Origin: Candidatus Uhrbacteria bacterium CG_4_10_14_3_um_filter_41_21
GTDB lineage: Bacteria > Patescibacteriota > Patescibacteriia > UBA9934
Assembly (NCBI GenBank): GCA_002782865.1
Contig: PFJC01000022.1
Coordinates: 1 to 60,029, forward strand
Reading direction: 5' to 3'
DNA length: 60,029 nt
In this document: positions 1 through 60,029 of the stretch, piece after piece
How positions within the stretch are numbered: position 1 is the stretch's first letter
Layout of the letters: each line of letters starts with the position of its first letter
Made by a program: the position numbers and the translations under genes
Notes under the pieces: generated by a model
Told to the model about the DNA's origin: nothing
Database searches by the model: none
The model's input: the letters and a program-made list of their open reading frames with translations, nothing else

Positions 1-844
1 TGTCGTCATTTGGCAACTGGATAAGCATTAACGGATTGATATTTTTACCCATTCTTTCCAATTCTTCTTTTATTTCCTCTCTTTTTGCCATTCCCAAATC
101 CAACAACACCTCGTCCAAATCCCTACCTTTATATTTTTGCAAATCTTCATCAGTCTGGACCATTATTCTTTCCTTTATCAAACCCTCACCAACCACACTA
201 TCTCTTTCAATCTCTAAATAACTCTTATTTCTATACGCTTCTAATTCATCATCTTGGTCTGGCGTGGCACTAACGTGAAGAATAATTTTTGGATTGATTT
301 TATCAATTTCATTTTTTGCCAAGTCCGTGCTTTTATTTTTGTGACTTTCGTCAATAATTAAAATAATCTCTCGTCCTTCTTTTTGAGTATTCTCCAAAAA
401 ATCCTCCCAATAACAACCACTTTCTTTTCTCATTGTTTCATCATCAGGACGACGTAAAACTCTACTGTCAGCACTCTTTGAAACAATCTTTTGCCAATTC
501 AAAAAAAGAATATCATTTTCATATAGTTTACCTCTGTTTATGTCATTGACTGTCACTAAATTATTTTCAAGATTATTCTCAAAATACTGCATAAACTTAT
601 CTCGGCTTTGCATTGCGAGATCATCGTTGAAAGTAATCCAAATAAACGCTTTATCTCGTTTCCATTGTGGTAAATGGTTTAGCCCACGCACAAAATTGGC
701 AACCATAAAAGTTTTACCACTTCCTGTTGGGGACTTAAACACCATTGGGATTTTTCTTTTCTCTTGTTTCCAAACACGGACAAACATTTCCAGTAAATCC
801 TCAACAGCTTTTTTTTGAAATCTTAATAAGTTAAAAATTTGCAT
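1..844 (-). CDS. res: Type III restriction enzyme Res subunit (SF2 helicase-nuclease), N-terminal part; gene runs off the window start
   Basis: Absent from the ORF track because it is open at the window edge. The reverse-strand ATG at 844..842 gives MQIFNLLRFQKKAVEDLL. It contains KSPTGSGKTFMVANF (Walker A, helicase motif I) and LIIDESHKN (DExH motif II). It starts 1 nt after the mod stop. Confidence 0.8.
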   Translation of the reverse strand, partial: MQIFNLLRFQKKAVEDLLEMFVRVWKQEKRKIPMVFKSPTGSGKTFMVANFVRGLNHLPQWKRDKAFIWITFNDDLAMQSRDKFMQYFENNLENNLVTVNDINRGKLYENDILFLNWQKIVSKSADSRVLRRPDDETMRKESGCYWEDFLENTQKEGREIILIIDESHKNKSTDLAKNEIDKINPKIILHVSATPDQDDELEAYRNKSYLEIERDSVVGEGLIKERIMVQTDEDLQKYKGRDLDEVLLDLGMAKREEIKEELERMGKNINPLMLIQLPNDD

Positions 845-845
845 A

Positions 846-2630
846 CTAAATTAGGTTGTATATCTGTTTGTATATTTCTACAATAGGTTGGGGTATTGTT
901 TTTAAGCGGATATTATTCAATCCTTCAAAATCATCAAAAATTGTTTCATCTTCCCAACTAAAAATATATACTGACACATCTTTTTTTAATTTCTTTACCT
1001 CGGCAACAAAGTCATCCAACTTGTCCATTTCTTCTCTAAAATATACAGCAGTGTATTGGTCGTCATTCTCAAAAATCTGCATATACTTATCTTGCTTGAC
1101 CAATTCAAAGGTATTTTCTGCTATTGCCAATAATTCACCTGCATTGTGAGCTAATTCAATTTTATCCGCATCAGTCACACTTAAAATGTTATTCTTACCA
1201 ACAAATTCTGTCACATAATAACTTAATGACCCGCCTAACCCCTTAATGCCAGCATATCCTTTTATAACTTTTTTTATTCTTGGGTAGCACACTTCTGACA
1301 TAATGTTATTCTCATCATTTGTGCATAAGATAAATTGACGTTCTCCATCGTCACTATCGTTTAATTGCATTACAGCGTGTCCAGTAGTTCCTGTACCTGC
1401 AAAAAAATCAAGAATTACTCCATCATTAGGACATCCTAATTGGATAAAATCCTTAATCAATTCTACTGGTTTTGGATTATTAAAAACTTTTTCACCAAAT
1501 ATCTTTTTTAGTAATCCAGTACCATTACCACTACTATATTCTGGTTTGTAAAATATCGATTTTGGTTTTTTTGACGGTAAATCACCTAATTTCGGTCTCT
1601 GTTTTTTGTAGATACTACTATCCTCACCATTAAAAATTATAATTAGATTGTGTGCTTCTGTATTTATTTTATTTTTACTCCAGCGCCACGACATTTCTTT
1701 TCCGCCTGTAATTGGTAAAACCACTACATCACCATTTCTTTTACCCTCATCTGTCATTTTATTATCTTCTCTAACATATACCTCACCATTTTTCCTAATA
1801 AATATCGGATAAAATAAGTTAGGTCTTTTTTCTCTTGGAGCATTATTACCGGTCGCTTTTAAATTTGCACCTTTTTTATAAAAACCAAACTCATCCTCTT
1901 CCCATTCATCCATATCCTCTTCATCAATAATTTTAAATTCACCAATTTGTGCAAAATCTCTATTTTTTGAATACACCAAAGTATACTCGTGAGTTCCTGC
2001 AAAACCGAACTGGTCGTTATTACCCTTTAAATTCATTACTGTTGGCAGACAAGCAATAAAGTTATCTTTATTTTTTTGTTTATTTTCTTTGTTGAAAATT
2101 TCATCACACAATAATTTTAATTGAGCAAACTCATTGTCATCAATACTGATAAATAATATACCTGTTTCTTTTAATAACTCACGTGCCAATTCTAATCGCT
2201 TCCTCATAAAAGACAACCAATAACTATGTCTGTATGGGTGGTCTTTTGGCACCTCTGTGCCATCAGGAAACTTGTCCAAAATCCTTTTATCTTTATATCT
2301 AAAACCGTCAGACCCTGTGTTATACGGCGGATCTATATAAATAACATCGATTTTGCCTTTATGGGTATAATTCAAACAAGTAAGGGCGTGATAATTATCT
2401 CCCTCAATTAAAATATGCATTGGCTTACCATCTTTATTTTTAATAGCCAACTTTGGATTTTCTTTTAAGATAGGAAGTTTATTTTCTACATCATCCTCAA
2501 ATGCTTCCGGCACATCCATCCAAACCAAACCGTACTTTTGTTTTTTCAAGTTCTTTTTAAGACGGTCAAGTTCTTTTTCTAAACGAAGTATTTTATTATC
2601 TTTTTCATTATCATTCATATTGTTTTGCAT
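846..2630 (-). CDS. mod: Type III R-M Mod subunit, beta-class N6-adenine/N4-cytosine DNA methyltransferase
   Basis: 594-aa ORF. Motif IV (IYIDPPYNTG) precedes motif I (LDFFAGTGTTGHAV), the beta-class order. It is directly upstream of res. Confidence 0.85.
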   Translation of the reverse strand: MQNNMNDNEKDNKILRLEKELDRLKKNLKKQKYGLVWMDVPEAFEDDVENKLPILKENPKLAIKNKDGKPMHILIEGDNYHALTCLNYTHKGKIDVIYIDPPYNTGSDGFRYKDKRILDKFPDGTEVPKDHPYRHSYWLSFMRKRLELARELLKETGILFISIDDNEFAQLKLLCDEIFNKENKQKNKDNFIACLPTVMNLKGNNDQFGFAGTHEYTLVYSKNRDFAQIGEFKIIDEEDMDEWEEDEFGFYKKGANLKATGNNAPREKRPNLFYPIFIRKNGEVYVREDNKMTDEGKRNGDVVVLPITGGKEMSWRWSKNKINTEAHNLIIIFNGEDSSIYKKQRPKLGDLPSKKPKSIFYKPEYSSGNGTGLLKKIFGEKVFNNPKPVELIKDFIQLGCPNDGVILDFFAGTGTTGHAVMQLNDSDDGERQFILCTNDENNIMSEVCYPRIKKVIKGYAGIKGLGGSLSYYVTEFVGKNNILSVTDADKIELAHNAGELLAIAENTFELVKQDKYMQIFENDDQYTAVYFREEMDKLDDFVAEVKKLKKDVSVYIFSWEDETIFDDFEGLNNIRLKTIPQPIVEIYKQIYNLI

Positions 2631-2654
2631 AAACCCATTTTCCCTTAAATCAAG

Positions 2655-2688
2655 ATAAAAAGCAAAAAACCCCGCTTTCGCGGGGTCT
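2655..2688 (-). terminator. Intrinsic terminator after the DUF91 nuclease gene
   Basis: Reverse strand has an ACCCCGC-GAAA-GCGGGGT hairpin (2669-2686) followed by a T-rich run. Confidence 0.8.
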
Positions 2689-2693
2689 TATTA

Positions 2694-3056
2694 TTAGTAT
2701 TCGTCTAATTTAAAATTTATCTTATAAATCTTACAGCTCACAAGATTTTTTACCATTTCTAATCCGTATTCTAATTTTTTATCACGATCACCAACGATTA
2801 TCATCCCGTGAACTTCTTCGCTATTTTTTGCAAGATTACTTTTAACCCAACCAACATAACGTAAAACCTGGCCGATGACTTCGTCATTCTTTCTTCCTTT
2901 TTTAAGTTTGATGACTATAAAATTTCCTTCTTTATCTTTTGCCAATAAATCAATGTACCCAGCATCTTGAGCATAATATTGACGGCCCTCGTTTCCCTCC
3001 TCATCAACAAACTTATTAAGTTTTTGTGAGAAATTAATTTTTTTTAATTTTGCCAA
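2694..3056 (-). CDS. DUF91/NucS-C-like PD-(D/E)xK nuclease domain protein (probable C-terminal half of a split gene)
   Basis: The segment GYIDLLAKDKEGNFIVIKLKKGRKNDEVIGQVLRYVGWV matches the D..(D/E)xK core and QxxxY helix of DUF91/NucS-type nucleases. It has a TTG start only and overlaps the upstream ORF by 13 nt. Confidence 0.6.
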   Translation of the reverse strand: MAKLKKINFSQKLNKFVDEEGNEGRQYYAQDAGYIDLLAKDKEGNFIVIKLKKGRKNDEVIGQVLRYVGWVKSNLAKNSEEVHGMIIVGDRDKKLEYGLEMVKNLVSCKIYKINFKLDEY

Positions 3057-3535
3057 ATGAATTCTTCTAAATACTTTTCCAAAGCAAATTCCATCTCTTC
3101 ATCTGGTTGCTCACCGGCTACAAATACATCTGGTTCAGACCCTAGAATAAGATTAAAATCTCGCTCTGATATTCGTCCAGATGATCCCATGGATGGCCTC
3201 CAACCTAAACTCTTAAAGTCATGTCGGCTTTTTGGACTTGGAAATACGACTACGTCATCTAAGTCAATCCGTAAAATATCTTCTCCATGAAACATCTTCT
3301 GTGAATCTTCGCTATCATCTTTATAGGCCCCACTCGCAAGTTTAGCGCTCCCAACGAAAACTTGATTATTCTGGCCGGTTAAATAAAAAATAACTCTATC
3401 TCCTGGCTGAATTGCTTTTCTATTTGCTGCCCTTGGTCCAAAACCCCAGACGTTTTTATCTACAACAAGATTTTTAAACCACTCATAGGCAGTCATGTCG
3501 TTAGCGTCAGATACCTGGAATACGTAATAATTCAT
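3044..3535 (-). CDS. PUA-like (EVE/ASCH-type) domain protein (probable N-terminal half of a split gene)
   Basis: 163 aa. The pattern YYVFQV..W.FGPRAANRKAIQPGDRVIFYLTG..QVFVGSAKL resembles EVE/ASCH PUA-like folds. The C-terminal EKYLEEFIWQN resembles the linker that precedes DUF91 nuclease cores. Confidence 0.45.
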   Translation of the reverse strand: MNYYVFQVSDANDMTAYEWFKNLVVDKNVWGFGPRAANRKAIQPGDRVIFYLTGQNNQVFVGSAKLASGAYKDDSEDSQKMFHGEDILRIDLDDVVVFPSPKSRHDFKSLGWRPSMGSSGRISERDFNLILGSEPDVFVAGEQPDEEMEFALEKYLEEFIWQN

Positions 3536-3547
3536 ATTTATTTTTCT

Positions 3548-3907
3548 TTAATCTTGATGCTCAGTCCATTTTTTAGCATTCCCATTTGCTTTATCAACCG
3601 GATACTTCTCACCAGTTTTTATAATCTTCTTCTCAAACGCCTGCTTGATATCAATCCCCAAATCGTGCGCCATTAAAAGCACCCAATATAAAACATCGGC
3701 TAACTCATCGCTGACGCCCTCAAACCCCTTTTCACTAGCCAAATAATTTTTAATATCATCCTCACTTTTCCATTGAAAATGTTCCATCACCTCTGCTGCC
3801 TCAAGGGCGAGTGACAAAGCCATATCTTTTGGATTATGGAACTGCTTCCAGTTCCGCTCATCGCGGAAAGCAACAATTTTGTCTGTAAGTTCTTTTAAAT
3901 CTGACAT
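3548..3907 (-). CDS. MazG-like nucleoside triphosphate pyrophosphohydrolase
   Basis: Contains LALEAAEVMEHFQW and ELADVLYWVLLMAHDLGID (MazG EExxE/D helices). Start moved to the ATG at 3907 (MSDLKEL); the tracked N-terminal extension lies inside a repeated leader. Confidence 0.8.
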   Translation of the reverse strand: MSDLKELTDKIVAFRDERNWKQFHNPKDMALSLALEAAEVMEHFQWKSEDDIKNYLASEKGFEGVSDELADVLYWVLLMAHDLGIDIKQAFEKKIIKTGEKYPVDKANGNAKKWTEHQD

Positions 3908-3966
3908 ATAAACCCATTCTGCTCGATTGGGGCGCAAAAAGCAAAAATCCCCATTTCTGGGGATCT
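3905..3966 (-). repeat. 62-nt repeat, copy 1 (terminator hairpin + leader + ATG of the MazG gene)
   Basis: 58/62 identical to 4893-4954 by manual alignment. A partial third copy (hairpin only) lies near 5553-5581. Confidence 0.85.
3936..3964 (-). terminator. Intrinsic terminator (part of the 62-nt repeat)
   Basis: Reverse strand has an ATCCCCA-GAAA-TGGGGAT hairpin followed by TTTTTGCTTTTT. Confidence 0.75.
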
Positions 3967-3987
3967 ATATAAAAACATCGCCTGGCA

Positions 3988-4016
3988 TTGACATTCTGCT
4001 GATTTTGACTTATATA
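3988..4016 (+). promoter_or_regulatory. Sigma70-type promoter of GC-rich cassette 1
   Basis: TTGACA (3988-3993), 17-nt spacer, TATATA (4011-4016). Confidence 0.6.
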
Positions 4017-4049
4017 TTAGGTACACACCCAGCTAGGAGTCACAGAGCA

Positions 4050-4349
4050 ATGACCATCTTCCCCGTCCTTCTCGGCCTCTTCGTGGCCGCCCTAGTGCTC
4101 GGCACCGTCGTCTGCTTCGTCAAGTCCGTCCTCGGCGATGGAGATCAGTGGACGTTCGCCGGCTTCCTCGGCACCGCCGCCACTCTCCACATCACCGTCT
4201 TCGCGATGGTCGGGTTCGCCCAGCGCTTCCCGGACCACCAGTGGACGTGGATCACGCTCGCGCTCATCGTGACGGCCTTCGACGTCGCCGTCGCCATCGC
4301 TGGCAACAACCACCGGCGCCAGCTCGTGCCCGCCATCGCCCAGCGCTGA
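4050..4349 (+). CDS. GC-rich cassette 1: small 3-TM membrane protein (99 aa), unknown function
   Basis: An AGGAG lies 10 nt upstream of the ATG at 4050. A sampled line is about 65% GC. Three hydrophobic segments (IFPVLLGLFVAALVLGTVVCF, FAGFLGTAATLHITVFAMVGF, WITLALIVTAFDVAVAIAG). Overlapping antisense and out-of-frame ORFs are treated as shadows. Confidence 0.6.
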   Translation: MTIFPVLLGLFVAALVLGTVVCFVKSVLGDGDQWTFAGFLGTAATLHITVFAMVGFAQRFPDHQWTWITLALIVTAFDVAVAIAGNNHRRQLVPAIAQR

Positions 4350-4370
4350 GCCTCGACTCAGCTCCCCTTC

Positions 4371-4404
4371 GACCCCAGCCTCTCGGCCGGGGTCGTCGTT
4401 TTTT
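4371..4404 (+). terminator. GC-rich intrinsic terminator of cassette 1
   Basis: GACCCCAGCC-TCTC-GGCCGGGGTC hairpin followed by GTCGTTTTTT. Confidence 0.75.
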
Positions 4405-4407
4405 ATA

Positions 4408-4436
4408 AAAGAAAAATCCCGCTTTCGCGGGATTCT
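4408..4436 (-). terminator. Intrinsic terminator after the HIT gene
   Basis: Reverse strand has an AATCCCGC-GAAA-GCGGGATT hairpin followed by TTTTC. Confidence 0.75.
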
Positions 4437-4439
4437 TAT

Positions 4440-4895
4440 TTATACTTCTTTAATTTTCTCCGCTACCAGCGCCAGCTCACTATCATCGGCTCGATCTGCA
4501 TCATGCGAGCTAATGTAGCCAGGATACTCTTTGTAAAAATCATTAATAACAGAAGATCGCTTTTGCCAATCACCAACTGTTCCGTGCAGTGGGAAAAGTT
4601 TTAAATGTAAGTGGTCAACCCCAAATCCTTCAGCCACCAAGCCAGTGCGTCCAACATCTTCAAAGGCTATATCAATCTTTTTCGCCACTTCTTTGGCTGC
4701 TAAAACTAAACCAGTAATTACATTTTCAGGAGCATCGAATAGATAACTGCCATGGTGCTCTTTTGGAATCAGAACCGTTACCCCTTTTGTATTTGGAAAA
4801 ATACTCAAAAATGCTAAATGATTTTCATCTTCCCAAACTTTATGGCCTGGAGAACTCCCATTTACGATTTGGCAAAAAATACAGTTATCATTCAT
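4440..4895 (-). CDS. HIT-family (histidine triad) nucleotide hydrolase/transferase
   Basis: Contains CIFCQIV near the N-terminus and VDHLHLKLFP (HxHxHxx triad). Start set at the ATG at 4895 (MNDNCIF). Confidence 0.85.
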   Translation of the reverse strand: MNDNCIFCQIVNGSSPGHKVWEDENHLAFLSIFPNTKGVTVLIPKEHHGSYLFDAPENVITGLVLAAKEVAKKIDIAFEDVGRTGLVAEGFGVDHLHLKLFPLHGTVGDWQKRSSVINDFYKEYPGYISSHDADRADDSELALVAEKIKEV

Positions 4896-4954
4896 ATAAA
4901 CCCATTCTGCCCGATTAAGGCGCAAAAAGCAAAAATCCTCATTTCTGGGGATCT
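4893..4954 (-). repeat. 62-nt repeat, copy 2 (terminator hairpin + leader + ATG of the HIT gene)
   Basis: 58/62 identical to 3905-3966. This explains the identical spurious N-terminal extensions MR.NRAEWVYM in two ORF-track entries. Confidence 0.85.
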
Positions 4955-4969
4955 TTATGTAAAAATATT

Positions 4970-5506
4970 TTACTTCTTATCTAAATCGGCAACCGTTTTC
5001 CACAAATCAGACATTACCTCCGGCTGAAGCAATGGTACAGAGTCTTCTTCACCAACATTGACGGCTCTATACATAATCTGATCAAGTACATATTCAGCAT
5101 GGCTAAGTTCGTTAAAGCGTCTTTGCATCTGCGTATGTCTTTCGTTATCGTCTTTTATTTCTAAAGAGCTGGCAGCTCTTTCAATAAGCTTTTTCATTAA
5201 ATTAAATCCTCGTGTATATCTTTCCAAGTCTCTATTAGAGAGTTTCCCCCTATCCAATGCAACTACTGCCTCCATTAATTGTTTTTGCATGTCATGTAAA
5301 TTAAACGGCTCAACACCCTCTCTCCAATCTAATTCTCGAAAAGTCTTTTCGTTTATTACTTCAGTTAAATCTTCAATCTTCTTTGCCAACGCAGTTAACT
5401 CTATCCTTAGCTCTGAGTAATCTCGCGTTTCTTTTATGCCGAATTCGTCTTTTGCGTGCCCGTCTTCAAAACGCCTTTGTAACTCTTCAGAAAATGATTC
5501 TTTCAT
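4970..5506 (-). CDS. Hypothetical helical protein (178 aa)
   Basis: Clean ORF with host-like composition, flanked by terminator hairpins. No motif recognised. Confidence 0.6.
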   Translation of the reverse strand: MKESFSEELQRRFEDGHAKDEFGIKETRDYSELRIELTALAKKIEDLTEVINEKTFRELDWREGVEPFNLHDMQKQLMEAVVALDRGKLSNRDLERYTRGFNLMKKLIERAASSLEIKDDNERHTQMQRRFNELSHAEYVLDQIMYRAVNVGEEDSVPLLQPEVMSDLWKTVADLDKK

Positions 5507-5585
5507 AATAAGAAAATTATTGTTTTTACTATTTTATACTAAATTCATAAAAAGGCAAAAATCCCCATTTCTGGGATCTATGCGA

Positions 5586-6662
5586 TTACTTTTTAGCCTC
5601 GTTTTTTGAACGAGTAACCATAAACTTTACCCCTTCAGACATATTCTCCTCTTTAATTTCAATACTCGGATGCGCATTTTGAAATACTCTATATATCTCA
5701 TCTACAAAAGCCTGTCCGACAACTGGCACTTTGTCAAAATTAAGAAGAATAATTTTAAATTTTTCTAGACCGGAAAGAATACGCCTGGCTTGAGATCGAG
5801 AAATATGGATTCCGCCGGCGGTGTATAGATTAACGCGGATTTCAGTCTTGTCAAAACCGTAATCGCTACCTCCTTTTGAATCAGTGAATTTCTTAAAAAT
5901 ATCATTCAGATGTAAATCTGATTTTATATCTATTTCAAAAATAACTGCTGTTCCCCGCTTGATAGTAGATATTCGCCTCACCTCAACATCATCTTTTGAA
6001 ACTATTAACTGATACCCAAAACTATTTAAATTAAATTTATCTCCCGATCTTGATGTAAAGAAAATTCCCTCACCAGAATGAGACTTAGGCATGGTCGTTG
6101 TTTTGCCTTTTAAAAGATCTTGGATAGCCTGCATCTCTGAATCAAGTTTCCTATTTTTCATGATGTTTCGAAAAACACCAACTCCGGAATCTTCTACGAT
6201 AAATGAAAACTGATTATTGCGAAGTGCAATCTCGACACCAATTATTTTTGATTGCGAATGTTCAATGGCATTATTAAACATTTCCGAAAATGCAAAATTA
6301 AAAATACTATGAATATTTTCCGGAAGATCCATTAAAGCCGGGAAACTCTTTTCAATATCCATCAAAACCATGTGCTCCTCAAGTGATTCATTTCTATATT
6401 TTTTACTAAAAACATTTGGGATGATATCCGGATGTTTTTGAGCGTAGAGCGAAGAAACATAAAAGGCCGATCTGGTACTCCCAATTTTAAGAATTTTTTT
6501 ATCAGCGATTAGGCCTGATAGTAATTGATTAAGATATTGACGAGAAACACCAAACTCAACAGAAAGCTCCTTGGCGGTGAACTTCTCTTTTTTATTGGCT
6601 ATTTCTAATATTTTATTTTTACTCAACATAAGCAAGTACATTGTAAACCATTCTATATTCAA
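5586..6662 (-). CDS. HTH + histidine-kinase-like ATPase (HATPase_c) + STAS-like DUF4325 protein
   Basis: Contains an HTH (ELSVEFGVSRQYLNQLLSGL), an N-box (FNNAIEHS), a G1 box (DSGVGVF) and a G2-like box (GEGIFFTS). The C-terminal FDKVPVVGQAFVDEIYRVF resembles DUF4325. The start may be an internal Met. Confidence 0.6.
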   Translation of the reverse strand: MNIEWFTMYLLMLSKNKILEIANKKEKFTAKELSVEFGVSRQYLNQLLSGLIADKKILKIGSTRSAFYVSSLYAQKHPDIIPNVFSKKYRNESLEEHMVLMDIEKSFPALMDLPENIHSIFNFAFSEMFNNAIEHSQSKIIGVEIALRNNQFSFIVEDSGVGVFRNIMKNRKLDSEMQAIQDLLKGKTTTMPKSHSGEGIFFTSRSGDKFNLNSFGYQLIVSKDDVEVRRISTIKRGTAVIFEIDIKSDLHLNDIFKKFTDSKGGSDYGFDKTEIRVNLYTAGGIHISRSQARRILSGLEKFKIILLNFDKVPVVGQAFVDEIYRVFQNAHPSIEIKEENMSEGVKFMVTRSKNEAKK

Positions 6663-6689
6663 TTGTCAAGTGATTGTCAACCAATAACA

Positions 6690-6720
6690 AAAAGTCCCCA
6701 TCTCCGGGGATTTTTTTTAA
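6690..6720. terminator. Bidirectional hairpin terminator after efp
   Basis: TCCCC..GGGGA hairpin flanked by A-rich and T8 runs. Confidence 0.7.
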
Positions 6721-6728
6721 TTATCGAA

Positions 6729-7292
6729 CTAGTTTACTCGCTCCACATAATCTCCTGTTTCTGTATTTATCTTTACCCTGTCGCCGATTTTGATAAAAAT
6801 CGGCACTCGAGCATTTAAGCCGTTGTCGAGCTCGGCATCTTTGGAAACATTACCGGAAACTGTATCCCCCTTTACCGCCGGCTCGGTCATTGTAACTGTA
6901 TATTCAATCTTTTGAGGAAGTTCGACTGCAATTGGGTTACTTTCGTGCATTATCACCATTACATCTAGGCCTTCTTTCAAGTATTTTCTGTCGTCTCCAA
7001 TAACCTCAGCTTGAATCTCTACCTGTTCGTAGCTAACACCGTCCATGAAAGTAAATGTGGCGCCATCGCCAAAAATAAACGACATTTTTTTATTTGAAAC
7101 ATCAGCAAACTCAAGATTTTCGCTGGCTTTGTAGTTGTTGTCATTAACTTTACCACTTGAGAGTGATTTCATTTTGGTACGAACAAATGAACCGCCTTTT
7201 CCCGGAGACACGCGTTGAAAGCCGGTTACAACCCAAAGCTCGCCATCGCGGTTAATTACTGTTCCTTTTTTTATATCGTTTGGAGAAGCCAT
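6729..7292 (-). CDS. efp: Elongation factor P
   Basis: 187 aa. Contains the canonical KPGKG-type loop (VSPGKGGSFVRTKMKS) and the EF-P domain order. Confidence 0.95.
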   Translation of the reverse strand: MASPNDIKKGTVINRDGELWVVTGFQRVSPGKGGSFVRTKMKSLSSGKVNDNNYKASENLEFADVSNKKMSFIFGDGATFTFMDGVSYEQVEIQAEVIGDDRKYLKEGLDVMVIMHESNPIAVELPQKIEYTVTMTEPAVKGDTVSGNVSKDAELDNGLNARVPIFIKIGDRVKINTETGDYVERVN

Positions 7293-7300
7293 ACATCAAT

Positions 7301-8149
7301 TTATTTTTTAAATCTATCCCTCGGAGGAAATATATGAATATCATTAATATCACCGACACCGTACTTGAGCATCACTAATCGGTCAACTCCCAGAGCATTT
7401 CCACAAACCGGTCGATTAATTTTTGCAAGAGATTCTAACAGCTCTTCGTCTATTCCAAAAACCCTTTTCCCCATTTTTCTACGCTCTTCTTGCTCTTGCT
7501 CAAACCTGATTCTTTGCTCTTTGGCGTCAATCAATTCTGAAAATCCATTACAAAGTTCCATTCCTCCGGCATAAGCCTCAAATCTCTCCGCATATTTTCC
7601 ATCTTCTGATAATTTTGCCAACGCTGCCTTTTCTGGCGGATAGTTCATGACAAAAAATCTATTATGATCAACTCGCGGGTCTTCGTCTTCATCCATATTG
7701 GCGTCCTTGTACTCAACTCGTGGCCACTCGCCTTCCCAACCCATTATGTGATTTACCAGAGCCTCGGTTTCGCGCATACAACTTTCGTAGTTAGCACCAA
7801 CTCGGTACCACTCCAGCATTGTAAACTCAGGTGAGTTATGTGGAGCTAGGGCTTCACCCGCTCGAAAACATCTGGTGACTGTATAAATCTTCTCAAATCC
7901 GGCCCCTAATAACTTTTTCATGGCAAACTCAGGCGAGGTGATAAGAGCAGCGTCAGTTTTTTCTGGAGCTGGATTGAAAATATCAAGTTCCACTACAACT
8001 GGATCGATGGTTGGTGCTAAATCAGGATATCTAACTAAAAGCGGAGGATTAAATCCCAAGTATCCACGAGATCTAAAAAAATGATGAACAGCCGCAACTA
8101 CATTGTCGCCCATTGCCTGTCGTCTTAGAATATCATCTTTGCTTAACAT
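7301..8149 (-). CDS. epmA: EF-P--(R)-beta-lysine ligase (class II LysRS-like, EpmA/PoxA)
   Basis: Truncated class II aaRS core lacking an anticodon domain (FRAGE, GVDRLVML motifs), immediately upstream of efp. Confidence 0.8.
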   Translation of the reverse strand: MLSKDDILRRQAMGDNVVAAVHHFFRSRGYLGFNPPLLVRYPDLAPTIDPVVVELDIFNPAPEKTDAALITSPEFAMKKLLGAGFEKIYTVTRCFRAGEALAPHNSPEFTMLEWYRVGANYESCMRETEALVNHIMGWEGEWPRVEYKDANMDEDEDPRVDHNRFFVMNYPPEKAALAKLSEDGKYAERFEAYAGGMELCNGFSELIDAKEQRIRFEQEQEERRKMGKRVFGIDEELLESLAKINRPVCGNALGVDRLVMLKYGVGDINDIHIFPPRDRFKK

Positions 8150-8159
8150 AATAGTAAAA

Positions 8160-8270
8160 TCAGAAATTTGAATATAGAAATCAGAAACAAATACGAAATT
8201 AGAAGCATGAAATCGAATTTCAAATTTAGATATTCTAATTTGTTTAGAATTTCTAATTTCTTATTTACAT
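8160..8270. repeat. AT-rich low-complexity imperfect palindrome (AGAAAT/TAGAA words)
   Basis: GAAATTAGAA pairs with TTCTAATTTC around a centre near 8220. Related words recur at 51070-51250. Confidence 0.5.
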
Positions 8271-8283
8271 TTATAGTATACCA

Positions 8284-8312
8284 AAAACGAGGCACTTTAG
8301 TCCTCGCTTTTG
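8284..8312 (-). terminator. Intrinsic terminator after rpsR
   Basis: Reverse strand has a CGAGG..CCTCG hairpin followed by TTTTTGG. Confidence 0.65.
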
Positions 8313-8320
8313 TTTTATTT

Positions 8321-8557
8321 TTACTTGTGAACAAATGGCAACAGCGCCATTATTCTTGCTCGCTTTATCTCCTGTGACATTTGGCGTTGGTGACTTGAAC
8401 ACATTCCGCTTCGCTTTCTTGGAACTATTCTTGCAAATGAAGAAACATATCGTCGAAGTAAATCTGTATTTTTATAATCAATAACGATGTCTTTATTTAC
8501 GCAAAAGTTGCAGTATCTCTGCTTGGTCTTCTGCCTCATTGATGTAATTTTTGCCAT
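8321..8557 (-). CDS. rpsR: 30S ribosomal protein S18
   Basis: Contains CNFC..IDYKN..LLRRYVS..RIVPRKRSGMCSSHQR..IKRARIMALLPF. Confidence 0.95.
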   Translation of the reverse strand: MAKITSMRQKTKQRYCNFCVNKDIVIDYKNTDLLRRYVSSFARIVPRKRSGMCSSHQRQMSQEIKRARIMALLPFVHK

Positions 8558-8559
8558 AT

Positions 8560-9015
8560 TTAAAATGGTATATCTTCAATCTTTATTTCATCATCAGGTG
8601 AAACTGATGGTTCGTCTTGTCTTGGTTCAGGTTGTGAATATGAATCTCCACCAAAACCCGTTCCTGATCCTGAGCCTGCTTTTCCGCCCAACATCACCAT
8701 ATTTTCAGTGATGATTTCAGTTCGGTAGCGCTTTACCCCGTCTTGCCCTTCCCAATCGCGAGTTTGCAACCGTCCTTCTATAAAAACCTTGTTTCCTTTT
8801 TTTAGATATTGGTTACAGATTTCCGCTAACTTTCCCCAGGCAACAATATTGTGATATTCAACCTGTTCTTGTTTTTCTCCACTTGAAGAATTAGTCCAGG
8901 ACCGATTAGTTGCTACTCCAAATGAGCAAACTGATTGGCCGCTTCCTGTTTGTCTTAGCTCCGGGTCGCGGGTAAGGTTTCCGATAACCATTGCTTTGTT
9001 AAGTGATGAAGCCAT
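8560..9015 (-). CDS. ssb: Single-stranded DNA-binding protein
   Basis: OB-fold N-terminus ([16 protein letters not shown]), a Gly-rich linker and an acidic [11 protein letters not shown] tail. Confidence 0.95.
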
Positions 9016-9016
9016 A

Positions 9017-9490
9017 TTAAAGGTTGTTTAAATCTGTTTCTAAAATTTGGTCGAGTCTCTTGTCCAAATCTTCAGCTGAAACTGATTTTTCCTCCTGTTG
9101 AACAGGGGCCTTTTCTCGCCTTGGAGCTTTTTTAGCAGTAGCTCGTTTTCCTTCCGGAGTAAGTGGCTCTTGATATGAAGTAAGTTTGAAATGACCGGTT
9201 GGAATTCCGTGAGGTCGCTTCACAATTACATGACGCAAAACCTCTTCTGACAATCGTAGGTCTTGGTCTAATTTTTGCAAAGCAATTTCTTCGCCACTTA
9301 TGTAGTTAAGGACATAAGTGCCGTGACTTACCTTATTAACAGTGTACGCAAATTTGATTTTGCCAAGATTTTGGCTTTGTTCAACCTTTGCGCCGTTAGC
9401 TTCAAAATATTTTGAAACTCTTTCAATTATTCCATCAATCTCAGTATCTGAGTACTTTGATGGAATGATGTACAAAACTTCGTAGATCAT
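9017..9490 (-). CDS. rpsF: 30S ribosomal protein S6 with a basic/acidic C-terminal extension
   Basis: [15 protein letters not shown] matches the S6 N-terminus. Start set at the ATG at 9490 rather than the tracked GTG at 9505. Lies in an rpsF-ssb-rpsR operon. Confidence 0.9.
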
Positions 9491-9629
9491 AGGTATACTG
9501 GCCACTTCGATTTTGTGGCAGCCCGTAGGCTATGGACAGTTAATAATTATGTGGAGATATTAGCCTAAAGACCGATTTTGGTCAAGAATTTTATATAAAT
9601 CGACAAAAAGTCAATGGTTGCGTATCATC

Positions 9630-9721
9630 GGGGGAGTAACAAGGGTAATATGGGTAACAAAAATAATATTAAACCCTGTAACCCATTTCACCCCTTTTAT
9701 CCTTATCACCCTTATAACCCC
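9630..9721. repeat. GGGTRA-rich dispersed repeat, inverted pair
   Basis: GGGGGAGTAACAAGGGTAATATGGGTAAC faces its imperfect reverse complement (CCCTGTAACCCATTTCACCCCTTTTATCCTTATCACCCTTATAACCCC). Confidence 0.7.
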
Positions 9722-9723
9722 AT

Positions 9724-10899
9724 ATGCATTTCTCAATCCTTGGAATCCATCCCGAACTATCATGTGCTGAGCTAAAAGCCGTGATTGGTGCCAATCTTTC
9801 TTTTGAATCCAAAGAAACCGCTCTATTTGAGTTTGGTGATGATCTAAATGAACTTCAAAAAACCTTAGGCGGTGCTTCTAAACTTGGCGAAATCCTAGAA
9901 GCAACCAGCGACAGCAAAGATCTGGAATCAATTCTGCTTAAACATCTATTAAACCAGCCGGACGACAAAAAACTCCGTTTTGGAATAAGTGTTTACGACG
10001 CCGGTGGCACATCTTTTTCCAAAAACCTCCGTCGTGAAAATCAAAAACTTGGTCTTGCTCTCAAAAAGAAATTAAAAGAAAAGGGTCGCTCTGTTCGCCT
10101 GGTTACTTCCACTGAGCCAACGCTGTCATCTGTTGTGGTCGCTAAAAATAAACTAACAACAAATGGCATTGAATTCTGCCTGCTTGTAACAGAAACCGAA
10201 ATTTACATTGGTCAAACCAAAACCTATCAGGATTTTGAAAATTGGTCGCATCGCGATTATGACCGTCCGCGCCGTAATGCCAAAAACGGAATGTTGCCAC
10301 CAAAGCTGGCGCGAATGATGGTTAATTTATCAAGCCTCGCCAAGGCTCAACCTCAAAGGCTAAACCTTGAAGGCTTAGGCTTACTCGATCCATTTTGCGG
10401 TTCAGGAACCGTACTAATGGAAGCAGCCATGCTTGGTTATAAAAATCTTATTGGGTCTGATATTTCAAAAATGATTTTAGAAGACGCTAAAGCAAATCTA
10501 GACTGGCTAACAGACCAAGGTATTGAGATGCCAGATTATCAGCTGATTGAAATGAAAGCCGAAAAACTTAAGCTTGAAAATCCAGTTGATATTATTGTTA
10601 CTGAACCATTTTTAGGAACTCCGCGCGAAGGCAAAGAAAGCCAAATCACAGTTGAACGCCAAGTAAAAGACCTGGAAATGCTTTACAATATTTGTTTCTC
10701 AAACCTGGCAAAACTAATGAAGCCGGGCGCGATATTAGTTTTAGCAGCTCCAGTACACAAAATAAAAGAGGAAGAATACCCGCTTGCGATTGAAAACATT
10801 CTAGGTCGCATAAGTCTTTTAAGACTTATGGGGCCGATAAGATATGAGCGCGAGGGTCAATTTGTGGGTCGAGACATTTGGGTTTTTACCAAAAACTAA
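9724..10899 (+). CDS. Class I SAM-dependent methyltransferase (UPF0020/Trm11/RlmL-like, probably RNA)
   Basis: Motif I is LLDPFCGSGTVLMEAAMLG and the motif IV-like segment is IIVTEPFLG. Confidence 0.55.
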   Translation: MHFSILGIHPELSCAELKAVIGANLSFESKETALFEFGDDLNELQKTLGGASKLGEILEATSDSKDLESILLKHLLNQPDDKKLRFGISVYDAGGTSFSKNLRRENQKLGLALKKKLKEKGRSVRLVTSTEPTLSSVVVAKNKLTTNGIEFCLLVTETEIYIGQTKTYQDFENWSHRDYDRPRRNAKNGMLPPKLARMMVNLSSLAKAQPQRLNLEGLGLLDPFCGSGTVLMEAAMLGYKNLIGSDISKMILEDAKANLDWLTDQGIEMPDYQLIEMKAEKLKLENPVDIIVTEPFLGTPREGKESQITVERQVKDLEMLYNICFSNLAKLMKPGAILVLAAPVHKIKEEEYPLAIENILGRISLLRLMGPIRYEREGQFVGRDIWVFTKN

Positions 10900-11978
10900 A
10901 CACCAACTCTAAAGTGACAAACATCTCCGTCTTTCATTATATATTCTTTTCCCTCAACTCTTAGTTTCCCTTTTTCTTTTGCTACCGCCTCACTACCACA
11001 AGCCACAAAATCGTCATAAGCAATCACTTCGGCGCGGATAAAAGCTTTTTCAAAATCAGTGTGAATTTTTCCAGCTGCCTGCGGAGCCTTGTCACCGCGT
11101 TTTACCGTCCAGGCCCTTGTTTCTTTCTCACCTGTTGTAAGAAATGTTACTAACTCAAGCATCTCATAACTTTTGGTAATCATTCTGTCTAGCCCGGACT
11201 GGTTAAATCCAAGCTCACGCAAAAATTCTTTAGCTTCCTCGGCTTCCAATACAGAAAGTTCGGCCTCAATCTTTACCGAAATTGGCATTACAACTCTGTC
11301 TTCACCAAGCGGACTGACCCAGTCTGTTTTTTTAATTGCCTCTTCATCAACATTAACTACATATAAAACCTCCTTAAGAGTAAGCAACTGAACATCAAAA
11401 ACAGTTTCCAGTTCTTTGTCGCTTAACTCCACTGTTGAGGCTAGCTTTCCAGCTCCAAGAGCTGTTTGCCATTTTTTTAATGCTCCAACTTGAATTAGCA
11501 GAAGCTGATCTCGGGTACTGATTGCCCGGCGCTCGATTGATTCTAATCTTTTTTCAACAACTCCTAAATCTGCCATCATCAGTTCTGTTTCAATAACCTC
11601 AACATCACGGAGCGGATCAATATTACCATCAACATGAGCAATATCTGAGTTTTCAAAATCTCGAACGACATGGACGATCATATCTACCTCTCGAATATTT
11701 GAAAGAAATTTATTTCCCAAGCCCTCCCCTTTGTGAGCTCCTTTAACAAGTCCGGCAATATCAACAAACTCAATGGCGGTTGGAATGATTTTTTCAGATT
11801 TTGACATGTCAGCTAACACTGCCAATCTTTCATCCGGAACTTCTACAATTCCAACATTTGGCTCGATTGTACAAAATGGAAAATTAGCGCAGTCTACCTG
11901 TTTTTTGGTAAGCGCAGTAAATAGAGTTGATTTTCCAACATTTGGCAGGCCAACGATTCCAACTTTTAGCATAATCAA
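10896..11978 (-). CDS. ychF: Ribosome-binding ATPase YchF (Obg family)
   Basis: Contains GIVGLPNVGKSTLF, DIAGLVKGA and the C-terminal TGS-like domain. Overlaps the convergent gene by 4 nt. Confidence 0.95.
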   Translation of the reverse strand: MIMLKVGIVGLPNVGKSTLFTALTKKQVDCANFPFCTIEPNVGIVEVPDERLAVLADMSKSEKIIPTAIEFVDIAGLVKGAHKGEGLGNKFLSNIREVDMIVHVVRDFENSDIAHVDGNIDPLRDVEVIETELMMADLGVVEKRLESIERRAISTRDQLLLIQVGALKKWQTALGAGKLASTVELSDKELETVFDVQLLTLKEVLYVVNVDEEAIKKTDWVSPLGEDRVVMPISVKIEAELSVLEAEEAKEFLRELGFNQSGLDRMITKSYEMLELVTFLTTGEKETRAWTVKRGDKAPQAAGKIHTDFEKAFIRAEVIAYDDFVACGSEAVAKEKGKLRVEGKEYIMKDGDVCHFRVGV

Positions 11979-12016
11979 AGGGTGATAGGGGTGAAAAGTG
12001 TTATATGGGTAATAAG
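11978..12016. repeat. GGGTRA-rich dispersed repeat
   Basis: AAGGGTGATAGGGGTGAAAAGTGTTATATGGGTAATAAG. It shares the 13-mer ATGGGTAATAAGA with 53587-53599. Confidence 0.7.
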
Positions 12017-12096
12017 AATTTAAACATATATTACATGTTACACATTTAATTTATGTTTCGTCTGCTACCCTGTTACGCATCAAATACTACGATAAA

Positions 12097-12125
12097 TTGA
12101 CAAAAACCGCAATTTTTTGTAGGAT
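12097..12125 (+). promoter_or_regulatory. Sigma70-type promoter of GC-rich cassette 2
   Basis: TTGACA (12097-12102), 17-nt spacer, TAGGAT (12120-12125). Confidence 0.55.
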
Positions 12126-12219
12126 TCTGTGTCGTTCATTTAAGAAAGCTTGGAGGTTGTTGTCGGTGCTGGACCGTGTCCAACATCTAACATTCAACTT
12201 CCAAAGCCCTGGAGACACC

Positions 12220-13338
12220 ATGTTCTGCTTCATTCTCTTCGCTATCGCCATGTTCTTCAGTTCGGCAAGCGCCAAGACCCACGCGGTCGTGGTTGGCGTG
12301 GACGCGCCGGCGCTCGAAGGAATATCGGCCGTGGCGAGCGCTGCCTACAACTGCGTGCGCGTATCGGAGATCATCAACAACTCGGACAGCGAGGCCCGCG
12401 CCCTCTGCGCGGAAAATGCCAGTCGCAATCAAGTGATGGCCGCTTTTGCCGACGCTGCCAGCCAGGCAAGCGACGGCGAAACTGTATTTTTCGCCTGGTT
12501 CGGTCACGGGTTCGTGATCAAGGAATCGGGAGAAAAGGGCTTTGTGCCTGTGGACTGGGATCCCGAAGATGACACCAGCGCCATTTGGCTGGAGCGGGAC
12601 ATCAAGTCGGTCATGCGCCTGCGACCGACCGTGACGTTCAGGATTATCCTGGACGCCAATCACCGCGCCAACTATCGATGGGAAAAGGCCAGTAAAGAAC
12701 TCGGCTATGTGACCCTGCATGGGCCAACGGCTGAGGACTTCGCCGACCTGGACAATGTGCTGGTGATCTCGGCCGGTAGCGGCGACAATTTCCTGAATCC
12801 GAGCGACTCAAAGTTCGGAACCGCTGTCGTCGCGGCACTCGGTGCGCGCGAAAACGGCGTGCTCACGATCGCCGTTTTCGCGACCAAGCTCGCGAGCGTC
12901 TACCGAGAGGCAGGTGGCAACCCGACAGGTGTAGAAAGCTGGATGGAAAACTCCTCGGCTCTCTTCACCTGGCCGGCCGAGTTTGCGCCCCCGCCCAAGC
13001 AGGCACTCAAGTGGCGCCGGCCGGTAATGTATGCCGGCGCTGGCATGGCCTTGGCTGGATTCGGCGTGTCTAGCGTTGAGTGGCTTCGAACGAAGTCGCT
13101 CCAGCAGCGCCTGATCGACTACGACTACGAGTCAATCAACGGGGAGGACGGCTACTACGACCTCCTCGACCGGCGCGACAACGCCTTTCGGGGGAGTCAA
13201 ATCGGGGCAATCGCAGGCGCAGTCGGCGCAGTCGCCGGTGGAGCCGCCTTCGCGCTGGAATGGCGCGCCGACCATTTCACTAGCCTCGCGCCTATGGCTG
13301 GCGAAGCCAACGGCCTTCTCTTCCTTGGACGGTTCTGA
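12220..13338 (+). CDS. GC-rich cassette 2: secreted, membrane-anchored caspase-like (peptidase C14-like) protein, catalytic Cys apparently replaced
   Basis: A GGAG lies 5 nt before the ATG at 12220. Signal peptide MFCFILFAIAMFFSSASA. Contains HAVVVGVD and the His motif VFFAWFGHGF, but ILDANH where caspase-fold enzymes have D-x-C-H. Gly/Ala-rich C-terminal TM segments. Strong GC3. Confidence 0.55.
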   Translation: MFCFILFAIAMFFSSASAKTHAVVVGVDAPALEGISAVASAAYNCVRVSEIINNSDSEARALCAENASRNQVMAAFADAASQASDGETVFFAWFGHGFVIKESGEKGFVPVDWDPEDDTSAIWLERDIKSVMRLRPTVTFRIILDANHRANYRWEKASKELGYVTLHGPTAEDFADLDNVLVISAGSGDNFLNPSDSKFGTAVVAALGARENGVLTIAVFATKLASVYREAGGNPTGVESWMENSSALFTWPAEFAPPPKQALKWRRPVMYAGAGMALAGFGVSSVEWLRTKSLQQRLIDYDYESINGEDGYYDLLDRRDNAFRGSQIGAIAGAVGAVAGGAAFALEWRADHFTSLAPMAGEANGLLFLGRF

Positions 13339-13355
13339 ACCGTCTGCGTGCCAAA

Positions 13356-13391
13356 GCGGCGCAACCTCTCGGTTGCGCCGCATCTTTTTTT
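13356..13391 (+). terminator. GC-rich intrinsic terminator of cassette 2
   Basis: GCGGCGCAACC-TCTC-GGTTGCGCCGC hairpin followed by ATCTTTTTTT. Confidence 0.85.
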
Positions 13392-13420
13392 CAGAATATG
13401 TCTCGTAAAACATTTAATTC

Positions 13421-15793
13421 TTATAATGGAATCTCCTGCTCCTCGCCCTCCAGCGGCTCGGGAACTTCTTCTTCAACCAATCCAGCCTGTAATCTTTCCA
13501 GTCTTTGAACTACAAGCGTATTTTCAGAATCACTTTCTAAAATCAATTTAATTTGTTCAATCGCTGCCTCTATATCTCCGTCCTGTTCATAAACAGCTGC
13601 CAAATACCATCTGGCATTGGCAAAATTTGGCGCCAGCTCAATTGCATTTTCAAACTCCTGTCTTGCTAAATCAGTTTTTCCCTGTTGCAAATATAAAATT
13701 CCAAGTTGCAGACTCACGCCAACATCGTATGGACTAGCAATGCTTACCGCCTCCATTCTTGAAATCGCTTCTGCTAAATTACCTTGCCTTTCATAAGCCA
13801 ACGCCAAATAATAATGCGCCGGGGTATAATCTGATTTTAAACTAATTGCCTTGCTTAAAGATGTAACTGCAATCTGAAGCGAAAGCTCATATTCTTTTTG
13901 AGTATTAGCATTAAACTCTTCGTCTTCACTAGCCATTAAAACACTTAGTTGATCTGCCCGGGCGATGTAAGCCCGCGCTAGGGCAACTTGATATTTTGGA
14001 TTTGTAGGCGCCAGCTCGACTGCTTTTTCATAAGATGAGATTGAAAACTGATCTGCTCCTGAAATAAGTGGCGAAAATTCTCGGTAAATATCTCCAAGCA
14101 ACGCCCAATTTACAACATTGGCCGGTGACAGACTGACCGCTCTGGCCGCTTCATCAATGCTGGCTGAAATAAAGGCCGAAACATATTCTGGGTCTGAATT
14201 CTCATCTTTCAGTAACTCTGCTGTTTTCATTAAATATGCGTTGGCAAGATTGCGGGCGTAAACATCGCTGAGGCGATTTAATTTTGCAGCTGATTCAAGA
14301 TCATACAAAACTATGTCCAAATCTTCACCTGATTGATCTGCCGCAACTGCCTTGGCAAATGTAATCTCGGCGGCATACCTAGACGCTGTTACAAATATTA
14401 GCGTGAGCATGCAGATATTTACCAGCACAAACGCAAAAACTGTAATAAGCCCGGCCTTTGGAGAATTTCCAAAAATAAATGTTTTCGCTTTTGTTCCAAT
14501 TTGACTGACCAATATTGCCGATAGTAACCAAAACATGAAAGACAAAGTGATGTTTGATGAATAAATAAATAGACTAAGTGTAATCATTGACCAGCCGGCA
14601 AATGTTACAAAAGTCATTTTCCATTCATCGTGAGCCTGGTCTTTAATGAGCATCGAAAGTGAAGACAAGGCAAGAATTACAAGAAAAATCACAAATAAAC
14701 CGGCGCCAACAATTCCCGTTGTAGTGAGCATTGTCATTATCTGACTACCGGAACGATCAAAACGGATATCCCAAAGCTCGGTATAATTGATGCTTTCTAA
14801 ACTATGCTTGGCATAATCCATCATAAATGTCCCGGGACCTGATCCAAAAAGAAATGACGAATCCTGAAGCGCATCACCGGCAATTCTCCAGCTGGCAGAA
14901 TATGAAGGGGCCACTTCTCCAGGATAAATTCCAGAAATAAAAGTTGGTAAAAACAAAAATAGTAAAGAAATAACGAACAAAGTCATTGGCAGAACAAATT
15001 TTGAAGTATGAGGAAATTCATTGGCTTTTGTTAGGGCAAAGACAAGTAAAACTGAAATACCAAGCATCAGTACTACCCAAACAACCCAATAATCAATTGC
15101 AACTGATATAACTATAGCTGATAAAATCGACAGAACTATTGCCACTTTAACCAATACCCCAAACCAACCATGTTTAAACATCTGTGATTCATTACCGTCT
15201 TTTGTTACTAAAAACAAACCGCAACCGATAACTGACATGACAGAAAGATAGATTGCCAATGCACTTGGTGCCCCAACTAAATTTGTAGATATAATATTCA
15301 AACCAACAATCTCAAGCATTGCGAGCAATCCAACAAGACCTGAGGAAAGCAGACTGACTGACCAGACAATTCTTTGTGCTTTAGTTTCGCCAAGCAAATT
15401 TGAGCTAACTAAAAAGAACAAAAAGAATGCTAGTGCTGTGACAAAACTGGAATATTCCTGACCGGACTGACCAATCCAGCTAGTATAAGGTGAGAGTGAG
15501 GTGAACGACGAAATCATTACGGCAATTAAAAATAACCCGCCTACAAAATAGGTTGGACTTTTTTTAATCTCTACTGTTTTTCGGGCAACCATAGATCCCA
15601 ACCAAGCAATCACAGCCAGCGATACACAAAAAAGCAAAGTTGTTTGCTTATTGATTTCCAAACCATCTATTGTCCAAGGAAAATAAACTAATGGAAAAAG
15701 TCCAATGGTAATATATAAAAATACACGCGCAATTATTTCGTAAACACGCGCTACGTCGCCAAAGCGACGTTTATTTGGTGTGCAGTCTGTCAT
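13421..15793 (-). CDS. Polytopic membrane protein, O-antigen-ligase/Wzy_C-like N-terminal region + C-terminal TPR repeats
   Basis: 790 aa with about 12 hydrophobic segments. These are followed by repeated A..Y..A......P....A...LA..Y 34-residue TPR-like units. Confidence 0.65.
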   Translation of the reverse strand: MTDCTPNKRRFGDVARVYEIIARVFLYITIGLFPLVYFPWTIDGLEINKQTTLLFCVSLAVIAWLGSMVARKTVEIKKSPTYFVGGLFLIAVMISSFTSLSPYTSWIGQSGQEYSSFVTALAFFLFFLVSSNLLGETKAQRIVWSVSLLSSGLVGLLAMLEIVGLNIISTNLVGAPSALAIYLSVMSVIGCGLFLVTKDGNESQMFKHGWFGVLVKVAIVLSILSAIVISVAIDYWVVWVVLMLGISVLLVFALTKANEFPHTSKFVLPMTLFVISLLFLFLPTFISGIYPGEVAPSYSASWRIAGDALQDSSFLFGSGPGTFMMDYAKHSLESINYTELWDIRFDRSGSQIMTMLTTTGIVGAGLFVIFLVILALSSLSMLIKDQAHDEWKMTFVTFAGWSMITLSLFIYSSNITLSFMFWLLSAILVSQIGTKAKTFIFGNSPKAGLITVFAFVLVNICMLTLIFVTASRYAAEITFAKAVAADQSGEDLDIVLYDLESAAKLNRLSDVYARNLANAYLMKTAELLKDENSDPEYVSAFISASIDEAARAVSLSPANVVNWALLGDIYREFSPLISGADQFSISSYEKAVELAPTNPKYQVALARAYIARADQLSVLMASEDEEFNANTQKEYELSLQIAVTSLSKAISLKSDYTPAHYYLALAYERQGNLAEAISRMEAVSIASPYDVGVSLQLGILYLQQGKTDLARQEFENAIELAPNFANARWYLAAVYEQDGDIEAAIEQIKLILESDSENTLVVQRLERLQAGLVEEEVPEPLEGEEQEIPL

Positions 15794-15800
15794 AACAGCT

Positions 15801-18800
15801 CTATTCTACCACAATATCGATAGGCTCGGCTGTTGACACTACTTCTTCAACTGGAGTATCGGTTGTTAATTCCGGGTCAGCGCTCTCCACCAAGGCTGGC
15901 GTCTCTACTGCCTCTTCCACAATCGCCGGTTCCTCAATAATTTCTTCTTCAATTACTGTCTCTGCTTCTGTGACGACTTCTTCGACTATATCACTAATTG
16001 GCCCCGCAACTTCCTCCGCATCTGTCGATTCATCTACTATTTCTTCTTCGTTAACATCAATGTCATCAATAACTTCCTCGACTTCAACATCAACATCTTC
16101 TGGTACATCTTCCTCTACTTCTTCAGGTTCGAAATCTTTATGATAAGCAATCACCATCCAGTCGACAGTTGCCATGGAACTACCACCGTTTTCCTTAATT
16201 TGGAATCCAGAAGTTGATCTATTAACAGCATAAAGTGTATTGGTTGGCGCGTCAGCTGTTAGAAATACCTTGTAAGGCTGAGTGTTTGAAATAATATCGT
16301 TAAACTTCGGATCAATATCTTCAAACTTAATTGAAGCCGATCCTTGTTTTAGCTCAACTGTTCCAGTTAATTGGATGGTGACATTTCTAGAAAGTGCCGC
16401 ATATGTTTCAACATCCTCTCCTTGATATGACTTAACTAAATGTACAAATTGTCCTTTTGTTGAAAACTGACCGTCTTCGGAAATCTTCCAGTTACTTCCG
16501 ATACCAACCAACGATCCGATCGAAGCAATAGAGTCTCCATTTAAATTGACCGATCCTGACAAATCTAATTTAGAAACAGATGTAAATCCGGAAGCGGAAT
16601 TATCTACGCCAGGTGCGTCAGCGATATCACCGCCATCGTAATATGAAGGGCGGATAAACACAGTAATGGCTCCGGTATTACCACTAAATGATTCCATGGC
16701 ATAACCAACAATTGGCCCGGCCGCCGTTGCTTTCATGGCATATCCTGGTTTTGCTGAAGTTGTAAGAGGATCGCCAACTTTAATTTCTCCGTTTTCACCA
16801 GATACATAAGTTGGCACTCGACCGGCAAGCGCAATTGGCACATGACCGGGCAAATTTTCACCAGCTAAAAATCCTGGCTGAGTTGAAACAACACCGGCGA
16901 TTTTGTCATCATAAGTCTTACTAGTTGATCTTTGAACACTTTCATCATCGCTTGCAAAAATCACAACTTCACCAGCTGATAGAGTTTGCGTTGATGGGAA
17001 CATTTCAGCAAAGTCATAAGAACCCGCTCCCCAACCGGAAGCATTGGTGCGCATAAAATCACCTCCTGCACCCGATGATCCATCGTAATAAATATATTTA
17101 TCAGTCTGCAGTGTTCCGCGGTCAGATGGATATAATCGACCTGCGATCGCGAAATTGCCTTCACTACTTATATAAGCTACCTCTGTACCGTCATCATTTG
17201 AAACTGAAAGACCGTAATCTGCGCTATCACTTACCTTTGTGATAATGGACATATCAATGTCACTTACAGTCGCGCCGTTCCAACCGGAACCCCGCAGAAT
17301 AAATTCATTTGAGTTCTGACCGGTTGTGCTGGCAGTCGCGGTTCCCGATGATGTTAATTTAAGATTACTGTTAACTGAAGTTGCTGTACCATCTTCTTCT
17401 AAAATGTCAGCCGCAATCCAATTTGGATTAACTAAAACCTGAATAGTACCCGTTCCTGAGGTATGAGCTTCAAGAGCCTGACCAATCACATGACCAACGC
17501 CGGTAGCGCGTCTGCCAACGCCAGGCGTCGAGGAAAGTGTAATGTAATCGCCAACCGCAATAGCTCCGCTTGAATCATTTATATTAACCTGAACTTGTCC
17601 TAAAAGAGCAACCGGAACATATATTCCAGCCGATTCCCAACCATCTACCCAGTTACCAAGTGTGTTTGCCTTTGTAGAAAAAGCGCCAATCATGTCTGCG
17701 TCGTCAGTAGCCAGAATAATATTACCAGTGGCATCAAGGGCTAAAATATCGCCTTCGTCAAAATCGGAATAGACACCGGGGAACAGCTCAGCGTAGTCGC
17801 TACCGGGTGAAGCAAAGACAACACCGCCACCGTTTCCTTCTACAACTCCAAGCGAGTCGCCGTCGCCATCTTTGAATATTAAATAGTTACAGGCTCCGGT
17901 CGGTGAAACGTCGACACAGGCCTGGATGGAAATTCCCATGTTAGTATCAGCATTTCCATCATTATAAAAAGCAGCAATGTAGTCTGTAGTGCTTGTACCA
18001 TGAACATCAAGCGCCGTGCCATCACCAACTTGATCGATGTAAAGTGACTTCCCCGTTCCGTCGTGGTTAAGATAAAGAAGATTTCCATTTGACCCAGTGT
18101 CATCCAATGTGAAGTTTACCAGCCCCTGCAATCCTGTGAAATCAGTGCCCGAGTTGGCACGCCTTATCATAAGTCCGGCACCGGTTATTAAATTACCGGT
18201 ATCTAATTTAATAACGGCATCGGTGGTTTGATTATTACCTGCAATCTCTAACTGATCATAAACATACAGGTCTCCCGGTCCATCTACCAGTAATGCTGTG
18301 CTTGGGGCAATGCTATTATCGACAAAAACCTGGGCTCCATAAAAATAACCGGAATAATTCGTCGTTCCACCTGACGCGCCCGACCTTACGCCATAACGAG
18401 TAGTGCCCTCGAAAGTATTAATGAAATCGCCAGCATAACTGGTTGTAATCGCGCCAGAGCTAGATAATATTTGGGCGGAAATTCCATATGCCGCAGTCAT
18501 TGTACCGTCATCCGGAATTACCTGAGCTAACATTCCGTAGGCGGCCGGTACGGTTACGCCTGCGCCAGAATTTTTAGCTGAGCCATAAACACCCACAGCT
18601 TTAATACCAATAGCGTTGACAGAAGTACTCTGGCTTGTTGCGGTTCCATAAAGACCATACAAATTACTCAACTCACCACTTGTGGAGTTTTGAGCCTCAC
18701 CGGTAATTGCGATCAAATCTTGATCATAGCCCACAGTTTCAGTTGAATCATTGAATACATCAACATTAAGTCCAAGAAAACCATAAACACCGGTCCCTCC

Positions 18801-19664
18801 GCTAGCACCAGAAGTTAATGTTCCGTTGACATGTAACATTCCGCTTGATGTTCCAACAGCAGAAGGCCAGGCTGACAAGCCACTTACATCTATATCACCG
18901 CCTGAAAAAACAAAAGCGTCATCAGTTGAGTAGGACAGACTGCCTGTGTCTGCATCGCTCGCCTTAAATACAATCGAGCCGCTGGCACTTGAACCATCGC
19001 CTATGTAAACCGTATTTGTAGATTCATCTACTCCAAACGGTGAGGCGTTAAACACAGTTCCACCAATTGCAAAATCATCTGTTGCAGATGTTAAATATGT
19101 GACTGCACCACTGTCAGTAAAGAACTGCAATTCTGTCGAGTCCAAACCGTCCAGATAATCGGCATTAATCGCATACGGAGCTGATGTTAGTTGTTTTCGA
19201 GGGCTTAATTCTTCACCGCCTATATAAACTTGTAAGTAAATAGATGAATCAGTTGTAAACTCGGTTTCATCAATTGCAGCATATGGCGAGGCGAGGCTAG
19301 TATCTCCAAGTGATTCTGAAAAAAGTCCATCTGTTAATGTTATCGTTCTGGCAGCTGTCATTGCCGGAGTGTCACCGTCACAACTCGTACTTGAGTTTGA
19401 CCACAAACATGAGCCACCGGAGGAAGCTGAATACAACTCAAACTTCATCGACAATGAAGAATCTGAAACTGGAACGCCGGCGAGGTTTAAAATTCTACCT
19501 TGATATGTAATGATGATTGGTACAGAGGCTGCGTAAGCATTCATGAGCCTCGGCATGCTAAAGCCAAAGATTGAGCAAATCACAAACAACACCACAAAAA
19601 GCGTAGTGATCCTTCTTAAAAGTGTTGTCGGAGTTTGTTTATTCATACCTCCACGTCTGCGCAA
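15801..19664 (-). CDS. Giant secreted surface protein (1287 aa), tail-fibre-like, with duplicated DYAE(L/M)FP modules and an acidic tail
   Basis: N-terminal TM/signal segment. Contains SAPYAINADYLDGLDSTEL (a motif common in phage tail-fibre-like proteins) and two GSDYAELFP / SYDFAEMFP modules resembling peptidase-G2/intramolecular-chaperone cleavage domains. The last ~110 aa are E/V/D-rich. Confidence 0.7.
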   Translation of the reverse strand: MRRRGGMNKQTPTTLLRRITTLFVVLFVICSIFGFSMPRLMNAYAASVPIIITYQGRILNLAGVPVSDSSLSMKFELYSASSGGSCLWSNSSTSCDGDTPAMTAARTITLTDGLFSESLGDTSLASPYAAIDETEFTTDSSIYLQVYIGGEELSPRKQLTSAPYAINADYLDGLDSTELQFFTDSGAVTYLTSATDDFAIGGTVFNASPFGVDESTNTVYIGDGSSASGSIVFKASDADTGSLSYSTDDAFVFSGGDIDVSGLSAWPSAVGTSSGMLHVNGTLTSGASGGTGVYGFLGLNVDVFNDSTETVGYDQDLIAITGEAQNSTSGELSNLYGLYGTATSQSTSVNAIGIKAVGVYGSAKNSGAGVTVPAAYGMLAQVIPDDGTMTAAYGISAQILSSSGAITTSYAGDFINTFEGTTRYGVRSGASGGTTNYSGYFYGAQVFVDNSIAPSTALLVDGPGDLYVYDQLEIAGNNQTTDAVIKLDTGNLITGAGLMIRRANSGTDFTGLQGLVNFTLDDTGSNGNLLYLNHDGTGKSLYIDQVGDGTALDVHGTSTTDYIAAFYNDGNADTNMGISIQACVDVSPTGACNYLIFKDGDGDSLGVVEGNGGGVVFASPGSDYAELFPGVYSDFDEGDILALDATGNIILATDDADMIGAFSTKANTLGNWVDGWESAGIYVPVALLGQVQVNINDSSGAIAVGDYITLSSTPGVGRRATGVGHVIGQALEAHTSGTGTIQVLVNPNWIAADILEEDGTATSVNSNLKLTSSGTATASTTGQNSNEFILRGSGWNGATVSDIDMSIITKVSDSADYGLSVSNDDGTEVAYISSEGNFAIAGRLYPSDRGTLQTDKYIYYDGSSGAGGDFMRTNASGWGAGSYDFAEMFPSTQTLSAGEVVIFASDDESVQRSTSKTYDDKIAGVVSTQPGFLAGENLPGHVPIALAGRVPTYVSGENGEIKVGDPLTTSAKPGYAMKATAAGPIVGYAMESFSGNTGAITVFIRPSYYDGGDIADAPGVDNSASGFTSVSKLDLSGSVNLNGDSIASIGSLVGIGSNWKISEDGQFSTKGQFVHLVKSYQGEDVETYAALSRNVTIQLTGTVELKQGSASIKFEDIDPKFNDIISNTQPYKVFLTADAPTNTLYAVNRSTSGFQIKENGGSSMATVDWMVIAYHKDFEPEEVEEDVPEDVDVEVEEVIDDIDVNEEEIVDESTDAEEVAGPISDIVEEVVTEAETVIEEEIIEEPAIVEEAVETPALVESADPELTTDTPVEEVVSTAEPIDIVVE

Positions 19665-19700
19665 AAATTTGCGTACACGCGGAAGTACGATTCCGCGATA

Positions 19701-22271
19701 TTATACCACTTTTTGTTCTAGCTTTACATCAACAGATATAACTTTTGGTTCTACATTTTTCGTAAAATCAATTGGTCGCACTTCTTGACGATCAAACCCG
19801 GCTCTTTCAAATGTTACAAAGTATTCATTTGGTCCAGCTAAAAATGCATAGCGTCCTTTTCCGTCTGTTAAAGTAGACTCAATTAATTTATTGTATTCTG
19901 GCTCAAATAATCGAACCACTGTATTTGCAATTGGATTGCCGTCTCTTACTGCTGACACAATTCCCCAGCCTTTTTTCTTTTTTGATTTTGCAAGAACACG
20001 AGTGATTGAATAAACAAGCACATGGATTAACAATAAACCAAAGCTAAATAGTGTTGGCGAAATAATTACAACTATGACTGCTAAAATTAGACCGGAAAGC
20101 GCTAGCACATGTTGCAAAGTCCGAAGAAAACGCGAGACTATTAGTTTTTTTGGAGTTGGATATTTATCAGATTGGGTTGGATCAAGCGGGATATTGGCTG
20201 AAATCACTACATTTTTATCAGTAACTTCAATTATCCCGCCAGTATAAACATCTAAATATTCACCATCATCTTTTTTACCTTTCAAATAATCACTTGGATA
20301 ATCAAACCCCTGTTTTGTTACTTGAATTTGATATTTACCGGGATCAATTTTAAAGAAGTACCTTCCCTCTTTATCAGTGACCATTGTTTTTACCAGTTTG
20401 CCTGATTCAGAATATAACCTAACAATTGCCAAATCCAATGGAACTTTTGTTATTGCGTTATAAATTATTCCAAACTGACGACGCTTGCGACGAGCAAAAA
20501 ATAGTATCGGTGAGCTAAATAAGTACCTAATGAAATTAAGAAGATTAAACGAGCTTGATAAAACTCCGGCGCTTCCAACCGCGGCCGCTACTGTGACCGG
20601 TCGAGCTATATCACCGACTGTCTGAATTTGTGGCGATTCTCTGATTTCATTAACAAAATTAACTGCATCTTGAATATTTTCAACAGTTTTTTCCACCACC
20701 TGCTGGACTGATGCAACTACGCCGGTTTCTTCTATCACTACATCATCTGCCACAGTCTCGTTAACTAAACGCACCAATTCGATACTGGTTGTCAAAATGT
20801 TGTTCCGAACTCGAACCGTCGCTTGTGAATCTTCATAACCAGATTTTCCGGCAGTCACAATATATGTGCCGTTTGGAACATACCAAGAGAATCCGCCTGA
20901 CGAACCAACTACTACCGGATTACTCTGACCATAAGCTGTAGCATCCCATTGCACATCTGGCGTTCCGGATTCATAGACAATCACTACCGCTCCATCCACC
21001 GCAATTCTTTCATCATCAATTACTTCATAAACCCAGCCTGATGGTTTTGAATCCAAAACAACAACATCTGTACTTGAACCGCCATCTTCATAATCCACCA
21101 AAACCGTAACCGTTGAATCATTACTTGGAATAGTGACTAAAGTTTCATAAATACCATTTAATACTTCTATCAAATCGTAATTATTTTCATCAATTGATAC
21201 TGTAACAGATTCTACGCTATCAGTATCCGCCGGCGTTACTCGAACAAGAGCTGATGTGTTTGGCAATACTTCAACCGAATTGTCACCAAGATTGATTGTT
21301 TGATCGGCAACGATTATTTCCACCTCAACATCTCTATTATCTCCGACCCCGGAATCTCCACTCGTACCTGTTTCACCGGAATTAATGTCTGATCCTGTGT
21401 CGCTATTGGTTTCACCGGACGAAGTATCAGAATCAGTATCGGTTCCAGAATCGGTTGTTCCGTCTGTACTGGTTCCACCATCCGTGGAAGTATCGCCATC
21501 AGTTGTTGTGCCGTCATCGGTTGTCGTGGTGTCATCAGTCGTCGTGTCGTCGGTGGTGGTATTGTCCGTGGTAGTATCATCATCGGTTGTCGTGTCATCA
21601 GTTGCTGTATCATCAGTGACAGAGTCATCTGTCGGCGTTACATCATCAATCGGAGTAGTATCATCTGTTGTGCCCGTATCACCGCCGCTCGGAGGCGAGT
21701 CATCACCTGTAACGATAGCACTAACCCCAGAGTCGTCATCGGTAACAATTGGAATTGGAATAGACCCTGACATTCCCGATGTTCCAGCGATACCGGCAAA
21801 ATAAGTTCCGACCGAGCTTGGATTTACAATTTGATTTGTACCCGATCCACTGGCAGCAGCGTTTGTTCCAATTTCAACTATCAACTGACTACCCGACGCC
21901 ACTGCTCCACCGTCTCCAGCACAGATTGTAATAGTCACAACATCGCCGGAAATTTCAACTGACGCCTGTTCAGTTCCGATACAATCCGTAGCGGTTATTA
22001 AGTCTGTGCTATCGTCTGCCAAATCAACATCATTTTCAGTAATTGACGATGTGTCAAAACTTGATGGAAAAATAATAATTATTGTTTCTCCTTCGTCGAT
22101 TGCTTCGGAAAGAGTTATAACTATTTTGTGGTTTGATGTCTGATTAATCTTAAGAGCTGTTGGCAAATCATAAACATCTGTAACTGTAGTGGCGGCGTAG
22201 ACTGAAAACCCAAAACTAACCGCTACAAATAGTAATGGCAAAATAAGATATTTCCTTATGCCTGGAATCAT
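19701..22271 (-). CDS. Secreted/membrane protein (856 aa) with a Thr/Asp-rich linker and carboxypeptidase-regulatory-like beta-sandwich domains
   Basis: Has a signal peptide. Three segments resemble CarboxypepD_reg domains (for example VRLYSESGKLVKTMVTDKEGRYFFKIDPGKYQIQVTKQGF). Internal TM segments are followed by KKKK/RRKRR. Confidence 0.65.
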   Translation of the reverse strand: MIPGIRKYLILPLLFVAVSFGFSVYAATTVTDVYDLPTALKINQTSNHKIVITLSEAIDEGETIIIIFPSSFDTSSITENDVDLADDSTDLITATDCIGTEQASVEISGDVVTITICAGDGGAVASGSQLIVEIGTNAAASGSGTNQIVNPSSVGTYFAGIAGTSGMSGSIPIPIVTDDDSGVSAIVTGDDSPPSGGDTGTTDDTTPIDDVTPTDDSVTDDTATDDTTTDDDTTTDNTTTDDTTTDDTTTTDDGTTTDGDTSTDGGTSTDGTTDSGTDTDSDTSSGETNSDTGSDINSGETGTSGDSGVGDNRDVEVEIIVADQTINLGDNSVEVLPNTSALVRVTPADTDSVESVTVSIDENNYDLIEVLNGIYETLVTIPSNDSTVTVLVDYEDGGSSTDVVVLDSKPSGWVYEVIDDERIAVDGAVVIVYESGTPDVQWDATAYGQSNPVVVGSSGGFSWYVPNGTYIVTAGKSGYEDSQATVRVRNNILTTSIELVRLVNETVADDVVIEETGVVASVQQVVEKTVENIQDAVNFVNEIRESPQIQTVGDIARPVTVAAAVGSAGVLSSSFNLLNFIRYLFSSPILFFARRKRRQFGIIYNAITKVPLDLAIVRLYSESGKLVKTMVTDKEGRYFFKIDPGKYQIQVTKQGFDYPSDYLKGKKDDGEYLDVYTGGIIEVTDKNVVISANIPLDPTQSDKYPTPKKLIVSRFLRTLQHVLALSGLILAVIVVIISPTLFSFGLLLIHVLVYSITRVLAKSKKKKGWGIVSAVRDGNPIANTVVRLFEPEYNKLIESTLTDGKGRYAFLAGPNEYFVTFERAGFDRQEVRPIDFTKNVEPKVISVDVKLEQKVV
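21333..21707 (-). repeat. Coding low-complexity tract (DDTTTDD / TDG repeats)
   Basis: Encodes about aa 189-313 of the 856-aa protein, dominated by T, D, G and S. Confidence 0.8.
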
Positions 22272-23122
22272 AATCTATTCTTGCGTCTTCTAACTAACAA
22301 CCAAAGAATCACAAGCACAACTAACGCTATGCTGATCTGCTCGATTGGTAGAATAAAAAACGTAATTTCATCATTATAGGTTTCTCCGCCTTCCCACGAC
22401 CGGACTTCGATTTGAGCACTGTAATAGCCTATGGCAAAAAAACTGTCCCAAGCCTCTTCGTAGGTTCTAATTTGGCCGGACATTGTTCGGCTTCCATTCG
22501 GATTCAGACTAATTAATTCAACCGGATTGCCAAACATTGACTCGATGATTATTGTTCCAGTTGGCTGAACAATTTTTTCGCCATTATTTCTGACTGTTAA
22601 GTAAAACTGTGCAGAAAAATCAGTATAAAATGACTTGCTTGCTGAAAAATCAATCCATTCTACATCTTCGTCAATTTCACCCGGTATAGTAATAAAAATT
22701 AACGATGTCAAAGCCGGCTCAATGCCAATGCCAGAATTCAACTCCCCTAACTCAGATACGACAGCACCGTATACATAAACCCCGGGCCTTGAATTTCTAT
22801 CAGCTGTAACTGTAATCTCTAAATATTTGGCGTCGTTTGCCGGAACATCGATTATATCGTCAGTTTTAATCAATATATTATCATCTGAACCAATCTTGCT
22901 AAATGTAATATCTGCAACATTTTCGCCAATCTGTGCCTCGAGCAGATCAACTTGATATTTATGAGCCTGGTTTGAAGTGTTTTCAACTAAAATAGAAATG
23001 ATATCCGTCGATCCCCGATTAATTTCCAAATCTTTAGCACTCGGTGATAATCCAAATGCACTAACCTGAAACGGTAAAAGAAATAAAACAGCGGTGATTG
23101 ATAGTCTAGTAATCACCGACAT
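22268..23122 (-). CDS. Secreted protein with a C-terminal TM anchor (284 aa), DUF916/CscA-like architecture
   Basis: Has a signal peptide, beta-rich body, terminal hydrophobic helix and RRRKNRL tail. Its stop overlaps the downstream start by 4 nt. The DUF916 resemblance is architectural only. Confidence 0.5.
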   Translation of the reverse strand: MSVITRLSITAVLFLLPFQVSAFGLSPSAKDLEINRGSTDIISILVENTSNQAHKYQVDLLEAQIGENVADITFSKIGSDDNILIKTDDIIDVPANDAKYLEITVTADRNSRPGVYVYGAVVSELGELNSGIGIEPALTSLIFITIPGEIDEDVEWIDFSASKSFYTDFSAQFYLTVRNNGEKIVQPTGTIIIESMFGNPVELISLNPNGSRTMSGQIRTYEEAWDSFFAIGYYSAQIEVRSWEGGETYNDEITFFILPIEQISIALVVLVILWLLVRRRKNRL

Positions 23123-24023
23123 ACATCAGAGTTAAGTTTTGAGTATAGGTTCCATCGGCTACCGTTCCATCAACTGTTGCTTTAAGCGTAATAAATCCTC
23201 TTGTATCAAAACTGGTAGCCGACTCGCTTGCAATCTGCTGAGCAGTTGATGTGATCGCCGTATCAACAGTATCAAATGTTGATAATGCCAAAGTGGTATC
23301 TGATGATCTTGCACCATATTCGTCCTGAACTCCGTTTACACTTCCGTCTGAAACATCATCAATTGTATTTGATCCACTGGTTAAATCCTGATCTTCATAA
23401 AAATAGACTGAAAATCCGTCATCGACTTCGGCAGTAACCTCCCAGGCAATAATTGAGGTTGAAATATTTCCTGGGACTAAGGTTCCAAGCGATAATGTTG
23501 TTGCATCAAGTGAATAAACATAATCGTCTGTGCCGTTTGGCGCTGGCAATGCCGCTGAATATGTCCATGAATCTACAGTGATAATTGGGCTAGAAATTGA
23601 TGATATTTTACCAATTGCCGTATTTTGACTGCTGCCTTCGTCTTGAACTAAAGCAATATAGTCCCCATCAGCAAATCCAGAAGTTGAGGTAACGGTAACA
23701 GTTGTACTTGTTGCCAATGTTGCAGAAACTTGAGAAGCGCGGTCCTGTATATAGATAGTGAAATCAGCAGTTTGGTCAAAAACACCGGCCCGATAACCAA
23801 AATTGACTGAGTATGATGTTGAACTTGAGTTACCAGTTCCCTGCAGTCCGATAGAGTCTCTCAGAATATATGATGAGGAACTGCTGGTGTCATCGCCACC
23901 GGCACTAATCGAGTCCCAATTAATCTGATAGTTTGTGGACGACATCGTAGCGTAAACACTATCAACTGAAATTAACAGCGATAAAATCAGTACAAAACCT
24001 AGCCATCGGAATCCGATCTTCAT
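23106..24023 (-). CDS. Secreted Ser/Thr-rich protein (305 aa), first gene of the surface operon
   Basis: Signal peptide MKIGFRWLGFVLILSLLISVDSVYA. Repeated S.NY.I..DSI..GG / SSYILRDSIG motifs. Overlaps the next gene by 17 nt. Confidence 0.6.
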   Translation of the reverse strand: MKIGFRWLGFVLILSLLISVDSVYATMSSTNYQINWDSISAGGDDTSSSSSYILRDSIGLQGTGNSSSTSYSVNFGYRAGVFDQTADFTIYIQDRASQVSATLATSTTVTVTSTSGFADGDYIALVQDEGSSQNTAIGKISSISSPIITVDSWTYSAALPAPNGTDDYVYSLDATTLSLGTLVPGNISTSIIAWEVTAEVDDGFSVYFYEDQDLTSGSNTIDDVSDGSVNGVQDEYGARSSDTTLALSTFDTVDTAITSTAQQIASESATSFDTRGFITLKATVDGTVADGTYTQNLTLMYVGDY

Positions 24024-24101
24024 ACAAATACATTATAGAATGAACACAATTTTGCGTCAAAAGAATATTTTGCTAACCTTAGCCAAATAATAAAGCTAGG
24101 C

Positions 24102-24156
24102 TGTGGATAAAACCATTATCTAAACAATAATTTCTCAGTCCACTGTGGACAAGTGT
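24102..24156. promoter_or_regulatory. DnaA-box pair upstream of the surface operon
   Basis: TGTGGATAA (24102-24110) is a perfect reverse complement of TTATCCACA. TGTGGACAA (24144-24152) has one mismatch and is embedded in the 13-mer TGTGGACAAGTGT, which recurs at 55890-55902. Confidence 0.55.
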
Positions 24157-24213
24157 CTATATTATTTGTCTACTACAGCGTAGACAAATTTCATGTGAAA
24201 CTAATCAACATTT

Positions 24214-24552
24214 CTACTTTTCCTTTTCGTTTCTTTTAGATAATTTTACAAAAATGATAGAAACAATTACTACAAGAATTGTTATAATGATTGCATAAGC
24301 CAGTTGTGCCAACAATGAATCGCTTTCAACAGTATAATATCTGGCGATTAATGCCCTTATAGCATCATTCCAGGCAAGCCCAGCGACAAGTCCAAATGCT
24401 GCTAATAGATATCCAGCTACTTTTTCCCAAACTTCACTAGCAAATTTGCCAGTTTTGTCTTTGATATTATTAGCCCCTTCCGTTCTATCACCACCGAAAT
24501 ATATTTTTGAAGTAATATTTGTCTTGATAAATTGAATAATTTTATTAATCAT
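24214..24552 (-). CDS. Small 2-TM membrane protein (112 aa)
   Basis: Two hydrophobic helices (VAGYLLAAFGLVAGLAW, AYAIIITILVVIVSIIFV). No motif recognised with confidence. Confidence 0.55.
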   Translation of the reverse strand: MINKIIQFIKTNITSKIYFGGDRTEGANNIKDKTGKFASEVWEKVAGYLLAAFGLVAGLAWNDAIRALIARYYTVESDSLLAQLAYAIIITILVVIVSIIFVKLSKRNEKEK

Positions 24553-24660
24553 ATAATATACACTGTTTTTAAAAAGTTAAATATTTACATATTATAAGAT
24601 CAAGAGATTACCCTTGATCTTAAATGTCTTAATTTATTCCTGTCCTTTCTTTACACCTAG

Positions 24661-24737
24661 TGGTGGACCCTACCGGATTCGAACCGGTGGCCTCTTCCAT
24701 GCCATGGAAGCGCTCTAGCCAGCTGAGCTAAGGGCCC
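24661..24737 (-). tRNA. tRNA-Ala (anticodon GGC), CCA encoded
   Basis: Manual cloverleaf: GGGCCCT acceptor with a G3:U70 pair, anticodon stem CTTCC/GGAAG, loop AT-GGC-AT, T-arm ACCGG-TTCGAAT-CCGGT. Confidence 0.9.
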
Positions 24738-24869
24738 ATAATTATATACTTCATTATTCGTTTCTTTGGTCGAACTGAGCTCGACTATCACCTCGCATAG
24801 CTTCTTACAATGTTGTCCCAGCCAAAGCTGAGCTTTGGCTTCATCAAGCTACAGCCGAGCTAGGCTCGG

Positions 24870-24946
24870 TGGTGTCCCGGGAGGGATTTGAACCCCCGGC
24901 CTTATCCTTAGGACGGATCTGCTCTATCCAGCTGAGCTACCGGGAC
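24870..24946 (-). tRNA. tRNA-Arg (anticodon CCT), CCA encoded
   Basis: Manual cloverleaf: GTCCCGG/CCGGGAC acceptor, loop GT-CCT-AA, T-arm GGGGG-TTCAAAT-CCCTC. Confidence 0.85.
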
Positions 24947-25338
24947 ATATTGCTTGGTGAAATATTTCAGCAGGGAACTGAGAAATTGACTTTAATCGTT
25001 TATCAATATACTCCTAAACGCAATTGCTGCTGGTATCGCTGATCAAAGTACCTGTTTCACGTGAATAGGTTGCAAGTGTCGTAAAATGCTTACCTACATT
25101 TATAACTGCAAATAGTGTATATGAAAGCGTATGTAAAGTCTATGCCTAATTCTAATAATGATGCCTATTAAGCATTATAACTAACGCGTATTTTATCTCC
25201 AACGCTAGTGAAACATGCACTATGTGCACATTACGACTAACGCGGCGGTGCGGAGCCAAGCAGTTGGCTCCTTACTCCGCCTTGTTTATGATAAAATACA
25301 ACTCACAACGATCCCGGTTAAGTCAGTAATACTAAACT

Positions 25339-26445
25339 ATGGAATATTTTCTATTTGCTATCACAGGTTTTGCAATAATTGTCGCAATTTATTTCTATTT
25401 TCAATCAAAATCTGGAACAAGCAATCAAGCATCGCAAAATATTATTGAGCAAATGCAGCAAATCAGGGAAGAGATGGTCCGAGGTACATCAGAGCAAAGA
25501 AAAGAAATCCAAGAAAGGCTAGATCGCGTAAACGATGAGCTAAATAGAGGACTAAAGCATTCTCACTCCTCAATGCAGCAGCAATTTCAGCAAACTTCAG
25601 GAATTGTAAAAGATGTAACAGAACGACTTACTAAGCTCGATGAAACAAATAAACAGGTCCTGGACTTTTCATCGCAACTTCAAAATCTGCAAAATATCCT
25701 TAAAAATCCAAAACAACGCGGAGTTTTAGGTGAATATTGGCTGGAAACACTGCTTGGCAATGTTTTGCCTAAAGAAAGCTATAAAATGCAATATTCTATT
25801 GGCGAAGATCAGAAAACAGGACAAAAATTAATTGCTGACTCTGTAATTTTTATAAGTAATGAAATAATTGCAATTGATGCCAAGTTTAGCCTTGAGAATT
25901 ACAATCGAATGATGGAAGAGCAAGATCAAGAAAAAAGAGAAAAAATCGAGAAAGAATTTAAGGCTGATGTAAAACGACGAATTGACGAGACTAGCAAATA
26001 CATTCGACCCGATCTTGGAACAATGGATTTTGCTTTCATGTTTATTCCAGCTGAAGGTGTTTATTATAACCTTCTAAACGCTGATGTTGGCTCGGGAATC
26101 AACAGTGCCAGCCTTGTTGAATACGCTTTCAGTAAACAAGTAATGATCGTTAGCCCAACTTCCTTTTACGCATATTTGCAAACTGTTATCCTGGGGCTCC
26201 GAAAGCTGAAAATAGAAAAACATACGCAAGAAATCATAAAACGCGTTGGTGAACTTGGAAAACATTTTATGAGCTATGCTGATTATCACGATAAATTAGG
26301 AAAGAATCTTGGAACAGTCGTGAATCAATACAATCAAAGTAGTGGGGAACTAAGAAAGATGAGCAAGGATGTCGAGAAGATATCAAGCGGAACAATGGAA
26401 GATGTAATTGATTTGGAAGAAATTGATAAACCAATGATCGAATAA
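25339..26445 (+). CDS. rmuC: DNA recombination protein RmuC
   Basis: N-terminal TM, long coiled coil, then an RmuC nuclease-like C-terminal domain (GEYWLETLLGNVLP, FMFIPAEGVYY). Confidence 0.85.
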   Translation: MEYFLFAITGFAIIVAIYFYFQSKSGTSNQASQNIIEQMQQIREEMVRGTSEQRKEIQERLDRVNDELNRGLKHSHSSMQQQFQQTSGIVKDVTERLTKLDETNKQVLDFSSQLQNLQNILKNPKQRGVLGEYWLETLLGNVLPKESYKMQYSIGEDQKTGQKLIADSVIFISNEIIAIDAKFSLENYNRMMEEQDQEKREKIEKEFKADVKRRIDETSKYIRPDLGTMDFAFMFIPAEGVYYNLLNADVGSGINSASLVEYAFSKQVMIVSPTSFYAYLQTVILGLRKLKIEKHTQEIIKRVGELGKHFMSYADYHDKLGKNLGTVVNQYNQSSGELRKMSKDVEKISSGTMEDVIDLEEIDKPMIE

Positions 26446-26475
26446 AAAAAAGAACCCCGAAAGGGGTCTTTTTTG
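26444..26475. terminator. Bidirectional terminator between rmuC and the TrmB-like gene
   Basis: A-run, CCCC-GAAA-GGGG hairpin, T-run. A nearly identical hairpin lies at 28389-28418. Confidence 0.8.
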
Positions 26476-26476
26476 T

Positions 26477-27292
26477 TTACTTTGTTGGTAATTCGCCCCA
26501 AAGTCTTTCAAATATTGTTCTGTGAAAATCAGCTAACTCTTTTGATTCAATAATAACCGCCATTTTTTCTTTCCAAGAAGCAATCAATATTTTATTGTTA
26601 TAAATATTTACTTCAGGTGTAAAGGAATCACTTTGAGGTAAAAACCTGGTATTTCTCATTTCGTTGCTATCTTTTTGAGCTCGCTCGTAAGATGATTTAT
26701 TGCGCGGCAGAATTGCTCTAATAAATACTCCGGCGTCCGATCGACGCTGATAGTACTTAGGAAAGAAATTCGGAAGTGCCTCGTGCATTGTTTCTACGTT
26801 TGCATAGGCGAGAATTGGATCTTTTGATGTCAGCGTATCTTCATACGCTTCGCGCATACCTTTCTCGTCTTCATAAAATTGAACCTTTGGCCGAGTACTA
26901 TCCTTATATTGTTTTGAGATAAGCTCTGGCAAAAGTTTTTCAACTTCAGCTTTCTTCTTTGTTAATCTTTCCGTAGTGTTTTCGATTTCTCGGTCAATAT
27001 AACTTAAGAGTCGTTTTGGCTCTAGCGCTTCAAAATATGTTTGATTACCTCTTATATTTTTGCTTATCAAGCCTTTTTTCATTAAAGAGCTAAGAATATC
27101 GTACATAGTTGTACGGTTAAGGTCTGCCTTTTTAGCAATTTCTCCGGCTCTTGCCTCACCAAGCTCGAGCAAACCAAGATAGGTTGCAATTTCTTTTTCT
27201 GTAAAATTCAGATCTCGAAGTGTTGTTTCAAGCATATTTTGTGGAAATAATAACGACACTTTATTTATATAATATTCGCTAAATTTTGTCAA
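26477..27292 (-). CDS. TrmB-family transcriptional regulator
   Basis: Winged HTH (YLGLLELGEARAGEIAKKADLNRTTMYDILSSLMKKGLI) plus a TrmB-like C-terminal domain. The real start may be the Met at about 27235. Confidence 0.75.
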   Translation of the reverse strand: MTKFSEYYINKVSLLFPQNMLETTLRDLNFTEKEIATYLGLLELGEARAGEIAKKADLNRTTMYDILSSLMKKGLISKNIRGNQTYFEALEPKRLLSYIDREIENTTERLTKKKAEVEKLLPELISKQYKDSTRPKVQFYEDEKGMREAYEDTLTSKDPILAYANVETMHEALPNFFPKYYQRRSDAGVFIRAILPRNKSSYERAQKDSNEMRNTRFLPQSDSFTPEVNIYNNKILIASWKEKMAVIIESKELADFHRTIFERLWGELPTK

Positions 27293-27383
27293 TACTAAAT
27301 TTCTATTTATAGTCTACTCTCGACAAAAGTAGAATTTATTGATATTTTGATCGGTCGAAATCAATCGACAAGTGGAGGCAGTT

Positions 27384-27794
27384 ATGAACGTTACATGTGA
27401 GGTCTCTCTCCTGAATGTGGCGCCCTGTACGAAATTCAGACAAGAATACAACGCATGTGTGTTCCGTGTCCTCAAGGTGATGGCCAAGGCGTGGTTTTAT
27501 GCCACGCCGGGTGTCCGCGCCAAAAGCGCGGATGTCCAGGTCAAGGAAGGTCAGAACTTCCGGGCCGTCATCAGCGTTCAGTGTTGCAGGCAGAACGACG
27601 GCATCGTCGACGAGCCGGTGGTGTTTACCGGAAAAACTGCCGATGAAGTTCATCGGCAGATGGATCTTCTCACCGAGGTGGAAGGCACCCCGGTAGAGCA
27701 TGGCCTGAAGATCGATCCCTTCGAGCTTCACCGCGAAGCTCGAAGTCGAGTCTACTCGACCTGGATCGGCGTGGTTTTTGTCCACGCCATCTAG
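27384..27794 (+). CDS. GC-rich cassette 3a: small soluble Cys-containing protein (136 aa), unknown function
   Basis: A GGAGG lies 5 nt upstream of the ATG at 27384. GC3-enriched in this frame. A possible TCGACA-N17-TATTTT promoter lies at 27321-27349. Confidence 0.5.
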   Translation: MNVTCEVSLLNVAPCTKFRQEYNACVFRVLKVMAKAWFYATPGVRAKSADVQVKEGQNFRAVISVQCCRQNDGIVDEPVVFTGKTADEVHRQMDLLTEVEGTPVEHGLKIDPFELHREARSRVYSTWIGVVFVHAI

Positions 27795-28002
27795 AGCCCC
27801 ACTCGCGGCGTGCGCCCTTGTGTGCACGCCGACCGATCAATGTGTTTTTCAAAAGAAGAACTTATTGACTGGGTCTAGCTCATTTTTCCGCGGCCTCCAA
27901 AAAAAAGTGCCGCTCAGGCGCTTTAGCAGATAAAATTAGATAGGCCCGACTTTTTAAGCAGTTTTTACTGGTGACATGCCTTTTCAAAAAAAGAGGTAAA
28001 AG

Positions 28003-28344
28003 ATGGAATTACGGGAATTCAACGCCTTGCAAGAGGCGCTGCGAGAAGTAGAAATACTTGTCGCAAGGTGGGCCTGGCACAGAATCAGGCCAAAAATTCC
28101 GTGGACAGAAAGTGGCCGTTATGAAAACGGCGAAGAAGCAGCCGGCGTCTTCTGGGATTTCCAGAAAGATGTTCGAGCAGTAAGCGCGGACGTCCCGCTA
28201 TGGGCGTTTCATACCAGCAACGGCCCGGGTAGGCGGCCGATCAGCGAGCTCGAACACACGCTCGCTGTCACCATTCTTCAGGGCAATGACGAAAATGACG
28301 AAAAGGAAGTAATGAAAATCCTCGATGAGCGTTTTCCGCTCTGA
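28003..28344 (+). CDS. GC-rich cassette 3b: small Trp-rich soluble protein (113 aa), unknown function
   Basis: A GAGG lies 6 nt upstream of the ATG. Intermediate GC. Followed by hairpins and the shared bidirectional terminator. Confidence 0.5.
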   Translation: MELREFNALQEALREVEILVARWAWHRIRPKIPWTESGRYENGEEAAGVFWDFQKDVRAVSADVPLWAFHTSNGPGRRPISELEHTLAVTILQGNDENDEKEVMKILDERFPL

Positions 28345-28388
28345 ACTTCATATCCCCGACTGCACATGCGGCCGGGGTTTACTGCAGA

Positions 28389-28418
28389 CAAAAAAGAGCC
28401 CCGAAAGGGGTCTTTTTT
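28389..28418. terminator. Bidirectional terminator (cassette 3b / rpsT)
   Basis: AAAAAAGAG-CCCC-GAAA-GGGG-TCTTTTTT. Confidence 0.8.
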
Positions 28419-28420
28419 GC

Positions 28421-28690
28421 TTACTTTGCAACTGTCTTGGCCAAAGCCGCTGACATTCTTGAGATTATACGAGCTGATTTGTTTTGCTTGTAAATATTTT
28501 TTACAACTGCTTTGTCCAACTTCTGCTGAAGTTCTGGAATTATTGCCTTTGCTTCGTCAATATTCTTGGCTTCAAGCAATTTTCGGAAATGTCGGCGCAT
28601 TGAGTCAATCTCGGCGCGAACAATCTTATTTGCTTCAAATCGTTTTATACTCTGTCGCAAAGCCTTTTTTGCATGTGCTAATTGTGGCAT
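28421..28690 (-). CDS. rpsT: 30S ribosomal protein S20
   Basis: MPQLAHAKKALRQSIKR.. is typical of S20. Confidence 0.9.
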   Translation of the reverse strand: MPQLAHAKKALRQSIKRFEANKIVRAEIDSMRRHFRKLLEAKNIDEAKAIIPELQQKLDKAVVKNIYKQNKSARIISRMSAALAKTVAK

Positions 28691-28760
28691 AAATTTATGT
28701 CTTTATTATCATGAGCGTGATATTGAGACAACGGAAGTCTATTGTAAATGCGCCATTCTG

Positions 28761-29744
28761 TCAAGAAATGCCAGTCATCTCAGCAATCACCCTATCTACC
28801 GCTACTCTTTCCGTAACAGCACTTCGCTTTAACATAAGATCGAGTTCGTACATTAAATTCTGAAGTTTAATCAATGATTCTAGACTATAATTATTAGCCT
28901 GAGCCATTGTTTTTTGAGCAACAAAAGGATGAATATCAAGCTCAGACGCTATATCCCGGTTGTTTGCCCTTGGATTTGCGTCCAAAGCGTCCCGAACTGA
29001 CAAAATTAATCGTACCTGACGAGCAAGCATTGCAAACAAATGTCCTTCTGAATTTCCAAAATTTCGTTCATTTTCCAAACACCTCAGCGCCAAGTTTGTA
29101 TTACCGGAACCAACCGCGTCCATTAACTCAAAAATCTTTTCCTCTGAATTTGTTCGAACCAGCAAATCAATCATTTTTTCTGAAACCGCTTCGCCATTTG
29201 CATAGGCACTCAATTTATCCAGCTCACCGGACAGTTGCCAAAGATCAGAACCAACCATTGTCACAACTAAATTCAATAAATTTCGATCAATCTGCAATCC
29301 AATCTCTTTGACATACCCCTGCGCCCATTTATTTAATTCCATTCCCGTTAAATCAGCAAACGGGTAAAAATGAACAGTTTCTGATTTCTGAAATTCTTTG
29401 TACAGGGCATGTGCCTCAACTTTTTTTACAGTTAGATATTCAAATAAGATAACAATGGTTGATTCCGGAATGCGCGCTAATGATTCAATCCAAGGCTTAG
29501 CCTCTGGTTTTGTACTAAACTCATCAAGCAAACCTTTAATTACAACCATTCTTTTTTCGCCCAAAAAAGGTGGGCTCTGGATTGCTTGCATTATTTCACC
29601 AAGATCGAATTTTGATTTTGTAGAATTTGGAAACTCAATAAAATTCATTTTCGAAGGATCTAGCGTTTCTATAAATCGCGCCCGCATTGCTTCAAGCTTT
29701 TTTATAGATAAATATGAATTTTGACCGTAGATAAAAATCAGCAT
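28761..29744 (-). CDS. holA: DNA polymerase III delta subunit
   Basis: 327 aa with an N-terminal IYGQNSYL-type start, the helical clamp-loader delta architecture and the right size. Confidence 0.7.
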   Translation of the reverse strand: MLIFIYGQNSYLSIKKLEAMRARFIETLDPSKMNFIEFPNSTKSKFDLGEIMQAIQSPPFLGEKRMVVIKGLLDEFSTKPEAKPWIESLARIPESTIVILFEYLTVKKVEAHALYKEFQKSETVHFYPFADLTGMELNKWAQGYVKEIGLQIDRNLLNLVVTMVGSDLWQLSGELDKLSAYANGEAVSEKMIDLLVRTNSEEKIFELMDAVGSGNTNLALRCLENERNFGNSEGHLFAMLARQVRLILSVRDALDANPRANNRDIASELDIHPFVAQKTMAQANNYSLESLIKLQNLMYELDLMLKRSAVTERVAVDRVIAEMTGIS

Positions 29745-29759
29745 GAGAGTATCTTAGCA

Positions 29760-30377
29760 TCAGCTGTTGGATGTTGGAAGTTGGATGTTGGACAAAAAAT
29801 ATTTTCGATGAATCTGGCATGGGCCGAGTTTTGAGATCTGCGCTAGATGAAGCTCAGTACCATATCCTTTATGTCTATCAAACCCATAATCCGGAAACTC
29901 TTGATGATACTCGCACATAATCTTGTCACGCGTAACTTTAGCAATGATTGAGGCCGCGGCAATTGATTTAATTTTTTGATCACCGCGAATAATTCCGCGC
30001 TGGGGGATTTTGATCTCGGGCAAAGTCCAAGCGTCGACCAAAATATAATCCGCCTCAGAAATTTGCTCAATCGCCCGGCGCATTGCTAAATAATTCGCCG
30101 GCCTAATTCCAATCTCGTCGATTTCCTCATTTGTCGCCATGCCAACAGCCCAAGCCAGGGCGCGAGCGGTAACAAGCGAATACAACCGCTCGCGCCCCAT
30201 AGCGCTTATCTTTTTTGAATCATTCAGGTCGCCAATTCTAGAATTAAGCGGCAACACAACCGCACCGGCTACCACCGGCCCGGCAAGCGCCCCGGCACCG
30301 GCCTCGTCAACACCAACGATCATTCGAAATCCTTTCGATATTAGCTCTCGTTCGTGATTAAAAGTGGGTTTTTTCAT
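29760..30377 (-). CDS. rnhB: Ribonuclease HII
   Basis: Contains GVDEAGAGALAGPVVAGAV, DSKK and DYILVDA motifs. Confidence 0.9.
   Translation of the reverse strand: MKKPTFNHERELISKGFRMIVGVDEAGAGALAGPVVAGAVVLPLNSRIGDLNDSKKISAMGRERLYSLVTARALAWAVGMATNEEIDEIGIRPANYLAMRRAIEQISEADYILVDAWTLPEIKIPQRGIIRGDQKIKSIAAASIIAKVTRDKIMCEYHQEFPDYGFDRHKGYGTELHLAQISKLGPCQIHRKYFLSNIQLPTSNS
29766..29793. repeat. Heptanucleotide tandem repeat (GTTGGAT GTTGGAA GTTGGAT GTTGGAC) inside the rnhB 3' end
   Basis: Four 7-nt units read directly. They encode the non-conserved C-terminal tail SNIQLPTSNS. Confidence 0.85.
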
Positions 30378-30399
30378 AAGAGCATTTTACCATGATTGA

Positions 30400-30428
30400 T
30401 TGACAAATACGCCTATTTATGATATATT
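30400..30428 (+). promoter_or_regulatory. Sigma70-type promoter of GC-rich cassette 4
   Basis: TTGACA (30400-30405), 17-nt spacer, TATATT (30423-30428). Confidence 0.6.
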
Positions 30429-30467
30429 TTCTTGTCGACAGATTAACCATTCGACATAGGAGTCGAA

Positions 30468-31121
30468 ATGTTCGAGCACGCTTCCCCTGCTTTCAATCTT
30501 GTTCGCAGGCACTTCGTTGAGCTCGACCAATTCGGACTCAACGGCATCACTGTCACCTTTGTGTTCACGACCATCTTCGGCCTGCTAGGGTCTTGGGGTC
30601 TGTACAAACAGATCCAGATGGTCAAAAAGCGCGGCGGACAATCCGTGTCTGTGATCTGGAGCATCAGCTTCATGTTCATGTTCGCAAGCTACTACCTGTA
30701 CGGACTCAGCGCCGGCAAACTGGCCATTTTGATGCAGTCATTTCTACGCGTCCCATTCTACCTGATTTTGCTTCCGTTGCTCTACCGCGCAAACGCGGGA
30801 TTCAGCAAAAAGGAATGGACGCTCGTGATCGCCTTGACCACATCGCTCATCGTGTCCTATTGGGACATCGGCAAAGTGTTCCTGGGTCTATCGTGGCTTG
30901 GCGCGATCATCGCTGCCGATCAGCCCTACAAGATCTGGAAAAACCGAACCCGTGGTAGCGTCTCGATAGAACTCATGGCCTCCTTCGAGGCGAGCATCAT
31001 CTTCTGGCTTGCATATGCCTTCGTGACACACGACGGCTATATCAAAGCCTGGGCAGTGGTATACTTCACCGTCTACACGACGACAATTATCTTCTACTAC
31101 CTGCCGAGACACCGCACCTAG
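30468..31121 (+). CDS. GC-rich cassette 4: 7-TM protein with two PQ-loop/SWEET-like repeats (tentative)
   Basis: A GGAG lies 5 nt before the ATG. About seven hydrophobic helices. Two loop motifs follow TM1 and TM5 (YKQIQMVKKRGGQSVSVIW and QPYKIWKNRTRGSVSIELM), like PQ-loop repeats. Confidence 0.5.
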   Translation: MFEHASPAFNLVRRHFVELDQFGLNGITVTFVFTTIFGLLGSWGLYKQIQMVKKRGGQSVSVIWSISFMFMFASYYLYGLSAGKLAILMQSFLRVPFYLILLPLLYRANAGFSKKEWTLVIALTTSLIVSYWDIGKVFLGLSWLGAIIAADQPYKIWKNRTRGSVSIELMASFEASIIFWLAYAFVTHDGYIKAWAVVYFTVYTTTIIFYYLPRHRT

Positions 31122-31136
31122 CCCGCTCGCGAGAAA

Positions 31137-31173
31137 GCGCCCGCCACTTCTCGCTGGCGGGCGCATCTTTTTA
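31137..31173 (+). terminator. GC-rich intrinsic terminator of cassette 4
   Basis: GCGCCCGCCA-CTTCTCGC-TGGCGGGCGC hairpin followed by ATCTTTTT. It is the only hairpin between the polA stop and rnhB. Confidence 0.8.
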
Positions 31174-31184
31174 TTAAAAAAATC

Positions 31185-33800
31185 TTATTCAAAATCATTC
31201 ATCTCTCCCCAATTTTTTCCAACCTCGCAATCAACCACCAACGGCACATCAGCCGTCCAAATGGCTTCCATAATTCTTTTGATTTCAGGAACCACTTTTT
31301 TCAGATCATTTTCAGCAACTTCAAAGACTAATTCATCGTGAACTTGCAAAAGCATTTTCACATCAAGGCCGGATTTTTTAATCCATTCAGCCACTTCGAG
31401 CATAGCCATTTTTACCAAATCAGCCTGTGTCCCTTGAACCGGCATATTCACGGCCATGCGCTCGGCCGAGGCGATTAACATCTGAATTCCGGATTTGATA
31501 TCAGGCAAATACCTGCGCCTGCCAAACAAAGTTTCAACATAGCCGTCGTGATGAGCTTTGGTTTTGGCCTCATCAATATAACTTTGAATCCCCGGATAAA
31601 CATCAAAATAACGCTGAATAAACTCACGCGCTTCTTCTTGAGAAAATCCGGTTGCCTTGGCCAAATTACGCACCCCCATTCCGTACAAAATTCCAAAATT
31701 GATTGCCTTGGCCGCGTAACGCTCTTCTTTGGTAACATCATCCTCTTTTTTACCTAAAATTTCCGCCGCTGTTCGTCGATGAATATCAGCTCCATCTTTA
31801 AATGCCTGCAAAAAAGCTTTGTCTTTGGAAATCACGGCCGCCACTCTAAGCTCAAACTGCGAATAATCAGCCGCAAATAAAACTTTTCCTTTTGGCGCCA
31901 CAAAAGCCTTGCGAATTTCCTGTCCCATTTCCGATCTGGCCGGAATATTTTGCAAATTCGGGTCAGACGATGACAAACGACCGGTGGCGGTTATGGCTTG
32001 ATTAAAAGTAGTGTGAATTCGACCGTCTTCTTTGATCAACTTTGGCAAGGCATCGATATAAGTTGATTTTAGTTTTGAAAACTCACGATATTCGCTAATC
32101 ATTGGAATAACTTTATGCGCATCCCACAATTTTTCCAACTCACTGGCAGCGGTTGAGTAGCCGCTTTTTGTTCTTTTGATTCCCTTGGTCGGCAATTCCA
32201 AATCCTCAAACAAAAGTTGAGCCAATTGCGCCGGTGAATTGATATTGAATTCTTGATCAGCGATTTTGTAAATTTCTTTTGTTAAATTATCCAATTGCTC
32301 ACCAAAAGTTTTTGAAAGATTATGCAAATGTTTTTTATCAACTTCAATGCCATCAAGTTCCATTTGATAAAGAACCGAAATAAGAGGGAACTCAATTTCT
32401 CCCGCCAGCTTTAACGATTTTTCAGCTTCCAACTCTTTTTGCAAGGCTTTGTGTAAACGATAAACAAGCTCTGCTTTGGCAACAGCTGATTTGGGAAGTT
32501 GAGTTCCACTTAAAAAGTCATTGGCACATTCATCAAGATCATAGGCGCGACTGCCGGCTGAGAGTAAATAGGCGGATAATTTAGTATCGAAGGTTGGTAG
32601 GAGGTAGGAGGTAGGAGGTAGGGCGTGAAAAATCTCTTTAAGATCATGACCGATCAAAAGTTTTACTTTAGATAGCAAGGATCGAACTTGCTCGAGCTGT
32701 TTTTCGTCCGGTGATTCCAGAACCGCAGATTTATTTCCGTCAAACAAAACAATTGTTTTGGTCTCGCCTCCAAACAGATCCGGCTGTCCGCGCTCGATGT
32801 AAATAACAAGTTCTTCTTTTCTAAGCTCGGACAAATCCACAACCGATATATTTTTTCCCTTCTTTGACCCATGATCACCATAATCAATGTCACCCATATC
32901 ACCCTTTTTACCCCTTTCACCCCCCCCTTGATACTTTTCCAACAAGCGCTTAAACTCCAAATCCCGATAAGACGCAATCAGCTTTTCAACATTTGGCTCT
33001 TGCACTTTGGCATCACTGATTTTAAAATCCTTTAATTTGACATCCTGCACCACTGTAACCAGTCTTTGCATTTGCGCCACTGTTTTTTCTTGACCTTCAA
33101 GTTTTTTGGCGTAACGCGGAGCAATCTTGCCATCCTTAAGGGCTGACAAAAGATTTTTAATTGATCCAAATTCTTTTAAAAGCTCTGTCGCGCCTTTTTG
33201 ACCGATTCCCTCGATGCCGGGAATATTGTCAGAGCTGTCGCCCATCAAAGCTTTTAAATCAATTAACTGATCTGGCTTTAAGCCATAGCGTTCAACTACA
33301 GCTTTTTCATCATAAACCTTGGTTTCAGATAACCCTTTTACAAACGCAACCACCTCGACATCATCATCAACGAGTTGCAAAGCATCCATATCGCCGGTGA
33401 TAATCATCACTTTTAAATCTGACTTGGGGCCGTACTTTTTGGCCAGCGTTCCGATGACATCGTCAGCTTCAAAACCCTCGGCTGAAATTGAAGGGATGCT
33501 GTGGATATCAAGCAAATCCTGAATCCAACCGATTTGTGCATAAAGCTCGTCTGCCTTTTTTTCCCTATGCGCTTTGTAAGCTTCAAATTCTTTGTGACGA
33601 AAAGTTTTGCCGGGTAAATCCCAGGCTACAGCCATATAGTCGGGCTTAAACTCGTCCCGCATTTTTTCTATCACCATTGCGAAACCATAAACAGCGTTCA
33701 CAACTCGGCCATCTTTGGTGGTGAGTGGTGGAATTGCATGCCAAGCGCGGTGAAGAAGGGCATTTCCATCTAAAACTAGGAATATTTTCTTTGATTTCAT
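31185..33800 (-). CDS. polA: DNA polymerase I
   Basis: 5'-nuclease N-terminus (LVLDGNALLHRAWHA) and polymerase motifs DYSQFELRVAA and QVHDELVFEV. Start set at the ATG at 33800 (MKSKKIF); the tracked 43-aa extension covers a GC-rich leader. Confidence 0.95.
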   Translation of the reverse strand: MKSKKIFLVLDGNALLHRAWHAIPPLTTKDGRVVNAVYGFAMVIEKMRDEFKPDYMAVAWDLPGKTFRHKEFEAYKAHREKKADELYAQIGWIQDLLDIHSIPSISAEGFEADDVIGTLAKKYGPKSDLKVMIITGDMDALQLVDDDVEVVAFVKGLSETKVYDEKAVVERYGLKPDQLIDLKALMGDSSDNIPGIEGIGQKGATELLKEFGSIKNLLSALKDGKIAPRYAKKLEGQEKTVAQMQRLVTVVQDVKLKDFKISDAKVQEPNVEKLIASYRDLEFKRLLEKYQGGGERGKKGDMGDIDYGDHGSKKGKNISVVDLSELRKEELVIYIERGQPDLFGGETKTIVLFDGNKSAVLESPDEKQLEQVRSLLSKVKLLIGHDLKEIFHALPPTSYLLPTFDTKLSAYLLSAGSRAYDLDECANDFLSGTQLPKSAVAKAELVYRLHKALQKELEAEKSLKLAGEIEFPLISVLYQMELDGIEVDKKHLHNLSKTFGEQLDNLTKEIYKIADQEFNINSPAQLAQLLFEDLELPTKGIKRTKSGYSTAASELEKLWDAHKVIPMISEYREFSKLKSTYIDALPKLIKEDGRIHTTFNQAITATGRLSSSDPNLQNIPARSEMGQEIRKAFVAPKGKVLFAADYSQFELRVAAVISKDKAFLQAFKDGADIHRRTAAEILGKKEDDVTKEERYAAKAINFGILYGMGVRNLAKATGFSQEEAREFIQRYFDVYPGIQSYIDEAKTKAHHDGYVETLFGRRRYLPDIKSGIQMLIASAERMAVNMPVQGTQADLVKMAMLEVAEWIKKSGLDVKMLLQVHDELVFEVAENDLKKVVPEIKRIMEAIWTADVPLVVDCEVGKNWGEMNDFE
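32591..32623. repeat. Heptanucleotide tandem repeat (GTAGGAG x3 + GTAGGGC) inside polA
   Basis: Read directly. On the coding strand it encodes LPPTSYLLP. Confidence 0.85.
32868..32930. repeat. GGGTRA-rich dispersed repeat embedded in frame in polA
   Basis: The coding strand reads GGGGGGGTGAAAGGGGTAAAAAGGGTGATATGGGTGAC. It encodes GGERGKKGDMGDIDYGDHG between the 5'-nuclease region and the rest of the protein. Confidence 0.7.
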
Positions 33801-33825
33801 AACTGCATTGTACGATTTTTTGAGC

Positions 33826-33925
33826 AAAAAAAGAAGACGAGCCATCTTGGGGGATCTTCCGGAAGGTCTACCATCTTTTCCCCGGGTTCCACACGCAAGA
33901 CGGTCCGAAGCGCGAGCGCTCCACA
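33826..33925 (-). promoter_or_regulatory. GC-rich structured leader with terminator-like 3' end upstream of polA (candidate attenuator, riboswitch or sRNA)
   Basis: Lies downstream of a TTGCAA-N17-TATAGC promoter (33932-33960, reverse strand). About 100 nt at roughly 58% GC, ending in a hairpin plus T7, 25 nt before the polA ATG. CCGUCUUG can pair with either of two AAGAUGG copies. Confidence 0.45.
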
Positions 33926-33992
33926 ACACTCGCTATATAAATCATATCTAATCTTTGCAAAATTAGCCATATTATCGTGCCTCAAGAAAAGG

Positions 33993-34021
33993 CTTGATTT
34001 TATCTATAAAATAATGTATAT
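33993..34021 (+). promoter_or_regulatory. Promoter of the tRNA-Arg/tRNA-His unit
   Basis: TTGATT, 17-nt spacer, TATATT, ending 23 nt before the tRNA 5' end. Confidence 0.6.
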
Positions 34022-34044
34022 TCCTTCCGCAACTGCCAAAATAA

Positions 34045-34119
34045 GCTCCCGTAGCTTAATGGATAAAGCAGGGCTCTTCTAAGGCCTTGATGGGGGTTCA
34101 ATTCCCTCCGGGAGTACCA
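34045..34119 (+). tRNA. tRNA-Arg (anticodon TCT), CCA encoded
   Basis: Manual cloverleaf: GCTCCCG/CGGGAGT acceptor, loop CT-TCT-AA, T-arm GGGGG-TTCAATT-CCCTC. Confidence 0.85.
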
Positions 34120-34314
34120 GCCTTTGCTCCTTAGGAGCTATAGCCGGAGCACAGCCAATGAAAATTGTGATCATTCAAAATTAGTGAGCAAAGAAATTAG
34201 GATGGGATGCTAGGCAAAAACCGAGCACGATCGAGACGTACTGAAATGTACGGCGAGGACGAGCACAAGTTTTTAACAAAGCAGACCGCTTAATTTCAAA
34301 GCGAACAGATAAAT

Positions 34315-34390
34315 GGCGAGTATCGTCCAACGGCTAGGACAGCGGTTTGTGGTACCGTTAATGAGGGTTCGATTCCCTCTACTCGCCCCA
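34315..34390 (+). tRNA. tRNA-His (anticodon GTG) with encoded G-1 and CCA
   Basis: An extra 5' G precedes the GCGAGTA/TACTCGC acceptor. Loop TT-GTG-GT, T-arm GAGGG-TTCGATT-CCCTC. Confidence 0.9.
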
Positions 34391-34392
34391 GA

Positions 34393-34425
34393 AAAACACC
34401 AACGAATACGCTGGTGTTTTTCGTT
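34393..34425 (+). terminator. Intrinsic terminator after tRNA-His
   Basis: AACACCA..TGGTGTT hairpin followed by TTTCGTTT. Confidence 0.7.
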
Positions 34426-34433
34426 TGTACGAA

Positions 34434-34450
34434 GAACCCTCATTAACGGT
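34434..34450. repeat. 17-nt inverted copy of the tRNA-His variable/T-arm segment
   Basis: GAACCCTCATTAACGGT is the exact reverse complement of tRNA-His positions 34354-34370. Confidence 0.9.
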
Positions 34451-34463
34451 TGAATTGAGATCA

Positions 34464-34490
34464 GATGTGGTCACTAAGCGACCACATTTT
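34464..34490 (+). repeat. 27-bp direct repeat, left copy, flanking GC-rich cassette 5
   Basis: GATGTGGTCACTAAGCGACCACATTTT is identical to 35301-35327. It is itself a hairpin (ATGTGGTC/GACCACAT) plus a T-run. Confidence 0.95.
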
Positions 34491-34511
34491 CTTTTCAAAA
34501 ATAAAATCGGC

Positions 34512-34552
34512 TATAAAAACAACCCGCCGTCGCTCTCGGAGCAATGGCGGGT
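34512..34552 (-). terminator. GC-rich terminator of cassette 5
   Basis: Reverse strand has ACCCGCC..GGCGGGT followed by TGTTTTTA. Confidence 0.6.
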
Positions 34553-34600
34553 GGGGGTGCACCCACGTCAGCAGGAGAACTCACGCAGGTGAGCTATATC

Positions 34601-34861
34601 CTAGCTGTCACGGGTGTGCGAGCTAGACTTCTGTCGCCATTCCTCGTACCTGATCTGCTTGATGGCCTTGTACAATATCAGGCCGAAGGGGGCCACAATG
34701 CTACCGAAGGTCAGCAGGGCGAGGAACCAGTCTGGCGATCCCTGCTGGTACCAATCGACTCCGAAGACCAGGAGCATCAGAACGCCCATTAGCCAAATGA
34801 CGAGACACGCAAGCGCGTCGCCCTGGCCGAAGATGTGAGGCTCGGGAAGTCGAGGCGCCAT
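34601..34861 (-). CDS. GC-rich cassette 5, gene B: small 2-TM membrane protein (86 aa)
   Basis: The ATG shares one nucleotide with the upstream stop (TAATG). A GAGGTG lies 5 nt upstream. TM segments LACLVIWLMGVLMLLVFGV and FLALLTFGSIVAPFGLILY. Confidence 0.55.
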   Translation of the reverse strand: MAPRLPEPHIFGQGDALACLVIWLMGVLMLLVFGVDWYQQGSPDWFLALLTFGSIVAPFGLILYKAIKQIRYEEWRQKSSSHTRDS

Positions 34862-35199
34862 TACTTCACCTCTTGCTGAACCGTCGCCACCTTCTTGTGC
34901 AGGTGAGCAAAGATCTTGTAGAAGAGCCAGCAGATCAGGGCTATCGGGACGGCGAGCAGGAGGGTAGCCATCAGCTCGAAGACACTCGTGCACAGCAGCG
35001 GCGACATCGCGAAGAAGATGAGGCAAAAGACGAAGAGGGCCTTGTTGAAGACCATCAGCGACATGACCTTCTCGGACTGCTCCGGGTATTCACACTGCAG
35101 GTAGTAGCGCATCACGTTCCAGTTGATCAGGTTGTAGATTGTCCCGATGAACAGAGCGGTGGTGCCGATGTAGAGCGTGACGGGCAAGGGCAGGTTCAT
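34861..35199 (-). CDS. GC-rich cassette 5, gene A: small 3-TM membrane protein (112 aa)
   Basis: A GGAGG lies 5 nt upstream of the ATG at 35199 (MNLPLPV). TM segments include LYIGTTALFIGTIY, ALFVFCLIFFAMSPLL and LLLAVPIALICWLFY. Confidence 0.55.
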   Translation of the reverse strand: MNLPLPVTLYIGTTALFIGTIYNLINWNVMRYYLQCEYPEQSEKVMSLMVFNKALFVFCLIFFAMSPLLCTSVFELMATLLLAVPIALICWLFYKIFAHLHKKVATVQQEVK

Positions 35200-35264
35200 G
35201 GATTCCTCCAGAGGTCGGCTGATCCCAGCCGTGGGGTTGCCGATCCGAGTGGAAACGACGCTCA

Positions 35265-35293
35265 AACATAACAGAAATAGGATAATCCGTCAA
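35265..35293 (-). promoter_or_regulatory. Sigma70-type promoter of cassette 5
   Basis: Reverse strand has TTGACG, a 17-nt spacer and TATGTT. Confidence 0.55.
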
Positions 35294-35300
35294 TCGAGCT

Positions 35301-35342
35301 GATGTGGTCACTAAGCGACCACATTTTAAGCGACCACATTTT
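35301..35342 (+). repeat. 27-bp direct repeat, right copy, plus a 15-nt tandem partial copy
   Basis: 35301-35327 is identical to 34464-34490. AAGCGACCACATTTT is then repeated at 35328-35342. Confidence 0.95.
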
Positions 35343-35366
35343 TCGATTTCGTGTATAATTATTTTT

Positions 35367-36047
35367 ATGAATATCCTCTTCGGCACCTCAAAAAAACAAG
35401 ATAAACAAATGCGCCTGCTAGCTGGCGAGGAAGCAATGAAAAATCGAGCTGTCTTTTTTTCAGCACTCAAAATCGATCCGGCCAACATCACCTCCGGCTT
35501 GCTGGCTCACGGAAAAACCGTCGTACTGGTCAATAATAAAAACCTTGGCCAAATAATTTCCGGCACAGACGCGCTGGTCACAAATCTAACTAATGCTTGC
35601 CTGACCATCACAATTGCCGACTGCGTTCCAATCTTCTTTATTGATAAAAACCACGGCGCTATCGGTCTGGCTCACGCCGGTTGGAGGGGAGTGCTTCAAA
35701 ATATCGTCAGCGAAGTTACACAAACCATGGCGCGTGAGTATTTATCAAATCCAGCCGAGATTGAGGTTTACATCGGCCCACATTTGATGAGCTGCCACTT
35801 TGAGGTTAAGGCTGATGTTGAAAGTAAATTTCATGAATTTGCAGATGCCATTATTCATCACCAAGAAAAAACTTTTATTGATCTTCAAAGCATTATTGTT
35901 AAACAACTAATTTCTGCCGGACTCCAAAACAAAAACATACACAGAACTGTCGAGTGTACATTTTGTAATCAAGATTATTTTTCTTACCGACGCGACAAAC
36001 CGGAGGATGTTGAATCTCAAGTCGCTTATATTATCAAGCGCGACTGA
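35367..36047 (+). CDS. pgeF: PgeF/YfiH (DUF152) purine nucleoside phosphorylase / laccase-domain protein
   Basis: Contains HGAIGLAHAGWRG, IGPHLMSCHFEV and CTFCNQDYFSYRRD. A TATAAT lies 7 nt upstream of the ATG (leaderless-like). Confidence 0.85.
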   Translation: MNILFGTSKKQDKQMRLLAGEEAMKNRAVFFSALKIDPANITSGLLAHGKTVVLVNNKNLGQIISGTDALVTNLTNACLTITIADCVPIFFIDKNHGAIGLAHAGWRGVLQNIVSEVTQTMAREYLSNPAEIEVYIGPHLMSCHFEVKADVESKFHEFADAIIHHQEKTFIDLQSIIVKQLISAGLQNKNIHRTVECTFCNQDYFSYRRDKPEDVESQVAYIIKRD

Positions 36048-36048
36048 T
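36031..36048 (+). repeat. 18-bp direct repeat, left copy (contains the pgeF stop)
   Basis: TTATCAAGCGCGACTGAT is identical to 36868-36885. Confidence 0.95.
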
Positions 36049-36117
36049 TTACAATCAGGAAATTTTCTCAAATTGCACAAAATACGCACTTTTATGCGTA
36101 TTTTTGGCCTAAATGCC

Positions 36118-36146
36118 TTGACAAAAGGCTGTTTTTGTGATACATT
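36118..36146 (+). promoter_or_regulatory. Sigma70-type promoter of GC-rich cassette 6
   Basis: TTGACA, 17-nt spacer, TACATT. Confidence 0.55.
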
Positions 36147-36201
36147 ACTCGGTCGAGTGGTAGTATTCCACTGCCCTCACAACACGGCCAAGGAGGCCAA
36201 C

Positions 36202-36786
36202 ATGCGCAACCTGATCCAGATCGCTCTCGCCACCCTGCTCGCCGCCTGCGCCAACCAGCAGAGTGGCCCCTCGAGCCTGGGCGAGCCCGCCCACACGGGC
36301 GGCACGAAGATCGCTGGCCCTGGCGACAGCGCGGTCGAGTTCATCACCTGGCACTTCCCCCAGGACAGCACCACCAGCAACATCACCTTCACCATGCTGG
36401 TGCCCGAGTGCGACTCCATCGGTTCGTGCCGTTGGATCTCGGACATTTACGGCTACACCCAGCACGACGTCCGGACGGCCCCGGTGCGGACGGTGGTGCA
36501 GGACGCCATCGACATCTGCTGGCTGACCGACGAGAACGACGAGGTGGTGTACAACACCAACTCGCTACCCGACGGCGACGGCAACGTGTCCTTCCGCATC
36601 CTCAAGTCCACCGGCTCGGTGACCCTCGTCTGCGACATCAGCAGAGATGCCGAGGCCGTGACGATCGGTACCAATCTCCAAGATCTCACCAACTACAAGT
36701 ACGTCGGCGAAGACTTCGAGTGGTACGGCACCTACCTCAACCTGAACTCCTGGACCAAGCCCGCCTCGAGGGTCACGATCCGGTAG
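36202..36786 (+). CDS. GC-rich cassette 6: lipoprotein (194 aa), unknown function
   Basis: An AAGGAGG lies 5 nt upstream of the ATG at 36202. Signal peptide with lipobox MRNLIQIALATLLAAC. Strong GC3. The other long ORFs here are shadow frames. Confidence 0.6.
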   Translation: MRNLIQIALATLLAACANQQSGPSSLGEPAHTGGTKIAGPGDSAVEFITWHFPQDSTTSNITFTMLVPECDSIGSCRWISDIYGYTQHDVRTAPVRTVVQDAIDICWLTDENDEVVYNTNSLPDGDGNVSFRILKSTGSVTLVCDISRDAEAVTIGTNLQDLTNYKYVGEDFEWYGTYLNLNSWTKPASRVTIR

Positions 36787-36812
36787 ATCCGGTAGTCACG
36801 CACCCCCTCGAC

Positions 36813-36849
36813 GACGCATCCGTCGCCGTTCGGGTGCGTCATTTTTTTT
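36813..36849 (+). terminator. GC-rich intrinsic terminator of cassette 6
   Basis: GACGCATCCG..CGGGTGCGTC hairpin followed by ATTTTTTTT. Confidence 0.85.
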
Positions 36850-36867
36850 AATTAAACTTTTACCAAC

Positions 36868-36885
36868 TTATCAAGCGCGACTGAT
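36868..36885 (+). repeat. 18-bp direct repeat, right copy (contains the MFS gene stop on the reverse strand)
   Basis: Identical to 36031-36048. Its reverse complement encodes the ..ISRA-stop end of the MFS gene. Confidence 0.95.
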
Positions 36886-38052
36886 CGCTCGGTGCATTGG
36901 GGTAATCACCAAAAGTAAAAATATAAATATCACAATCCCCCAAACCAACAACGCGGCCTGCAAGGGAAGGACCCCAAGCAAAACCCCGACCCCGGCTACT
37001 CCGGCTGTATGAACTATTCCTGAAGCCAGATGACCAAATGAAAGTACGGTCGCCCGCGCTCCGCTATCTATTTGATGATTTATAACATCATTGCTGACAA
37101 TACCCAAAGCAATATAAAGCGCCATCGCTATCAGCATTAGACCTATCCAAATGATAGGATTAGTAATTAATCCAAGCGCCATTGCCACCAAACCGCTCGC
37201 CAGCAAGCCACCGCTAAAAATCCAAGCGTCACTGACGCCTTTTTTTGTCAGCCAACCGCCCAGAAACGGTGCCAACATACCGACAAATCGTTTGGCAACA
37301 TAAACAAAACTGATAAGCACGGCGGTTAAGCCGAAATTGGAAAGTAAAATCTGATCAAAGTTATGAAAAGTATCCATGGCGCTTGTAAAAAATGCCACCG
37401 GCAAAAGCGCCCAGAGCACTACCGGTTTTGTTGAAAAAATCTTTAACGCTTCTCGAATTTGTTTCCAAGTAAGTGAGTAAAGATCAAACTTAACGGCAGA
37501 TGCATTGGCGGTTTTCCCAAAAGTTGAAATCAAAACGCCGGCTAACACAAATTGTAAAATACCAATTGTAAACGGAAGCCACCATTGCCACATATAAGCC
37601 AAACCGGCCGTGGCCATAAACAAAATACCAACACCTTGCGAAACTGATTTTGCTCGAGCCGGCAGCTTTCGATACTCATGCTCGCGTCCCAAAACTTTTA
37701 GACGCTCAAAGAAAATGAGCAAAAGTGATCCGGTCATCAAACTACCAGAAACATAATATAAAATATGACCGGCAAACACCCATTCAAACGAGGCCCCCAG
37801 ATAAAGCGCCATGGCGATTGCCTGACCCGACATGGAAATCAGTAAAGATTTTTTGTGGCCAATGGCGTCGGCGATTGCCCCGCTCGGTACTTCAAAAATC
37901 AATTCCAAAACCGCGGAAACTGTAAAAATTAACGCGACCTGTTCAACACTCACGCCAACATCAATCATAAAAAGGGCAATGATTGGAAGGGGATAGCGCT
38001 TAATTAAAGCGCGAAAAATGTAATATTTTTTGATGTCGTCCAATCTTTTCAT
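36871..38052 (-). CDS. MFS-type transporter
   Basis: 393 aa with about 12 TM segments in a 6+6 arrangement. Confidence 0.65.
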   Translation of the reverse strand: MKRLDDIKKYYIFRALIKRYPLPIIALFMIDVGVSVEQVALIFTVSAVLELIFEVPSGAIADAIGHKKSLLISMSGQAIAMALYLGASFEWVFAGHILYYVSGSLMTGSLLLIFFERLKVLGREHEYRKLPARAKSVSQGVGILFMATAGLAYMWQWWLPFTIGILQFVLAGVLISTFGKTANASAVKFDLYSLTWKQIREALKIFSTKPVVLWALLPVAFFTSAMDTFHNFDQILLSNFGLTAVLISFVYVAKRFVGMLAPFLGGWLTKKGVSDAWIFSGGLLASGLVAMALGLITNPIIWIGLMLIAMALYIALGIVSNDVINHQIDSGARATVLSFGHLASGIVHTAGVAGVGVLLGVLPLQAALLVWGIVIFIFLLLVITPMHRAISRA

Positions 38053-38057
38053 AATTA

Positions 38058-38978
38058 TTACGCTTTACCGTGATACTTTTTATGAACCTTTCGGAGCTGT
38101 CTATCGGTCACATGCGTGTAAACCTGCGTGGTAGTAATCGATTCATGACCAAGCATGGACTGAACTGAACGGATGTCAGCGCCATTGCGTAACAGATCAG
38201 TGGCAAATGTATGACGCAAAGTGTGTGGAGTTATTTTTTTGGTGATACCCGCGGCTGAAGCATACTTTTCCATAATTCTTTGCACTGATCGTGGTGAAAC
38301 CGGCATCGATCCTCTGGAAGTCTTGGCGCGATCGTGACCGACAAACAAGTATGGAGATGTGTCGTGCCTGGCATCTAAATACTCTTTGATGGCTTTTCTG
38401 GAATCATCTGACAAAAAAACCACTCGGTGTTTGCTCCCTTTGCCTTTAACTGTAAACTCGTCCCGCCGAAGATTAATATTGTCGATTTTTAAGTTAGCAA
38501 GCTCGGAAACACGCAGTCCTGTTGAAAAAAGAGTACGCACAATCGCTCTATCCCTCTTGCCAATAATGCCCGGCGCGTCTTGAAGAGCCCCAAATATCCG
38601 CCGTAGTTCATCTTCTTCTAAAAACTCAACCTTACGCGTTCCTTGTTTAGCAAGTTCAATCTTATCCGCTGTCATTGATTTAACATCACGCCTAGCTAAA
38701 TATCGCAAAAACGCTCGAAGGGCAATTAAGTGATAATTCTGCGTACTCTTTTTTAAATTCACTTCGTCTCGACCCTCAATTTCACGATTTAAATACAATC
38801 TATATTTCCGCACCATCTCGGGCTCTATTTTAGATGGGTGTGGCCAGAGTGCCCAGTCGGCAAATCGGCGCAAATAAAAATCATAATTGCGGACAGTTTT
38901 GCTCGATCGTCCACGTTCAACTTCCAAATATTCCAAAAACTCTTTGATGTACTTCTCTAGCATTGATTTTGTGCTCAT
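38058..38978 (-). CDS. xerC: Tyrosine site-specific recombinase, XerC/XerD-like
   Basis: Contains TGLRVSEL, HTLRHTFATDLL and GHESITTTQVYTHV (R..HxxR..Y catalytic set). Start set at MSTKS. It is the only recombinase seen in the window. Confidence 0.85.
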   Translation of the reverse strand: MSTKSMLEKYIKEFLEYLEVERGRSSKTVRNYDFYLRRFADWALWPHPSKIEPEMVRKYRLYLNREIEGRDEVNLKKSTQNYHLIALRAFLRYLARRDVKSMTADKIELAKQGTRKVEFLEEDELRRIFGALQDAPGIIGKRDRAIVRTLFSTGLRVSELANLKIDNINLRRDEFTVKGKGSKHRVVFLSDDSRKAIKEYLDARHDTSPYLFVGHDRAKTSRGSMPVSPRSVQRIMEKYASAAGITKKITPHTLRHTFATDLLRNGADIRSVQSMLGHESITTTQVYTHVTDRQLRKVHKKYHGKA

Positions 38979-39136
38979 AGTAAGAGTACTATACGACACT
39001 AATAAAATGATTGCCATAATATTGACAATTATCAAGCATTAGGCTAATATACGCTCATAATTAATCAATTGCTTTTAGCCATGGTTTAGCGCTCGAGCAG
39101 CGTTTTACTAAGACTAAAAGACGAAATTAACAAAAT

Positions 39137-39409
39137 ATGCTCGACAAGAACAAAAAGCAAAGAATCATCGAAAAGTACAAGACTCACGAATCAGATACTG
39201 GTTCACCACAAGTGCAGATTGCTATCCTAACTGAAGAGGTAAAGGAACTTACCACTCACTTGCGACAACACAAAAAAGATTTTAGCTCACGACGCGGACT
39301 AATAAAGAAAGTAACTGAACGCCGCCGTTTAATGAGATACCTAAAGCGCGAGGACAACAAAGCTTACGAACAATTGGTGGAAGATCTAAAGCTCCGCGCG
39401 ATCAATTAA
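39137..39409 (+). CDS. rpsO: 30S ribosomal protein S15
   Basis: Contains HESDTGSPQVQIAILTEEVKELTTHLRQHKKDFSSRRGL. Confidence 0.95.
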   Translation: MLDKNKKQRIIEKYKTHESDTGSPQVQIAILTEEVKELTTHLRQHKKDFSSRRGLIKKVTERRRLMRYLKREDNKAYEQLVEDLKLRAIN

Positions 39410-39471
39410 TATATAATGAAAGTCCACCATTTTGGCTGGACTTTCAATTTTTAAAAAGTAACTAATTTTTT

Positions 39472-40017
39472 ATGCTAGATACATCTACCAGACGCGTTGG
39501 CGTTTTTATCGATGTGCAGAACATGTACTACAGCGCTCGTAATTTATTCAATCGAAAAGTTAATTTTCCCGGGATTGTTGAAAAAACAGTTGGAGACCAA
39601 AAACTTATTCGAGCCCTTGCTTACACAGTTTCAACTCAGGCCGGTGACGAATCAGCTTTTTTCGGAGCTTTGGAAAAAAATGGAATCGATGTTATTGCCA
39701 AGGATTTGATAGAATATGACTCAGGAGTTAAAAAAGGAAACTGGGATGTTGGCATAGCCATTGATGTTGTCCGAATGGTCGACATGCTCGATGTAATCGT
39801 AATGGTTTCAGGAGATGGGGATTTCGCCCCACTTGGAGATTATGTTCGTGGCCGTGGTCGAATATTCCATGTAGCTTCATTTCGAGAATCAACATCATCT
39901 GAACTGCTAGATGTGGCTGATATTTATACAAATCTATCAGATGACAAAACTTCATTCTTGATTCTAGAATCAAAACCAGTTCGTGCCGGTAAAACTAAAA
40001 CAGCGCTAAAACCATAA
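39472..40017 (+). CDS. NYN-domain (LabA/DUF88-like) protein
   Basis: Contains VGVFIDVQNMYY and VMVSGDGDFAPL, characteristic of NYN/LabA nucleases. Confidence 0.75.
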   Translation: MLDTSTRRVGVFIDVQNMYYSARNLFNRKVNFPGIVEKTVGDQKLIRALAYTVSTQAGDESAFFGALEKNGIDVIAKDLIEYDSGVKKGNWDVGIAIDVVRMVDMLDVIVMVSGDGDFAPLGDYVRGRGRIFHVASFRESTSSELLDVADIYTNLSDDKTSFLILESKPVRAGKTKTALKP

Positions 40018-40266
40018 TTTGTTTTAGGCTAAGGTCGTTGATCATCAATCTACGATCTCGCTAAGAACGAATTAACGTTCAGATTATCAAGTCCTGGAAG
40101 AACGATCTTAAGATATCTCAAGATCAGGGGATTTCTGAAAGTCTACTGGCAATTGCGAGGTTTCCGAAGCAATCCATTTAAGAAGATTGCTTCAGTCGAC
40201 TAGAAGTCGACTTCGCAATATCCAAAATAGGTTCCTAGAAATCCCTTAAAGCCCGGGCAAAAAAAT
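40018..40266 (+). promoter_or_regulatory. Long structured 5' leader of pnp (candidate autoregulatory region)
   Basis: About 245 nt non-coding with stable hairpins (GAAGCAATC..GATTGCTTC, AGTCGAC-TAGAA-GTCGACT) directly upstream of pnp. Confidence 0.35.
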
Positions 40267-42516
40267 ATGACAGAGAAAACATTCTCGGCCAATATCGGTG
40301 GTAAGGATATTACTATCGAGACCGGCAAATTTGCGCAATCTGCAAACGCCAGCTGCACAGTAAGATGCGGTGACACAGTTCTTTTGGCAACAGCGGTTAT
40401 GTCACACGACTCAAAAGAAGGAATGGGATATTTCCCACTCATGGTTGACTACGAAGAAAAAATGTACGCAGCCGGCCGAATTAAAGGCTCACGCTTTATT
40501 AAACGCGAGGGCCGACCAACTGATGAAGCAGTTTTAGTTGGACGCTTTATTGACCGAGCAATTCGCCCACTCTTTGATGAACGAATGACAAACGAAGTTC
40601 AAGTGATTATAACTGTTCTTGCCTTTGATGGTGAAAACGACCCGGATATTTTGGGATTAATCGGAGCGTCCTGTGTACTTCATATGAGTGACATTCCTTG
40701 GAACGGTCCAATCGGAGCTGCTCGAATTTCAAAAATCGGCAGTGATTGGTTGGTTAATCCAACATATGAGCAAAGATTAACAACCGAATTTGATCTTGAT
40801 ATCGCCGGAACTGCGGAAAAAACTGTAATGATCGAAGCTCGAGGTAATGAAGCTTCAAAAGAAGACTTTGCCGAGGCTTTTGATAGAGGATCAAAAGAAC
40901 TAGCCAATGCAATCAAATTAATAGAGCGGGTTCGCAAAGAAGTTGGAATAGAAAAGTTAGATGTCTTGACTCCAAAAACCGATGAGGCTGAAGCAAAGCT
41001 AGCCCGCAAAGAGGAAATTCAGAAAATGGCAGCTGAGTTTATGACTCCGGTTCTAGAGAAGATCTACAGCGCAGGTGTTAAAAGTAAAAAAGAATTATAC
41101 GAGGTCAAAGATTCTCTTAAAGATCAATTAACTGAATATCTAAAATCAAAGGAACTTGAATCTGATGAAATCAAAATCGGAACTGACATGATTTATAACT
41201 TTGCCCAAGACATTGCTTCCAAAATGATTCTTGAAAAAGGACAAAGAGTTGACGGCCGAAAGCTAGATGAAATCAGACCGCTTATTGCCGAGGTGGCCCT
41301 GCTTCCCCGTGTTCATGGTTCTAGTCATTTCTCTCGTGGAATAACTCAGGTGCTAAACATTTGTACTTTGGGTGCACCTGGAGACGAGCAAACCTTGGAC
41401 GGAATGGAAACAGTTGGACAAAAACGCTTTATACACCACTACAACTTCCCTCCGTTTTCGGTCGGTGAAGCAAAATTCCTTCGAGGTGCAGGAAGACGCG
41501 AAGTTGGACACGGAGCGCTTGCCGAGAAAGCATTAGAGCCGATGATTCCGTCAAAAGCAGATTTTCCTTACAGCATTCGGTTGGTGTCAGAAGTTCTAAA
41601 CTCAAATGGATCAAGCTCAATGGCCTCTACTTGTGCTTCAACCCTTGCTCTTATGGACGCTGGTGTTCCAATTAAAGCACCGGTAGCGGGAATTGCTATG
41701 GGACTTGCCTCAGATGGAACAAATTGGAAAGTTCTAACTGACCTTCAAGATGTTGAAGACGGAAAAGGTGGAATGGACTTTAAAATAACCGGGTCACGCA
41801 AAGGTATTACAGCCATTCAGATGGACACTAAAACTAATGGGCTAACTGCTGACATTATTAAAGAAGCCCTTGAACGATCAAATATTGCTCTAAATCAAAT
41901 TCTAGATGTAATTGAAAAAGCAATCCCGAAACCACGAGCTGATCTTTCACCAAATGCTCCAAGAATTATCACACTACAAATCAGTCCGGACAAAATTAAA
42001 GATGTTATTGGATCAGGCGGAAAAACTATCAATGAAATTATTGATAAGACAGGTGTTGATTCTATCGACATCGAACAGGACGGACAGGTGTTTATTACAG
42101 CCTCAAATAAAGAAGCAGCTGACAAAGCCTATGAATGGGTTAACAACCTAACGCGAGATGTTGAAGTTGGTGAAGCATTTGTTGGTAAAGTTGTACGACT
42201 AATGGATTTCGGAGCATTCATCCAAATCCTTCCTGGAAAAGATGGGATGGTTCACATTTCTGAACTTGCCCCATGGCGAGTAGGAAATGTTGAAGATATT
42301 GTAAAACTTGGAGATGAAGTTCATGTAAAAGTAATTGAAATTGATGACCAAGGTAGGATCAATCTCTCTATGAGCAAAGCTGAAGGCAATGTTTATACAG
42401 ATGAGATGAAAACCAAGGCTCAGAAACTAGGCGAATCAAGTGGCGCTCCGCGCAGACCAAGCGGTGGAGATCTCCGAGGTGGTGGTCCAAGAGGTCCTCA
42501 CCGACCACGATCATAA
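40267..42516 (+). CDS. pnp: Polyribonucleotide nucleotidyltransferase (PNPase)
   Basis: Two RNase PH domains, a KH domain and an S1 domain (FGAFIQILPGKDGMVHISEL), with a basic Gly/Arg tail. Confidence 0.95.
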   Translation: MTEKTFSANIGGKDITIETGKFAQSANASCTVRCGDTVLLATAVMSHDSKEGMGYFPLMVDYEEKMYAAGRIKGSRFIKREGRPTDEAVLVGRFIDRAIRPLFDERMTNEVQVIITVLAFDGENDPDILGLIGASCVLHMSDIPWNGPIGAARISKIGSDWLVNPTYEQRLTTEFDLDIAGTAEKTVMIEARGNEASKEDFAEAFDRGSKELANAIKLIERVRKEVGIEKLDVLTPKTDEAEAKLARKEEIQKMAAEFMTPVLEKIYSAGVKSKKELYEVKDSLKDQLTEYLKSKELESDEIKIGTDMIYNFAQDIASKMILEKGQRVDGRKLDEIRPLIAEVALLPRVHGSSHFSRGITQVLNICTLGAPGDEQTLDGMETVGQKRFIHHYNFPPFSVGEAKFLRGAGRREVGHGALAEKALEPMIPSKADFPYSIRLVSEVLNSNGSSSMASTCASTLALMDAGVPIKAPVAGIAMGLASDGTNWKVLTDLQDVEDGKGGMDFKITGSRKGITAIQMDTKTNGLTADIIKEALERSNIALNQILDVIEKAIPKPRADLSPNAPRIITLQISPDKIKDVIGSGGKTINEIIDKTGVDSIDIEQDGQVFITASNKEAADKAYEWVNNLTRDVEVGEAFVGKVVRLMDFGAFIQILPGKDGMVHISELAPWRVGNVEDIVKLGDEVHVKVIEIDDQGRINLSMSKAEGNVYTDEMKTKAQKLGESSGAPRRPSGGDLRGGGPRGPHRPRS

Positions 42517-42604
42517 CTTGACCCGACGACTCGGAAACTGACAAAAAACCAGCTACGGCTGGTTTTTTGTTTATTTAATCTTAAAAATCCCGTAGAATAG
42601 TATA

Positions 42605-43858
42605 ATGCAAGAAAAATTAAACATTCCGCTAGAATCTGAGCTATCAAAAAGTCGGTATTCCATTGCCCTAAGGTACAAAAGATGGCTTTTAGGTATGCTG
42701 GTCTTTATAATTTTGCTTGGAGCTCATAGACTCTGGATAATACGCGATTTAACCTCGGGTTTTCATACCAATGGAATCGAATCATCCCTAAGAATAATCA
42801 AAACTCCAAGCACCATTAAGCAGTTGCATGAAAATTTAGGGTCTGAAACCATAATTTCAGGCAGATCGCTAACTTTTGATGATATTTTACTGCTGTCTGA
42901 TAGGGAATTCTCGCTACACATGGACGAGGCAGGTATTGTTCACGAAATAACAATCGATTCTGGGCTTAGCGATCAAAAACACCAGTATTTATATGAATCA
43001 GGTTTTATAATTTACAGTTCCGGGAATAAAACAATAATTTCCACAATAAATACCAATGTTTTAATAGAAAAAGCTCAGCTCCATCCAATTTACGCCCTAA
43101 ACCCATGGCACGACGGCGAATGGACAGAATATTCCGGCGAAAAAAACCGGGTTTCACCAGTTTCAATATCAAATAGTGGTTTAAAAATTGGCCAAGGTGA
43201 AACAAATACAATTAAATATAATACTTCCATTGCAACAAACACTGAGATATTAGCTAATTATTCTGTTGGTGCTAGTGCGCCGTTACCACTTCTTGTGCAG
43301 TCACTTTTAACAAATGTCGCTGCTAGCAGCTTTATTAATCAAATCACCACTTCTGGTTTTCAGCTGATAATTGGAAACGATGAGGCCGGCGAGTCGTTCT
43401 ATATTTCTGTCCCTGCTACAAAAACAAATACACAAGAGATGGCGCAACTCGCACAGAACCTGCTAAAAATATTTAATTTGTCTACGCTAGCGTTGACAAT
43501 GGATGACGGAACAACAGTTTCTGAGATTCGAAGCGACACAAGTAACTTTGTTTCCACTATCGAGACCGAATCAGGCGTTAGTTTTCTAACGATAAGTGAC
43601 GCACAAGGAAACCTCATATATATCGCTCAAACCACAAACTTTTGGACAATCTCAAATAGAAAAACATCGCTAGCTTCAGCGGATTTCACAAACAAGTCGA
43701 CCTGCAGTGCAAACGCCCATTCATTTCTTTATCCCCGAAAAATTTTGGAAAGAATTACGAGTGATCAATCTGCTTTGAGCTACTCTACGGGAATCCCATT
43801 TGTTTTACGCTTCAAAGAACTAGCCGTTGCTAAGAATACAACCACAATGTGTTGGTAG
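42605..43858 (+). CDS. Membrane-anchored hypothetical protein (417 aa)
   Basis: A single N-terminal TM (WLLGMLVFIILLGAHRLWII) and an extracytoplasmic body with no recognised motif. Confidence 0.55.
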   Translation: MQEKLNIPLESELSKSRYSIALRYKRWLLGMLVFIILLGAHRLWIIRDLTSGFHTNGIESSLRIIKTPSTIKQLHENLGSETIISGRSLTFDDILLLSDREFSLHMDEAGIVHEITIDSGLSDQKHQYLYESGFIIYSSGNKTIISTINTNVLIEKAQLHPIYALNPWHDGEWTEYSGEKNRVSPVSISNSGLKIGQGETNTIKYNTSIATNTEILANYSVGASAPLPLLVQSLLTNVAASSFINQITTSGFQLIIGNDEAGESFYISVPATKTNTQEMAQLAQNLLKIFNLSTLALTMDDGTTVSEIRSDTSNFVSTIETESGVSFLTISDAQGNLIYIAQTTNFWTISNRKTSLASADFTNKSTCSANAHSFLYPRKILERITSDQSALSYSTGIPFVLRFKELAVAKNTTTMCW

Positions 43859-43865
43859 CAAAACC

Positions 43866-43937
43866 TGTGGATAAACTATTAACTATCCCAAACTTATCCA
43901 CAGCTATTGTTAAAAACTAATAATATCATTATCCACA
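43866..43937. promoter_or_regulatory. Cluster of three perfect DnaA boxes
   Basis: TGTGGATAA (43866-43874, reverse complement of the consensus), TTATCCACA (43894-43902) and TTATCCACA (43929-43937), with AT-rich spacers. Confidence 0.7.
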
Positions 43938-43974
43938 AATATAAAATAGCCTTTATTCATAGGCTATTTTTATG

Positions 43975-44003
43975 TTGACTATTTGTGTTCAAAACGATAA
44001 AAT
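43975..44003 (+). promoter_or_regulatory. Promoter of the unclassified non-coding unit
   Basis: TTGACT, 17-nt spacer, TAAAAT. Confidence 0.6.
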
Positions 44004-44009
44004 ACTTAT

Positions 44010-44390
44010 ACAGGGTCAAAGAAATCCTAATCGCTCTTTCTACAATCCCGTCATCCGGCATCGCCGGATGGACTAAGGGGAAGTTTCCCGAAGACCCACT
44101 CTTTGGGAAATAGCTCCACTGCTGTACTCTGCTAGTTCGTTATTTTGGGGGATCGGATTTGAACACGGCAACCTCACGCATTAATGCTTGATTATGTGAG
44201 GAGCCAAAGCATGGTAGGGCGGTTGTCCTTTTCATAGTCATGGTCGAGGTTAACAGATGTCGAGTTTTGCTGAAAATTACTCATTTTCATTAGAACCCGA
44301 CATCTGGACGAACTCCCACGCTATGCGTGGACGCGATCCAGAATCTATTTATTTAGCAGTCTGACGAATCGCGTCCTTTTGCTTTTTATT
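44010..44390 (+). ncRNA. Unclassified candidate structured RNA (~380 nt) bounded by its own promoter and terminator
   Basis: No ORF of 60 aa or more on either strand. Several 6-9-bp helices are present (CATCCGGC/GCCGGATG, CCTCAC/GTGAGG, CAGATGTCG/CGACATCTG, CCACGC/GCGTGG). It ends in a GGACGCGAT..ATCGCGTCC hairpin plus TTTTGCTTTTT (44329-44390). Confidence 0.5.
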
Positions 44391-44436
44391 AAAATGTTGT
44401 ATAAACTGTAGCACCCATGTATAATTTTTATATTGT

Positions 44437-44811
44437 ATGAATAAAGCATTTATAGAAGAAATGGCGACTCGACTTCAGTCGGAGCGCGAAAGCCTAACAA
44501 AAGAGCTTTCCAGCTTTACTGTAAAAGACTCAAAAGCGAAAGTTGCTGACTACACCACTAAATTTGAAGAGTACGGCGACGACGAAGACGAAAATGCTAG
44601 CGAAGTAGCAGATTATAGTAATAAACTATCGCTGGAAAGCGCCCTTGAAAAAGAAGTCCGTGATATAGATAGCGCTATTATTAGAATCAAGGAAGGTAGC
44701 TACGGTATTTGTAAATATTGTAATACCGAGATTAATGAAGATCGTCTGAGAGCCAGGCCAACCTCTACTTCTTGCATTGCCTGCAAAAAAACCTTAACAC
44801 AGGAAGTATAA
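44437..44811 (+). CDS. DksA/TraR-family C4 zinc-finger protein
   Basis: Coiled-coil N-terminus and CKYCNTEINEDRLRARPTSTSCIACK. A TTGTAT-N17-TATAAT promoter lies at 44397-44425. Confidence 0.8.
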   Translation: MNKAFIEEMATRLQSERESLTKELSSFTVKDSKAKVADYTTKFEEYGDDEDENASEVADYSNKLSLESALEKEVRDIDSAIIRIKEGSYGICKYCNTEINEDRLRARPTSTSCIACKKTLTQEV

Positions 44812-45263
44812 TGACCCGAAAAAAAGCCAACATTTTGGCATTTTCCGCTGTCATGCTCGCAATTTTGGATGGATTTTTTAAATACTTGGTTATCAAACGA
44901 CTCTCAATAGATGAGGGTCGTTTGCGTTTTCCATTTGATATTTCCCTGCATAAAAATCCAGGTATTGCTTTTGATATCCCCATTCCAATGGGGATTATTA
45001 TCATAGCTACAATCGTTATCAGCCTTGCGCTAATTTCTTTTGCTATCAAATATTGGCAATCAAAGCCAGATATCAGTACTTATCTGATAATTATTCTGTC
45101 TGGTGCCTTGGGAAACATGTTTGACCGGATTATAAACGGATTTACTACTGATTATCTTATATTCTTTCAAACAAGCGCCATAAATATTTCAGATATCCTC
45201 ATAGTCACTGGCGCACTTTTAGTATTTTGGTATAATACAAAAAGAGACGGAAACTCTAATTAA
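44811..45263 (+). CDS. lspA: Lipoprotein signal peptidase (signal peptidase II)
   Basis: Contains LGNMFDRI, TDYL and NISD motifs. The ATG shares one nucleotide with the upstream stop (TAATG). Confidence 0.85.
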   Translation: MTRKKANILAFSAVMLAILDGFFKYLVIKRLSIDEGRLRFPFDISLHKNPGIAFDIPIPMGIIIIATIVISLALISFAIKYWQSKPDISTYLIIILSGALGNMFDRIINGFTTDYLIFFQTSAINISDILIVTGALLVFWYNTKRDGNSN

Positions 45264-45290
45264 TTTCACTCCCTATAACTATTTTGTTGT

Positions 45291-46823
45291 ATGGGATCTT
45301 TTTTTGTTTATTCCTCGGCCAATATTGGTCTTGAGGCTGTTCCAATTAAAATCGAGACTGATATTTCGCGAGGTTTATCAAAATTTTTAATGGTTGGGCT
45401 ACCCGACGCCGCTGTTTCTGAATCACGCGAGCGTGTTCGGGCGGCAATTAAAAATAGCGGATTTGAATTTCCAAGAACCAGAATAACAATCAATCTAGCG
45501 CCAGCTGATATTAAAAAACAGGGGCCGGCCTATGATCTGCCAATTGCAATCAGTATTCTGCTAGCTTCCGGGCTAATTAAAGACATCAAACAAACACATC
45601 AAATGGCTTTCTTGGGTGAATTAGCCCTGGACGGAAGTATAAGGCCGGTTGATGGAGCATTGCTCGCAGCGACAATGTGCAAAGAACAAAAAATTGGATC
45701 AATAATCGTTGCCAAAGAGAATGCTGCTGAGGCGTCGTTAGTTAAAGGCGTTGATGTCCATCCAATGTCATCTTTAACACAACTAGTCGATTGTCTTCTA
45801 GGACATTCAATTATGCCCACTTGCCCTCACACCGGTGAACCGAAATCTTTTAAGACTTACGGCGGAGACGACATGAGCCACATAAAAGGCCAAGAACACG
45901 CTAAAAGAGCTCTGAGCATTGCAGCCGCTGGTGGACATAATATATTAATGACAGGCCCACCCGGGTCTGGAAAAACAATGCTCGCTCGTGCCGTGCCTTC
46001 GATACTACCGCGGCTTACATTTCAAGAGTCACTCGATGTTACAAAAATTCATTCAATCGCCGGAATAAGAAGAAGTAAAAATGCCTTAATGAATAATCGA
46101 CCGTTTAGAACGCCACATCATACCAGCTCTGCCGTGGCATTAATTGGTGGCGGGTCTTGGCCTCGGCCGGGCGAAGTGTCGCTCGCTCATCATGGCGTTT
46201 TATTTCTTGATGAATTTCCGGAATTCTCTAGAAAGACTATTGAAAATCTTCGCCAACCACTGGAAGACGGAATTGTAACTATTTCCCGAGCGGCTGGCAC
46301 CTTACAATTCCCAGCGGATTTCATCTTAGTTGCCGCGATGAATCCCTGCCCGTGTGGTTATTTAAACGATCCTTGCAAACAATGCACCTGCACGCCAAAT
46401 CAAGTTATTAAATATCAGCAAAGAATTTCCGGTCCGCTAATGGACAGAATTGATTTAGCAGTCGAAGTGCCAAGAATTGATTTTGATAAATTAACCAGGA
46501 TATCTACTTCAGAAAATTCAGATTCGATTAGGTCTCGAGTGCAACTGGCGCGAAATGTTCAGATTAATCGCTACAAAGAAATAAATGTTATGCAAAATAG
46601 CCAGCTGCGATCAGCTGACCTGTCAAATTTCTGCCAGCTAAATGGTGAGTGTCTGAGTATTATGAAACAGGCCGTTGATAAATTATATTTGTCTGCCAGA
46701 GCCTACACTAGGGTCTTAAAAGTTGCCCGCACTATCGCTGATTTGGACGAAAAAAGCGACATCACCGTCGCTCATCTCGCCGAGGCCCTTCAATACAGAA
46801 TGGATACTCGCTCGTCTATCTAA
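45291..46823 (+). CDS. comM: Mg-chelatase-like AAA+ ATPase YifB/ComM
   Basis: Lon-like N-terminal domain, GPPGSGKTMLAR and the VLFLDEFPEF Walker B motif. Confidence 0.9.
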   Translation: MGSFFVYSSANIGLEAVPIKIETDISRGLSKFLMVGLPDAAVSESRERVRAAIKNSGFEFPRTRITINLAPADIKKQGPAYDLPIAISILLASGLIKDIKQTHQMAFLGELALDGSIRPVDGALLAATMCKEQKIGSIIVAKENAAEASLVKGVDVHPMSSLTQLVDCLLGHSIMPTCPHTGEPKSFKTYGGDDMSHIKGQEHAKRALSIAAAGGHNILMTGPPGSGKTMLARAVPSILPRLTFQESLDVTKIHSIAGIRRSKNALMNNRPFRTPHHTSSAVALIGGGSWPRPGEVSLAHHGVLFLDEFPEFSRKTIENLRQPLEDGIVTISRAAGTLQFPADFILVAAMNPCPCGYLNDPCKQCTCTPNQVIKYQQRISGPLMDRIDLAVEVPRIDFDKLTRISTSENSDSIRSRVQLARNVQINRYKEINVMQNSQLRSADLSNFCQLNGECLSIMKQAVDKLYLSARAYTRVLKVARTIADLDEKSDITVAHLAEALQYRMDTRSSI

Positions 46824-48123
46824 TATATTCAAGAGGATTTTTAGTGCTTCCATTAACCCGCAACTCAAAGTGAAGGTGAGTTCCGGTTGATCGCCCTGTT
46901 GTTCCGCAGCGACCGATTGGTTGCCCGGCATATACATAATCGCCCGGTGCCACATATAAAGAGGCGTGGTGTCCATATCTGGTTACAATTCCGTTGCCGT
47001 GGTTTATCTCAACTAAATAACCATAGCCGTTCATCCAACCAGCATAGGAAACATAACCGGCGTCAGCCGCATAGTTGTCATTATCGTATCCACAATCAAT
47101 ATCAAGTCCATTGTGGCTCCAACCATAGTATTGCGTTATCACATACATGTCCGTTGGCCAAACCATTGCGCCGCTGCTGGAAGCTGAGTCGGTTGAAATA
47201 CTTGTGGTTGTTGTTGGAGATGAAACTGAAGGCGGTGTGAATATCCGACCAATGGCACTGCTACTTGATGCTGACGCTATCTGCTTCTCCCCTCCGGGGA
47301 TTAATAGTTCGTCTCCTACTGCCAAGACATCACCAGTCGAGATCCCATTATAATCAGTAATTGTTTCCTGATCGATATCATATTTTTGAGAGATGCTCGA
47401 TATAGTATCCCCGCTCTTAACTGTGTGAGTAATACCATCAACTGGTAAAATCGCAAGCACATCCCCCGGTTGCAAAACTGAACGAACAGTTAAATTGTTT
47501 GCCCACAAAAGAGTATTAATTGAAATCCCGAAATTACTTGCGATGGAAGACAAAGTGTCTCCGCCCTGAACTGTATATTTCTCAACATTTGATCGTGCGG
47601 CCGTTGACGGTGTTTCGGTAGTCGTAGGAATCGAAACCAAGTGTCCGCCAATAAATGTTACTGATGCGTCTTTGGTGGCGATGTCGCTTATACCGTAGGC
47701 GAGCGACGAAAGCGTTCCTTGATTTTGATAGCTACTTCCGGTTAATTCGACTGCCGTTGTGTCTGAAGCATATTCCTCGATAATCTCGAGATTGTTTCCG
47801 GCTACTAATTCATAAAGCAGACTTCTTTCCCCAAATGATTCAGCTCGAACATCGGTTGTCTGAAAGTTAAGCGCAACCGTTGCCAAAACAATAATCGCCA
47901 TTATGGCATGCACCAAGTAACGGTTTGCAATAACAGCCATCATTTTGTTTTTAGCTGGCCGATAAATTCTTGATAAGTTGCGTCTGACAATTGAAAGTAA
48001 TCGATAGATCGGCAACAAAATTATAACCAGGACCATCAATATTTTCTTTAGTGGGGAAAAAATCTTTTTTAAAGTTTTTAAAAAATAAGGCTTGATTCTG
48101 ACAAAAAGGCGAATCACCTTCAA
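46816..48123 (-). CDS. Membrane-anchored LysM x2 + M23 peptidase
   Basis: Two LysM repeats (YTVQGGDTLSSIA, HTVKSGDTISSIS) and M23 motifs (NGLDID, HLHFELR). Confidence 0.85.
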   Translation of the reverse strand: MKVIRLFVRIKPYFLKTLKKIFSPLKKILMVLVIILLPIYRLLSIVRRNLSRIYRPAKNKMMAVIANRYLVHAIMAIIVLATVALNFQTTDVRAESFGERSLLYELVAGNNLEIIEEYASDTTAVELTGSSYQNQGTLSSLAYGISDIATKDASVTFIGGHLVSIPTTTETPSTAARSNVEKYTVQGGDTLSSIASNFGISINTLLWANNLTVRSVLQPGDVLAILPVDGITHTVKSGDTISSISQKYDIDQETITDYNGISTGDVLAVGDELLIPGGEKQIASASSSSAIGRIFTPPSVSSPTTTTSISTDSASSSGAMVWPTDMYVITQYYGWSHNGLDIDCGYDNDNYAADAGYVSYAGWMNGYGYLVEINHGNGIVTRYGHHASLYVAPGDYVYAGQPIGRCGTTGRSTGTHLHFELRVNGSTKNPLEYIR

Positions 48124-48274
48124 AGAAATTGAAACAAATATTTGCTTTGTCTTCTCTTTTATATGAGCTGATTATACTTTAATTACAAAAAACAATATAT
48201 CATTTTTTAGTCTGAAGGTCAATTGATTTTAGACAATAATTAGCTAATATTATACAAATAACAATAAATATCAA

Positions 48275-48304
48275 TTGACAACTAGCCCCTGACATTCGTA
48301 TGAT
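48275..48304 (+). promoter_or_regulatory. Native promoter of hppA (leaderless-like)
   Basis: TTGACA, 18-nt spacer, TATGAT. The ATG lies 9 nt after the -10 element and no SD is present. Confidence 0.6.
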
Positions 48305-48313
48305 GTCGACACT

Positions 48314-50305
48314 ATGAATGTAATAACACTTTCAGTGATTGTCGCATTAGCCGCAATCATCTACACCATCTTCTTGATCGTTTCGATCATGAAACTCCCT
48401 GCCGGTGAAGGGAAAATGAAAGGGATTGCGCTTGCTATCCAAGAAGGAGCAAACGCCTACCTGGCCCGTCAGTATCGCGTTATCGCAATTATCGGTGTCG
48501 TGATTTTCTTTTTACTCGGGTTCTTTCTTAATTGGACAACCGCCTTCGGGTTTGTTGTCGGAGCGGTCCTATCTGGACTGACCGGATACATCGGTATGAT
48601 GGTTTCGGTTCGCGCCAATGTTCGAACTGCCGAAGCCGCAAAAAATGGAATGGCTGCAGCTTTAAATGTTGCAGTTAAAGGTGGAACAGTCACCGGTCTT
48701 TTTGTAGTGGCCCTTGGCCTGCTTGGAATCTCCGGATTTTACTACCTTACCCATGACATCAGTGCCCTTATTGGTCTTGGGTTTGGAGGATCATTAATTT
48801 CAGTGTTCGCCAGACTTGGCGGAGGAATCTTTACCAAAGCTGCCGATGTTGGAGCTGACCTAGTTGGAAAAGTTGAGGCTGGAATTCCAGAAGATGATCC
48901 CCGCAACCCGGCTGTTATTGCTGACAATGTTGGTGACAATGTTGGTGACTGCGCTGGAATGGCTGCCGATCTTTATGAGACTTACGCAGTTTCAACAGTA
49001 GCTGCCATGCTTCTTGGCCTTCTAGTTTTTGGAGACATCGAAGCTATTATTACTTTTCCACTAGCAGTCGGAGCGGTGGCGATTATTGCTTCTATAGTTG
49101 GCGTCAACTTTATTAAACTTGGAAAAAGCCAGGCAATCATGCCAGCGCTTTACAAAGGATTGATTGTTGCTGGAGTATTATCAGCTGCAGCCTTTTATCC
49201 ATTAACAAACTGGATCTTAGGTGGCATAGAAGGAATCGACGCCATGTCAATTTACTGGTCACTGCTTGTTGGCCTTGCAGTAACAGCTCTCATGGTTGTA
49301 ATCACTGAATACTACACATCAATCGCCTACAAGCCGGTACAAAATGTTGCCAAAGCATCAGAAACCGGTCATGGAACAAATATTATTGCCGGGCTAGCGC
49401 TCTCAATGCGTTCAACTGCACTACCCGTACTTGTAATCGTGGCTGGACTTTTGACATCATATTGGCTAGCCGATATTTACGGGGCAGCTATGGCTGTTAT
49501 GAGTATGTTGTCACTTGCTGGGATTATTGTGACGCTAGACGCCTACGGACCAATCACAGATAACGCCGGTGGAATTGCTGAGATGGCAAATCTTCCAAAA
49601 GAGGTTCGTGATGTAACCGATCCGCTGGACGCTGTTGGAAACACAACCAAAGCAGTTACAAAAGGATATGCAATCGCTTCAGCCGCATTAGCTGCAACTG
49701 TGCTTTTTGCCGGCTACACCGGAGAGTTATCAAAACTTGGATACGAATTTTCATTCTCACTTGAAAACCCATATGTCGTGGCTGGATTATTGATTGGAGG
49801 TTTACTCCCATTCTTGTTCGCAGCTTTTGCTATGGAGGCTGTTGGAAAAGCAGCCGGAGCAGTTGTGCAAGAAGTGAGGCGTCAGTTCAAAGAGATTCCT
49901 GGAATTATGGACGGAACAGGTAAGCCGGAATACGGTGCGGCCGTTGATATCGTAACCAAGGCGGCTTTGAACCAAATGTTGATTCCTGCTCTTATTCCGA
50001 TCATCGCTCCAATCCTAGTCGGACTACTGCTTGGACCAGAAGCTCTTGGTGGACTTTTAATGGGATCGATTGTCACCGGACTCTTTTTGGCAATTTCAAT
50101 GACTACCGGTGGTGGAGCTTGGGACAACGCTAAGAAGTATATTGAGATGGGAAACTACGGTGGAAAAAAATCATTTGCCCATGATGCAGCCATAACCGGT
50201 GACACAGTTGGTGACCCCTACAAAGACACAGCCGGTCCTGCAATCAACCCAATGATTAAAATTTTGAACATTGTAGCACTTCTGATTATTGCCTTGATTG
50301 TTTAA
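48314..50305 (+). CDS. hppA: Membrane-bound proton/sodium-translocating pyrophosphatase
   Basis: Contains [19 protein letters not shown] and [11 protein letters not shown] signatures, with about 16 TM segments. Confidence 0.95.
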
Positions 50306-50314
50306 CCCCACATC

Positions 50315-50375
50315 AGCGCCCGGGTTACCACCGAAGTCGTAAATTCCCTTACGCGAAGGTGGTAACCCGGGCGCT
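50315..50375. repeat. GC-rich palindromic element, copy A (18-bp perfect arms)
   Basis: AGCGCCCGGGTTACCACC .. GGTGGTAACCCGGGCGCT. The arms are about 16/18 identical to the arms of the element at 58789-58844. Confidence 0.85.
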
Positions 50376-50417
50376 TTGCGTTATTTTAAATTTGAGAATT
50401 TTCAAAACACCAACCTT

Positions 50418-50449
50418 AACCATTATCTGACGATCGTCATTTAATGGTT
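50418..50449. repeat. 32-nt nested palindrome, copy 1
   Basis: AACCATTATCTGACGATCGTCATTTAATGGTT has outer arms AACCATTA/TAATGGTT and inner TGACGATCGTCA. It is about 27/32 identical to 52601-52631. Confidence 0.8.
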
Positions 50450-50530
50450 AGAGTTGAGGCCCAAGATACTGCCTCAGGCTTATTCGTATTCGATCGGTCT
50501 CCCCCGTAACTGGGGGGGGTTAAGAGGGCG

Positions 50531-50568
50531 TAAAAACAAAACAGCGCACCCCGGTGGAACGCGCTGTT
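50531..50568 (-). terminator. Intrinsic terminator of GC-rich cassette 7
   Basis: Reverse strand has AACAGCGC..GCGCTGTT followed by TTGTTTTTA, about 170 nt after the stop codon. Confidence 0.7.
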
Positions 50569-50740
50569 CCTAGGTGCGCTGTACGCGCTTAGGGCGTTGG
50601 CGTCGTGCCCCGCCAGTCGTTTTCTGGCTCATCCGACGCCCCAGCGGGAATCGGGAGCTGGGGTGACAATTCGTCTATGTAGACGATGGACTTACGGACT
50701 TGATCCTCGAAGCCCGCAGGAATGAATATCGAGCTACGAG

Positions 50741-50992
50741 TCATATCGCGTAGACCATCAGCCCGTCATCTTCCTCGGCACAGAAGCCGGGAATGGCGCC
50801 GATTAGGCACGGACGCACTGACCTATTCCCCGCATACAGTTCATTGATGCCGCCCTCGCAGAACATCCTGTCCTGCGACCAGACCTCGGTCTTTACACCA
50901 GAACAGACAGACATCATCTCTGCCCGTTGTTCCTGCATGTAACGACACCCTGCCAGCAGGCCGAGCACGAGCATCATCAGAAAACGTTTCAT
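50741..50992 (-). CDS. GC-rich cassette 7: small Cys-rich lipoprotein (83 aa)
   Basis: A GAGGG lies 5 nt upstream of the ATG. Lipobox signal peptide MKRFLMMLVLGLLAGC. Five further Cys residues. Confidence 0.55.
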   Translation of the reverse strand: MKRFLMMLVLGLLAGCRYMQEQRAEMMSVCSGVKTEVWSQDRMFCEGGINELYAGNRSVRPCLIGAIPGFCAEEDDGLMVYAI

Positions 50993-51044
50993 TTTTTCCC
51001 TCGATCTGGCAAACCGGCCAGTGCGGATGTCGTTGTGACAACAA

Positions 51045-51073
51045 TTTATATAATTATTTTACTGTTTTGTCAA
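51045..51073 (-). promoter_or_regulatory. Sigma70-type promoter of cassette 7
   Basis: Reverse strand has TTGACA, a 17-nt spacer and TATAAA. Confidence 0.55.
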
Positions 51074-51126
51074 TCCTAAACCTCTATTCCCTCTATCCTG
51101 CTATTATCTATTACCTCTACTAATCG

Positions 51127-51154
51127 TTGACAAATCCCCACATTTCGCTATACT
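51127..51154 (+). promoter_or_regulatory. Native promoter of tig
   Basis: TTGACA, 16-nt spacer, TATACT. It is flanked by inverted words CCTAAACCTCT (51073-51083) and AGAGGTTTAGA (about 51181-51191). Confidence 0.55.
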
Positions 51155-51253
51155 CCGCATGTTTTTGACTATTAGAAATTAGAGGTTTAGAGTAATAGAA
51201 CTCGACTTCTGAAAACTCTATTGGTCTAACAGTCTAATCTCTAAAATCTATCT

Positions 51254-52537
51254 ATGTCCTACATAATCGAAACAAAAGACAACAAAGTCACTTTTACAAT
51301 CACGGTCCCAGCCGAAGCTGTTACCAAGGCGATGAAACACGCCGCTAGGCACTTGGCCGAGCACACTGACATTCCGGGATTTCGTCCGGGTAAAGCTGAT
51401 TATGAAACCATCAAACAGCGGCTTGGTGAGATGCAAGTTCTGGAAGCGGCTACAGAAGATCTGATTCGCGCCGCCTTCACTGAAGCAATGTTGGCCGAAG
51501 ATTTAGACACAGTCGGACAACCGTTTTTCGATATGATCAAGTTGGCACCGGAAAATGAAATGATTTTTACTGCCGTAGTATCGCTAATGCCAAAAATCAA
51601 AAAACTAGCTGACTACGATAATTTAAAAGTTGAAAAAAATGATGTTGAACCAAGCAAGGAAATGATCCAGCGCGCCGGCAAAGATCTTACTCAAATGCAA
51701 ACTAAGGAAATCCGAGCCGCTAAAAAAACTGTTTTGAAAAAAGGTCACAAAGCTGTTGTTAATTTAACAATGAAAAAGGACGGTGTGGTACTAGAAGGCG
51801 GGGAAGGCCGAGACCACGGCATTTACACTGGCGAGGATTACTTTATTCCGGGATTTATCGATGAAATTTTAGGAATGAAAGAAGACGACAAACGAAACTT
51901 CACTTTAAAATTCCCAACTGAAAACTTTCAAAAGCATTTGGCAGGACAGGATATTGATTTTGATGTTGGGCTCAAGGAAATCTTTAAACTTGAAGCGCCG
52001 GAAATAAACGATGAGTTTGCCAAAACTTTGGGACTAAAAGACAAAGCCGATTTGGATGAAAAATTAAAAGAAAATCTACGAATTGAAAACGAAAAAGAAG
52101 AAGACTTGCGCCAAGACAGAGAAGTACTCGAGTTGATTGCTAAAAAATCTGACTTTGAGGAAATTCCAGATTTACTTGTAAACCAAGAAATTGAGCAAAT
52201 GATTACTGAGCTAAAGCACTCGCTTACCCAGCGCGGAATGGACTTTGATGAATATCTGAAACAAATCAAAAAAGGCTTGGCTGATCTTAAATTGGACATG
52301 GCCGAGGGCGCCCTGACACGAGTAAAAGTTGCTCTAGTTCTTAAAGAAGTTGCAAAAAAAGAAAGCGTAACAGTTGATGAAAAAGCAGCCGACGAAGCTC
52401 TTGATAAGCTGGCTGAAAATTACGAAGACAAAGAAACAAAGGAAAAAATTTATTCACCGCAGTACCGAGAATATTTGACCCACCAAATGAGAAATAGAAA
52501 GACGATTGATGTTTTGAAAGAGAAAATGGTTAAGTAA
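51254..52537 (+). CDS. tig: Trigger factor
   Basis: Ribosome-binding GFRPGK motif, an FKBP-like middle domain and a helical C-terminal domain. Confidence 0.9.
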   Translation: MSYIIETKDNKVTFTITVPAEAVTKAMKHAARHLAEHTDIPGFRPGKADYETIKQRLGEMQVLEAATEDLIRAAFTEAMLAEDLDTVGQPFFDMIKLAPENEMIFTAVVSLMPKIKKLADYDNLKVEKNDVEPSKEMIQRAGKDLTQMQTKEIRAAKKTVLKKGHKAVVNLTMKKDGVVLEGGEGRDHGIYTGEDYFIPGFIDEILGMKEDDKRNFTLKFPTENFQKHLAGQDIDFDVGLKEIFKLEAPEINDEFAKTLGLKDKADLDEKLKENLRIENEKEEDLRQDREVLELIAKKSDFEEIPDLLVNQEIEQMITELKHSLTQRGMDFDEYLKQIKKGLADLKLDMAEGALTRVKVALVLKEVAKKESVTVDEKAADEALDKLAENYEDKETKEKIYSPQYREYLTHQMRNRKTIDVLKEKMVK

Positions 52538-52570
52538 GGCCTTTAGCTTATAGCTGTTAGCTTTTAGCAA

Positions 52571-52600
52571 AATCACCCCGAATGCCGGGGTGATTTTTTT
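52571..52600 (+). terminator. Intrinsic terminator after tig
   Basis: AATCACCCC-GAATGCC-GGGGTGATT hairpin followed by TTTTTT. Confidence 0.85.
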
Positions 52601-52631
52601 AACCACTACCTGACTATCGTCATTTAATGGT
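52601..52631. repeat. 32-nt nested palindrome, copy 2
   Basis: AACCACTACCTGACTATCGTCATTTAATGGT. It is followed by a 12-bp hairpin (GAGCAACTTTTT..AAAAAGTTGCTC). Confidence 0.8.
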
Positions 52632-52698
52632 CGGCGTACAGAGCAACTTTTTTGCGATCGACAAAAAGTTGCTCGCCAAACTATAACTGTTTATCAAT

Positions 52699-52725
52699 CT
52701 ACTTCCTACCAACCTACTTCCTGAG
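52699..52725. repeat. Heptad-type repeat (CTACTTC CTACCAA CCTACTTCC), reverse complement of the GTWGGAR family
   Basis: Read directly. It belongs to the same word family as 29766-29793, 32591-32623 and 55821-55839. Confidence 0.6.
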
Positions 52726-52740
52726 ATACAATACCAATAT

Positions 52741-53586
52741 ATGAAAATCGGAGCCCATGTATCAGCTGCCGGTGGCTTGTGGAAAGCCGGGCCAAACGGA
52801 AAAAAATTAGGCTGTGAGGTTATTCAAATCTTCTCACGCCCCCCGCAAGGTGGTCAGCCAAAACCAATCACCCAAGCAGACGCCAAACAATTTAAAGACT
52901 CAATGAAAGAAAATGGCATTAAAGATGTTTATATTCACGCGCCTTATTTTATCAATCTTGCTTCAAGCAACAATCGCATTTATCACAGCTCAATTTCAGT
53001 TCTGCGAGGCGAACTTGAACGCGGGTCTGCCCTCGGCTGTAAAGCCATGATGTTTCATCCGGGTTCAGCCAAAGATGTTGGTCGAAAAAAGGGAATTGAA
53101 AAAGTTATCAAAGGTCTTGATGAAATAATGAAAGACTACAAAGGTTCTTGTCAGCTCTTAATTGAGATTTCCGCCGGCGCCGGCGAAGTAATGGGCGACA
53201 CTTTTGAAGAAATTTCGGCTTTTATCAAAGGCGCTAAACGCGGTCAGGATATCGGTGTCTGTTTTGATACTCAACACGCCTTTGCCAGTGGCTATGATAT
53301 GCGTACCAAAAAAGATTTTGACAAAATGATTAGAGATTTTGATAAAATTGTGGGGCTGAAAAAATTGGTGGCCATCCATACAAATGATTCCAAAGTAGCT
53401 CTTGGTGAGCACAAGGATCGACACGAGCATCTTGGCAAAGGAAAAATCGGTAAAGACACCTTTAAGTATCTCGTTGACCACCCAAAACTCAAAAATAAAG
53501 ATTTGATTTTGGAAACTCCATACGATTCTGAGCCTGATCCGCGGTTCAAAGACATCAAACTTCTCAAGAGTTTGAGAAAGGGGTAA
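52741..53586 (+). CDS. nfo: Endonuclease IV (deoxyribonuclease IV)
   Basis: Contains IGAHVS, FHPGS, HTNDSK and DRHEHLGKG metal-binding motifs. Confidence 0.9.
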   Translation: MKIGAHVSAAGGLWKAGPNGKKLGCEVIQIFSRPPQGGQPKPITQADAKQFKDSMKENGIKDVYIHAPYFINLASSNNRIYHSSISVLRGELERGSALGCKAMMFHPGSAKDVGRKKGIEKVIKGLDEIMKDYKGSCQLLIEISAGAGEVMGDTFEEISAFIKGAKRGQDIGVCFDTQHAFASGYDMRTKKDFDKMIRDFDKIVGLKKLVAIHTNDSKVALGEHKDRHEHLGKGKIGKDTFKYLVDHPKLKNKDLILETPYDSEPDPRFKDIKLLKSLRKG

Positions 53587-53630
53587 AATGGGTAATAAGA
53601 GTAACAGGAGCGAAAGGGGGAAACCCCTTT
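53581..53630. repeat. GGGTRA-rich dispersed repeat overlapping the nfo stop
   Basis: GGGTAAAATGGGTAATAAGAGTAACAGGAGCGAAAGGGGGAAACCCC. Confidence 0.7.
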
Positions 53631-53750
53631 TTAACTATCAATAACAACTTCTATAGTTATAGTTATTGTTAAAAAATTAATAGTTGCCGTCCTATTGATA
53701 TTATTGCCACAATCTGGGAAGACCCCTATAAACGCGAACACAATCAGCGC

Positions 53751-54707
53751 ATGATTGATGCCGGCGTGGATGTTTTTCGAGTTGATTGCGGTGATTCAAG
53801 TACTACCGAGATTTCCCAAGCCCTGCAGAGCACCCGTCGTCACATCAATGAGTCCGGAAAAAAGGTTCGATTACTGGCTGACTTACCGGAAACAAAAATT
53901 CGATTAGGCGAATTTCCTCAAAAACGCGTCCAGGTCCACCCAGAAAAAGAATTTAGATTTCTATTTGGCCCAATGTCGAGCGATCCGGAGGCTTATATTC
54001 CTTTTAAATTTGAAGGATTGGGTGGCAAGCTAAAAGTTGGCGACCTCTTTTACACCGGCGATGGAATCCTACAGTTTGAAGTCACAACAATTCATAGCGC
54101 TAACGAGTTTATTGCTCGCGTAAAAAACGCCGGCGACTTAATCCGGCACACATCGGTAACAATCCCACGCTTAACCGACATGCTAGACCACATTGTGCCC
54201 GAGATTGATGAAATCCTCGCCGAACTTCCAAAAAGTAAGCCGGATATGGTGGCTTTTTCTTTTGTTAAATCTCGACAAATGCTGGAGACCCTAATTGCCA
54301 AGCTCGAGCGTCAGCTGACGCCCGATTGGCGACCGCTAGTTATTGCCAAAATCGAATCTCAAGAAGGAGTTGATAATATTGATGAGATTTTAAATATCTG
54401 TCACGGCATTATGGTGGCTCGGGGTGACTTAGCGCTGTCGGTTCCGTTTGAAAAATTGGGGCTCATTCAAAAAAAATTGGTTGCCAAGGCGCGCGCCCGC
54501 TATAAATATTCGATTGTCGCCACCGATATGCTCGGGTCCTTGCTGGATAATTACATTCCGGCTCGTTCTGATATTTTAGATGTGACAAACGCCTGTCTGG
54601 ACGGCGCTTCAGCCATTATGCTTTGTCCGGAAACCGCTCACAGCGAGACCCCGGAAAGGGCAATCCAAGTGGCGCGTGCTATTATTGGGGAAGTGGAGAA
54701 TTCATAA
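53751..54707 (+). CDS. pyk: Pyruvate kinase-like protein (TIM-barrel core only, no C-terminal domain); true start probably upstream at a non-canonical codon
   Basis: Contains KIESQEGVDNIDEI, MVARGDLA and PARSDILDVTNA. The in-frame upstream stretch CRPIDIIATIWEDP resembles the conserved first PK strand but has no ATG, GTG or TTG. Confidence 0.6.
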   Translation: MIDAGVDVFRVDCGDSSTTEISQALQSTRRHINESGKKVRLLADLPETKIRLGEFPQKRVQVHPEKEFRFLFGPMSSDPEAYIPFKFEGLGGKLKVGDLFYTGDGILQFEVTTIHSANEFIARVKNAGDLIRHTSVTIPRLTDMLDHIVPEIDEILAELPKSKPDMVAFSFVKSRQMLETLIAKLERQLTPDWRPLVIAKIESQEGVDNIDEILNICHGIMVARGDLALSVPFEKLGLIQKKLVAKARARYKYSIVATDMLGSLLDNYIPARSDILDVTNACLDGASAIMLCPETAHSETPERAIQVARAIIGEVENS

Positions 54708-54708
54708 T

Positions 54709-54966
54709 ATGATACTAACCGTCAAAGTCCGACCAAATTCAAGGCAAACAAAAATATCCGGCTGGATTGATGCCGGAACGGTTGTAATTGATATCAAATC
54801 TCCGCCAATTGATGGCAAAGCCAACATCGAACTTATTAATTTTTTAGCAAAAGAGCTGGGAATCGCCAAATCTCTTGTTACAATAAAACGCGGGCAGGGA
54901 AGTAAAGTAAAGCACATCGAGCTTCCGGCCGGAACTGATTTAAGGCCTATCAACCCCGCCGTCTGA
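54709..54966 (+). CDS. DUF167 (YggU-like) protein
   Basis: Contains VKVRPNSRQ..I.......IDIKSPPIDGKANIELINFLAKELG. Start set at the ATG at 54709. Confidence 0.8.
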   Translation: MILTVKVRPNSRQTKISGWIDAGTVVIDIKSPPIDGKANIELINFLAKELGIAKSLVTIKRGQGSKVKHIELPAGTDLRPINPAV

Positions 54967-55191
54967 CCAAGGGTTGCACTTCAAAATCCGACGCAAACCA
55001 TTATAATATCCTTTGATAATACCATATTTGAGTACAGATTGACGCGTATACTCCGAACAAGTCGGGTAATACCTGCAAGCGCCGTGCGGGTAAAAAACCC
55101 TCATAATCCCATGGTCGGGCGAGAGGGTTTTTTGGTAAATCAATATTGGAATTGTGGCTAGGGTCCGAAATATTTTCTTCATAATAATCAA
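54940..55191 (-). CDS. yidD: Membrane protein insertion efficiency factor YidD
   Basis: Contains CRYYPTCSEY. Confidence 0.9.
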   Translation of the reverse strand: MIIMKKIFRTLATIPILIYQKTLSPDHGIMRVFYPHGACRYYPTCSEYTRQSVLKYGIIKGYYNGLRRILKCNPWSDGGVDRP

Positions 55192-55194
55192 GGC

Positions 55195-55542
55195 TTAGCC
55201 TTTGTATATTAGACCGGCCTTTTTCAAAACCTTCATCAGTCTCTCTTCTTTTTCTTGATAATCAATCGCTAAAGCTTGTTTTGAGGTCAAAAAAACCACA
55301 TCATAGCCTTTTTTCATCTTACCTAAGTGCAAGCGAATAATCTCGCGATACTGACGCCTGATACGGTTTCTGTCTACCGCCTTTTTACTTACTTTCAAAC
55401 CAACTACAACTGTAAACCTGGACTCAGCCAATCCATTTTGCAAATATTTAAGTCCACAATGAGAATCAAACACGCTCCGACCACTTTTGACTACCCGTTT
55501 TATGTCTTCGTCTTTTTTTAGTCTGTTTTTTTGTTTGAACAT
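55195..55542 (-). CDS. rnpA: Ribonuclease P protein component
   Basis: Basic 115-aa protein in the conserved rpmH-rnpA-yidD order. Confidence 0.85.
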   Translation of the reverse strand: MFKQKNRLKKDEDIKRVVKSGRSVFDSHCGLKYLQNGLAESRFTVVVGLKVSKKAVDRNRIRRQYREIIRLHLGKMKKGYDVVFLTSKQALAIDYQEKEERLMKVLKKAGLIYKG

Positions 55543-55586
55543 GTTTTCATTATATACGAAAAACGAGGATTTTACTCCTCGTTTTT

Positions 55587-55739
55587 CTACCTTGGGCGGG
55601 CCGCAACCGTTAAGCGCTTGCGTCCTTTTGCCCGACGTCGCTTGAGCACAGCTCTACCGGTTGGAGAACTCATTCTTGACCGGAACCCGTGCACTCGTGC
55701 CCTGCGCCGTTTCTTCGGTTGATATGTTCTTTTTGGCAT
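55587..55739 (-). CDS. rpmH: 50S ribosomal protein L34
   Basis: Not in the ORF track (50 aa). Reverse-strand translation gives [50 protein letters not shown]. Confidence 0.95.
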
Positions 55740-55937
55740 ACCAGGGCTGTTTAGTTAATAACAGTGGCGTTAGGATAACATCAAGCCTAATTTTAGTCAA
55801 GAATCTGCCATCCAAATTTTTACCTCCAACTTCCAACCCTTTTTCCACAGTTCGTACACAGAAATCGAACAGCTTATAAACTTGTTATCTGTGGACAAGT
55901 GTTATACCATACACACACTTCCTAACCTCGATTGTCT
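55740..55937. promoter_or_regulatory. rpmH | dnaA divergent intergenic region with weak DnaA boxes (oriC/dnaA-promoter candidate)
   Basis: TTTTCCACA (55841-55849) and TGTGGACAA (55890-55898) are both one mismatch from the consensus. A heptad-family word lies at 55821-55839. Confidence 0.45.
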
Positions 55938-57335
55938 ATGAACACTCACGAATTATGGCAAGCCGCTTTGGGTGAGCTTGAGCTAAAGCTTAGTAAGGCC
56001 CATTTCACTACTTGGTTTCGCAGCACCTTTATTGTGGACTACACAAATAATGAAATAACGGTTGGTGTGCCAAATACATTCACAAAGGCTTGGTTGGAAA
56101 AAAAATATCATAAGGACATACTGAGTGCTATTCAAAACATCATAGACAGGCCCGTTAAGGCATTAACTTATCGAGTTGAAACAAGAGCTACCTCACCTCA
56201 GCCAATAGTTTTAGAGGTGACCGAGGAAAAAGCTTCAGAAGAACCAGAAAATACTGGTTATGAAAACTTTGGATTCACAACCCAACCTCAAAACCAGGTC
56301 ACAGGAAATAATTATGCCTTAAATAGTGGTTATACTTTTGATACTTTCGTAGTTGGTAAACAAAATGAACTTGCATACGCTGCGGCTCAGGCCGTTGCCT
56401 CACACCCCGGGGGAACATATAACCCGGTTTTTATTTATGGAGATGTTGGGCTAGGAAAAACCCACCTTTTGCACGCAATCGGCAATGAAATCCAAAAAAG
56501 AAACCCAAATGCTAAAATTTTATACGCCAGCTGTGAACACTTTACCAATGATTATATAAACGCGGTTCGAAGCGGAAAAGCCAAGGAATTTAAAGACAGA
56601 TATAGAACAGTTGACTTGCTACTTATCGACGATATTCAATTTATAACCGGCAAGGAAGGTACCCAGGAAGAATTTTTTCATACCTTCAACACTCTGCACG
56701 GAATTAACAAACAAATAGTTATTTCCTCAGACCGGGCACCAAAAGAAATAGCCGCCCTTGAAAAACGCCTTCTTTCTCGTCTTGAATGGGGAATGTTAGT
56801 TGATGTTGGCGCTCCGGATCTAGAAACACGGGTCGCAATCCTACAAATCAAGTGTCAAAAAAGACAAACGGAGCTTGATAGAGATATTTTGCATCATATT
56901 GCTTCAAATATTCAATCAAATGTTCGCGAACTGGAAGGCGCTCTTAATAAAATCATTGCTTACCACCAATTTAAAAACATTCAACCAACGCTTGAAACCG
57001 TAATCCCAATTATTGAAAGTTTTGGTGTTGGTTCAATCAAAAAAACAGTGTCTCCAAAACATATCATCCAAACCGTAGCGGAATACTTTGATATCGACAT
57101 TGGGGATGTCCTTGGAAAAAGCAGAGAAAAACGCCTGGCCTTCCCAAGACAGATAATAATGTATCTGCTCCGCGAAGAAATGAACATTTCCTATCCATCA
57201 ATCGGCGCCGAGCTTGGCGGCCGTGATCACACCACTGCCATGCACGCCTATTCCAAAATTGTCAGGGTTATAAAAGAGGACGACCAGTTAAAAAGAGACA
57301 TGGAGCTTATCAAGCAAAAAATGTATTCGGGCTAG
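55938..57335 (+). CDS. dnaA: Chromosomal replication initiator DnaA
   Basis: Contains GDVGLGKTHLLHAIG, LLIDDIQF and the C-terminal DNA-binding helix (DHTTAMHAY). Confidence 0.95.
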   Translation: MNTHELWQAALGELELKLSKAHFTTWFRSTFIVDYTNNEITVGVPNTFTKAWLEKKYHKDILSAIQNIIDRPVKALTYRVETRATSPQPIVLEVTEEKASEEPENTGYENFGFTTQPQNQVTGNNYALNSGYTFDTFVVGKQNELAYAAAQAVASHPGGTYNPVFIYGDVGLGKTHLLHAIGNEIQKRNPNAKILYASCEHFTNDYINAVRSGKAKEFKDRYRTVDLLLIDDIQFITGKEGTQEEFFHTFNTLHGINKQIVISSDRAPKEIAALEKRLLSRLEWGMLVDVGAPDLETRVAILQIKCQKRQTELDRDILHHIASNIQSNVRELEGALNKIIAYHQFKNIQPTLETVIPIIESFGVGSIKKTVSPKHIIQTVAEYFDIDIGDVLGKSREKRLAFPRQIIMYLLREEMNISYPSIGAELGGRDHTTAMHAYSKIVRVIKEDDQLKRDMELIKQKMYSG

Positions 57336-57557
57336 GGACAAGTGTGTTGAAAAGTGTGTGTACCGGTAGTCCATAAGTACACAAAAATTATTCGCGTCTA
57401 TTTCATTAACACTTTAATCACTTCAAATAGCCCGGCAAGTACACAAGAGCTCGGCGATTAAACTGGCTAACATAAAAGAAAAAAGAAACTTATTCAATCA
57501 ATCCACACCCTTATTATTACTACTGTATTTATATATTAATTTACTAATAAAAAAGAC
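57336..57557. promoter_or_regulatory. dnaA-dnaN intergenic region, AT-rich (possible unwinding element)
   Basis: GGACAAGTGT lies at 57336-57345 (third copy of this 10-mer). A very AT-rich tract spans 57505-57555. No perfect DnaA box is present. Confidence 0.35.
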
Positions 57558-58697
57558 ATGAAACTTTCCTGTACAAAAGAGAACCTTAATCAGGGTCTTG
57601 CCATAACAAGTCACGTTAGTGCAAGAAATGTTAATTTACCTATTTTGAATAACGTTCTTCTTCGTGCTGACGCAGGGGGGTTAAAATTGATTTCTACTAA
57701 TTTAGAAATTGCTATTACTTGCACCGTTCGAGGCAAACTCGAACAGCAAGGAGAATATACAGTTCCATCAAAACTCTTTTACGATTTTGTGAACTTACTT
57801 CCAAACGAAAGAGTTGATATCGATCTTCACGATGATGGACTTTCGGTAAAGTGCGGTTCGGCTAAAACCAAAATAAAGGGGATATCTCCTTCAGAGTTTC
57901 CGCTAGTTCCACCGGTTGTAGGAAAACTAAAATACATTGTTCCGGTTCATTTGTTGCGCGGAGCCCTGTCGCGAGTTTTATTTGCAACAGCTACAAATGA
58001 GTCCAGACCAGAACTTACCGGAGTGATTTTCTCGTTTAACGGTGGTGGTGAAGACAAGGGATTGATTTTGGCAGCAACAGACAGCTACCGACTAGCAGAG
58101 GTGTATGAAAAAATTTCAGTCGAAGGAACTGAACAGAAAGTGATCATCCCACAAAGAACACTCACAGAGCTTAGTCGTATGTTTGGGGTGTTTAAGGACG
58201 ATGTTGAGGCTCCAAAGGATGTTATAATCGAGCTAGCGGACAATCAGGTGGTGTTTAGGTACGGTTCGGTAGAGTTGATATCGCGAACAATCGAAGGAAA
58301 CTATCCGGATTATCGTCAGATTATTCCAAACACCTCAAAGACAGAGATCATTATTGAAAGGACGGTTCTTTCTCAAGCTATCAAAAGCGCCAGCCTGTTC
58401 TCGAAGCTAGGCTTATTCGATATTGATGTTAAAATTAATCCAACGGATAAAACGATCGAGCTTTCTGCTGCCGATTCTGGTCGGGGCGAGAATAAGATAA
58501 CTCTCGAAGCCGAGGTCTCTGGAGATGAAAACGAAATAATCATGAATTATCGGTATTTGCTTGATGGTCTAAACGCAATGCCAACGGAAAAAGTTAAAAT
58601 AAAAATTATCGATGCCGCCAGTCCGTGCGTGATTGTACCGGCAGAGGAAATGCCAAATGAAAAATACCAGTATATTGTGATGCCAATTCGACAGTAG
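57558..58697 (+). CDS. dnaN: DNA polymerase III beta sliding clamp
   Basis: 379 aa with three-domain clamp organisation, downstream of dnaA. Confidence 0.9.
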   Translation: MKLSCTKENLNQGLAITSHVSARNVNLPILNNVLLRADAGGLKLISTNLEIAITCTVRGKLEQQGEYTVPSKLFYDFVNLLPNERVDIDLHDDGLSVKCGSAKTKIKGISPSEFPLVPPVVGKLKYIVPVHLLRGALSRVLFATATNESRPELTGVIFSFNGGGEDKGLILAATDSYRLAEVYEKISVEGTEQKVIIPQRTLTELSRMFGVFKDDVEAPKDVIIELADNQVVFRYGSVELISRTIEGNYPDYRQIIPNTSKTEIIIERTVLSQAIKSASLFSKLGLFDIDVKINPTDKTIELSAADSGRGENKITLEAEVSGDENEIIMNYRYLLDGLNAMPTEKVKIKIIDAASPCVIVPAEEMPNEKYQYIVMPIRQ

Positions 58698-58723
58698 GGG
58701 CGAGGCGTCGCCTCGCCCATTTG
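58697..58723 (+). terminator. GC-rich hairpin after dnaN
   Basis: GGGCGAGGC-GTC-GCCTCGCCC hairpin followed by ATTTG. A second hairpin AAGGGCGGGG-TTT-CCCCGCCCTT follows. Confidence 0.5.
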
Positions 58724-58788
58724 AACATATGGTAAGGGCGGGGTTTCCCCGCCCTTTGATGTAGGGCGTATGGCATATCGATTTGACG

Positions 58789-58844
58789 CGCCCAGGTTAC
58801 CGCCGAGGCCCCGCCTAATTTTTGGGTCGGCAGTAACCTGGGCG
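58789..58844. repeat. GC-rich palindromic element, copy B
   Basis: CGCCCAGGTTACCGCCGA .. TCGGCAGTAACCTGGGCG (17/18 complementary). The arms are homologous to copy A at 50315-50375. Confidence 0.8.
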
Positions 58845-58913
58845 TGATTGATGCACAGAACCCGCCCCAGCATAGCCCGGGGCGGGTTTAGATTTGCGTA
58901 GATGACGAAGAGT

Positions 58914-59906
58914 CTACGTGCTCTTGCGGCCGGCAGCCCTTTCCTTGCACTTGCGGCAGGGCTTCTGGGTCGCGGCGCACTTCTTGCACCGCCCGGATGG
59001 GATCTTCAGCCCGGCCGGAGCCTTCGGTCGGGGCTCGCGGAACTTCTTGCCGACGCACCCGCGCTTGCGCTCACCGACGCCGTTCGCGATGAGCACGAAG
59101 GACATCTGGGCGCGGACGGGGTCGTAGGGCCTGCCGGCACCGTGTCCGACGACCTTCGTGGTGGGCATAGGGAGGATGTTGTCGAGGCGACCACTGCCGA
59201 TCGGCTGGCCGAGGAGCCGGCTCATCTCCTCGGCACCACTGCCGGGGAGAAGTTCGATCGTGCCGTCCTGCAGGAGCCGGACGGCACACGGCGCGCAGAT
59301 GAGCACCAGCGAGCGCTTGTTCACTCGCACGGCGCGCATTTCCTCGATGACCGCTTCCCCATTCTGGGAACTGCACAGGGAGGGACAGACCCGGTGCACC
59401 GTGCACTCGGTCAGGATGGTGCCGTGGTTCGGCTTCTTGCGAGAGAATTCCTCGGGCAGCACCCGCCCGCGCTGGACGATGCGGTCGATGATCGTCGTGG
59501 GCGTCGGCATCATCTGGACCGGCAGAAAGGCCGGCTCGAGCCCGCCCTCAACCAGGATCATGCCCGGGTTTTCGCTTCGGGGGTTGATGCCGGGCATCTT
59601 CTTTTCAGCGCAGGCATCGCAGACCCGCGCCTTTGGGTTGGGGCTGAAAAGCCCGTCTTTGATCCTCCCGCCGGAGAGGTACTCAACCTTCGCGCCCAGC
59701 GCGAAGGGGTTGATTCGACCGCCCAGGTGGTCAGGAACGAGCGCCTTGCAGAATGCGCAAGGCTCGGCACTCTTGCTCCAGGCGCGCCCGGTCTTGCACT
59801 CCCGGCCGTGCTTGATCCGCTCGCCCTCGTGGAGGGCGTTTTGGCAAGGCGAGCCGCTCTCGCCATTGCAGATACAGTAATCGGTTGTCTTCTCGGTGTT
59901 TCCCAC
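58914..59906 (-). CDS. GC-rich cassette 8: Cys-rich (multi-CxxC) basic protein, 330 aa, unknown function
   Basis: GTG start with a GAGGTG 4 nt upstream. The reverse frame has pronounced G/C third positions. Contains CICN..C, CAFC, CDAC, CAPC and a CKKC..CRKC tail. The equally long forward ORF 58902-59984 is an Ala/Arg/Leu/Gly-rich shadow. Confidence 0.6.
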   Translation of the reverse strand: MGNTEKTTDYCICNGESGSPCQNALHEGERIKHGRECKTGRAWSKSAEPCAFCKALVPDHLGGRINPFALGAKVEYLSGGRIKDGLFSPNPKARVCDACAEKKMPGINPRSENPGMILVEGGLEPAFLPVQMMPTPTTIIDRIVQRGRVLPEEFSRKKPNHGTILTECTVHRVCPSLCSSQNGEAVIEEMRAVRVNKRSLVLICAPCAVRLLQDGTIELLPGSGAEEMSRLLGQPIGSGRLDNILPMPTTKVVGHGAGRPYDPVRAQMSFVLIANGVGERKRGCVGKKFREPRPKAPAGLKIPSGRCKKCAATQKPCRKCKERAAGRKST

Positions 59907-59973
59907 GGGGCACCTCGGATATACTATTTATTGTCCGTATTTGCTCTCAAGCCGATGGGAGCGGGACGAGCCA

Positions 59974-60002
59974 AATTATTATAAAATCAGCATTTTGTCA
60001 AG
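59974..60002 (-). promoter_or_regulatory. Sigma70-type promoter of cassette 8
   Basis: Reverse strand has TTGACA, a 17-nt spacer and ATAATT. Confidence 0.5.
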
Positions 60003-60029
60003 CCGCTATGGAAGACCCCAATGCCAAGC

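Follow-up and report, generated by a model that had tools for sequence, protein, structure and literature searches.

Integron gene cassettes are promoterless, end in attC and are arrayed beside intI/attI in one orientation. In variable surface lipoprotein families, e.g. those of mycoplasmas, the promoter and signal peptide are conserved. For acquired DNA, under the amelioration model of Lawrence and Ochman, GC3 should be the first to decay and insertions of long standing should look like the host. In SD-less Bacteroidia a single gene, rpsU, carries a Shine-Dalgarno (SD) sequence, with a sequestered anti-SD and bS21 autoregulation (PMC7797042, PMC9976891, PMC13000453), and its retention for specialised translation (PMC9976891; PMC7797042) is a precedent for the case described here. 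We analysed a 60,029-nt stretch (the window) of a groundwater Uhrbacteria (CPR) genome, in which an earlier note had described GC-rich, SD-bearing gene cassettes interleaved with SD-less, AT-rich housekeeping genes. The SD-led, GC-rich units in this genome suggest a second, separately translated gene class.

Composition and architecture of the units

The window has a GC content of 42.4%, and blocks of 51-64% GC lie at 3995-4451, 12186-13412, 27397-28342, 30400-31179, 34494-35308, 36122-36850, 50443-51043 and 58670-59973. The nine blocks correspond to ten cassette genes with a GC3 of 0.56-0.92 (corrected gene boundaries), compared with 0.35 ± 0.05 (maximum 0.47) in 34 host genes, which confirms the sharp GC enrichment claimed previously. 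Codon preference is reversed relative to the host for almost all amino acids (C3 and G3 of 0.47 and 0.31 in the cassettes vs 0.17 and 0.17 in the host) and codon periodicity is strong (GC3 >> GC1 > GC2), whilst GC1, GC2 and the use of GARP/FYMINK amino acids resemble those of the host, which is not typical of a high-GC donor as judged by GC1 and GC2 values expected from general regressions. The GC-rich zone coincides with the predicted transcript, from promoter to T-run, with leaders and 3'UTRs also GC-enriched and no GC3 spill-over or gradient in the flanking genes. Since the highly expressed host genes rpsF, rpsO, efp and tig lack the cassette codon bias, ordinary translational selection fails as an account of cassette GC3, and since the 'surface operon' genes, which are large and lineage-specific, are AT-rich with no SD, the class is more than simply 'envelope genes'. 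GC-rich, SD-led units make up ~14% of genes (~1/7). The units, with predicted promoters and leaders, are as follows.

Unit 1, 3988..4403, + strand: promoter TTGACA...TATATT, ~25-nt leader with AGGAG; CDS 4050-4349 (99 aa, 3 TM, GC3 0.92); hairpin 4378-4393 with T-run
Unit 2, 12097..13391, + strand: promoter 12097-12125 (TTGACA-17-TAGGAT), ~88-nt leader, GGAG 5 nt upstream of ATG; CDS 12220-13338 (372 aa, GC3 0.74; signal peptide, weak caspase-like N-terminus, C-terminal TM); terminator 13356-13381 (11 bp, 9 G-C, then T-run)
Unit 3, 27286..27850, + strand: promoter 27286-27313 (TTGTCA-16-TATAGT), conserved leader with GGAGG; putative CDS 27384-27794 (136 aa, GC3 0.68); conserved terminator core 27805-27850
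Unit 4, 27851..28420, + strand: conserved spacer and leader, GAGG 6 nt upstream of ATG; CDS 28003-28344 (113 aa, GC3 0.56); terminator 28398-28411 with T-run
Unit 5, 30400..31174, + strand, in the polA/rnhB slot: promoter 30400-30428 (TTGACA-17-TATATT with TG), leader with AGGAG; CDS 30468-31121 (217 aa, PQ-loop/SemiSWEET-like 7-TM, GC3 0.73); terminator 31137-31164 with T-run
Unit 6, 34512..35293, - strand, two genes: promoter 35293-35265 (TTGACG-17-TATGTT), leader with GGAGG; first CDS 34861-35199 (112 aa, TM, GC3 0.88); coupled second CDS 34601-34864 (86-87 aa, 2 TM, GC3 0.77, own GAGG); hairpin with T-run near 34515-34545
Unit 7, 36118..36850, + strand: promoter 36118-36146 (TTGACA-17-TACATT with TG), leader with AGGAGG; CDS 36202-36786 (194-aa lipoprotein, lipobox LAAC, GC3 0.92); terminator 36813-36840 with T-run
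Unit 8, 50530..51073, - strand: TTGACA promoter near 51073-51043, leader with GAGGG; CDS 50741-50992 (83-aa lipoprotein, lipobox LAGC, GC3 0.68); second ORF 50589-50744 (51 aa), probably translationally coupled; GC-rich hairpin 50541-50582 without a clean T-run
Unit 9, 58850..60001, - strand: promoter 60001-59973 (TTGACA-17-TAATTT), ~60-nt leader, GAGG 6 nt upstream of GTG; CDS 58914-59906 (330 aa, basic, 18 Cys, GC3 0.85); hairpin ~58856-58890

Cassettes are referred to below by the first coordinate of their CDS. Public gene calls pick an antisense 73-aa ORF at unit 1, some calls at unit 9 take a + strand shadow ORF (58902-59984), and gene callers disagree on strand for at least two units. 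Shadow ORFs are abundant in GC-rich DNA. The 27384 transcript is exceptionally structured, and the 58914 product belongs to a small (10-member) uncharacterised family of Cys-rich proteins. The envelope bias noted earlier is borne out, seven of the ten products being multi-TM, lipobox or signal-peptide proteins.

The promoter previously assigned to seven blocks, TTGAC(A/G)-17-TAnnnT, is present, with five exact and three near matches to TTGACA-N17-TAnnnT among the cassettes, but is not cassette-specific, as it also lies upstream of hppA, tig and other host genes. The GC hairpin terminator claimed for every block is found, as a long hairpin with T-run, in seven units, these being the terminators ranked highest in the window by a terminator scanner, but the hairpins of 50741 and 58914 lack a clean T-run. 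Pfam confirms that the neighbours are conserved genes, as stated, with the clarification that the 'TrmB' label denotes the transcriptional-regulator family. An eleventh unit, upstream of and outside the window and thus out-of-sample, fits the same plan exactly.

Translation initiation signals

Pairing with the anti-SD reaches -6.4 to -11.4 kcal/mol at all ten cassette starts, with a spacing of 5-7 nt in nine and 10 nt in one, whilst host starts have a median of +0.1 kcal/mol (n = 43; Mann-Whitney p = 5e-7 vs cassettes). As a control, 5.2% of 194 other ATG/GTG sites within the GC-rich transcripts reach -6.4, a rate at which ten SDs in ten cassettes would arise by chance with P ~ 1e-13. The dichotomy, an SD at 10/10 cassette starts and at essentially 0/43 host starts, goes further than the earlier note, which had seen an SD at most cassette starts. 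Its description of native genes as SD-less, and of several as leaderless-like, also holds, as host leaders are very short, 6-11 nt separating the -10 element and the ATG. Folding of the start region (-30 to +30) is -7 to -17 kcal/mol in the cassettes vs -1 to -4 in the host.

Within host CDSs both GGAG (136 observed vs 203.5 expected, z = -6.7) and AGGA (z = -5.1) are avoided, and no avoidance is seen there for the reverse complements CTCC and CCTC; GGAG is avoided in cassette CDSs too (z = -3.3). Avoidance of internal GGAG by host CDSs implies a working, accessible anti-SD, so that, judged from motif avoidance only, the anti-SD of this organism is evidently functional.

Conservation and turnover in relatives

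Cassettes 27384 and 28003 have an orthologous position, the same rpsT/TrmB slot, in the relative L019 (PolA identity 67%). At this slot the promoter and SD leader are 68% identical and the terminator core 89%, whereas the two cassette CDSs reach 30% and 41% and housekeeping CDSs 63-72%; as the promoter and SD leader are conserved, the SD leader is vertically inherited and not a donor fingerprint. Four-fold degenerate sites of the flanking orthologs have an identity of 0.27-0.46, chance being 0.25-0.29, and are thus near saturation. GC3 at the 27384 slot is 0.68 in the window and 0.70 in L019, and high GC3 in both lineages at such divergence must be maintained or renewed. The ortholog of 28003 is L019 14713-15108 (31% identity, E = 3e-15). 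No similarity is detectable between the 27384 CDS and the CDS at this position in L019, a result that fits replacement and divergence equally well.

Persistence at identical loci, earlier put forward as an argument against recent mobility, is thus seen for 27384 and 28003 in L019 but not for the variable polA/rnhB slot. There the proposed check for empty sites in relatives was positive, the slot being empty in L019 and L001 and filled in L021 by a small ORF, GC-rich and SD-led, that is unrelated; the lack of a cassette from two relatives indicates some turnover. Cassette 36202 has its promoter and signal peptide in common with L020 6418-6560, in another neighbourhood, whilst the mature regions of 36202 and L020 6534 are unalignable and their neighbours differ. 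The same architecture is found at L001 958-1437, L020 6534-7157, L021 12595-12747, L021 8642-9589 (GC3 0.98), L024 145-510 (GC3 0.93) and L030 6597-7184 (GC3 0.96), the background GC of these relatives ranging from 40 to 56%. Of the ten cassettes, no more than three or four are traceable to relatives; the remainder are species-specific ORFans, which could be younger imports, and each genome has its own different ORFans.

Origin of the units

It is extremely improbable that the blocks reflect a chimera of assembly or binning, or GC-rich non-coding DNA with chance ORFs. Plentiful shadow ORFs, the disagreement over strand and the unusual structure of 27384 would be in keeping with such an artefact, but dozens of samples independently yielded the contig, and at least 12 independent assemblies (JGI, ENA, NCBI) are 99.95-100% identical across the covered junctions, those of cassettes 4050, 12220, 50741 and 58914 in the 12 fetched copies, which settles the question of chimerism for these four units. 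The codon periodicity, the lipoboxes, TM segments and PQ-loop domain of the products, the true ortholog of 28003 and the family of 58914 also argue against it, and the artefact is effectively refuted for the class overall, with the coding status of 27384 putative. More plausible, though still rather unlikely, is continuous horizontal turnover, whereby a clade pool, or an unsampled GC-rich donor or mobile element, refills conserved intergenic 'docking' shells or hot spots and the GC content is the signature of an always-fresh donor. This would account for the variable polA/rnhB slot with its unrelated genes in the window and L021, the unalignable 27384 CDS between conserved flanks, the differing mature regions and neighbours of 36202 and L020 6534, the sharp compositional borders and the different ORFans of every genome. 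A Xer-type tyrosine recombinase (38058-39035) and a Y1 transposase (~30-450 nt past the window end) also lie nearby, which qualifies the claim that no transposase or integrase accompanies a cassette; neither is GC-rich and no link of either to the cassettes was found. A DGR is likewise nearby. Against turnover, the donor search proposed for the ten proteins found none among 5.8 billion (word-indexed) or 1.84 billion (exhaustive) proteins, bar clade-internal or very distant relatives, with the 372-aa protein of 12220 matching only itself among the 5.8 billion. No cassette matched PHROGs, INPHARED phages, PLSDB plasmids or IMG/VR, no TIR, TSD, attC-like or att-like repeats occur at the cassette borders, and the 12 assemblies show neither presence/absence polymorphism nor SNPs in cassette CDSs. 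Amino-acid composition is host-like even though GC3 reaches 0.98, the SD belongs to the conserved shell and not to the variable cargo, and 28003 is a plain vertical ortholog. The suggestion that the units were recently acquired from a GC-rich partner, or came from phage, is therefore not supported, given the L019 orthology, the host-like amino acids and the lack of donor, phage or plasmid matches.

GC-biased gene conversion or another local mutational bias, with recombination at fast-evolving surface-protein genes raising GC3, seems improbable. Enrichment that is mainly synonymous and leaves amino-acid usage host-like, rapid gene evolution and GC-enriched leaders and 3'UTRs would all suit it, but the borders fall exactly at promoter and terminator without a gradient in flanking genes, the 12 assemblies represent a clonal population in which recombination has left no sign, and the AT-rich 'surface operon' genes are lineage-specific too, yet unaffected. 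Effects attributed to this process in bacteria amount to a few percent, far exceeded by a shift from 0.35 to 0.92-0.98.

The explanation that we favour, and to which we give an even chance, is that Uhrbacteria-like Patescibacteria harbour, across the clade, a resident class of accessory genes that are autonomous, SD-dependent and rich in GC3, and that the cassettes are members of it. On the best reading the units are long-term residents common to relatives and not recent foreign cargo, although only 3-4/10 are traced. The 'dialect' in which the cassettes are expressed would differ from that of the core genome. The core genes are AT-rich, SD-less and leaderless or with very short unstructured leaders, whilst the cassettes, mono- or bicistronic, combine a predicted promoter of the ordinary sigma-70 type of the clade with a leader of 25-90 nt, an optimally spaced canonical SD, codons saturated in GC3 and a strong terminator with a GC hairpin. 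Given a functional anti-SD, SD pairing would be a native signal reserved for this class, the translation of which may be separately controlled. Structured GC-rich 5' regions would be unable to use the unstructured, AU-rich SD-less route, thereby coupling GC-richness to SD dependence, and what keeps GC3 high may be selection at the mRNA level, on structure, stability or mode of initiation, and not donor ancestry. The regulatory shell of promoter, SD leader and terminator is inherited under constraint. By contrast, the coding parts, for the most part encoding small membrane, lipo- and secreted proteins that may serve the cell envelope or host interface, evolve or are replaced very fast, and slots are gained or lost now and then.

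Comparison with known systems

The earlier statement that no described system matches appears correct. Like the cassettes, phage morons are single genes or pairs with their own promoter and terminator between conserved genes, differ in composition from their surroundings and show some presence/absence among relatives. The cassettes differ from morons in their chromosomal housekeeping setting without phage genes, same-slot conservation across deep divergence with constrained regulatory shells, synonymous-site bias with host-like amino-acid usage, and non-host mode of translation initiation. The moron-like reading thus survives as regards autonomous units (own promoter, gene and terminator) standing singly between conserved genes, with non-host expression signals and at least one variable slot, but not as regards recent or phage origin. 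Lawrence-Ochman ORFan islets share the atypical composition, ORFan products and variable intergenic slots; contrary to amelioration, the third is here the most deviant codon position, GC3 stays high at an orthologous, near-saturated slot, and no donors are found. Integron cassettes are likewise small, mostly one gene of unknown function and in series, but the units share none of their hallmarks (no promoter, attC, intI/attI array, single orientation). Variable surface lipoproteins resemble the pair 36202/L020 6534 in having a common promoter and signal-peptide start with unalignable mature parts; here, by contrast, the pattern is seen in one cassette of ten (36202), with no paralogous family in the genome and no repeats or phase-variation tracts seen. 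As in this lineage, genes of SD-blind Bacteroidia are generally SD-less with a strong SD on a defined subset, implying a specialised translation route (PMC7797042, PMC9976891, PMC13000453). In contrast to the single gene of Bacteroidia, the SD here is borne by ~14% of genes, all of them GC-rich and accessory, and the avoidance of internal SD motifs by host CDSs argues, from motifs, for an anti-SD that is accessible.

Composition and integrity of the GC-rich units

The GC-rich blocks picked out in the earlier note stand out sharply, at 51–64% GC in a window of 42.4% GC, as that note had claimed. With boundaries corrected, the ten genes of the nine units (named here by the start of their coding sequences) have GC3 values of 0.56–0.92, as against 0.35 ± 0.05 for 34 host genes, the ordinary AT-rich genes of the window, and codon preference is inverted between the two sets for nearly every amino acid. 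The GC-rich zone coincides with the transcript: promoter zones are 20–42% GC, leaders 36–63%, coding sequences 53–66% and 3′UTR hairpins 64–74%, GC falls back to 30–43% directly 3′ of the T-run, and no GC3 gradient or spill-over was found in the flanking genes. Genes with a GC3 of 0.85–0.98 have a GC1 of only 0.46–0.65, with GARP at 0.14–0.35 and FYMINK at 0.20–0.36. Judged by the GC1 and amino-acid values that known regressions give for high-GC donors, the amino-acid composition of the cassettes is unlike that of a high-GC proteome, even at GC3 >0.9.

The window belongs to a contig of Candidatus Uhrbacteria bacterium CG_4_9_14_0_2_um_filter_41_50 and sibling MAGs from Crystal Geyser. The same 57–87 kb contig was recovered independently in dozens of samples by exact-protein look-ups (JGI, ENA, Logan and NCBI), and 12 contig copies were 99.95–100% identical to the window. 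These independent assemblies span the junctions of four cassettes and rule out chimeric assembly, for which the earlier note had wished the junctions checked. Across the 12 copies and the junctions of these four cassettes we found no presence/absence differences within the species, and no SNPs in cassette coding regions.

Expression signals

All ten cassette starts carry a Shine-Dalgarno (SD) sequence, pairing with the anti-SD at −6.4 to −11.4 kcal/mol with a spacing of 5–7 nt in nine, whilst the median for host starts is +0.1 (p = 5e-7). Because GC-rich DNA might contain GGAG by chance, every other ATG or GTG inside the same cassette transcripts was scored as a control; just 5.2% of these reach −6.4, giving P~1e-13 for ten out of ten. 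Host genes lack an SD and have the −10 element 6–11 nt from the ATG, so that both the SD contrast and the leaderless-like arrangement of host genes noted previously hold up. A promoter and a hairpin terminator, both predicted from sequence, enclose one or two genes in 8–9 units, and the strongest terminators of the window are those of the cassettes, in keeping with the terminators first reported. The TTGAC(A/G)-17-TAnnnT promoter was likewise predicted on cassettes, but it is no cassette trait: TTGACA-17-TAnnnT is the ordinary promoter of the clade and also precedes hppA, tig and other host genes. The suggested envelope bias was reproduced, with membrane, lipobox or signal-peptide proteins making up seven of the ten products. 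An eleventh unit follows exactly the same plan:

Within 10 kb upstream of the window, eleventh unit: TTGACA-17-TGAAAT, 30-nt leader, GGAGGG 5 nt before the ATG, GC3 0.71, GC hairpin

The start regions (−30 to +30) of host genes are nearly unstructured, folding at −1 to −4 kcal/mol as compared with −7 to −17 kcal/mol for cassettes. Relative to synonymous shuffles, host coding sequences are depleted in GGAG (136 observed vs 203.5 expected, z = −6.7), AGGA (z = −5.1) and GGAGG (z = −3.7), whilst CTCC and CCTC are not depleted, i.e. avoidance of the SD motif is strand-specific; cassette coding sequences likewise avoid GGAG (z = −3.3). This avoidance argues that the anti-SD of the ribosome is active, and thus that the SD is a meaningful native signal. 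Cassette leaders and bodies contained no known RNA families, even at E≤0.1.

Two further features of the transcription units were observed. In many promoters of cassettes and host genes alike (e.g. 27320, 30435, 36153 and 48306), a TCGAC/TCGTT motif recurs 6–10 nt 3′ of the −10 element, at the predicted transcription start; it is also found in L019, a contig of a relative, and may be an initiator-like element of this clade. In addition, nine of ten units of this genome (window plus L039 19484–19822, on a contig extending it) are antiparallel to their flanking host genes (binomial P about 0.011), 36202 being the sole unit co-directional with a neighbour, whilst relatives show both orientations. 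Read-through from a host operon would not be terminated by an antiparallel unit, and would yield antisense RNA against it.

Occurrence in relatives

By its PolA homologs the organism falls among Uhrbacteria-like Patescibacteria, with the closest non-self relative 67% identical, and the gene order pnp-NYN-rpsO...Xer...polA-rnhB-holA-rpsT-slot-TrmB-RmuC is conserved. SDs are absent from the housekeeping genes of relatives too. L019 has the two cassettes 27384 and 28003 in its rpsT/TrmB slot as well; the second protein has a clear ortholog there (31% identity, E = 3e-15), whilst the first shows no detectable similarity to its counterpart. Around these genes the shell is conserved, identity being 68% over the promoter and SD leader and 89% over the terminator core, whose stem shows a compensatory change, as against 30% and 41% DNA identity for the two cassette coding sequences and 63–72% for the flanking housekeeping ones. 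Four-fold sites of the flanking orthologs are 27–46% identical, where chance gives 25–29%, and are thus near saturation. The first SD-led ORF of the slot has a GC3 of 0.70 in L019, whose genome is 40% GC, and 0.68 in the window. About 45 nt of promoter and the beginning of the signal peptide are common to unit 36202 and L020 6418–6560, on another relative's contig; the mature parts are unalignable and the neighbours different.

The polA/rnhB slot, occupied in the window by the PQ-loop gene 30468, is empty in L019 and L001, where polA and rnhB abut or overlap, whilst an unrelated GC-rich ORF of 50 aa, led by an SD, occupies it in L021. The search for empty sites proposed earlier thus gave a split answer, with this slot empty in two relatives and the rpsT/TrmB slot orthologously occupied in one of them. 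GC3-saturated SD-led ORFans with hairpin terminators were found in the contigs L001, L020, L021 (0.98), L024 (0.93) and L030 (0.96), at a background GC of 46 to 56%, and no homology at E<1e-3 was detected among the ORFans of different relatives. More distant relatives at about 50% GC (L022–L037) added little resolution.

Individual units, gene calls and neighbouring regions

The 27384 transcript (window 27320–27860) is very strongly folded (MFE −236.8, z = −9.2 vs dinucleotide shuffles) and contains repeated GGCGTGG...CCACGCC hairpins; its L019 counterpart is no more than mildly folded (z = −2.5). Its mRNA is closed into a loop by an 11-nt pairing of the leader TTGATCGGTCG with the conserved post-terminator sequence CGACCGATCAA, and the region may act as RNA, besides or in place of a protein gene. 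The terminator and spacer between 27384 and 28003 (27795–27960) are more conserved with L019 than the adjacent housekeeping coding sequences, the 89% core with its compensatory stem change lying here, and have no Rfam match. At unit 50741 a GC-rich 3′ part had previously been left unassigned; it contains a probable additional gene:

50589–50744, − strand, second ORF of unit 50741: 51 aa, ATG overlapping the upstream stop (ATGA), GC-rich 3′ part

The 330-aa product of 58914–59906 belongs to a small uncharacterised family (P0125–P0134) rich in Cys and basic residues, with the conserved N-terminal motif C..G.C.N..H...C..GR.W...PC..C..VP.HLG.R.NP. No member has a Pfam domain, and comparison of the AlphaFold model (pLDDT 73) with PDB folds gave no match.

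Standard gene callers trained on the AT-rich bulk mis-call the strand or frame of several units. Public annotations place a 73-aa antisense ORF (4092–4313) over unit 4050–4349, a 360-aa + strand shadow ORF (58902–59984) over unit 58914–59906 and a wrong-frame 92-aa ORF in L019 (15226–15548); protein databases therefore lack part of the gene class or contain it in garbled form.

Just past the window end (L007 12493–13894, about window 60050–61450) lie a − strand Y1 (HUH) transposase of 138 aa, a bAvd gene and a 54% GC tract with an Asn-rich ORF (NANNGHPDNEWSPDNLW), which together resemble the beginning of a diversity-generating retroelement. Almost all independent assemblies break in this stretch, which is host-like in GC and outside unit 9 (58914). 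At the other end, window 1–3940 and about 12 kb upstream (L039 10001–15754) form an AT-rich, defence-like cluster (30–35% GC, GC3 0.26–0.30) encoding an N6/N4 methyltransferase, a ResIII helicase, DUF2779, a NucS/YhcG-like nuclease, EVE and a MazG-like protein; here, then, the classic ‘foreign-looking’ island deviates towards AT, opposite to the cassettes. Between 13421 and 24023 an operon encodes very large lineage-specific proteins (790, 1287, 856, 284 and 305 aa) with TPR, weak bMG3/PEGA and WxL-interacting-like matches; these are probably surface proteins too, although their genes are AT-rich and SD-less, unlike the cassettes.

Origin and maintenance of the units

In order to identify donor lineages, as the earlier note had advised, three cassette proteins were searched, and no donor with close homologs and like composition was found for any of them. 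Among 5.8 billion proteins the 372-aa protein of unit 12220 had no match but itself. For the PQ-loop protein a single homolog turned up (50% identity), in a sample where a clade relative is present too, and the 330-aa protein has ten distant relatives at ≤39% identity among 1.84 billion representatives. For all ten cassette proteins, the clusters at ≥90% identity contain this species only. No phage or plasmid origin was indicated by tblastn against INPHARED or PLSDB, PHROG families or IMG/VR, and cassette borders showed no consistent TIR, TSD, attC-like or shared imperfect inverted repeats, the hairpin sequences themselves differing. There is no paralogy or common protein family among the cassettes, whose neighbours are efp, ychF, rpsT, polA, rnhB, pgeF, hppA, tig and dnaN, with no prophage setting. 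The only tyrosine recombinase is the Xer ortholog kept in all relatives, and the Y1 transposase is host-like in GC. A defence-system search gave nothing beyond a weak caspase-like match of the 372-aa ORFan, whose predicted structure has a pLDDT of 34.

These results speak against recent cargo from a GC-rich partner, as had been suggested: no donor appeared, three units are present at least in part in relatives that would predate a recent transfer (27384 and 28003 in L019 at near-saturated divergence, the 36202 shell in L020), and the expected shift of all codon positions and amino-acid usage towards a donor is not seen. Taken together, the earlier interpretation as recent cargo or morons has partial support only. 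GC3 is the most deviant position and is persistent, though it should be the first to fall in a decaying foreign gene; the composition is therefore not a relic but maintained or continually renewed. In the main rival explanation, an unsampled pool keeps supplying new cargo to conserved shells. The shared 36202 shell around unalignable mature parts speaks for it and the orthologous 28003 protein at the rpsT/TrmB slot against it; we consider it possible but doubtful. Diffuse gene conversion is unlikely to keep GC3 high because the borders are sharp, and ordinary translational selection is an unlikely driver because ribosomal-protein genes and efp lack the codon bias. General selection for mRNA structure is unsupported, with a mean z of −2.4 for cassettes vs −1.3 for host genes and 27384 the only strong outlier (z = −8.5 vs synonymous shuffles). 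A motif screen for an avoided RNase or restriction site as the cause of GC-richness showed conspicuous depletion of TA and GGAG/CCTC only, and this cause was rejected.

The reading we favour, at roughly even chances, is that the units are accessory genes of a class resident throughout the clade, autonomous, dependent on an SD, rich in GC3 and fast-evolving. From the folding of start regions, the GC-rich mRNAs would be barred from the unstructured initiation route, whether SD-less or leaderless, and would rely on SD pairing; SD dependence and GC-richness would thereby be coupled, and the genes would form a class open to separate control. A bolder proposal, to which we give rather little credence, is that the small genome of Uhrbacteria-like CPR accommodates two expression systems that can be separated: an AT-rich core without leaders or SDs, and a regulon, maintained by selection, of GC3-saturated, SD-dependent mRNAs for fast-evolving envelope or host-interface proteins, translated only in a particular ribosome state or under particular conditions such as host-cell attachment. 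At its most extreme, the units may be adapted to being expressed in a partner cell that is GC-rich and uses SDs.

The cassettes point to a candidate set of envelope and host-interaction genes, and they warn that composition-based ‘foreign DNA’ calls may mislabel long-resident genes. Were the dichotomy genome-wide, one reduced genome would hold two initiation regimes and two codon dialects, the SD would be a class label and not a general signal, and specialised translation in uncultivated CPR could be tested with existing metatranscriptomes and metaproteomes.

Comparison with known systems

We found no prior description of such a gene class in the literature, in agreement with the earlier remark that no described system matches. 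The likeness to phage morons drawn at that time extends to a predicted promoter and factor-independent terminator of their own around one or two genes. However, morons sit in prophages between conserved phage genes, whilst the units lie between housekeeping genes and gave no PHROG, phage or IMG/VR matches; and where morons vary in presence among relatives, here the polA/rnhB slot varies, the rpsT/TrmB cassettes are kept in L019 and there is no polymorphism within the species. Integron cassettes have attC ends and depend on IntI, attI and Pc, whereas the units are dispersed, have their own promoters and lack attC-like repeats. Transposons, MITEs and IS200-IS605 elements have TIRs or conserved subterminal hairpins, TSDs and an associated transposase; cassette borders show no consistent TIRs or TSDs, their hairpins differ in sequence, and the Y1 transposase lies outside unit 9.

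By analogy, the nearest precedent for the SD class is found in Bacteroidia, whose ribosomes ignore SDs whilst a single gene, rpsU, keeps a strong one for autoregulation (PMC9976891; PMC7797042, PMC13000453). The shared pattern, an SD-less genome with strong SDs on defined genes, was seen here over about 70 kb of the genome and in relatives. In the Bacteroidia type the anti-SD is sequestered by a bS21/bS18/bS6 pocket and the SD is used by bS21-less ribosomes; the avoidance of GGAG by host genes here suggests that the anti-SD is accessible, in which case the two would be unlike. The extent of the subset also differs, from the one gene in Bacteroidia to about one gene in seven here, and these genes are compositionally distinct.

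Follow-up and report, generated by a model that had tools for sequence, protein, structure and literature searches.

How an 810-bp block with two genes and no integrase came to lie between tRNA-His and pgeF, with the same 27-bp hairpin on either side, is the question raised by this locus. The window, which is the whole stretch of 60,029 nucleotides that was analysed, is host chromosome and not phage, as it carries dnaA, dnaN, polA, holA, rnhB, ssb, rpsF and efp. The host belongs to Patescibacteria (CPR), near Uhrbacteria, and no phage genes were found near the cassette. The features of the site are given below in the order of the forward strand.

34316 to 34390, plus strand: tRNA-His (GTG) as called by ARAGORN, the upstream neighbour of the insertion site, with an identical tRNA in the relative L013
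34391 to 34422, plus strand: first hairpin, directly after tRNA-His (GAAAAACACC..GGTGTTTTTC), conserved in L013
34464 to 34490, plus strand: left copy of the duplicated 27-bp target hairpin, stem ATGTGGTC/GACCACAT, loop ACTAAGC, followed by a T-run
34515 to 34551, minus strand: intrinsic terminator, read from the sequence as a CCCGCC..GGCGGG stem and then TTGTTTTT, fold z = -3.75
34601 to 34861, minus strand: gene B, 86 aa, two predicted TM helices, a five-cluster family with the motif LPEPxxFGQGDALACLxIW
34861 to 35199, minus strand: gene A, 112 aa, three long helices, a four-cluster family with the motif RYY..PE
35205 to 35209, minus strand: Shine-Dalgarno sequence GGAGG, 5 nt upstream of the ATG of A
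35265 to 35293, minus strand: sigma-70-type promoter TTGACG-N17-TATGTT, TG-extended, beginning 7 nt inside the right repeat boundary
35301 to 35327, plus strand: right copy of the 27-bp hairpin, a perfect repeat of the left
35328 to 35342, plus strand: third, partial tandem copy AAGCGACCACATTTT of 15 nt, beginning within the hairpin loop
35352 to 35359, plus strand: candidate -10 element of pgeF, TGTATAAT
35367 to 36047, plus strand: pgeF (Cu-oxidase_4/YfiH family, Pfam 1.7e-53, homologues named PgeF), the downstream neighbour of the insertion

The organization of the block was analysed. The 810 bp between the repeats are accounted for by the promoter, A, B and the terminator, the start of B overlapping the stop of A as TAATG, and the other overlapping open reading frames show no sign of being genes. 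The first-pass annotation had described this reverse-strand order of promoter, GGAGG, A, translationally coupled B and GC-rich terminator, and each element was recovered at its position. Its remark that there is no integrase also held, since the cassette has no recombinase of its own; no integrase or transposase was found in or beside it, and no terminal inverted repeats. The ends of the cassette are CTTTTCAAAAAT... and ...CAATCGAGCT, which are not inverted repeats. A circle or tandem junction would read ...CAATCGAGCT-hairpin-CTTTTCAAAAAT..., while an empty site would show the hairpin directly followed by TCGATTTCG. The GC content of the insert is 55.7% compared to 42.5% for the window, with an abrupt change at the repeat boundaries, and GC3, which is 0.26-0.47 in host genes, reaches 0.88 in A and 0.77 in B. 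Homologues of the promoter and of the 5' UTR lie upstream of the A/B pair in locus L015, where these elements travel with gene A. The block is a separate unit inserted into the host sequence, foreign in composition and with autonomous predicted transcription signals.

The repeat which bounds it, GATGTGGTCACTAAGCGACCACATTTT, is present in exactly two copies in the 60-kb window even when up to three mismatches are allowed, with 0 expected from 100 shuffles. The perfect 27-bp direct repeats and the 15-nt partial copy noticed earlier were both confirmed by the sequence, and the repeat folds, as had been suggested, as a terminator-like hairpin with a stem of 8-10 bp, a 7-nt loop and a T-run. Its geometry is 10-7-10, with imperfect inverted arms of 10 bp around a 7-bp spacer, and the two copies extend imperfectly to 32 nt. 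The partial copy together with the next T occupies the place of a -35 region with respect to the pgeF -10 element. No convincing microhomology was seen by eye at the insertion junctions. A common dispersed terminator, which would make the flanking arrangement coincidental, was not indicated: no copy away from the tRNA-His/pgeF locus was found in the window or among the 30 loci compared, and the relative has a single copy.

That relative supplied the empty site which the first-pass annotation had proposed to look for. In L013, whose pgeF is 76% identical, one hairpin lies between tRNA-His and pgeF with no insert (hairpin core at 800-822). This single copy shows that the 810-bp block was inserted, that 27 bp of the target were duplicated and that a third, partial copy of 15 nt was added. 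The empty site of L013 could also have arisen by precise excision instead of being the ancestral state. The second relative, L012, has kept only the AAGCGACCACATTTT half of the hairpin next to pgeF; it carries different GC-rich cargo on either side of pgeF and an integrase-family gene near it. Further scans gave an unrelated Lachnospiraceae match only (PgeF against genome contigs) or the same strain only (a 42-nt tRNA-His pattern against metagenome contigs).

The abrupt GC change at the repeat boundaries is also what would be expected if reads of a GC-rich organism had been joined chimerically into a CPR contig at the repeated hairpin during assembly or binning. This can practically be dismissed. 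The exact A protein was found on 19 contigs, which are in ENA, JGI and Logan and come from different assemblers. Every contig that was compared agrees with the window at 99.9-100% identity, and both repeats are present in so far as the contig extends to them. The same junctions thus recur in independent assemblies of many samples, the promoter is host-like, and the duplication leaves the neighbouring host genes intact.

The position of the insert close to tRNA-His had been called classical for integrative elements, a view which the detailed geometry does not support. The left repeat begins 73 nt downstream of the tRNA, does not overlap it and does not include its 3' end, and similar cassettes occur at sites unrelated to tRNAs. 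The first hairpin after the tRNA is host sequence and stands outside the 27-bp repeat. It is improbable that the block is the remnant of a larger prophage or genomic island once integrated beside tRNA-His, of which one accessory moron and the att repeats were left. The adjoining tRNA and the moron-like architecture of the cassette agree with such a history, and exact duplications of a tRNA 3' end and terminator (86 nt in L013 and 50 nt in L025, around tiny inserts) look like att relics at tRNA genes of the lineage; Rfam found tRNAs only in the tRNA-His region and in these small tRNA-linked inserts. The perfect repeats, however, indicate a young event, yet the interior holds only one complete promoter-ORFs-terminator unit whose promoter lies 7 nt from the repeat. 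The tRNA 3' end is absent from the repeat, the sister cassettes lie at non-tRNA sites, and neither phage and plasmid collections (blastn of the cassette) nor viral contigs gave a match. The viral contigs were scanned with the A and B profiles, the lipoprotein of the sister cassette (cassette 2) and a 372-aa island protein, and returned nothing, or one unconvincing match of 29%.

The cargo was then considered. Both proteins are under purifying selection, with dN/dS of 0.46 for A against L015 and of 0.19-0.37 for B. Their families are tiny, orphan and located on metagenomic and MAG contigs: A has three other clusters among 1.8 billion representatives, and B has four, which were found by a search of B on its own after a concatenated A+B query had missed them. 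The AlphaFold2 model of A has three helices (pLDDT 70.8), and Foldseek of this model against PDB and BFVD gave no match below E = 0.7. A PDB profile search gave no match, and Pfam, PHROGs, PADLOC and NCBIfam showed nothing above threshold for A, B and their relatives, holin, toxin and defence families included. Further assignments were considered and found no support. The A homologue P0122 scored 20.7 bits against PF01618 (cut-off 22.9) over 39 residues, which brought up a MotA/ExbB/TolQ proton channel; the A of the window, P0123 and P0124 have no PF01618 match, and B has two TM helices. ExbD/MotB-type partners have one TM helix. A SemiSWEET or PQ-loop identity of the 98-99-aa partner of B in L031/L032 received no support from Pfam, and a distant homology between A and the 109-aa partner of B in L025 was given a probability of 0.1% by hhalign.

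The first-pass annotation had speculated on a holin-like or toxin/immunity-type module. A selfish pair of membrane toxin and immunity protein, or of holin and antiholin, kept by addiction or causing lysis, would explain why two small membrane proteins are translationally coupled and why A has the gross features of class I holins (three TM helices and a basic C-terminus). A sub-threshold match of B to Phage_holin_3_6 (E = 0.0028, 18.1 bits, cut-off 28.4) and the toxin-antitoxin genes which adjoin the homologous cassettes in L015 and L025 point in the same direction. Such a pair is nevertheless very improbable, because A and B occur separately and B has unrelated partners. In L019-L023 A has a promoter-terminator cassette to itself, B stands alone in L028, and B follows two unrelated 3-TM proteins in L025/L027 and L031/L032. 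The protein at the B position of L015 is absent from the B relatives found by sequence search. The weak Pfam match is not reproduced in the other B members, PADLOC and PHROGs are empty, and no lysin or endolysin gene is present. A and B would thus be neither an addiction nor a lysis module. The likeliest product is a small hetero-oligomeric membrane complex, because the 2-TM protein B can follow different 3-TM proteins.

The insertion is not the only one of its kind in the window. The pgeF/MFS cassette of near-equal size that had been noted earlier is real, and its features are as follows.

36031 to 36885, plus strand: sister cassette, with an 18-bp perfect repeat at 36031-36048 and 36868-36885
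36118 to 36146: promoter of the sister cassette
36202 to 36786: lipoprotein ORF, GC3 0.92
36813 to 36850: terminator of the sister cassette

The 18-bp repeat corresponds to the overlapping 3' ends of pgeF and the convergent MFS gene. L013 is empty here also, as it has one copy of the 18-mer (with one mismatch) and its pgeF overlaps the convergent gene. At least seven GC3-rich promoter-ORF-terminator cassettes are scattered in the window, several of them at non-tRNA sites. A long duplication encloses each of four inserts (18, 27, about 40 and about 61 bp). Its length and sequence differ from insert to insert, and in most cases it spans overlapping signals of both neighbours; the repeat of about 40 bp spans the RmuC terminator and the end of rpsT. 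No flanking repeats were found around the homologous cassettes in L015, L019, L023, L025 and L028. When the promoter and terminator modules were compared by blastn-short with the window and the loci, no linker shared between the cassettes of the window was found and the matches were self matches; the exception was a 66-nt promoter module, 91% identical between the window and L012 at the site 3' of pgeF, where the cargo differs.

The start-to-start spacing of the repeats is 837 bp in both the sister cassette and the A/B cassette. This common period is an unexplained coincidence which could point to a length-defined process. One such process would be the site-specific integration of an 837-bp mini-circle, with the hairpin as att- or dif-like core, the repeats as attL and attR, and a recombinase, for example Xer-type, acting in trans. 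IMEX elements, the dif modules of Acinetobacter and PeSL mini-circles would be comparable to such an integration. A Xer-type recombinase gene does lie at 38058-39035, 2.7 kb from the cassette, and is the sole recombinase nearby in the window. The arm-spacer-arm geometry of the 27-bp repeat and its imperfect extension to 32 nt, as att flanks often show, agree with this origin. So does the AAGC(GC)GAC shared by the 27-bp and 18-bp repeats (DR1 and DR2), the third partial copy also beginning at AAGCGAC, and so does the L012 promoter module with its other cargo. We nevertheless regard integration of a mini-circle as unlikely. The hairpin was already host sequence at the empty site and is found nowhere else in the window, the repeat varies in length and sequence at every insert, and each locus-specific target would have to be carried on the circle. 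The 18-bp repeat is only weakly palindromic and does not have the arm-spacer geometry, and no repeat flanks the homologous A/B cassette of L015. By its scores the recombinase is a housekeeping Xer, passing the XerA-type model and reaching 137.6 bits against a cut-off of 265 on the integron-integrase model TIGR02249.

A second length-defined process would dispense with a recombinase encoded by the element. A host or in-trans enzyme would recognise terminator hairpins or palindromes, cut on both sides, insert cassettes from a GC-rich pool and so duplicate the hairpin in the manner of CRISPR spacers, the 837-bp unit being a length-defined and possibly circular intermediate. This would be an acquisition process not described so far, and it is put forward here as a rather doubtful possibility.

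The data are best explained, with some confidence though well short of certainty, by a horizontally acquired, autonomous 'moron-like' cassette in a Patescibacteria chromosome, without mobility gene or transposon ends, which entered by non-homologous insertion duplicating the hairpin and which brought accessory envelope cargo. The insertion would have occurred without recombinase-specific integration, in the spacer of 75 nt that separates pgeF from the terminator region of tRNA-His. A break spanning the local hairpin would lead repair synthesis to copy the whole 27 bp onto each side, and one further slip in this synthesis may have produced the 15-nt half copy. The hairpin probably serves both as a terminator-like structure after the tRNA genes and as the -35 region of the pgeF promoter, and its duplication may have been retained because only a duplicating insertion leaves both neighbours functional. 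This break and repair, the selection for the duplication and the role of the proteins are what we infer from the arrangement of the locus. The same logic would fit the 18-bp repeat of the sister cassette, which is a stop-codon overlap of two convergent genes, and the RmuC/rpsT repeat. Transcription of the cassette would run away from pgeF and stop short of the tRNA, at the cassette's own terminator. A and B, small predicted inner-membrane proteins, would be accessory components of the envelope whose genes come from a small pool subject to shuffling.

The genomes of CPR bacteria (Patescibacteria) are tiny, and these bacteria are regarded as dependent on other cells. Their genomes are known to be shaped by horizontal transfer: in aquifer genomes up to 13% of the length consists of genomic islands and transferred genes (PMC12455944). 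The unit of such transfer and its mode of insertion are poorly described, and the present locus gives a pair of occupied and empty sites at base-pair resolution. It indicates that the transfer unit can be one expression-ready cassette of about 0.8 kb for predicted envelope proteins, without its own mobility gene, and that the inserted cassette copies the compact regulatory or coding overlap at its landing site. If this is general, the turnover of such small envelope-protein genes resembles that of morons or PeSLs; the PeSL authors stated that a PeSL-like process had so far been unseen in cellular organisms (PMC2839356). The target duplications, long and variable, would then offer a signature by which such insertions could be searched for and catalogued, and they are a clue to a break-and-repair or integration activity not yet known.

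Compared with known systems, insertion sequences and MITEs differ from the present case by their terminal inverted repeats and short target duplications of fixed length, as the cassette has no such ends and the duplications range from 18 to about 61 bp. With tRNA-linked genomic islands the cassette shares the tRNA neighbour, the direct repeats and the deviant GC; it differs in its size of only 810 bp, in having no integrase, and in a repeat lying 73 nt beyond the tRNA, whose 3' end is not reconstituted. Integron cassettes and CALINs are likewise small units of one or two genes at a recombination hot spot with a tyrosine recombinase nearby and a boundary hairpin. Integron cassettes, however, usually have attC but no promoter. 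Here a promoter and a terminator belong to every cassette, no attC-like site is shared and no IntI is present (TIGR02249 below cut-off), and the cassettes lie dispersed along the chromosome. IMEX elements and the pdif modules of Acinetobacter have no recombinase of their own and are moved by host Xer at sites of about 28 bp in which a short spacer separates inverted arms. A small recombinase-less module and a bounding site with arms and spacer are common to both, but here this geometry is found in one of the four duplications and the site is not repeated elsewhere. With the Cas1-mediated integration of CRISPR spacers and of casposons (for the latter, PMC5137440) only the geometry is shared, in that staggered attack flanking a palindromic target of about 27 bp and fill-in duplicate the target; Cas1 systems use a fixed ruler, while here the duplication length varies, and there is no Cas1 or casposase and no terminal inverted repeat.

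Phage morons and PeSL cassettes come closest. The insertion of morons was attributed to illegitimate recombination in the moron-accretion idea of Hendrix and co-workers (summarised in PMC2839356). Like morons, which comprise one or two genes, the cassette brings its own promoter and terminator and lies between genes which are adjacent in relatives (here L013), and it shares with them the deviant base composition, no conserved flanking sequence and no dedicated recombinase. The cargo of morons often consists of small membrane proteins. The differences are that this cassette resides in a cellular chromosome and not in a phage or prophage, that no phage relative of its cargo was found, and that the long target duplications of 18 to about 61 bp are not in the moron description. 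The PeSL and ORFan cassettes and mini-circles of T4-type phages were reported by Arbiol et al. 2010 (PMC2839356). PeSLs form a conserved family of dispersed repeats giving recombination homology, whereas the hairpin here is unique to its locus with no common linker, and the genome carrying the cassette is cellular. What is shared is a stem-loop terminator beside a strong sigma-70 promoter before an orphan gene, transcriptional insulation, no recombinase identified, and cargo which is inserted, deleted and replaced between relatives, as when one promoter module carries different cargo in the window and in L012.

The occurrence of the 27-mer GATGTGGTCACTAAGCGACCACATTTT in the 60-kb window was analysed. 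With up to three mismatches allowed, two copies were found, at 34464-34490 and 35301-35327, while 0 were expected in shuffled window sequence. As both flank the cassette, the repeat is not, within the window, a common dispersed terminator that would make the arrangement coincidental. It folds into a stem of 8-10 bp with a loop of 7 nt and a T-run. The repeats, partial copy, promoter, GGAGG, genes A and B and terminator described by the first-pass annotation were all borne out in the sequence:

34316-34390, tRNA-His, 73 nt before the start of the left 27-bp repeat
~34515-34551, minus strand, GC-rich terminator
34601-34861, minus strand, gene B, 86 aa, its ATG overlapping the A stop (TAATG)
34861-35199, minus strand, gene A, 112 aa
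35205-35209, minus strand, GGAGG
35293..35265, minus strand, TG-extended promoter TTGACG-N17-TATGTT
35328-35342, partial third copy of 15 nt, AAGCGACCACATTTT, directly after the right 27-bp repeat

The promoter, A, B and terminator account for all 810 bp of the insert. Its GC content is 55.7% against 42.5% for the window, and third-position GC (GC3) reaches 0.88 in A and 0.77 in B compared with 0.26-0.47 in 15 host genes. Beside the cassette, 17 nt at 34434-34450, 3' of tRNA-His, are the perfect reverse complement of 34354-34370 in the tRNA-His gene and are conserved in L013, a relative's contig.

An assembly chimera was excluded by the identical arrangement on independently assembled contigs. 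An A protein identical to that of the window was found on 19 contigs (ENA, JGI, Logan) from different assemblers, and the 10 A-bearing contigs retrieved showed 99.9-100% identity to the window, with both repeats wherever the contig reaches them; one further contig came from a DNA-pattern scan. The host is a Patescibacteria (CPR) bacterium, and the best named relatives of PgeF (75%) and protein B (67%) are Candidatus Uhrbacteria MAGs. In L013, whose PgeF is 76% identical, tRNA-Arg and tRNA-His are followed by the same spacer, one hairpin copy and then pgeF, which is the empty site that the annotation had proposed to seek in relatives. The junction reads ...GAGATCA[27]TCGATTTCG when empty (L013) and ...GAGATCA[27]-810 bp-[27][15]TCGATTTCG when occupied (window). 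The observation is sound, and L013 shows the empty site cleanly. The single copy suggests that the hairpin is older host sequence, duplicated on arrival of the cassette; the junctions are equally compatible with precise loss of the cassette from L013 through the repeats. The pgeF gene itself (35367-36047) was aligned with L013 and L012, a second relative's contig. The first ~365 columns (short upstream spacer and 5' part) match L013 at ~95% identity, columns 365-625 differ strongly from both relatives, and the 3' end is conserved again, a mosaic that suggests recombination within the gene.

Four inserts in the window, including the A/B cassette and a lipoprotein cassette between pgeF and the convergent MFS gene, are bounded by long direct repeats:

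34464/35301, 27 bp, around the A/B cassette
36031/36868, 18 bp, perfect, the overlap of the convergent pgeF and MFS gene stop codons
~26453/28397, ~40 bp, imperfect, the RmuC terminator hairpin and last rpsT codons
3905-3965 / 4893-4953, ~61 bp, ~92% identical, hairpin, leader and start codon

The 18-bp sequence is single in L013, where pgeF and the convergent gene overlap. The ~40-bp repeat (26453-28436) flanks a 1944-bp insert consisting of a TrmB-like regulator and two cassettes:

26477-27292, minus strand, AT-rich TrmB-like wHTH gene
27384-27794 and 28003-28344, two GC-richer ORFs

The last codon (Lys) and the stop codon of the TrmB-like gene are supplied by the duplicated target. TrmB-like genes also adjoin GC-rich cassettes in L012 (twice) and in L019/L020, two contigs with A homologues. 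The copies of the ~61-bp repeat lie upstream of two genes that by eye resemble MazG and HIT-family genes, and bracket the HIT-like gene and a GC-rich cassette, 4050-4349 (99-aa 3-TM protein, GC3 0.92).

A candidate -10 element of pgeF, TGTATAAT at 35352-35359, has the right half of the 27-bp hairpin at the spacing of a -35 element, and L012 retains only this half, beside its own, different GC-rich island. From what each repeat covers and from this retention of the pgeF-side half, the duplicated stretch holds signals for both neighbours in three of the four inserts; in the fourth (~61 bp) the duplicate carries a leader and start codon now used by both flanking genes. Where a genome is packed this tightly, both neighbours would stay intact only if the insertion duplicated its target, which would explain why the repeats are long, variable and track local features.

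Inverted repeats were not found at the cassette ends, nor was a transposase or phage integrase among the window ORFs scanned. A transposase, an integron, a Cas1-type ruler and a classical tRNA-directed integrase are argued against by four features: the duplications are long and locus-specific in length and sequence, element ends are lacking, a recombinase is lacking too, and a homologous cassette elsewhere is without repeats. The favoured route is non-homologous insertion of the cassette where a break crossed the hairpin: the hairpin would be copied onto both sides by fill-in or template switching, slippage would yield the extra half copy starting in the loop, and selection would retain only events sparing both neighbours. 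Site-specific integration of a mini-circle, the main rival, is considered rather unlikely. It draws on the 10-7-10 geometry of the hairpin, which resembles a tyrosine-recombinase core, on an Xer-type enzyme close by and on the exactly equal 837-bp start-to-start period of the two perfect-repeat cassettes, which lie 1.5 kb apart; the two are unlike in repeat length (27 vs 18 bp), cargo and orientation. The tyrosine recombinase (38058-39035) is accepted by the XerA-type model but not by the integron-integrase model; L012, too, has an integrase-family gene close to pgeF. The cassettes were found to have no linker sequence in common, apart from a promoter module of 66 nt directly after pgeF: the window and L012 (4592-4657) cassettes at this site match over it at 91% identity but carry different lipoproteins. 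L012, an Uhrbacteria MAG, also has a 66-nt direct repeat (3732-3797 / 5969-6034) bracketing pgeF and a GC-rich island.

The AlphaFold2 model of A (pLDDT 70.8, four-sequence alignment) has three long helices, and B has two hydrophobic segments. Among 1.8 billion representatives, only three further 50%-identity clusters were found for A (63, 41 and 29% identity); B has four others (52-69%), with the common motif LPEPxxFGQGDALACLxIW...PFGLxxYKA...YE. Purifying selection acts on both, with dN/dS at 0.46 in A and 0.19-0.37 in B. Most was learned from the gene neighbourhoods in which homologues of the two occur. On L015, from a 52%-GC genome, A overlaps a gene for a 78-aa two-TM protein as in the window, with a homologous promoter, at a different site and without flanking repeats; this protein is absent among the B relatives found. 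A is solitary between its own promoter and terminator in L019-L023, and B is solitary with its own promoter and terminator in L028. B directly follows a 109-aa 3-TM protein with no detectable kinship to A in L025/L027, and another 3-TM protein of 98-99 aa in L031/L032. A and B thus come from a shuffled pool as modules that can occur apart, and do not form an obligate pair, which argues against the toxin/immunity-type or holin-like (holin/antiholin) module speculated upon earlier. Searches against known families, defence systems, solved structures and viral folds gave no match; sub-threshold matches of B to Phage_holin_3_6 and of one A homologue to MotA_ExbB do not recur across family members. 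With low confidence, A and B may be accessory inner-membrane proteins, with B serving different 3-TM proteins as a small partner subunit. In L032 an ISL3-family transposase and an upstream ORF (530-1859) separate the 99-aa 3-TM gene from the B homologue, the two being adjacent in L031. Upstream of the solitary B cassette of L028 (5540-5960), a TTGACA-N17-TGGAAT promoter precedes ~400 nt of GC-rich sequence with no called gene, many self-complementary stretches and a terminator at its end, which may be a non-coding RNA.

The window is chromosomal (dnaA, dnaN, polA, holA, rnhB, ssb, rpsF, efp and ychF are present) and contains at least seven GC3-rich islands:

~3966-4410
12090-13395
27300-28400
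34491-35300, the A/B cassette
36049-36867, the lipoprotein cassette after pgeF
~50540-51075
58600 to the window end

These share one architecture, a near-consensus TTGAC(A/G)-N17-TAnnnT promoter, RBS, one or two ORFs and a GC-rich terminator. Their products are mostly membrane, lipoprotein or secreted, and no Pfam matches were obtained in them. Within three of these islands lie GC3-rich cassettes that have their own TTGACA-N17 promoters and at which no flanking repeats were found: 12220-13338 (372-aa protein, signal-peptide-like N-terminus, faint caspase-like match), 50540-51075 (minus strand, lipoprotein MKRFLMMLVLGLLAGC...) and 58902-59984 (360-aa GC3-rich ORF just downstream of dnaN). A 217-aa ORF between rnhB and polA (30468-31121, GC3 0.73, MtN3/SWEET-type match PF03083, 25.5 bits) is probably another foreign cassette. 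At 846-3535 and 5586-6662 there is an AT-rich cluster with genes for an N6/N4 DNA methylase, a nuclease like NucS/PD-(D/E)XK and a protein with an EVE domain, and close by a single protein combining HATPase and DUF4325 (STAS-like) domains; these look like restriction-modification or defence genes.

Smaller tRNA-linked inserts were observed on two of the other contigs. In L013 (527-791) an exact 86-nt duplication from the tRNA-His T-loop through the terminator flanks a 93-nt insert, and in L025 (1973-2209) an exact 50-nt duplication from the tRNA-Leu T-loop through the terminator flanks a 137-nt insert. Both inserts contain CGGGTTCGAT, AGAGAG(C/T)GAG, a hairpin, CCGA(G/A)CGAACG and a second hairpin; the hairpin sequences differ with pairing kept, and neither insert had an Rfam match. 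They may represent a small tRNA-linked element or RNA not described before.

For aquifer Patescibacteria, horizontal transfer and genomic islands have been described in a general way (PMC12455944), and a term search of that paper brought up no direct repeats. The PeSL (promoter and stem-loop) and ORFan cassettes of T4-type phages resemble the cassette in that a stem-loop adjoins a strong sigma-70 promoter, the orphan genes are insulated and cargo is replaced, whereas the cassette here is without a dispersed conserved linker; their authors stated that such plasticity was not known in cellular organisms (PMC2839356). The cassette also fits the functional definition of a phage moron throughout, except for its location in a cellular chromosome.

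Follow-up and report, generated by a model that had tools for sequence, protein, structure and literature searches.

Introduction

Insertions that lack mobility genes and are flanked by long, variable target duplications constitute a described, mechanistically unexplained class, known chiefly from naturally competent bacteria (Furuta, Abe and Kobayashi 2010, PMC2853133). The published members of this class have so far been restriction-modification genes, and the breakage of DNA by the cargo has been proposed as the cause of the insertion (PMC2853133). Long and variable target duplications are also known from two Mycoplasma transposons, IS1630 (19-26 bp) and IS1634 (quoted in PMC2853133). Phage morons, for their part, are transcription units in their own right that have been inserted between the genes of phages (PMC3594210).

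Here, we analyze a GC-rich lipoprotein cassette contained in a 60,029-bp stretch of DNA (the window, taken at its full length). The genomes of Patescibacteria are tiny, these bacteria depend on other cells, and the way in which they acquire genes is poorly known. On balance, we consider it probable that a foreign transcription unit was inserted into the 14-nt overlap between pgeF and a major facilitator superfamily (MFS) transporter gene of an AT-rich, Uhrbacteria-like (Patescibacteria) chromosome, with duplication of an 18-bp target.

Results

An 18-bp direct repeat encloses the cassette and completes two genes

The features of the locus are collected in Table 1. The initial annotation had called a perfect 18-bp duplication at two positions, and a search of the whole window allowing up to three mismatches bore this out, with TTATCAAGCGCGACTGAT present in exactly two copies that enclose 819 bp (36049-36867). 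In shuffled sequences 0.04 matches were expected, and two or more were obtained in 0 of 100 shuffles. The flanking-repeat score at this site was 18, versus a 95th percentile of 10 for the best repeat between random window pairs.

The annotated reading of the gene ends was also correct: the left copy encodes ..A-Y-I-I-K-R-D-TGA of pgeF, whose last five codons and stop lie inside the repeat, and the right copy, on the reverse strand, encodes ..I-S-R-A-TGA of the MFS transporter. The duplicated 18 bp extend beyond the 14-nt overlap by 3 nt at one end and 1 nt at the other. Since the duplication covers the whole overlap and its edges, each copy completes one of the two genes. Homologues of pgeF (GC3, 0.42) carry the name PgeF in Ca. 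Uhrbacteria and Patescibacteria. The MFS gene is intact in the window and frameshifted in most same-strain contigs, in whose gene calls it is split; of the 13 same-strain loci spanning 37200, 9 had a CC insertion there, and 2 had a T insertion at 37240.

Table 1. Features of the cassette locus and its surroundings (positions in the window)
Feature	Position	Strand	Details
Neighbouring cassette of the same kind	34464..35342	-	27-nt repeat GATGTGGTCACTAAGCGACCACATTTT at 34464-34490 and 35301-35327
pgeF (peptidoglycan editing factor, Cu-oxidase_4 family), left flanking host gene	35367..36047	+	Pfam PF02578, E 1.3e-53
Left 18-bp direct repeat copy (target duplication)	36031..36048		pgeF stop at 36045-36047; disused copy of the MFS stop
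AT-rich left module	36049..36116	+	Hairpin 36079-36104 followed by T's; terminator-like, would insulate pgeF
Sigma-70-type promoter TTGACA-N17-TACATT	36118..36146	+	10/12 matches; TG extended -10
5' leader	36147..36201	+	Two predicted hairpins; fold -18.9 kcal/mol
Lipoprotein payload	36202..36786	+	194 aa, signal peptide, lipobox LLAAC; GC 0.64, GC3 0.92
GC-rich intrinsic terminator	36798..36849	+	Stem ~36798-36840, T8 run 36842-36849
AT-rich right tail	36850..36867	+	Last 11 nt, CTTTTACCAAC, adjoin right repeat
Right 18-bp direct repeat copy	36868..36885		Reverse strand gives MFS I-S-R-A-stop
MFS transporter, right flanking host gene	36871..38052	-	Pfam MFS_1
Xer-type tyrosine recombinase, 1.2 kb from cassette	38058..38963	-	NCBIfam NF040815 XerA-type, 240.8 bits (cut-off 220)

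The junctions recur in independent assemblies

An assembly artefact, which had been named as a possible refutation, was discarded because 18 or more contigs carry both junctions at ∼99.96% identity to the window; these contigs are independent, coming from JGI, ENA and Logan assemblies made from different samples with different assemblers. Look-ups of the exact pgeF and lipoprotein proteins returned the same strain only, with the cassette present every time, and the sole match in a genome-contig search with pgeF was to an unrelated Lachnospiraceae. A search for the conserved end of pgeF gave no match in a metagenome-contig collection, from which the samples of the identical JGI contigs are evidently missing. 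Some same-strain contigs stop at 36127 or 36838, which may reflect strain variation. The textbook appearance of the promoter, ribosome-binding site and terminator had raised the suspicion of planted or engineered cassettes. A synthetic construct was rejected because the cassettes recur in independent environmental assemblies and diverged natural homologues exist.

Relatives carry the site empty and filled with another payload

The empty site that had been predicted, with one repeat copy and with pgeF and the MFS gene convergent and overlapping by 14 nt, exists in a related Uhrbacteria-like contig, L018 (ENA ERZ28564412), whose pgeF is 81.8% identical at the nucleotide level. The two convergent genes end at 1530 (pgeF) and 1517 (MFS) in this contig, the stretch 1514-1532, with the single repeat copy, aligns to both copies of the window, and the left module is absent. 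The flanks are collinear with the window around two cassettes, the present one and its neighbour (see below); both are missing from L018, and at each of them its boundaries match the repeats to the base. However, comparisons of nucleotide identity and of 4-fold sites indicated that L018 is not an outgroup to the two cassette-bearing genomes, so its empty site is less likely to be an untouched ancestral state. It more likely arose by loss of the cassette through an exact deletion from one repeat to the other, unless one and the same nucleotide received the cassette on two occasions.

A second relative, L017, is filled at the same insertion point. The 98 nt comprising the left module through the -10 box (36049-36146) are 79.6% identical between the two without gaps, starting at the first base after the repeat, and in L017, too, TTTTACCAAC stands directly before the decayed MFS side. 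The payload of L017 is GC rich and unrelated to that of the window (E 0.77). Thus, with outer ends ∼80% shared and payloads unrelated, the frame appears to be old and its present payload, as judged from neutral amelioration in one short gene, to be younger; the payload within the old frame has been replaced at least once. In L019, a more distant relative, pgeF and the MFS gene are separated by another gene and do not overlap.

The position of L018 as a non-outgroup and the different gene found between pgeF and MFS in L019 would suit a history without any insertion, with an ancestral lipoprotein gene, an 18-bp identity arising by chance or convergence and an unrelated deletion in L018, or one in which the junctions are chimeric. 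We regard such a history as extremely improbable: two genes on opposite strands could not both be completed by the same exact 18-mer without a duplication, the base-exact boundaries of L018 coincide with the repeats at two cassettes, the GC3 of the payload is incompatible with long residence, and the independent assemblies agree on the junctions.

The cassette is a complete transcription unit

The hairpin, promoter, AAGGAGG, lipoprotein open reading frame (ORF), terminator and AT-rich tail of the initial annotation were all located between the repeats. The hairpin of the left module has a 10-bp stem (AAAATACGCA/TGCGTATTTT, 100% complementary; fold, -12.5 kcal/mol). L029 and L026 have the promoter core, CTTGACAAAAGGCT, without a single change in front of their homologous lipoprotein genes. 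A nearly identical motif was the one pattern match in the viral contig collection, in an unrelated AT-rich phage contig, so the core is in part a generic consensus. In the predicted fold of the leader, the Shine-Dalgarno sequence AAGGAGG (36190-36196) is displayed by the second hairpin, in GGCC-AAGGA-GGCC; the same two-hairpin fold is predicted for L029, where promoter plus leader are 85.5% identical to those of the window versus 64.7% for the coding sequences. The ribosome-binding region is also retained in L027 and L035.

The terminator folds with a z score of -4.7 (0 of 200 shuffles folded as well) and is homologous to those behind the lipoprotein genes of L026, L029 and L032. The GC content of the right tail is 0.15 when measured over 36841-36867, a stretch that takes in the T8 run of the terminator. 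The hairpin, leader and terminator matched no family in Rfam. Judging from the sequence, hairpin and terminator are predicted to insulate the neighbouring genes.

The payload belongs to a small lipoprotein family

The GC3 of the payload contrasts with values of 0.39-0.47 in the flanking genes (neighbours, ∼0.42; GC by codon position). Its N terminus, MRNLIQIALATLLAAC, contains the L-x-x-C lipobox, and lipidation is predicted. A word-indexed homology search had made the lipoprotein appear an orphan; this was overturned by a full HMMER search, which recovered 11 relatives, the eight closest being 31-47% identical. The lipobox Cys is retained in all seven homologues whose N terminus is present, and Cys106 and Cys144 are invariant in the homologues. 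No family in Pfam, NCBIfam or PHROGs matched the lipoprotein, nor was a relative found in the viral contig collection; it is a member of a small uncharacterized family.

The AlphaFold model built from the alignment, which was the one used, is all-beta with a pLDDT of 83.5 (the single-sequence model reached just 36). Against the PDB it gave no match at E ≤ 1e-3, the only resemblances being weak ones to antibody (immunoglobulin) variable domains, with TM ∼0.3. The product is thus modelled as a membrane-anchored, all-beta surface lipoprotein.

Members of the family in L026, L027, L029 and L035 share the promoter core, the ribosome-binding region and the terminator. L035 is a contig of 67% GC, and there the lipoprotein gene, with a GC3 of 0.93, fits its surroundings. 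The cassette DNA probably derives from a GC-rich organism of the same habitats, in which the lipoprotein family is compositionally native.

A neighbouring cassette shows a repeat of different length

The neighbouring cassette, read on the minus strand, contains a TTGACG-N17-TATGTT promoter, two small membrane ORFs (GC3, 0.88 and 0.76) and a terminator. Its repeat is a hairpin located downstream of tRNA-His, with an extra 15-nt tandem copy reaching 35342. The insert (34491-35300) is missing from L018, which keeps one copy of the repeat. With duplications of 18 and 27 nt at adjacent cassettes, duplication length varies between sites. The start-to-start spacing of the repeats is 837 nt, identical at the two cassettes; a staggered-break model does not explain this common value.

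GC-rich single-unit islands make up ∼12% of the 60-kb window, and significant flanking repeats were detected at just three of about eight. A 39-nt repeat pair (26446/28390) around a TrmB unit was tried as a third verified duplication and rejected as uncertain, since the relative L021 already has the TrmB unit and the pair may not be a target duplication. Repeat lengths at other candidate sites are 39 nt, 55-60 nt (L032/L033) and 66 nt (L017), the last two being longer perfect bracketing repeats formed by terminator modules. In L032/L033, two tandem cassettes agree exactly in a 19-nt promoter core and a 60-nt terminator but enclose unrelated ORFs, and L017 has two cassettes with the same terminal 66-nt module.

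These repeats bear on a Campbell-type event, in which a circle containing the cassette and one 18-bp copy recombines with the chromosomal copy, the repeats then being the crossover region and not the product of fill-in. Such a circle could come from excision between the repeats in a related cell, although the first-ever insertion needs another mechanism. The precise loss in L018 and the insertion point common to the window and L017 would be explained in this way, and so would the equal spacing, which in the model is the size of the circle. In addition, the repeats of L032/L033 and L017 are long enough for homologous recombination, and a similar life cycle has been proposed for restriction-modification units with long flanking repeats (PMC2853133). 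Even so, we consider a circle rather unlikely here: 18 bp is very short for RecA-type recombination, no circular junction was observed, and the repeats are host specific (gene ends in one case, a hairpin after tRNA-His in the other), so that each circle must derive from the orthologous site of a relative.

No mobility machinery is recognized in the cassette

The absence of a mobility gene, already indicated in the initial annotation, was upheld by family searches: neither the cassette ORFs nor the ∼25 window ORFs scanned matched a transposase, integrase or phage family, and 0 of 9 cassette ORFs tested matched PHROGs. Terminal inverted repeats joining the ends were also absent from both verified cassettes. 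The cassette ends have no second copy in the 60-kb window, and when the termini of the two neighbouring cassettes were compared, no end sequence was shared.

These results weigh on the idea of a nonautonomous transposable element whose transposase, encoded at another place in the genome, acts in trans and leaves long duplications of variable length. The 18- and 27-nt duplications do resemble the range of IS1630 (PMC2853133), and an IS1595-family transposase fragment adjoins the homologous lipoprotein cassette in L029. Against this stand the lack of terminal inverted repeats at both verified cassettes, ends that are repeated neither in the window nor between the cassettes, and the lack of a transposase among the window ORFs scanned. 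The duplications of the IS1595 family are short and fixed, which also counts against an element of this kind, and we judge it improbable.

The tyrosine recombinase encoded nearby invites a further alternative, namely, site-specific recombination by this Xer-type enzyme, or an integron-like capture, with the 18-bp repeat as an att- or dif-like core. The 18-mer is partially palindromic (ATCAnnCGCGnnTGAT, read from the sequence), the gene lies close to the cassette, and its homologues are sometimes named "tyrosine recombinase/integron integrase." However, the protein scores above the cut-off of the housekeeping XerA-type model and falls short of the integron-integrase models (138 bits, with a cut-off of 265). 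Its conservation across Uhrbacteria (67-84%) does not depend on pgeF and MFS being neighbours, and relatives with no pgeF, MFS gene or cassettes nearby keep it too. Furthermore, the 18- and 27-nt repeats have no common core, the repeats of different cassettes being unrelated host sequences. No att core or element-borne integrase was found inside the cassette, which has its own promoter and, by eye, no attC-like element. Recombination by this enzyme thus appears very improbable; the recombinase is of the housekeeping type and is context only, with nothing to link it to the insertion.

Discussion

The insertion reading proposed in the initial annotation is supported by the data presented here, and from it we infer the staggered-break step. 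The target would have been opened by breaks staggered by 18 nt, a linear DNA fragment would have been joined to both broken ends, and gap filling would have produced the 18-bp duplication. Selection would retain only those events whose duplication spans the whole overlap. Entry of the cassette DNA may have occurred by natural transformation, and recombination or slippage between the repeat copies would account for precise loss of the unit. Transformation of this kind has been shown for other Patescibacteria, with natural competence reported in Saccharibacteria (PMC10633639).

The shared frame of the window and L017, the tandem cassettes of L032/L033, the 66-nt modules of L017 and the share of the window taken up by islands hint at something broader. 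Uhrbacteria-like Patescibacteria might exchange self-contained cassettes from GC-rich neighbours without mobility genes, through gene-boundary insertion with long variable duplications, precise excision and swapping of ORFs inside conserved promoter/terminator frames. This generalization is tentative and we think it doubtful, as we do its corollary that the frames would provide short arms for recombination or be recognized by an enzyme.

The locus constitutes a base-precise example of gene acquisition, with filled, empty and re-filled states across three relatives. A ready-to-express surface-protein gene from a GC-rich organism would have entered a streamlined genome, leaving two overlapping genes undamaged, with no recognizable mobile-element machinery. 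If the reuse of the frame were general, it would represent a new route for surface-protein turnover in episymbiotic bacteria.

Among known systems, integron cassettes and Xer-dependent modules (pdif modules and IMEX elements) are likewise small single-gene units exchanged at a fixed place with a tyrosine recombinase nearby. In contrast to them, the present cassette has its own consensus promoter, an ordinary intrinsic terminator at its 3' end and, by eye, no shared attC- or dif-like site, and its boundaries are host-specific duplicated sequence. The nearest tyrosine recombinase does not qualify as IntI, being the conserved housekeeping XerA type. An integrase-mediated genomic islet would carry its own integrase and a common att core, neither of which occurs here. 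The cassette also differs from DDE transposons and MITEs in its lack of terminal inverted repeats, of a short duplication of fixed length (18 versus 27 nt) and of multiple copies (in the 60-kb window). IS1630 and IS1634 do give duplications of ∼19-26 bp or longer that vary between insertions, but these elements encode a transposase and have inverted-repeat ends, and the cassette has neither.

The resemblance to phage morons is closer. Both comprise one or two genes, bring along a promoter and a factor-independent terminator of their own, differ in composition from their neighbours and lie between genes that are adjacent in relatives; the products are often envelope or surface proteins, and the mechanism of insertion is unexplained. 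Morons, however, reside in phage and prophage genomes, whereas the cassettes described here are flanked by chromosomal housekeeping genes (pgeF, polA, tRNAs, rpsO and pnp), and target duplications are not a recognized moron feature.

Together with the morons, the class of insertions with long target duplications of variable length comes closest to the cassette, a placement in which the mechanism is inferred. As in that class, a few genes are present here and absent from a collinear relative, the empty genome has one copy of the flanking direct repeat, the repeats vary in length among sites and may take in the 3' end of a flanking gene, and the insert is unlike the genome in composition and devoid of transposase, integrase and inverted repeats. 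The initial remark that 18 bp is unusually long for a duplication thus holds as to its being unusual, but long variable duplications without mobility genes have precedent (PMC2853133). The published repeats measure 30-400+ bp by the definition of the screen, whereas those found here are 18 and 27 nt, the 18-bp repeat falling under the >30-bp operational threshold of the 2010 screen (PMC2853133). The published cargo is restriction-modification, in contrast to the lipoprotein described here and the two small membrane proteins next door, and the host in this case is a Patescibacteria genome in which the outer frame appears to be reused with different payloads. The locus thus broadens the class of insertions with long target duplication to cargo other than restriction-modification systems, which weakens the idea that the nuclease of the cargo itself is the cause.

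A cassette bounded by duplicated gene ends

The 819-bp cassette, a GC-rich lipoprotein unit between pgeF and an MFS transporter gene, is flanked by the 18-bp repeat TTATCAAGCGCGACTGAT, which occurred exactly twice in the window (36031-36048 and 36868-36885) with up to three mismatches tolerated. Shuffling gave an expectation of 0.04 matches, none of 100 shuffles containing two, and the flanking-repeat score was 18, compared with a 95th percentile of 10 for random window pairs of equal spacing. The left copy forms the 3' end of pgeF (..AYIIKRD-TGA; product, Pfam Cu-oxidase_4, E 1e-53), and, on the opposite strand, the right copy forms that of the MFS gene (..ISRA-TGA). The repeat contains both stops, 14 nt apart, and exceeds the gene overlap by 3 nt at one end and by 1 nt at the other. 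The exact duplication noted in the initial annotation is confirmed, as is its assignment of the two gene ends; all the components that it placed between the repeats are present (see the table). The GC3 of the lipoprotein ORF was 0.92, versus 0.39 to 0.47 in the pgeF, MFS, recombinase, polA, and RNase HII genes.

Features of the cassette and of other GC-rich units (window positions unless a contig is named)
Feature	Position	Remarks
Hairpin	36079-36104	perfect 10-bp stem, then T's
Promoter TTGACA-N17-TACATT	36118-36146	TG extended -10
Leader	36147-36201	55 nt
AAGGAGG	36190-36196
Lipoprotein ORF	36202-36786	194 codons, lipobox
Terminator	36798-36849	strong, z -4.7
AT-rich tail		18 nt, 3' end of cassette
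Neighboring GC-rich cassette	34464-35342 (insert 34491-35300)	minus strand; promoter, two small membrane ORFs, terminator
Six further GC-rich islands	3979-4400, 12085-13400, 27300-28389, 30378-31185, 50449-51100, 58700-59990	between housekeeping genes
SemiSWEET-like gene island	30378-31185	between polA and RNase HII; GC3 0.73; own promoter and terminator
L033 promoter core	120-138, 834-852	same in L032
L033 terminator module	731-790, 1551-1610	same in L032

The exact lipoprotein sequence is encoded by at least 18 contigs from different samples (JGI, ENA, and Logan assemblies). For the 16 same-strain loci compared, identity to the window was ∼99.96%; all those spanning the site contained both junctions and the cassette, and a single SNP (36128) was the only variation within the cassette. 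The cassette is real and natural. Its host belongs to the Patescibacteria, the closest named homologues of the window pgeF and recombinase being from Candidatus Uhrbacteria. In most of the contigs from other samples that are otherwise identical, the adjacent MFS gene carries frameshifts (CC inserted at 37200 or T at 37240), and the gene is heavily decayed in L017, a Ca. Uhrbacteria relative (GCA_030688725.1); it may have been decaying ever since the overlap was broken.

Empty site in a relative

The initial annotation had predicted an empty site in which pgeF and the MFS gene converge with a 14-nt overlap. Such a site exists in L018, a 1.9-kb ENA metagenome contig whose nucleotide identity to the window is 81.8% in pgeF and 86.5% in the MFS 3' end. 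There, the convergent ends of pgeF and the MFS gene are at 1530 and 1517, respectively, the overlap is uninterrupted, the repeat is single-copy, and 19 nt align to each of the window's two repeat copies.

The neighboring GC-rich cassette is bracketed by GATGTGGTCACTAAGCGACCACATTTT, a perfect, hairpin-containing repeat of 27 nt; at the right junction, a further 15 nt are repeated in tandem. Similarly, L018 lacks this cassette and contains GATGTGGTCACTAAGCGACCACATTTT as a single copy. The absence of both cassettes from L018, together with the single-copy repeats, means that the two adjacent units are insertion/deletion polymorphisms whose limits match direct repeats of host sequence (18 and 27 nt, respectively).

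In both cassettes, the repeats start exactly 837 nt apart (34464/35301 and 36031/36868), the inserts being of 810 and 819 nt with unlike contents; this shared spacing may be a coincidence or a size constraint. The ∼195-nt tRNA-Arg/tRNA-His spacer (34120-34315), conserved in L018 and recognizable in L021, another relative's contig, gave no Rfam match and may represent a small RNA.

Third state and order of events

In L017, the 98 nt straight after the pgeF stop, comprising the hairpin and the promoter, align without gaps with window positions 36049 to 36146 (79.6% identity), and the TTTTACCAAC tail, also common to both, lies directly before the decayed MFS side. Between these outer ends (the frame), L017 carries a different payload, consisting of a short leader with a terminator, a GC-rich lipoprotein gene unrelated to that of the window (BLASTP E 0.77), and a second small ORF. 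L017 and L018 were the closest pair by nucleotide identity (83.8%), and the window and L018 were closest at 4-fold degenerate sites (0.24 differences, versus 0.43 for the window and L017), so that L018 was not the outgroup by either measure. In the simplest history, the insertion is old and occurred once, L018 lost it precisely between the repeats, and the payload was replaced later; alternatively, two separate gains occurred at the same nucleotide. Neutral amelioration over the window-L017 distance, calculated from 4-fold divergence, would have brought a GC3 of 0.92 down to roughly 0.75; the observed value therefore argues, from this single short gene, for a present payload younger than its frame.

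L017 also contains a 66-nt direct repeat (98%; 3732-3797 and 5969-6034), extending more weakly to ∼100 nt; one copy is at the 3' end of each of two different GC-rich cassettes, and the pair encloses pgeF and its downstream cassette.

Source of the lipoprotein unit

A word-indexed search with the lipoprotein gave no relative, and an exhaustive HMMER search retrieved 11, the eight closest being 31 to 47% identical. These proteins constitute a genuine family, with the lipobox cysteine retained wherever the N terminus is present and with two more cysteines and several other columns invariant. The protein matched no family in Pfam, NCBIfam, or PHROGs, and no relatives were found in viral contigs. 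Its alignment-based AlphaFold model was confident (pLDDT 83.5) and all-beta, with no significant PDB match.

Among the contigs with homologues, L035 has 67% GC and metabolic genes, the homologue's GC3 (0.93) matching its surroundings; in L027 the homologue adjoins a GC-rich rsmE, and in L026, L029, and L032/L033 it is present as a GC-rich unit. L026 and L029 retain the promoter core CTTGACAAAAGGCT; L027, L029, and L035 retain the ribosome-binding region (C)CAAGGAGGCCAA; and L026, L029, and L032 retain the CGCACCC...GGGTGCG terminator. The transcription unit is thus conserved in its entirety across these contigs, and it probably originated, cut down to its intergenic borders, in a GC-rich lineage. 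The window and L029 are 85.5% identical over promoter plus leader but only 64.7% over the coding sequences. Their leaders (1160-1217 in L029) have the same predicted two-hairpin fold, the second hairpin presenting the Shine-Dalgarno sequence; no Rfam family matched the leader, which may act in cis as a regulatory RNA.

The L029 cassette sits in a GC-rich run of M23-peptidase-like, FHA-like, and lipoprotein units, with a frameshifted IS1595-family transposase directly downstream (2012-2859). The M23-like unit is also found upstream of pgeF in L017.

Other GC-rich islands

Eight GC-rich islands make up ∼12% of the window, each with a TTGACA-type (N17) promoter, one or two high-GC3 ORFs, and a terminator. 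The island ORFs gave no significant family match, and several are predicted membrane proteins or lipoproteins. Significant flanking repeats were present at three of the eight, namely, the two cassettes and the island inside 26446-28428. No flanking repeat was detectable at the SemiSWEET-like island; in L021, polA and RNase HII overlap by 13 nt (12171-12183). In L032/L033, two tandem cassettes match exactly in a 19-nt promoter core and a 60-nt terminator, their ORFs (187 aa and the lipoprotein homologue) being unrelated. Together with the window/L017 pair, they suggest that payloads may be exchanged inside conserved regulatory frames.

Several other repeats were observed. A 39-nt direct repeat with 2 mismatches (26446-26484 and 28390-28428) combines a bidirectional terminator with the final 8 nt of rpsT, reused to end a TrmB-like gene. 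It flanks a TrmB unit of 1.9 kb that includes two GC-rich ORFs; this unit is already present in L021. Two similar long GC-rich hairpins with 18-bp stems, GCGCCCGGGTTACCACC and CGCCCAGGTTACCGCC (50315-50375 and 58789-58844), are found just downstream of the H+-pyrophosphatase and dnaN genes, each adjoining a GC-rich cassette at the cassette's 3' end. At 2657-6708, successive small minus-strand genes are followed by a terminator-like 26-nt repeat (AAAAAGCAAAAATCCCCATTTCTGGG family) in six copies, and a repeat of 74 nt is located at 3905 and 4893.

Mechanism of insertion

The cassette has no terminal inverted repeats, its ends have no second copies in the window, and no transposase was found among the ∼25 window ORFs scanned, which matched housekeeping or other non-mobility families (dnaA, dnaN, polA, trigger factor, H+-pyrophosphatase, DNA methyltransferases, and others). 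The cassette thus contains no element-encoded machinery, in agreement with the initial annotation. A tyrosine recombinase 1.2 kb away was rejected as the mover: it passes a XerA-type model, fails integron-integrase models, and is 67 to 84% conserved in Uhrbacteria without pgeF, the MFS gene, or cassettes in its neighborhood. The two verified repeats (18 and 27 nt) have no common core.

The insertion is bounded by duplicated host sequence, the length of the duplication varies, and the insert is precisely absent from a relative. The original observation holds, and its reading as an insertion with target duplication is supported by the L018 empty site. Of the staggered-cut signature, the duplication of host sequence around the insert stands; the staggered breaks themselves we infer. 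The target would have been opened by breaks staggered by 18 nt and joined to a linear fragment, with subsequent fill-in, and selection would retain only events whose duplication covers the entire pgeF/MFS overlap. At the neighboring cassette, the hairpin downstream of tRNA-His would be the counterpart of the gene overlap under selection. The main rival is Campbell-type integration, with an excised circle recombining through the repeat, which would account for precise loss and for the insertion point common to the window and L017, and fits the longer perfect terminator-module repeats elsewhere (66 nt in L017; 55 to 60 nt in L032/L033), although 18 bp would be a very short crossover substrate.

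The natural competence demonstrated in Saccharibacteria (PMC10633639) makes it plausible that a member of the Patescibacteria could take up foreign DNA. Genome comparisons of restriction-modification systems, chiefly in species that are naturally competent, led to the description of insertion with long target duplication, a class still without a mechanism (PMC2853133). The event at pgeF is a variant of this known, rarely recognized kind, and it offers a three-state comparison at one site in a lineage whose gene acquisition is poorly understood.
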